Source of the DNA: Fonticula alba ATCC 38817
Taxonomy: Eukaryota; Protista; Nucleariida
Direction: 5' to 3' (one strand)
Assembly (NCBI GenBank): GCA_000388065.2
Contig: KB932205.1
DNA: 17,456 nucleotides
Below the pieces are notes generated by a model. The model searched no databases. It was not told the origin of the DNA and saw only the letters and a program-made list of their open reading frames with translations. Of the stretch, positions 1 to 17,456 are shown piece by piece; position 1 is the stretch's first letter; each line of letters starts with the position of its first letter. The position numbers and the translations under genes were made by a program.

Positions 1-82
1 CCCCCCCGTCCCTTGCCCGGTGCCATAGTCTGACCGTCGGTGCCGGACCGGCCCTCGCCCTTGCCCCCGGCCAATGGCGCAG

Positions 83-936
83 CCACGCCCGGGACCCCGG
101 CGTCGATGGCCCTCTTCCAGAATGAGGTGGCCATCATGTGGCTGCTGCGCCAGCACCCGAACATCGTCCGGCTGTATGGGTACGGCGACCAGCCGCCGGC
201 CATCGTCATGGAGCGCTACCAGGCGGACCTCGACACGCTGCTGCACTCGGAGGTGCCGCTAGCGGGCCCGGTGCTGCTGGACATCGTCCACCAGTGGGCC
301 ACCGGCCTGGAGGCCATGCATGCCCACGGGGTGGCCCACTGCGACCTGAAGCCGGCCAACATCTTCCTCACCCAGCAGCCGGATGGCGCCTGGCACGCGG
401 CCCTCGGCGACCTGGGCACCTCGCGCAACCTCTCCTCCGACCGGTCCTCCACCCTGACCGTGCCGATGCCCGAGCTGAATGCCCTGACCGGGCGCTATGC
501 CGCGCCGGAGGTGATCGCCGCCTTCCGGCGGGGCATCATCCTCGAGCGCGACCTCTTCCTCCCGGCGGACATCTTCAGCGCGGCCATCATGCTGTGGGAG
601 TGCCTTGGCCGCATGGCCCCCTGGGCGGGTGCGCATTTGTGGCTTGCCTACGCCCCCCCGACTCCCCTGCCGAAGCACACCGACTGACCCCCCGCCACTT
701 GCGCCCCCCTTCCCCCAGGCAACACCCTGGCGGCCATCTTCGAGCAGGTGACCGCCGGGGGTCGGCCGGCCGCCGGCGCGGTGCCCGTCGCCCCGGAGCT
801 GGCCCCGGTGGCGGAGCCCTTGCGCGACCTCCTCACCCTTGCCTGGGCGCAGGACCCCCTCCTGCGCCCCTCGGCCCAGGCCTTCCGCCAGCGGTGCACC
901 ATGTGCCAGGTCACGTCCATGGGTGGCGGCCGGTAG
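83..936 (+). CDS. Gene A: 3' part of a TKL-like Ser/Thr protein kinase (probable receptor kinase, paralog of gene B); exons 83-628 and 719-936, 5' part outside the window
   Basis: Translation shows the alphaC Glu (FQNEV), HCDLKPAN, DLG, YAAPE, DIFS and subdomain XI LRPSA. It is about 72% identical (124/173 aa, hand count, ungapped) to the gene B kinase. Intron 629-718 has GTGCGC...CTGAC(684-688)...CCCCAG, is phase 1 and contains an in-frame TGA. Upstream acceptor CAG at 80-82 has CTGAC at 30-34 and an in-frame TGA at 31-33. Stop TAG at 934-936. Confidence 0.9.
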
Positions 937-1032
937 CCCTGGCGGCCGGTCCGGCACGCCCGCGCTCCGAGCCCGTGCATGGCCCAGTAATGGACTCCCA
1001 GCCTGTCCTCACGGCAGGTGGCCGGGCCCGCG

Positions 1033-1065
1033 GTGTGTGTGTGTGTGTGTGTTTGTGTGTGTGTG
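1033..1065. repeat. (GT)n microsatellite
   Basis: (GT)10-TT-(GT)5-G read directly from the sequence, in the 3' flank of gene A. Confidence 0.95.
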
Positions 1066-1681
1066 CATGCGCGGGGGGCGGGGGGGGGATGCCCTCGAAG
1101 GGGGGGGCTGGGAAAGGGCCGCGAGCCGCGGCTGGCAGCTTGGACCCCAAGTACCGAGGCAAGGGGTCACACAGGCAAGCGGGCGGGCAGACACGCGGGG
1201 GATGCACAAAGAACGGGGCACTCCCAGGGCTCGCGAGCCCCGGACCGCGGGCACCACACGGGGATGCAGGGCCCGACACCGCCGAAGCGCCGCGCGGCCG
1301 GGAAAAGAACGGCCACGCGATGTGACTCGCCCCGGGCCGGCGACCAGCCGCCCAAGGGGAACATGGGCCCCTGTCGAATGGCGCGGTTCTGGTGTACCAG
1401 ACGGCGGGCGAATGGGCCCCGGCCCGGCGCCCCGGCCGGACCCATGAAACCATCGGCCTGCCCCGGGGCCCGGGCCATGGAGCGCCCAGTCCGGCCCCTG
1501 TGTTCTACCTGGGCCGAGGCCCGGAGCCCATGAACGGGTCGCGGCTCCCCCATCCCGCAGGGGGGGGGGGGGCGGGCACGCCGACCAGAGGCCAAAGCAG
1601 GCCCCGGCAGGGGCGCATCATCTTTCGGAGGGCATGTCCGCGTGTGTGTGCGCGCATGGCCCGGGCATCAAATGTTTACCC

Positions 1682-1803
1682 CAATATATTGATGGCCATT
1701 TCGTTTGCCGGATATTCATGCCGAGGGCCCTTTCCGGACGGCCGCATCGCCTGGCGGTCTGAGCGCCCGGCCGGGCCCCGGGCCGCCGGCCCATTTAAAT
1801 GCC
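1682..1803 (+). promoter_or_regulatory. Candidate core-promoter AT-rich elements of gene B
   Basis: Two perfect 10-bp AT-rich palindromes, CAATATATTG (1682-1691) and CATTTAAATG (1792-1801), lie in otherwise very GC-rich DNA 160-280 bp upstream of ATG 1962. TAAATGCC recurs at a similar distance upstream of gene C. Function is inferred from position only. Confidence 0.35.
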
Positions 1804-1961
1804 CCGACCGGCCGGGCCGCATGCGGGGACTCGCCGGCACCCCTTCCCCGCTAGATCCCCCGCCTCCCTCCCTCCCTCCCTCCCCCCCCCCCGCCCTGCC
1901 CTGCCCTGCCCGGGCCTCCCCTGCCCCGCCGCGCTCGCCGCCTCTCGCCCGCATCCACGCC

Positions 1962-3483
1962 ATGGGCCGCCGGCCCCTCCTCCCGGCGCCCCGGCGGGTC
2001 TGGGCCATCGCCCTGTCGCTGGGCCTCCTGCTGGGCGCACACCTGGCCGGGGCCTGGCTCGACACACTGGGGGCCCGGTTCGGGCCGGGCCGGCCGGCGG
2101 CCGACAGCATGGCCGCCCTGAGCACCCCCCCGCCGGAGGTGCACCTGATGCGCTCGGCCCGGCCGCTGTCGCCCCTCGGCAGGACCCCCTTCCTGGGCAG
2201 CTACCAGACCGGCGCCGAGGCGTGGTACATCCGCCTGCTGTCCAACTACCAGGCGGCGGTCTTCAACCAGGCGCAGGTGTTCTTCTCGCTCTTCGCCGAC
2301 CAGCGAACCGGGTGCACCTTCGGCACGGCGGTCGCCAGTGTGCTTGGCGCGGCCGACATGCCGGGGCCCTTCAACTATCCGATCCTGCCGGTGGCATCGC
2401 CGGGCGCCCTGCCGGCGCTCTTTGCCTTCGACGCCCAGTCGGTGGCCCTGTCCCTGGCCTCCGGGCCGCGGATCCATCGGATTGGCAGCTTCAATTTGCT
2501 GGCGGTGTCGGCCCCGTCGGGCGCCGTGGTGCACATGCTCATCTGGCACCATGGCGATGAGCGGTTCTACGTGGGCCAGCTGGAGGACCGTGGGCTCTTC
2601 CTGTTCCAGGTGAACCTGGATGTGCCCCTGGCGCCGGCCGGGGCCCGCGCCGCCGTCGGCCATGGCAACACCTTCCACCTGTGGAGCGGCGGCTACTACG
2701 CGCGTGTGGTTGTGCCGCCGGTGTCGCCGCCGGCCGGGGCGGCCGTCGGCCTGCTGACTGGCCGGATGCCCGCGGCCGAGGTGGAGGCCACCTCGGCCGG
2801 CGTGCTGGCCGGCGCCGATGGCCCGGGCGGCCCGGGCGGCCCGGGCGGCCAGGCGGCCGGCGCGGCCCTCTTCCACTTTGTGGATGTGGCCTCGACGCGG
2901 CTGGTGGCCGGCAGTCCCGAGGACACGATCGCCCTCCTGGACAACGGGGTGATGTACATCTGCCGCGGCAGCCATCTGGCCAATTGCCCGGCCCCGATGC
3001 AGGTCCCGGTCCCGGTGGCCGACCCGTCCGCCGGGAGGCTGCTCGTGCCGAGCACCCATGAGCTCGGCCACCCGATCAGCTGGCTGGTGCTGCGCGAGTC
3101 GCAGCCCGGCCCCCAGGCCGGGGTCTTCTGGCAGGCCACCCTGCAGCCGGAGACCGGGGCCTTTGCCTTCTGGCTGAAGATGGTGCTCCCGGCCGGTGCC
3201 GAGGCGCCCGCGGCCCTGCGGCCGGTGGCCATGCGCGTCAACGACCTGAACATCGGCCGGTGGGCCCTGGCCGGGGAGTATCTCTACCTGGACGGGCAGT
3301 CCTTCGGCTGCGGGCTGGACCCCACCATCGTCTGCAGCACGCCGGCCGCGCCGATGGTGGAGGCCCCCTCCATCGGGTGGGTGTGCGCCCCCGGCAGGGT
3401 TCTCTCCTTCTTGGCCAACCAGGCGGAGTTGTGTGGTGCCTGCATGGCGGGCTGGCGGCTTTCCGTGTCTCCGAATGGCCAGC
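1962..3483 (+). CDS. Gene B exon 1: signal peptide plus about 480-aa Cys-poor N-terminal domain A, ending in the first half of a Cys-rich repeat
   Basis: Open frame within ORF 1392-3647. ATG context gccATGg. Donor C|GTGCGT at 3484 (phase 1) matches the position and phase of gene C intron 1. Confidence 0.8.
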
Positions 3484-6400
3484 GTGCGTCCCCGCCCCCC
3501 CCCCCCTCGCCTGCTTCGCCGTTGTCGGGTGGCCCTTTGCACGTGCGTGCAAGTGTGGCGATGCATGCGGCCGACGAGCTGACCGTCTCCGCCCTGCCTC
3601 CGTTCTGGACCTGGCTGTCCCTTCTTTGCCTGTGTCCGTGTCTCTGATTCCCTCTGCCCCATCTCTTCCATTCTCTCTTCCATAACCTTCCATTCTCTCT
3701 TCCATTCTCTCTTCCATAACCTTCCATTCTCTCTTCCATTACCTTCAATTCTCTCTTCCATCACCTTCCATTCTCTCTTCCATCACCTTCCATTCTCTCT
3801 TCCATCACCTTCCATTCTCTCTTCCATCACCTTCCATTCTCTNNNNNNNNNNNNNNNNNNNNNNNNNNNNNNNNNNNNNNNNNNNNNNNNNNNNNNNNNN
3901 NNNNNNNNNNNNNNNNNNNNNNNNNNNNNNNNNNNNNNNNNNNNNNNNNNNNNNNNNNNNNNNNNNNNNNNNNNNNNNNNNNNNNNNNNNNNNNNNNNNN
4001 NNNNNNNNNNNNNNNNNNNNNNNNNNNNNNNNNNNNNNNNNNNNNNNNNNNNNNNNNNNNNNNNNNNNNNNNNNNNNNNNNNNNNNNNNNNNNNNNNNNN
4101 NNNNNNNNNNNNNNNNNNNNNNNNNNNNNNNNNNNNNNNNNNNNNNNNNNNNNNNNNNNNNNNNNNNNNNNNNNNNNNNNNNNNNNNNNNNNNNNNNNNN
4201 NNNNNNNNNNNNNNNNNNNNNNNNNNNNNNNNNNNNNNNNNNNNNNNNNNNNNNNNNNNNNNNNNNNNNNNNNNNNNNNNNNNNNNNNNNNNATTCTCTC
4301 TTCCATCACCTTCCATTCTCTCTTCCATCACCTTCCATTCTCTCTTCCATCACCTTCCATTCTCTCTTCCATCACCTTCCATTCTCTCTCCCTTCTCGCC
4401 TCCACATCTCTGCCCCCACCCTTGCCTCCACATCTCTGCCCCCACCCTCGCATCCACTCTCGCTTCTCCCGGACACCCACATCCACGCCCCGGCCCCCAG
4501 GCCAGTGCATCCCCTGCGAGGTGCCCTTCTGCCAGTCGTGCGCCGCCACCGGGTGCCTCGTGTGCGAGGACGGCCACCTGCTCGAGGTTGACCCCCTGAC
4601 CGGGGCCACGGCCTGTGTGACAGCCTGCCGGGAGCACTTCCAGCCGAATGGGTCCATCTGCCAGCCGGACGACCCGGGCCTCGGCATGTCCGGCACCCCG
4701 CGCGTCGAGTTCCGCCAGGTCGCGCTTGCCGGCACGTCGGGCGGGGCCCCGCAGCTCGGGTATCTGGCCGCCACGCGACTGGCCCCGGGGCCGGTGGGCA
4801 TGAGCCACGACCTCCGGGTGCCGGAGGCGCTGGCGGCCGGGCCGGCGCCGCACATGCTGGCCCTGCCGCGGCCCGGGTCGTCCGGCCGTGCCATGTGGCT
4901 CTCCCCGGCGGCCGACGGGTCCGGGGCCCTGGGGTCTGTCCTGCTGCCGGACACGGTCCTCGCAGGCCTCCTGAAGCGGGCCCTGGCCTATGTGGAGTTC
5001 GAGCCCTTCACCCTGCCCAATGGGCTGGCTGCCATCATGGGGGTCCTCTGCACGGATGGCGCCATTGCCATCACGCGCGTCGAGTGCCTCGGCCCGGGCA
5101 GCCCCGGGGAGGGCCTCTGCGCCTCCAGCTCCAGCGTGCATGTTCCCCTGCTCGAGAGGTGCCATGAGCTGCGGCAGTTCGACCGGGCCACCGCCATCAC
5201 CCTCACCCCGGGCGGGCTGCTCATGGTGTCGGCCACGCCCGATGCCCGGCGCGTGGTGCGCATCGACCGGACGCCCGCGCTGCCGGCGCGGTTCCCCGCC
5301 CCGGCCGGCTGGCCGGGGCTCATGGTGCGCCCGCGGCTGGAAGACGACGCCGCCGCCGCCGCCGCCGGCTCGGTGGCCGCCTCGCTGGGCATCGTCGACC
5401 TGGCCCGGCTGGCCGACAGCCGGTATGATGGCCTGAGCTCGGCCGCGTCGCGGCGGCCCCTCGGGTCCCGGCTGCCGGTCTGGCTGCCCACCCCCCGGCG
5501 GGCGGCCCACCCCGGGGGGGAGTTTGTCCTGTCCGGGGTCCGGGCCAGTGACGCCGGGCCGGCCGGCACCGGCGTGTGGGATGTCCAGCACTTTCCCCTG
5601 GGGGCCGTGGCCCATGGCCGGACGATGGACCTGCCCAGCAACCAGCTGGTGCTGGCCCTGCTGCCGGCCGGCCCGCCGGCCGCCTTCCAAATCGCGGCCA
5701 TGGAGCTGGCCGACGCCGAGCGCCCGGCGGCCCTGCTCCTGCTGACCGACCTGTATGTCGGCATGTCGGTCCTGCGCTGCCAGGCCGGCAGCGACCTGTG
5801 CTACCTGCAGCCGGGGCGCCTGTTCGGCCTGCCGGGCGCCATCCATCGGCCGGGCACGCTTGCCGTGTTCCCGGCCCCGGCCGGGCCCCCCGGCGCGCAG
5901 GCCGCCCCCGGCCCGCAGGCCAGCCTGCTGCTGCCGATGGAGGACGCCGGGGCCCTGCAGCTGGATGTCCTGCTGGCCGCCTGCCCCGGGGGCACCTTCG
6001 AGCCCAGCTGCCTGCCCTGCCACGAGCGCTGCCTCACCTGCACCGGGCCCGGGCCGGACCGGTGCGCGCGCTGCCGGCTGGCCATGCGCACCGACTTGCA
6101 CACCTGCCTGGACAGCTGCCCGGCCGGTCTCCAGGCCGATTGGGCGTCCGGCCTGTGCGAGTGCCCGGCCGAGTGCGCGGCCTGCTCGCCGGGCCCGGGC
6201 CAGCCGGCCACCGGGGGCCATGTGTGCACGGCCTGCCGGCCGGGCTTCGCCCTTTCGGCCGGCCACCCCGGCGGGGCCTGTCTCCCCTGCCACGGGGACT
6301 GCGAGCAGTGCTCGGCCCCGGGCGAGCCGGCGGCCTGCACCGTCTGCGCCCCCGGGCGCCTTGCCCACCAGGGGGCCTGTGTGCCGGCCTGCCCGGCCGG

Positions 6401-9400
6401 GCTGTGGCCGGACGCCGGGGCCCGGGTGTGCCGCCCCTGCCCCGGGGCCTGCACCCGGTGCACCTCGGCCACCCAGTGCCAGGCCTGCCTGGAGGGGCAC
6501 TTCCGGCCGGGGGACCTGGCCGAGGCCACCTGCCAGCGGTGCGACCCGTCGTGCGCCCAGTGCGACCGGGCCGACGCCTGCCGGACATGCTGGCGGGGGC
6601 TGGTCTTCCTGAACCCCGACCCGGGGGCCGGGTCGCTCTGCGGGGACACCTGCCCGCCGGGGGAGTTCCCCGGGCCCGGCCGGTGCACCGCGTGCGGCAG
6701 CACCTGCGACCTGTGCGCCGGCGGGCCGGACCGGTGCCAGGTGTGCGCCCCGGGGCACCGGTGGCAGGCTGGCCCGCCGGCGGCCGGTGACACGGCCGCC
6801 TGTGTGCCCTGCCCGGCCGGGTGCGCCTCCTGCTCGGCCGACGGCCGGTGCATGGCCTGCGCCGGGGGGCTGGTCCTCACGGCGGCCGGTGGCTGCGCGG
6901 AGGCCTGCCCGGCCGGGCACTTTGCCGACGCCGGCGAGTCCTGCCAGCCGTGCGACCCGAGCTGCGCCGCCTGCTCCGGGCCCGGGCCCGGGCACTGTAC
7001 CGGCTGCGCCCCGGGGCTGGACATGGTCGCCGAGGCTGCCGGCCTGTTCTCCTGCGCGTCCGGCTGCCCGGCGGGCCGGTACCGGGACACGGTGTCCGGC
7101 TCCTGCGAGGCGTGCGACCCGGCCTGCGCCGCCTGCAACGGCCCCTCGGACCGGGACTGCTGGCGGTGCACCGGCGGCCTGCTGCAAGATGGCGCCTCTG
7201 TGCAGCAGTGCGCCGGGCGCCATGTTGCCACCTCCGGCCGGTGCCTCCCCTGCCACGCGTCGTGCGCTGCCTGCGCCGGGACCCGGAGCACCGACTGCGT
7301 CGGCTGCCTGGCCGGGCTGCTTCCCCTGCCGGCCGGGGCCAGCCCCATGCGCTGTGTTCCCGGCTGCCCGGTGGGGTACCGGACTTCCGGGGCCGGCTGC
7401 GCGTCGTGCGGCGGCCACTGTGCCTCCTGCTCGGCCGCCGCGTGCTCCCTTTGCGACCGGGGCTGGCTCCTCGGCGGGCCCGGCTCCCCGGACCCCTGCG
7501 TGCAAACCTGCCCCCCGGGCTCCATGCCCTCGGGCAGCTCGTGCAACGGCTGCCACGGCACCTGCATGATGTGCTTCGGCCCGGCGGCCGACCAGTGCCT
7601 GTCCTGCCGGGCCGAGGCCCCGGTCTTGCTCAATGGCGCCTGCTTGGCTGCCTGCCCGGGCGGGACCTTCGAGTCTGGGCCGACCTGCCTGCCCTGCCAT
7701 GCGACGTGCGGCGCCTGCACCGGCCCCACGCGGCACGACTGCACGGCCTGCCCGGAGGGGCGGCTCCTGCTGGGGACCGAGTGCGTGGCCAGCTGCCCGG
7801 CCGGGCACTACGCCACCGCGGCCGGGGTGTGCACCCCCTGCCATGTGTCCTGTGGCAGCTGCTCCGGGCCCTCGGCCGCCGAGTGCACCGGGTGCGCCCC
7901 TCCGGGCCTCCTGCACCGGGGCGCCTGCGTCGCCTCCTGCCCGGGGGGGCTTCTCGCCTGCCAGCCGACCGGCGCCTGCGAGGCCTGCCCGGCCGGGTGC
8001 GCCTCCTGCGTCGCGACCACAGGCTCGGCCTCCGGCTGTCTGTCCAGCTGCACCGCCTGCGAGACGGGCTTCGCGCTGCTGCCCTCGACCGGCCGGTGCG
8101 TGGACGGCTGCCCGGAGGGCCAGTTCTCCGACGGTGCGGTGTGCCGGGCCTGCGACCCGGAGTGCGGGACCTGCTCCGGGCCGGCGACCTTCTGCACGTC
8201 GTGCGACCGGGGCTTCCTGCGGGTGGACCTCGGCGAGTGTGTGTCCGCCTGCCCGGCGGAGGGCTTCGCCCCGGCGCCAGCACCCAGCCCGGTGTGTCTG
8301 GCCTGCGGGCCGGGGTGCCGGCGGTGTGCGGCCGGCCCGGGGCAGGGCGCGTGCGAGCGCACCGGCGACGGCCGGGTGCAGTGCCCGGCGGCCGAGCGGT
8401 GCGAACTGTGCGCGCACGATCGGCTGCTGCATGGGGCCGGGTGCGTGGGCGAGTGCCCGGACGGGCTCTTCGCCGACTGGGAGGCCGCCACTCCGGGCTG
8501 TCGGCCCTGCCATGCTGGCTGCTCTGCGTGCGTCGGGCCTGAGAAGGCCGACTGCATCGACAGCCCGTCGCCCAGGGAGGCTCTCGGTGCGCACCAATAC
8601 CCTTCTAGACGCTTGGGACATGTTCGGATTTTCTGACCCCCCCCCCCTTCGACCTGCGCTGCCAGCCCTTGGCCTGGGCGTCGGGCTAGGCCTGCTCGCG
8701 CTTTTGCTCCTGGTGCTGGCTATGGTGGTGCTCTGCCTGCGCCTTCGCCGCACTCGCCAGGGCGCCCGGAAGCCGGTACGCTTTGGCTCTCCTTTCGGCC
8801 ATCCCAAACGTGCATCCCCATCACTGACGCCCCTTCCCCCGGCCTTTGCGAAGCCCCCTGATGACGCAGGTGCGCCTCCTTTTCCCTCGATATCTCATCC
8901 CGCCCCCCTCCCCCCCCCTCGCCTGGCGACTGACCCCGCTCGTCCTTCCCGCTGACAGACGCCACCGTGCTCAACACCATGGTCGAGCTGTCGCTCCCCG
9001 GGAGCATCCTGGTGAGCATCACGAATGACTTCGCCCCGCTGGACGAGCAGCTGGGCGCCGGGACCCAGGCGTCGGTCTACGCGGCACACGCCGTCGGGGC
9101 CGGCATCTCCGACCGGCTGGGCTGCCCGGCCACGGTGGCCATCAAGCAGCTGCGGGCCGAGCGGCTGAAGCCCACGCAGGTGGTCCTCTTCCAGAATGAG
9201 GTGGCCCTGATGTGGCTGCTGCGCGACGCGCCGAACGTCGTCCGGCTGTACGGCTACAGCGACCAGCCGCCGGCCATCGTGATGGAGCGCTTCGATACGG
9301 ACCTGGCCACGCTGTTGCACTCGGAGGTGCCGCTTGGGCAGGCGGCCCTGCTGGACATCTGCCAGCAGTGGGCCTCCGGGTTGGAGGCCATGCACGCGCA

Positions 9401-9967
9401 GGGGATCGCCCATTGCGACCTGAAGCCGGGCAATGTGTTTGTGAGCCGGCGCCCGGATGGCTCCTGGACGGCGGCCCTCGGGGACCTGGGCACCTCGCGC
9501 AACCTCCACACCGACCGGTCGTCCACCCTGGTGACCGAGCCGCCGGAGCTGAACGCCATGACCGCGCGGTACGCCGCGCCCGAAGTGCTGTCGGCCTTCC
9601 AGCGCCGGCGCCCGCTGGACCGGGACCTCTACATGCCGGCGGACATCTACAGCGCGACCATCATGCTGTGGGAGTGCCTCACCCGGACCGTCCCCTGGGA
9701 CGGTGCGCCCCCCTCTTGTCGCGCCCTCCCCGACCCCTCGCGCTTGGACTGACCGACTGAGACACCGCCATTCCCCCAGGCATGGACTTTGAGCGGATTT
9801 CGGCCGGGGTGCTGGCCGGCGCCCGGCCGGACGCAGCCGCCGCCGCCGCCCCCGGGCCGCTGGCCGATCTGCTGCCGCTGGGGTGGGACTCGAACCCGCC
9901 GAGCCGGCCGCTGGCCGCCTCCTTCCGGCAAAAGTGCGCCATGGCCGCCGCAACGCTCCTCCACTGA
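1962..9967 (+). CDS. Gene B: giant type I transmembrane receptor kinase (signal peptide, two uncharacterised domains, furin-like Cys-rich repeats, TM, TKL-like non-RD kinase); join(1962-3483,4501-8586,8666-8775,8854-8869,8959-9702,9780-9967), 6666 nt, 2221 aa
   Basis: All five introns have GTGCGY/GTACGC donors and AG acceptors with compatible phases, and the total length is divisible by 3. The N-terminus is MGRRPLLPAPRRVWAIALSLGLLLGAHLAGA (signal-peptide-like). TM is ALGLGVGLGLLALLLLVLAMVVLCL followed by RLRRTR. Kinase motifs are LGAGTQASVY, VAIK, QNEV, HCDLKPGN, DLG, YAAPE, DIYS and SRP. The start codon choice and microexon are predictions, and further exons hidden in the N gap cannot be excluded. 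Confidence 0.85.
3662..4389. repeat. 22-bp minisatellite (TTCCATCACC-TTCCATTCTCTC)n in intron 1 of gene B, spanning an assembly gap
   Basis: The unit is read directly on both sides of the N run. Diverged units (TTCCATAACC, TTCCATTACC, TTCAATTCTCTC) occur at the 5' edge. The + strand of the array contains no G. True length is unknown. Confidence 0.95.
3843..4292. other. Assembly gap (450 N)
   Basis: Run of N flanked on both sides by the same minisatellite, consistent with an unresolved repeat array. Confidence 1.
4398..4449. repeat. 26-bp tandem duplication GCCTCCACATCTCTGCCCCCACCCT(T/C) x2
   Basis: Two copies, 4398-4423 and 4424-4449, with one mismatch, near the 3' end of intron 1 of gene B. 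Confidence 0.9.
4501..8586 (+). CDS. Gene B exon 2 (4086 nt): short Cys-rich module, about 440-aa Cys-poor domain B, then about 18 furin-like Cys-rich repeats (5982-8555)
   Basis: Acceptor CCCCCAG at 4500, donor G|GTGCGC at 8587. Repeats of the form CPxGxF/YxxxxxxC-xxC-xxxC-xxC-xGxxxxxC-xxC-xxGxxLxxxxC match the furin-like/growth-factor-receptor Cys-rich pattern. Confidence 0.9.
8666..8775 (+). CDS. Gene B exon 3: transmembrane helix plus basic stop-transfer segment
   Basis: Intron 8587-8665 (79 nt, CTGAC at 8633-8637, GCCAG acceptor). Encodes ALGLGVGLGLLALLLLVLAMVVLCLRLRRTRQGARKP. Donor GTACGC at 8776, phase 0. Confidence 0.9.
8854..8869 (+). CDS. Gene B exon 4: predicted 16-nt juxtamembrane microexon (PPDDA+G)
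   Basis: Needed to bridge the phase-0 donor at 8776 to the phase-1 acceptor at 8958. It has upstream CTGAC (8824-8828), a pyrimidine tract and an AAG acceptor at 8851-8853, and a downstream donor CAG|GTGCGC at 8870. Confidence 0.7.
8959..9967 (+). CDS. Gene B exons 5-6 (8959-9702, 9780-9967): TKL-like Ser/Thr kinase domain
   Basis: All core kinase motifs are present. Intron 9703-9779 (77 nt, GTGCGC...CTGAC...CCCCAG) interrupts W-x-G at the same position and phase as intron 629-718 of gene A. Stop TGA at 9965-9967. Confidence 0.92.
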
Positions 9968-10454
9968 TCCCGCCTGCCCGTCCTGCTCGTGTCCAATGGC
10001 ACATGTGGCCTTGCTTGGTGCACTCCGGAGGCTTGAGCCCATTTGAGGAGCATGCTCCGGCCCCCTCCCGAGAGAAATACATTGGTGGAATCTCACTGTG
10101 CAGGGGCTGCCCAAGGTGTGGGGCCGGCGGCAGCCGCACGTGCACACATGCATTGCTATTGTGTTGGCCGCATGGTCCCATTGATCTGTTGGCATCGTCT
10201 CTCTCTGGTGCCTTGTGACCTGTCATGTGACACCAGCGCGCCAACGCTTGGGCCGCTCGGTCGGCTGCACACGCATGGCCGGGATATTCCGGCCGATTAT
10301 TTATTTCCCCCTTGCGGGACAAATGCCTGCATCGCGCCGAGTCCTACGCCAGGCGGCCCCCTGGCCGAGGTGTGTGTCGTTGTGTTTCACCCAGCCCCAG
10401 GGGCCCCGCGTCTGGGAGACTTTCCACTGGATAATCACCTGGGCGTGAGGAGGG

Positions 10455-11051
10455 TGTAGTGGAATCCCCATGTAAGCTGTGAATAGAGCAACACGTGAGA
10501 GTATCCACCTCACGTGTTAAACCAAGAAGGACAAAGTTCTAATAGCATTCTCTTGATCGAGAATGCGGGGTTGGATAACGGCCCAGGTGGCCCGGCGAGG
10601 TCGAGCGGTGTAGGCGCTCGACCGAGCGTGGAGATACGCGGGGGGGACAAGTCCCACCGCGGGGTTCTCAGATCCACCCCTTGACCTATCCCAAAGGTCA
10701 AAAGGGGGGCTCCCGCAAGGGACCTCCCGAGAGTGAAGACCTTAGCAGCTGTGTGTCGAAGAGTATACGAAAGTATAGCTGAAACACCAGTCAAGTCGAC
10801 GAACACCTGTTCTAAGGCTTCCTCTCGAACCCCTTTTATTTATTCGAGTTTCTCTTTCTATTTCGCTTGCCACTAACTCGACTCAAACCGAGTTACTGAC
10901 TCACTCTGGAAACAGACGACCGTGAACCGCTGGTTGGTATGTTCCCTTTATTCATGCCTAGAGGTTACTAACCGGGTGGCAGATCACACTGGTACCCTTC
11001 GTCAAGCTTCACTCACTTGACTTAGGCTTAACCCGTGTGAACCCTGCTACA
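10455..11051. mobile_element. Solo LTR of an LTR retrotransposon (597 bp) with 5-bp target-site duplication
   Basis: Starts TGTAG (10455) and ends CTACA (11051), giving canonical TG...CA ends within a 5-bp inverted repeat. Flanked by GAGGG at both 10450-10454 and 11052-11056. About 52% GC (hand count of 10501-11040), well below the flanking genes. No gag/pol or internal region is present. Orientation is unresolved. Confidence 0.85.
10937..10982 (+). other. Predicted 46-nt spliceosomal intron inside the LTR
   Basis: Donor GTATGT (10937-10942), branch point TACTAAC (10966-10972), acceptor CAG (10980-10982). Confidence 0.55.
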
Positions 11052-11088
11052 GAGGGCAATCTCCGGGCCAAGTGCGGGCCTGGTTGGC

Positions 11089-11105
11089 GGGGGGGGGGGG
11101 GGGGG
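11089..11105. repeat. G17 homopolymer upstream of gene C
   Basis: Read directly from the sequence. Shorter G and C runs occur in the other intergenic and intronic regions. Confidence 0.9.
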
Positions 11106-11422
11106 CACCCGGTGCCGGCTGTCTAGACCTTTTGGTCGGGAAGGCAGGGGGACGGTGCACGGTCTGGAACTTGGTCCAGAAGCCCGATTTCCGGACCGGG
11201 GCTTTTATCCGGGCCGCCGGCCCCAGGCCGACAAGGGGCCCCTGCCGGGCGTCCTCGCCTCTAAATGCCACACTGCCCCCTCCCCTCGGCACCCCGGCAG
11301 GGTTCTCTTCCACCACCCCTTCTCGTCTCCTCCCCCCCCCTCTCTCTCTCTCCCCCCCGCCCATTTGCCTCCCCGCCTTCGTCCGCTCCCTCCTCCGCGC
11401 TGGGTCCCGAACCCCACCCACA

Positions 11423-14400
11423 ATGCCTGGCGTCCGAGGCGCCGGTCCGGATCGGCGATCGACCGGCCCTCTGTGGCGGATCTGGCCGCGCCCGATGGCG
11501 GCCGTGCTCATGGCGGTGCTGCTGTGGCTGCCCCTCCTCCCGGATGGCGCCATGGCCAGCTTGCCGCTTTTCTACCAGAAGGCGCTCTTGCCGCTGGCGA
11601 AGCCCGAGTTAGGTCTGGCCTTCCGCCATTTGCACCTGCTGGGCACGACGCTGGCGGTGAAGCAGCGCGCGGATCTCCGCGTGGACTACTACTCCCAAGA
11701 CTCCCAGGACCTGGTGAATGTGGCGCAACATCGCCTGGGGCCGGTGGCCAACCGTTTCCCCGCCGGGACGGTCGGCCTGGAGCACATGCCTGCCGTGCCC
11801 CCGGGCGACATCTATCTAATGCCCTCCCTGAGTGGGCCCTTCGGCATGGTGGCGGTCCAGTCGCCCAGCATCAATGTGATCATCGGCGCCGCTGTCAATG
11901 CCTTCATGGTGGGCGACGTGAGGACCGTGCTCGGGTCGCTGATTCTGGGCGGCCAAGAGGCATCTCTGCTGCTCCAGGCCGCTGACCTGAGCGTCTTCAT
12001 CTTGACTGTGGACGGTGACTTATCTCGCAAAATGCCCGTGGCTTTGGCCCCCGGCCAGTCATCCATGCCGCCCAGCCTGGCCATGGGTGTTGGCCCGGCT
12101 TTCCACCTGCTGTACAATGGCGTCCACCTGGAAACCCACATGAACACACTGGCGACCGGCGTGAATCCCCTCGGCCTTGCGGAGGACGTTGTGCACATGG
12201 CCACCGGGCGCCTGCTGACCGCCGCGTCCGCCCGGGAGGACATGATCTTCCTCCTTTCCAGCGGCCGCATTCTCGTTTGCCTTGACCGAGCCTTCTCGGA
12301 AGCGTCGTGCGCGCAGGTGCTCGACATTCCCCCGGTGCCGGGGCTCACCGTGCAGTCGGCGATGCGGATTTTGATCCCCGGCTCCTTGACCGACACTGCC
12401 TTGCATCGGCACTTCTTCTTGCACTGCCCGGTCCAGAAGCGGCTTTTTCGCTTCGAATTCCTCCCGGCCACGGGCCTGGCTTCCAACGTGCCCCGCGAGA
12501 TCCTCATCCCGCAAGAGGCATGGGACATGGGCCTGAGCATGATACGGGTCCGCCATTCGCCCGGCGGCAGTGCCTGGCACCTGGCCGCCAAGCATCTGTA
12601 CTTTCCGCCGGAGGCCTTTGGCTGCCCGCCGGGCGATGATTCGACCGTCGCCTGTGCCGATGGCCTCCTGCAGGCGTCCGGCGGCTGGGGGTGCGCCACC
12701 GGCCGCGACTATTCGCCCCTGTTCAACGCCGCGTACATGTGCTATGGCTGCCAGGGTGGCAGGCAGTTCATCCCGTCCGCCAGCGGGCCAGGTACGCCGA
12801 GCCGGGGTTTTCTTCCGCCCGAGGGTGCCCGGGGCCGCTGTGGAAGCGGGGCCTTGCCTTGGCTCGGTGAGCCGGCATCGGTTGCTGGGCCCGGGTGTCC
12901 GGCTGCCGGGGCTCTTTGGTTGTTGTTCTCTTCTTCGCGCATTTCTCACCCCCGCTCTGTGTGCGCTGTTCTCCCGATGGTCGGGCCTCCGGGCCGGGCC
13001 TCTGCTCGGGCCCCGGCCGTCTGCCCTCGCGTGTGCGCGCGTGCGCGCGTGCCTCCGGGCTAGGCATCTGCCAGGAGTGCCCGGTCGAGCATTGTGCCGC
13101 GTGCATGGGCAGCACATGCCTCGTCTGTGAGGGTGGCCTGCACCTCCAGCGGGACTGGCGCACGGGGCAAACTTCCTGCCAGCCAACATGCTCCATGGGC
13201 CTCTCGAGGCATGGGACCATGTGCCTCCCGCCGGCCGTGCTCTCGGCCCCGGCGGTGGCCTTGAATAGGATGGCCCTCAAGCTGCCGGTCAATTCCGGGC
13301 GCGTGGTCACCGTCACGCCCACCCGTCTGGACCTGCGGTCCAACAACCAGCTGTTCATCCGGTCGGCCCCCCCGACGCCGGCCGACCCCGGGGCCCTGCT
13401 CATCGGCGACAGCCTTGGCGACCTCTTTTGGGCCATGCCGGACCTGTCGAATGGCGGCTGGCTCGTTCGGCAGGTGCAAACAGGCCAGTCCTTGGCCGGG
13501 GTCAAGACGTCCCTCCTGGAGGTGGGTCCCTTTGACCCCACCCCGGGCGGGCTGAATGGCAGCTGGCCGGTCTACATGCTGGCCTTCTGCCGTGCGGACC
13601 GGGTGGCCAGCATCGTGCGGGTGGCCTGCCAGCCGGACGCCGAGCCTCCCCCGGGCCCGGGGCTTCCGCCGAGCGCCTGCCCCCCGACATTCATCGAGAT
13701 CTGGCACAGCACCATGACCCAGGGATGCGGCATTCGCTCCATGGCGGCCGACGCCCTGACCCTCCTGGATGAGGACGCCACCCTGCCCGCGCCGCAGGGC
13801 CAAGCCATGGCCATTTGGCTGGATGACACCGGCATCGCCCGGGTGCAGACCCTCTCCTCGCAGACATCGGTCGGCATGCATCCGGTCCTCTTCCCGGCCT
13901 CGGGGGGTGTCCTCATGGCCGGCGGCGCCAGGACGCTGTATCAGCCGGCGCCCCGGCTGTACCTCGTGCCGGTGCCCCTGTCGGCCAATGACCCCCGGGC
14001 TGAGGCTCTCATCGAGGCGTGGTCCGGCGCCGGGTCCTTTGTCGAGCCGCTGTCCCTGCCGACCGGGCGCGCCTCGTGGCCCTTCGAGACGGTGGCCAGC
14101 ATCCTCCAGTTGGGGGCCGGCCCGGTGTGGGATGCCCTCCACTGGCCGCTGGGCACGCTGCCCCATGAGCGGCTCATCGGCCTGCCAGCCCTGAAGGTCC
14201 ACCTTGCCACGCTGGAGGGCGGCTCCTATGGCAATGGGCATCGACTGGGTGTCGTCCCGCTGGCGGGGCTGGACTACCCCAGCGCCCTGGTGCTGGTGAC
14301 CCAGCGCCATGTCCTGGTCTCCCTCCTCCGGTGCTGGGACCACCATCTTTCCGGCTTCCCCTTCTGCCACTTGCTGCCGGCCACCAGCCTGCAGGTGGAC

Positions 14401-17270
14401 CTGATCGAGGACCTGCGGGACATTCGCATCGTCCACCTGCCCATGGCCCGGGCTTCGGGCGACCCGCCCGGTCAGGTGCATCTGCTGCTCAGCTGGGGCG
14501 CCAGCACGCCGGTCGGCCTCTCGCTGACGCCCCCCGAGCCGGGCTGCCCCCCGGGGACATTCCCTCCCAATTGCCTGCCCTGCTGGCCGAGCTGCCCCGG
14601 GTGTACCGGCCCCGGGCTGGCAGATTGCCAGGCCTGCGACCTCCAAATGCCGGATGGCACCTGTGTTCAGGAATGCCCCCCGGGGCTGGTTGACAGCGGC
14701 CTCGGGGCCTGTGCCTGCCCGGCCTTGTGCGTCGCCTGCTCGCCCGACACGCTGGGCGGGCCCTTTTGGTGCCGGGAATGCCAGGCGGGCCATGCCCTGG
14801 ACAGCCTGAATCCCAATTCCTGCCTGCCATGCCACCCCTCCTGCGAGTCGTGCGCCGTCCCGAATGACCCGGCTGCTTGTCATGCCTGCCCGGCGGCGAA
14901 GTGGCTGAAGGACCACACCTGCGTCGATGATTGCCCCACTTCATTCTGGCCCAACCCGGCCTCTCGCGCCTGCGAGCCATGCCCGGCGAGCTGCGCCACC
15001 TGTGCGTCGGCCGACCGCTGCACCGCCTGCCCGGCACGGGCCTACCTCGGCTCGGATGACCAGTGCCACCACTGCGACGGGTCCTGCGCCTCGTGCGAGG
15101 ACGGGCTCTCCTGCGGGGCCTGCCGCTCGGGGCTGGTCTTCCTGCAGACCGACCCGCTGATCGCGTCGACCTGTGCGTCGACCTGCCCGCCGGGGGAGTT
15201 CGTCGGCGCCGGCCGGTGCACCGTGTGCGGCAGCACCTGCGACCTGTGCGCCGGCGGGCCGGACCGTTGCGAGGTGTGCGCGCCTGGTCACCGGTGGCAG
15301 ACTGGCCCGCCGGCGGCCGGCGGCACGGCCGCCTGTGTGCCATGCCCGCCCGGGTGCGAGTCGTGCGCCGGGGAGCTGTGTTTGTCCTGCGGCCCGGGGC
15401 TGTTCCTCACGCCGACCGGCACCTGCGCGGCATCCTGCCCGGGCGGACGCCATGCGGACGACGAGGTCGGCAGCTGCCAGCCGTGCGACGTCAGCTGCGA
15501 CGAGTGCGCCGGGCCCGCCGGCGACCAGTGCACCGAGTGCGCCCCGGGGCTGGACATGGTCGCCGAGGCTGACGGCCTGTTCTCCTGCGCGTCCGGCTGC
15601 CCGGAGGGCCGGTACCGGGACACGGTGTCCGGCTCCTGCGAGGCGTGCGACCCGGCCTGCGCCACCTGCAACGGCCCCTCGGACCGGGACTGCTGGCGGT
15701 GCACCGGCGGCCTGCTGCAAGACGGCCACTCCGTGCAGCAGTGCGCCGCCAACCATGCCCCCACCGCCGGCCGGTGCCTCCCCTGCCACGCGTCGTGCGC
15801 TGCCTGCGCCGGGACCCGGAGCACCGACTGCGTCGGCTGCCTGGCCGGGCTGCTTCCCCTGCCGGCCGGGGCCAGCCCGACGCGCTGTGTTCCCGGCTGC
15901 CCGGTGGGCTACACCGCGGGGCCCGGCGGCTGCACGCCGTGCGGCGTCCACTGCTCCAGCTGCCCTGGCGATGCGGCGACGTGCGCGCTGTGCGACCGCG
16001 GGTGGCTGCTGTCCGGGCCGGCCTGCCAGGACTCCTGCCCGGAGGCCTCCGCGCCGCAGGGGGGCCTGTGCAAGGTGTGCCACGCGACCTGTGCCACCTG
16101 CTTTGGGCCGGAGCCGGAGCACTGCCTCACGTGCCAGCCGCCGGCCCGGCTGCTGCTCGACGGCCGGTGCTACGCCTCCTGCCCGGGCGGGACCTTCGAG
16201 TCTGGGCCGACCTGCCTGCCCTGCCATGCGACGTGCGGCGCCTGCACCGGCCCCACGGGGCACGAGTGCACGGCCTGCCCGGAGGGGCGGCTCCTGCGCG
16301 GTGGCGAGTGCCTGACCGCGTGCCCGACCGGCGAGTATGCCGATATGGACCGCGTGTGTCGGCCCTGCGACGCCCCGTGCCGGACGTGCCTCGGCCCGGG
16401 GGCGTGCTCCTCGTGCGCCGGCGAGCAGGTGCTGCACGAGGACCAGTGCATTGGGGCCTGCCCCGAGCGGACGTATGTCTGCTCGGTGACCGGCCGCTGC
16501 CGGGCCTGCCCGGCCGGGTGCGCGGCCTGCATGGCGGGCCCCCCCTCGTCGGGGGCCGAATGCACGGCCACCTGCACGGAGTGCGACGCTGGCCGGGCGC
16601 TGTCCCCTGCCGGCGGCCGGTGCGTCGAAGTCTGCCCGGCGGGGGAGCATCTGGACGGGTCTGTCTGCCGGGCCTGCCATGCCGACTGCCGGACTTGCTT
16701 CGGCCGGGCCAGCGCCTGCACCAGCTGCCACGCGGGCGTGCTGCACCCGGCCAACGGGGCCTGCGTCGGGGCCTGCCCGGCGGCCGGCTTCGTCGAGGTG
16801 GACTTCTCGGCCTCGGTCGTGGCCCCGGGCCCGGAGCGGGTGTGCCTCTCCTGCTCGAGCGGCTGCCTCCAGTGCGTGGCCAGCCCAACGGCCCCGGCAT
16901 GCGGCCTCGCGCCGGACGGTGCGCTCGTGTGCCCGACCTCGGCCAGCATCTGCACTTTTTGCCAGGGGGACCTGCTGCTGGTGGCCGGTCGGGCCGAGTG
17001 TGTGGCGGCCTGCCCGCCGGTGGGGTTTTTCGCCGACTGGCATGCCCCAGCACCAGCCTGCCTTCCCTGCCACCCGGCCTGCGCTTCCTGCCTCGGGCCC
17101 GGCCCGGGCGACTGCACCGATGCAGGCGGCCCGGCCGGGCGGCGACTCGGTACGTGCTGCCCCATGTGCGGCTCCTGCGCGCCCCCCCCCCCCCCTGGTT
17201 TTGTCCCCGACCACCCGACTGACGGGGCCGTGTCCCTGTGCAGCCCTTGGCCTCGGCATCGGTCTGGGCA

Positions 17271-17302
<32 letters not shown>

Positions 17303-17350
17303 TTGTTCCTGTACTTGCGCCTTCGCCACCGGCGGCGTGTCTCGACCAAG
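11423..17350 (+). CDS. Gene C (3' incomplete): paralogous giant receptor ectodomain plus TM; join(11423-12791,13064-17149,17244-17350,...), kinase expected beyond the window
   Basis: The frame runs from ATG 11423 (or 11495) through signal-like MAAVLMAVLLWLPLLPDGAMA. Introns 12792-13063 (GTACGC...CTAG, phase 1), 17150-17243 (GTACGT...CTGAC...GCAG, phase 1) and 17351 onward (GTGCGT, CTGAC near 17409, no AG before the window ends) match the gene B positions and phases. Furin-like repeats span 14545-17115. TM is ALGLGIGLGMLLLLLLLLLVLFLYL followed by RLRHRRR. The kinase is inferred from paralogy only. Confidence 0.85.
17273..17299 (+). repeat. (CTG)9 trinucleotide repeat encoding the poly-Leu core of the gene C TM helix
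   Basis: Nine uninterrupted CTG codons in the spliced frame of exon 17244-17350. Confidence 0.9.
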
Positions 17351-17456
17351 GTGCGTGTCCTACATGGTCTTCCCTTTGCCGTGCCCGCGCGCCGGGCCGG
17401 GCCGATCGCTGACATCTCCGCACGCACGCCCCTGCGCCCGGGGCGCCCGGGGGGGG

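What the first reader, a model, noticed from the sequence alone, without database searches (positions are those of the whole stretch)
83..17350. Tandem array of giant receptor kinases with divergent sensor ends, a homogenised stalk and conserved non-RD kinases: candidate protist recognition system
Seen: three head-to-tail paralogs share intron positions. The two kinases are about 72% identical, parts of the Cys-rich stalk are 98-100% identical at nucleotide level, but the N-terminal domains align only at short motifs. Established: tandem clustering, diversified ectodomain tips and non-RD kinases typify plant pattern-recognition receptor kinases (XA21, FLS2, EFR), and polymorphic tandem surface receptors mediate kin recognition in Dictyostelium (TgrB1/TgrC1). 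Inference: this is an independently evolved family of variable receptors for prey/pathogen sensing or self/non-self discrimination in a unicellular eukaryote, with the roughly 860-aa repeat stalk acting as a spacer. I cannot tell from sequence alone whether it has been described.
Basis: partly seen in the sequence, partly recalled or inferred. Interest (0 to 1): 0.8.

Follow-up and report, generated by a model that had tools for sequence, protein, structure and literature searches.

The report
Fonticula double-propeller receptor kinase array
The window holds three neighbouring members of a family of at least 80 giant cell-surface receptor kinases found only in the social amoeba Fonticula alba (a sister of fungi). 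Each has its own ancient pair of beta-propeller sensor heads on a stalk and kinase that gene conversion keeps alike, and no paper found describes the family.

Summary
The window is Fonticula alba scaffold KB932205. It carries the kinase end of one gene, a complete 2221-aa gene, and a third gene up to its membrane-spanning exon, all head to tail with shared phase-1 introns. The N gap lies in a 22-bp minisatellite inside a conserved intron, and no coding sequence is missing.

Each protein has a signal peptide, beta-propeller A with a Cys knot, one Cys module, beta-propeller B, about 17 furin-like CxxC modules, a TM helix and a TKL-type Ser/Thr kinase.

The family has at least 81 gene models in tandem arrays; every one whose source was shown (58) is Fonticula. 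No two heads exceed 56% identity. Kinases reach 90% identity and stalk patches reach 99.6% at nucleotide level.

Synonymous sites are saturated in the heads but not in the mid-stalk or the kinases. So the heads are old, and the chassis is homogenised by gene conversion, even between scaffolds.

Catalytic residues are intact. The catalytic loop reads HCD, HGD or HRD in 23, 4 and 12 of 39 kinases.

A sensing or recognition role is plausible but untested. Positive selection, polymorphism and expression could not be examined. I rate it a new variant of a known kind, of moderately high interest.

The parts
83..630 (+). Gene 0 (P0005, KCV69797, annotated 'TKL protein kinase'): main kinase exon, C-lobe half. 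HCD catalytic loop with the Cys codon TGC at 340-342. The upstream part of the gene lies beyond the assembly gap that bounds the window.
   Evidence: Exact translation mapping; Pfam Pkinase 1.3e-24; codon.
721..936 (+). Gene 0 last exon (kinase C-terminal tail) and stop codon. Splice junctions are good to +/-2 nt.
1033..1065 (.). (GT)n microsatellite in the gene 0 - gene 1 intergenic region (937-1961).
1962..3485 (+). Gene 1 (P0001, 2221 aa, 'TKL protein kinase') exon 1. It holds a putative signal peptide (aa 1-30) and beta-propeller A with its C-terminal Cys knot (aa 31-508). A gene-specific GPGGPGG insertion is encoded by a 9-bp repeat at 2820-2868.
   Evidence: AlphaFold2 pLDDT 86.3, pTM 0.85. 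Foldseek gives seven-bladed propellers. No Pfam or PDB sequence match. Repeat.
3486..4502 (+). Gene 1 intron 1 (phase 1, GT..AG, junctions +/-2 nt). It contains a 22-bp minisatellite (3699-3842 and 4293-4389), the 450-N assembly gap (3843-4292) and a 26-bp repeat (4395-4461).
   Evidence: The homologous intron is gap-free in genes 0 and 2 and in P0041, P0042 and P0007.
4503..4658 (+). Gene 1: single furin-like CxxC module linking the two propellers (aa 509-560).
4659..5978 (+). Gene 1: beta-propeller B (aa 561-1000).
   Evidence: AlphaFold2 pLDDT 83.5, pTM 0.85. Foldseek matches EED, DDB1-BPB and clathrin propellers. No detectable homology to propeller A (hhalign probability 0.9%).
5979..8585 (+). 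Gene 1: Cys-rich stalk (aa 1001-1869). It has 17 furin-like modules of about 48 aa, 139 Cys and 52 CxxC.
   Evidence: Pfam VSP 3.5e-12 and GF_recep_IV 1.1e-8.
7005..7345 (+). Gene-conversion tracts in the gene 1 stalk: 7005-7193 (97.9%) and 7228-7345 (99.2%), identical in register to gene 2 15538-15878. The same stretch is 97-98% identical to gene 0.
   Evidence: Synonymous mismatch is 0.31-0.38 of expectation in aa 1201-1500.
7651..7770 (+). Further conversion tract, 98.3% identical to gene 2 16178-16297.
8665..8775 (+). Gene 1 TM exon: a 25-residue hydrophobic helix followed by RLRRTRQGARK, giving type I topology.
8854..8868 (+). Annotated 5-codon micro-exon (PPDDA). It is frame-neutral and absent from the model of paralogue P0041, so it is unverified.
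8958..9704 (+). Gene 1 kinase main exon. It carries the Gly loop GAGTQASV, VAIK, HCDLKPGN (Cys codon TGC at 9414-9416), DLG and APE.
   Evidence: Pfam Pkinase 5.1e-29. Best PDB matches are B-Raf, Raf-1 and TAK1 at about 1e-14..
9782..9967 (+). Gene 1 last exon and stop codon.
11423..12793 (+). Gene 2 (first part of model P0029, H696_03244) exon 1: signal peptide and beta-propeller A (aa 1-457).
12794..13065 (+). Gene 2 intron 1. It is phase 1, homologous to the gapped intron of gene 1, and has no gap.
13066..17148 (+). Gene 2 exon 2: Cys linker module, beta-propeller B (about 13216-14559) and the Cys-rich stalk (about 14560-17148). The stalk holds the conversion tracts 15209-15320, 15475-15728, 15761-15878 and 16178-16297.
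17243..17350 (+). Gene 2 TM exon. The kinase exons that should follow are lost in the assembly gap that begins right after the window.

Best explanation
The window is a piece of a tandem array of type I transmembrane receptor Ser/Thr kinases (TKL group). They belong to a family of at least 81 gene models that is restricted, as far as the databases show, to Fonticula alba.

Shown: each member has two unrelated seven-bladed beta-propellers at the membrane-distal end, a disulphide-rich stalk of about 17 furin-like modules, one TM helix, and a cytoplasmic kinase with all catalytic residues intact.

Shown: every member has its own anciently diverged pair of propellers. The middle of the stalk and the kinase are kept similar among paralogues by gene conversion, both within the array and between scaffolds.

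Inferred mechanism: the propellers bind extracellular ligands and each receptor has a different specificity. The rigid stalk holds them far above the membrane. Ligand-driven clustering switches on the kinase. Because the chassis is homogenised, many different inputs feed one common downstream pathway. The likeliest inputs are surface molecules of bacteria (prey or harmful) or of other Fonticula cells during collective feeding and aggregation.
For: - Organism and annotation.
- Gene models, shared introns, and the gap lying in an intron.
- Domains: Pfam Pkinase, VSP and GF_recep_IV. AlphaFold2 models with pLDDT 86 and 84 and pTM 0.85. Foldseek finds generic seven-bladed propellers.
- Family size and restriction. 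phmmer of the heads against 1.84 billion representatives gives 61 hits. A kinase search gives 45 Fonticula proteins, then a drop to 29% identity. Of the 81 models, 75 have a propeller and 54 at least part of a kinase.
- Tandem arrays.
- Kinases are probably active. In 39 domains K, E and the APE Glu are invariant, and the catalytic D, N and DxG-Asp are each present in 38 of 39. dN/dS is about 0.3-0.45.
- Heads are old and all different. The closest pairs are 56% and 49% identical. The synonymous mismatch ratio is 0.8-1.1.
- The chassis is homogenised. Tracts reach 97.9-99.6%. The synonymous ratio is 0.31-0.38 in the mid-stalk and 0.33 for the gene 1 kinase against P0007 on another scaffold. 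The gene 1 kinase is 86-87% identical to those kinases but only 63% to its neighbour gene 0.
Against: - No ligand, localisation, kinase activity or expression data exist.
- Signal peptide and topology are read by eye from the sequence.
- Positive selection on the heads cannot be assessed, because dS is saturated.
- Only one strain is sequenced, so polymorphism is unknown.
- Many gene models are broken or fused at assembly gaps. Counts are therefore approximate and young near-identical copies could be collapsed.
- 23 of the 81 models were not checked for source organism.
- The low synonymous divergence could in principle owe a little to codon bias. GC3 is alike across domains, however, and the expectation was computed per domain.
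Confidence: 0.62

Rival explanations
1. It is an allorecognition or kin-discrimination system of an aggregative amoeba. In this reading the heads are polymorphic between strains and mediate self/non-self sorting during sorocarp formation, as TgrB1/TgrC1 do in Dictyostelium.
For: The organism is aggregative (known biology; PMC4299406). The family is a large surface receptor family with very diverse heads in tandem arrays.
Against: - The diversity seen is between ancient paralogues, not alleles.
- There is no paired, divergently transcribed ligand-receptor gene arrangement; the genes lie head to tail.
- There are no TIG/IPT domains.
- More than 70 receptors is far more than a matching system needs.
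- Polymorphism cannot be tested with one strain.
Confidence: 0.1
2. The proteins are phagocytic or adhesion receptors for prey capture, like Entamoeba PATMK and the other TMKs. The ectodomain would mainly stick to bacterial surfaces and the kinase would trigger engulfment, rather than discriminate among many ligands.
For: The overall plan is the same as in the Entamoeba transmembrane kinases: a CxxC-rich ectodomain, a TM helix and a kinase, in a large family in a phagotrophic amoeba (Pfam VSP hit; PMC2211552; PMC2880585). Fonticula is bacterivorous.
Against: - Seventy-odd different double-propeller heads, each preserved for a long time, suggest many specific ligands rather than generic adhesion.
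- No sequence link to Entamoeba TMKs appeared in any search.
- This rival overlaps with the best explanation and differs mainly in emphasis.
Confidence: 0.2
3. It is a variant surface coat or antigenic-variation family like the Giardia VSPs. The Cys-rich ectodomain would be the functional part, one or a few members would be expressed at a time, and the kinase would be incidental or inactive.
For: The Pfam VSP model scores above its cut-off on the stalk (46.3 bits against 31.4). There are many paralogues, and gene conversion occurs among them.
Against: - The kinase catalytic residues are invariant or nearly so in 39 members and are under purifying selection.
- Conversion homogenises the stalk rather than diversifying it.
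- Fonticula is free-living, with no host immune pressure.
- The variable part is the propellers, not the CxxC region.
Confidence: 0.04
4. The near-identical stalk patches and the array itself are assembly or annotation artefacts, that is, collapsed or chimeric repeats in a gap-rich draft.
For: The window is bounded by gaps and interrupted by one. Two of the three gene models jump gaps, and model P0029 fuses two genes. One 99.6% tract lies 280 bp from a gap.
Against: - The tracts are in frame and collinear. They are flanked by about 77% identical sequence on both sides and are 97.9-99.6% rather than 100% identical.
- The same gradient of synonymous divergence is seen in an independent array on another scaffold.
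- The heads are all distinct.
Confidence: 0.04

Closest known systems
Entamoeba histolytica transmembrane kinases (TMKs, e.g. PATMK, EhTMKB1-9)
   Same: Both are type I receptor kinases of a phagotrophic amoeba. Both have a signal peptide, a CxxC-rich ectodomain of the Giardia VSP or furin-like kind, one TM helix and a cytoplasmic kinase. Both form a large multigene family with many truncated or partial copies (PMC2211552, PMC2880585; Pfam VSP hit).
   Different: - No sequence relationship was detected.
- The Fonticula proteins are about twice as long and carry two N-terminal beta-propellers, which TMKs are not described as having.
- They come from a different supergroup: Holomycota against Amoebozoa.
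- Fonticula heads are all below 56% identical, whereas the EhTMKB1 copies are at least 95% identical.
Plant non-RD LRR receptor kinases that act as pattern-recognition receptors (XA21, FLS2, EFR)
   Same: Both are surface receptor Ser/Thr kinases in tandem arrays within large lineage-specific expansions. In both, the catalytic-loop Arg is replaced by Cys or Gly. Here it is HCD in both kinases of the window and non-RD in 27 of 39 in the family. The link between non-RD kinases and innate immunity is described in PMC8463890 and PMC10943584.
   Different: - The ectodomain is propellers plus furin-like repeats, not LRRs.
- The kinase scores best with Raf and TAK1, not with IRAK/Pelle-type kinases.
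- A third of the family is RD, and the state flips repeatedly.
- No immune function has been shown.
Sema-PSI receptors (MET/RON receptor kinases, plexins)
   Same: The layout is alike: a membrane-distal seven-bladed beta-propeller, then a small Cys-knot, then a repeat stalk, a TM helix and a signalling domain. RON Sema-PSI appears among the fold matches of propeller A (rank 27).
   Different: - The fold match is generic (TM about 0.3), and WD40-type propellers score better.
- There is no Pfam Sema or PSI match.
- There are two propellers instead of one.
- The stalk is furin-like modules, not IPT domains.
- The kinase is of the Ser/Thr type. Fonticula is reported to have no tyrosine kinases (PMC4342544).
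EGFR / insulin-receptor type receptors and holozoan RTK radiations
   Same: Both have furin-like Cys-rich modules (Pfam GF_recep_IV hit) in the ectodomain of a single-pass receptor kinase. Both show lineage-specific radiations with different ectodomains on a conserved kinase.
   Different: There are no L domains. The kinase is not a tyrosine kinase. The stalk is much longer (17 modules).
Dictyostelium TgrB1/TgrC1 allorecognition pair
   Same: Both are surface proteins of an aggregative amoeba encoded in clustered paralogous genes.
   Different: - Tgr proteins have IPT/TIG ectodomains and no kinase (from my own knowledge, not checked here).
- Tgr genes work as a polymorphic, adjacent ligand-receptor pair (also from my own knowledge).
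- Here there are no TIG domains, the arrays are head to tail, and there are no polymorphism data.

Membership tests
Eukaryotic protein kinase, TKL group, Ser/Thr type | Protein kinase fold with the Gly loop, VAIK Lys, alphaC Glu, HxDxKxxN, DxG and APE motifs | tested here: met
   Pfam Pkinase 5.1e-29. All motifs are present in genes 0 and 1 and nearly invariant in 39 family kinases. DLKPxN is the Ser/Thr-type loop.
Eukaryotic protein kinase, TKL group, Ser/Thr type | Closest characterised kinases belong to the TKL group (Raf, MLK/TAK1) | tested here: met
   The best PDB matches are B-Raf, Raf-1 and TAK1, at only about 1e-14, so this is a divergent member. NCBI names it a TKL protein kinase.
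Plant RLK/Pelle pattern-recognition receptor kinases (XA21, FLS2, EFR) | Kinase domain of the IRAK/Pelle/RLK clade | tested here: not met
   The top 60 PDB matches are Raf and TAK1. No plant RLK or IRAK is among them.
Plant RLK/Pelle pattern-recognition receptor kinases (XA21, FLS2, EFR) | Leucine-rich-repeat ectodomain | tested here: not met
   There is no LRR hit. The ectodomain is two beta-propellers plus furin-like modules.
Plant RLK/Pelle pattern-recognition receptor kinases (XA21, FLS2, EFR) | Non-RD catalytic loop (Cys or Gly in place of Arg) | tested here: met
   HCD in genes 0 and 1. Family-wide the residue is C 23, G 4 and R 12 of 39, so it is a majority trait and not a fixed one.
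Entamoeba transmembrane kinases (TMK) | Signal peptide, CxxC-rich ectodomain, single TM helix and cytoplasmic kinase | tested here: met
   52 CxxC in the stalk, Pfam VSP 3.5e-12, a TM helix and a kinase. The TMK plan is described in PMC2211552.
Entamoeba transmembrane kinases (TMK) | Sequence homology to the TMK families | tested here: inconclusive
   No Entamoeba protein appeared in the head search or the kinase search. The latter considered only proteins of 1221-3887 aa that share exact words. No direct comparison was made.
Sema-domain receptors (MET/RON, plexins) | Sema-type seven-bladed propeller followed by a PSI knot | tested here: inconclusive
   Propeller A is a seven-bladed propeller followed by a Cys knot with five invariant or near-invariant Cys. 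RON Sema-PSI is only rank 27, with TM 0.31. There is no Pfam Sema or PSI hit.
Sema-domain receptors (MET/RON, plexins) | Tyrosine kinase or plexin GAP cytoplasmic domain | tested here: not met
   The catalytic loop is of the Ser/Thr type. Fonticula is reported to lack tyrosine kinases (PMC4342544).
Dictyostelium TgrB1/TgrC1 allorecognition proteins | IPT/TIG-repeat ectodomain, no kinase | tested here: not met
   There are no TIG hits and a kinase is present.
Dictyostelium TgrB1/TgrC1 allorecognition proteins | High polymorphism between wild strains | not testable with these tools
   Only one Fonticula alba assembly is available (GCA_000388065.2).
Giardia variant-specific surface proteins | CxxC-rich ectodomain | tested here: met
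   Pfam VSP scores 46.3 bits against a cut-off of 31.4, over a 45-residue stretch only.
Giardia variant-specific surface proteins | TM helix followed by a very short conserved cytoplasmic tail | tested here: not met
   The TM helix is followed by a ~330-residue cytoplasmic region with a kinase.

The most novel reading that the evidence does not exclude
Fonticula alba, the amoeboid sister lineage of fungi, has convergently built a repertoire like that of plant pattern-recognition receptors. More than 70 long-preserved double-propeller specificities sit on one mostly non-RD (HCD/HGD) receptor kinase chassis, which concerted evolution keeps uniform. The amoeba would use this repertoire to tell bacteria apart (food against foe) or to recognise partners during collective feeding and aggregation. 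That would make it another independent receptor kinase radiation tied to multicellular behaviour, after plants, animals and brown algae.
Probability: 0.25. Interest if true: 0.8.

Novelty: new variant of a known kind. Interest (0 to 1): 0.58.

Why it matters
Large receptor kinase radiations have been linked to the origin of multicellularity in plants, animals and brown algae (summarised in PMC4299406). The published kinase survey of Fonticula reported only that it has no tyrosine kinases (PMC4342544).

A family of at least 80 giant receptor Ser/Thr kinases would make up roughly 1% of the gene models, going by EukProt gene numbers that reach about 6,170. It would give an aggregative relative of fungi a rich surface-sensing system of its own.

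Three features make it worth study:
- The heads are two sequence-orphan beta-propellers.
- The catalytic loop is mostly non-RD, as in innate-immune receptor kinases of plants and animals.
- The heads are ancient, yet the stalk and kinase evolve in concert, even across scaffolds. This is a clean natural example of modular concerted evolution.

It also offers concrete candidates for how Fonticula senses bacteria and each other.

Tried and rejected
- Propellers A and B as duplicates of one another: rejected. hhalign gives probability 0.9%.
- Known domain families for the heads: none found. Pfam on 52 and 34 members gave nothing. Profile searches against PDB sequences gave nothing. Only fold-level, generic propeller matches appeared.
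- dN/dS on the heads as a test of diversifying selection: uninformative. Synonymous sites are saturated (pS about 0.5 at GC3 about 0.93). A search for closer head pairs found none above 56%.
- Head-to-tail shuffling as the cause of the decoupling between head and kinase identity: not demonstrated. The propeller-A data do not reject the kinase-tree clade (AU p = 0.29), although pairwise identities are uncorrelated (Spearman -0.09). Gene conversion of the chassis explains the data without shuffling.
- Homogenisation among repeats within one gene: rejected. Modules of gene 1 are only 34% alike in the median, 52% at most. Conversion is between positional homologues of different genes.
- Conserved intergenic or promoter elements between array members: only low-complexity matches.
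- tRNA genes and Rfam families in the window: none.
- Literature on this family: searches pairing Fonticula with receptor kinase, kinome, TKL, receptor-like kinase, transcriptome and aggregation, and receptor tyrosine kinase found no description.
- The first word-indexed protein searches found only 1 and 4 relatives, because of the word prefilter. The exhaustive phmmer search was needed.

Full report
**Identity of the sequence.** The longest forward ORF (4422-8633) matches at 99% identity a 2221-aa protein named 'TKL protein kinase [Fonticula alba]' (P0001). The gene lies on scaffold KB932205.1 of assembly GCA_000388065.2. The window equals positions 8040-25495 of locus L001, which I fetched around it. 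Runs of N bound the window on both sides and one lies inside it. G+C is 72-80% in coding parts, GC3 is about 0.93, and G+C falls to 56-60% in the gene 1 - gene 2 spacer. Fonticula alba is a bacterivorous amoeba that aggregates to form sorocarps, and it is a sister lineage of fungi (PMC4299406, PMC4342544).

**The gap.** The 450 N at 3843-4292 lie in a 22-bp minisatellite. The same unit continues on both sides: 3699-3842 (6.5 copies) and 4293-4389 (4.4 copies).
- The annotated protein splices from about 3484 to about 4501. The junctions are a GTGCGT donor and a CCCCAG acceptor, and the intron is phase 1.
- In the exon-1 frame a stop follows at 3645-3647, before the gap.
- Genes 0 and 2 have a phase-1 intron at the homologous codon with no gap. 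So do three paralogues on another scaffold.
- The number of residues between the conserved cysteines on either side of the junction is 15, 15 and 12 in genes 1, 2 and 0.
- The gap is therefore intronic and hides no coding sequence.

**The observation.** Three genes lie head to tail on the + strand.
- Gene 0 (P0005) contributes only its last two kinase exons, about 83-630 and 721-936.
- Gene 1 is complete. Its exons are 1962-3485, 4503-8585, 8665-8775, a 5-codon micro-exon at 8854-8868, 8958-9704 and 9782-9964.
- Gene 2 runs from 11423 (exons 11423-12793 and 13066-17148) to its TM exon at 17243-17350.
- The intron between head A and the first Cys module, the introns around the TM exon, and the intron after PW[AD]G in the kinase all fall at homologous positions.
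- The two kinases are 70% identical over the main exon (125/178).
- The heads are 20-34% identical. The stalk is about 60% identical on average, with 50-residue windows at 94-100%.
- At nucleotide level the stalks are about 77% identical overall. They contain in-register tracts of 112-254 bp at 93.8-99.6%.
The corrections are that the array is longer and that the kinase of gene 2 is lost in the next gap.

**Annotation problems.** The model for gene 2 (P0029, H696_03244, 2723 aa, 'hypothetical protein') is a fusion. After the TM exon it jumps the gap that follows the window. It continues in a fourth paralogue, which has the remnant of a propeller A, a short Cys stalk and a TM helix, with no kinase in the model. 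The model for gene 0 jumps another gap, from mid-stalk to the kinase C-lobe. P0008, the model with the neighbouring accession upstream of gene 0, is also a family member. The local array therefore has at least five members.

**Anatomy.** The plan of gene 1 is as follows.
- A hydrophobic N-terminus, read as a putative signal peptide.
- Domain A (aa 31-508).
- One CxxC module (509-560).
- Domain B (561-1000).
- A stalk of 869 aa with 139 Cys in 17 modules of about 48 aa.
- A 25-residue TM helix followed by basic residues.
- A kinase.

Pfam recognises only the kinase and, in the stalk, the Giardia VSP and growth-factor-receptor domain IV models. Family alignments of domains A and B gave confident AlphaFold2 models: pLDDT 86.3 and 83.5, pTM 0.85 for both. 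Both are all-beta. Foldseek matches them to many seven-bladed propellers (WD40 proteins, DDB1 BPB, EED, clathrin terminal domain) at E about 1e-6 and TM 0.4-0.58. RON Sema-PSI is at rank 27 for domain A.

Neither domain matches any Pfam family or any PDB sequence profile. The two domains are not detectably related to each other. Domain A ends in a knot with five invariant or near-invariant cysteines.

**The kinase.** It has every catalytic motif and a Ser/Thr-type loop (HCDLKPGN). It scores best, but weakly, with B-Raf, Raf-1 and TAK1. This agrees with the TKL label and with the report that Fonticula has no tyrosine kinases (PMC4342544).

**The family.**
- An exhaustive phmmer search with the two heads against 1.84 billion representative proteins found 61 proteins, 58 of them below 1e-10.
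- A kinase search added 20 more. It showed a sharp drop after the 45 Fonticula proteins, to a 29%-identical metagenomic protein with a different architecture.
- Every one of the 58 proteins whose source was displayed is from Fonticula alba.
- Of the 81 models, 75 carry propeller A and/or B, and 54 carry at least part of a kinase.
- Accession and gene numbers place them in clusters. At least eight lie among about 18 consecutive models on KB932205, which is the array of the window. More than a dozen lie on the 619-kb scaffold KB932210. Smaller groups lie elsewhere.
- Locus L002 shows three more complete members head to tail.

**Is non-RD a hallmark?** In 39 near-complete kinases, K, the alphaC Glu and the APE Glu are invariant. 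The catalytic Asp, the Asn and the DxG Asp are each present in 38 of 39. The residue between His and Asp is C in 23, G in 4 and R in 12. On a tree of 21 kinases the state needs at least 7 changes. The Cys codon is TGC, one CpG transition from CGC. Non-RD is thus the majority state, with the same substitutions as in plant immune receptor kinases (PMC10943584, PMC8463890). It is labile, however, not conserved.

**How the pattern of divergent heads and a conserved chassis arose.** Across 210 pairs, propeller A identity has a median of 21.6% and a maximum of 40.9%. Kinase identity has a median of 60% and a maximum of 90.5%. The two are uncorrelated. Among all 73 A and 64 B propellers the closest pairs are 56% and 49% identical.

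I compared synonymous codon choice at positions where two paralogues have the same amino acid. I set this against the mismatch expected if codons were drawn independently from each gene's own usage in that domain.

| Region and comparison | Observed / expected mismatch |
|---|---|
| Propellers and first part of the stalk | 0.8-1.1 (fully randomised) |
| Stalk residues 1201-1500, among genes 0, 1 and 2 | 0.31-0.38 |
| Kinase, gene 1 vs P0007 (other scaffold) | 0.33 |
| Kinase, gene 1 vs neighbour gene 0 | 0.74 |

Nei-Gojobori dS tells the same story: about 0.8-1.1 in the heads, 0.21-0.24 in the mid-stalk and 0.14-0.18 for the closest kinases. GC3 is similar in all domains.

So parts of one and the same gene pair have very different ages. 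The heads are ancient. The mid-stalk and the kinase have been exchanged recently, including between scaffolds. Conversion acts between positional homologues of different genes, not among the repeats of one gene, which are only 34% alike. The propeller-A tree is star-like, with terminal branches of about 1.35 substitutions per site against 0.3 for the kinase. It does not reject the kinase-tree grouping (AU p = 0.29). There is therefore no need to invoke shuffling of heads. Whether the heads ever evolved under positive selection cannot be told from these data.

**Interpretation.**
- Shown: a very large, lineage-restricted family of single-pass receptor kinases, with a unique double-propeller head per member and a catalytically intact kinase.
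- Inferred: the heads are ligand-binding modules of different specificity. The stalk is a rigid spacer. Clustering activates the kinase. Homogenisation of the chassis keeps all receptors coupled to one pathway.
- Given the biology of the organism, the ligands are most likely bacterial surface molecules or molecules of other Fonticula cells.
- The narrower readings cannot be separated with the tools at hand. These are allorecognition of the Tgr kind, phagocytic receptors of the PATMK kind, and a VSP-like coat. They are listed as rivals with my estimates.

**Comparison with what is known.** The nearest analogue in plan and life-style is the Entamoeba transmembrane kinase family (PMC2211552, PMC2880585), but no sequence link was found and those proteins lack the propellers. 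The resemblance to plant non-RD receptor kinases is convergent: the kinase clade and the ectodomain both differ. The order propeller, knot, stalk, kinase recalls MET/RON, but only at the level of a generic fold.

The genes are in GenBank as 'TKL protein kinase', 'serine/threonine protein kinase' or 'hypothetical protein'. I found no paper that describes the family. I therefore rate it a new variant of a known kind, namely lineage-specific receptor kinase radiations with Cys-rich ectodomains. Its head architecture and mode of evolution are unusual.

**Limits.**
- The assembly is a gap-rich draft, so counts are approximate and young duplicates could be collapsed.
- There is one strain and there are no expression data.
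- The signal peptide and topology are read from the sequence.
- 23 of the 81 models were not checked for source.
- The micro-exon is unverified.

Noticed in passing
window 17243-17456 and L001 25496-28006: The annotated gene 2 model (P0029, H696_03244, 2723 aa) is a fusion across an assembly gap. After the TM exon it continues into a fourth downstream paralogue, which has a propeller-A remnant, a short Cys stalk and a TM helix, with no kinase in the model. The kinase of gene 2 itself is missing in the gap.
   Followed up: partly
L001 6920-8039, just upstream of window position 1: The gene 0 model (P0005) skips an assembly gap from mid-stalk to the kinase C-lobe. It therefore lacks the rest of the stalk, the TM helix and the kinase N-lobe. 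P0008, the model with the neighbouring accession upstream, is a further family member, so the local array has at least five genes.
   Followed up: partly
window 8958-9704 compared with L002 (KB932210.1): The kinase of gene 1 is 86-87% identical to kinases on a different scaffold (P0007, P0002), with low synonymous divergence. It is only 63-70% identical to the kinase of its immediate neighbour gene 0. This points to gene conversion or exchange between loci.
   Followed up: yes
window 2820-2868: A 9-bp tandem repeat (GGCCCGGGC) encodes a GPGGPGGPGG insertion in a loop of propeller A. The insertion is unique to gene 1 (alignment occupancy 0.03) and is modelled with low confidence.
   Followed up: partly
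window 3699-4461: Intron 1 of gene 1 is filled with a 22-bp CT-rich minisatellite, which holds the gap, followed by a 26-bp repeat. The homologous introns of genes 0 and 2 are short (222 and 272 bp) and lack these repeats.
   Followed up: yes
window 8854-8868: A 5-codon micro-exon (PPDDA) sits in the annotated model between the TM exon and the kinase exon. It does not change the frame, and paralogue P0041 has no counterpart. It needs RNA evidence.
   Followed up: no
window 9968-11422: The gene 1 - gene 2 spacer drops to about 60% G+C (56% at 10001-11000), against 72-80% in coding parts. The spacers of different array members share only low-complexity matches, so conversion is confined to coding sequence.
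   Followed up: partly
window 4350-8807 (- strand) and other long ORFs on both strands: Very long antisense and off-frame ORFs, up to 1485 aa, appear throughout. I read them as a by-product of the extreme G+C content, which makes stop codons scarce, and not as genes. I did not test them further.
   Followed up: no
P0004, P0002, P0009, P0014 (other scaffolds): Some family models are unusual. P0004 has a degenerate kinase (HGDLSPAN, and GHLG in place of DLG). P0002, P0009 and P0014 contain two complete ectodomain units each, most likely because neighbouring array members were fused in annotation.
   Followed up: no
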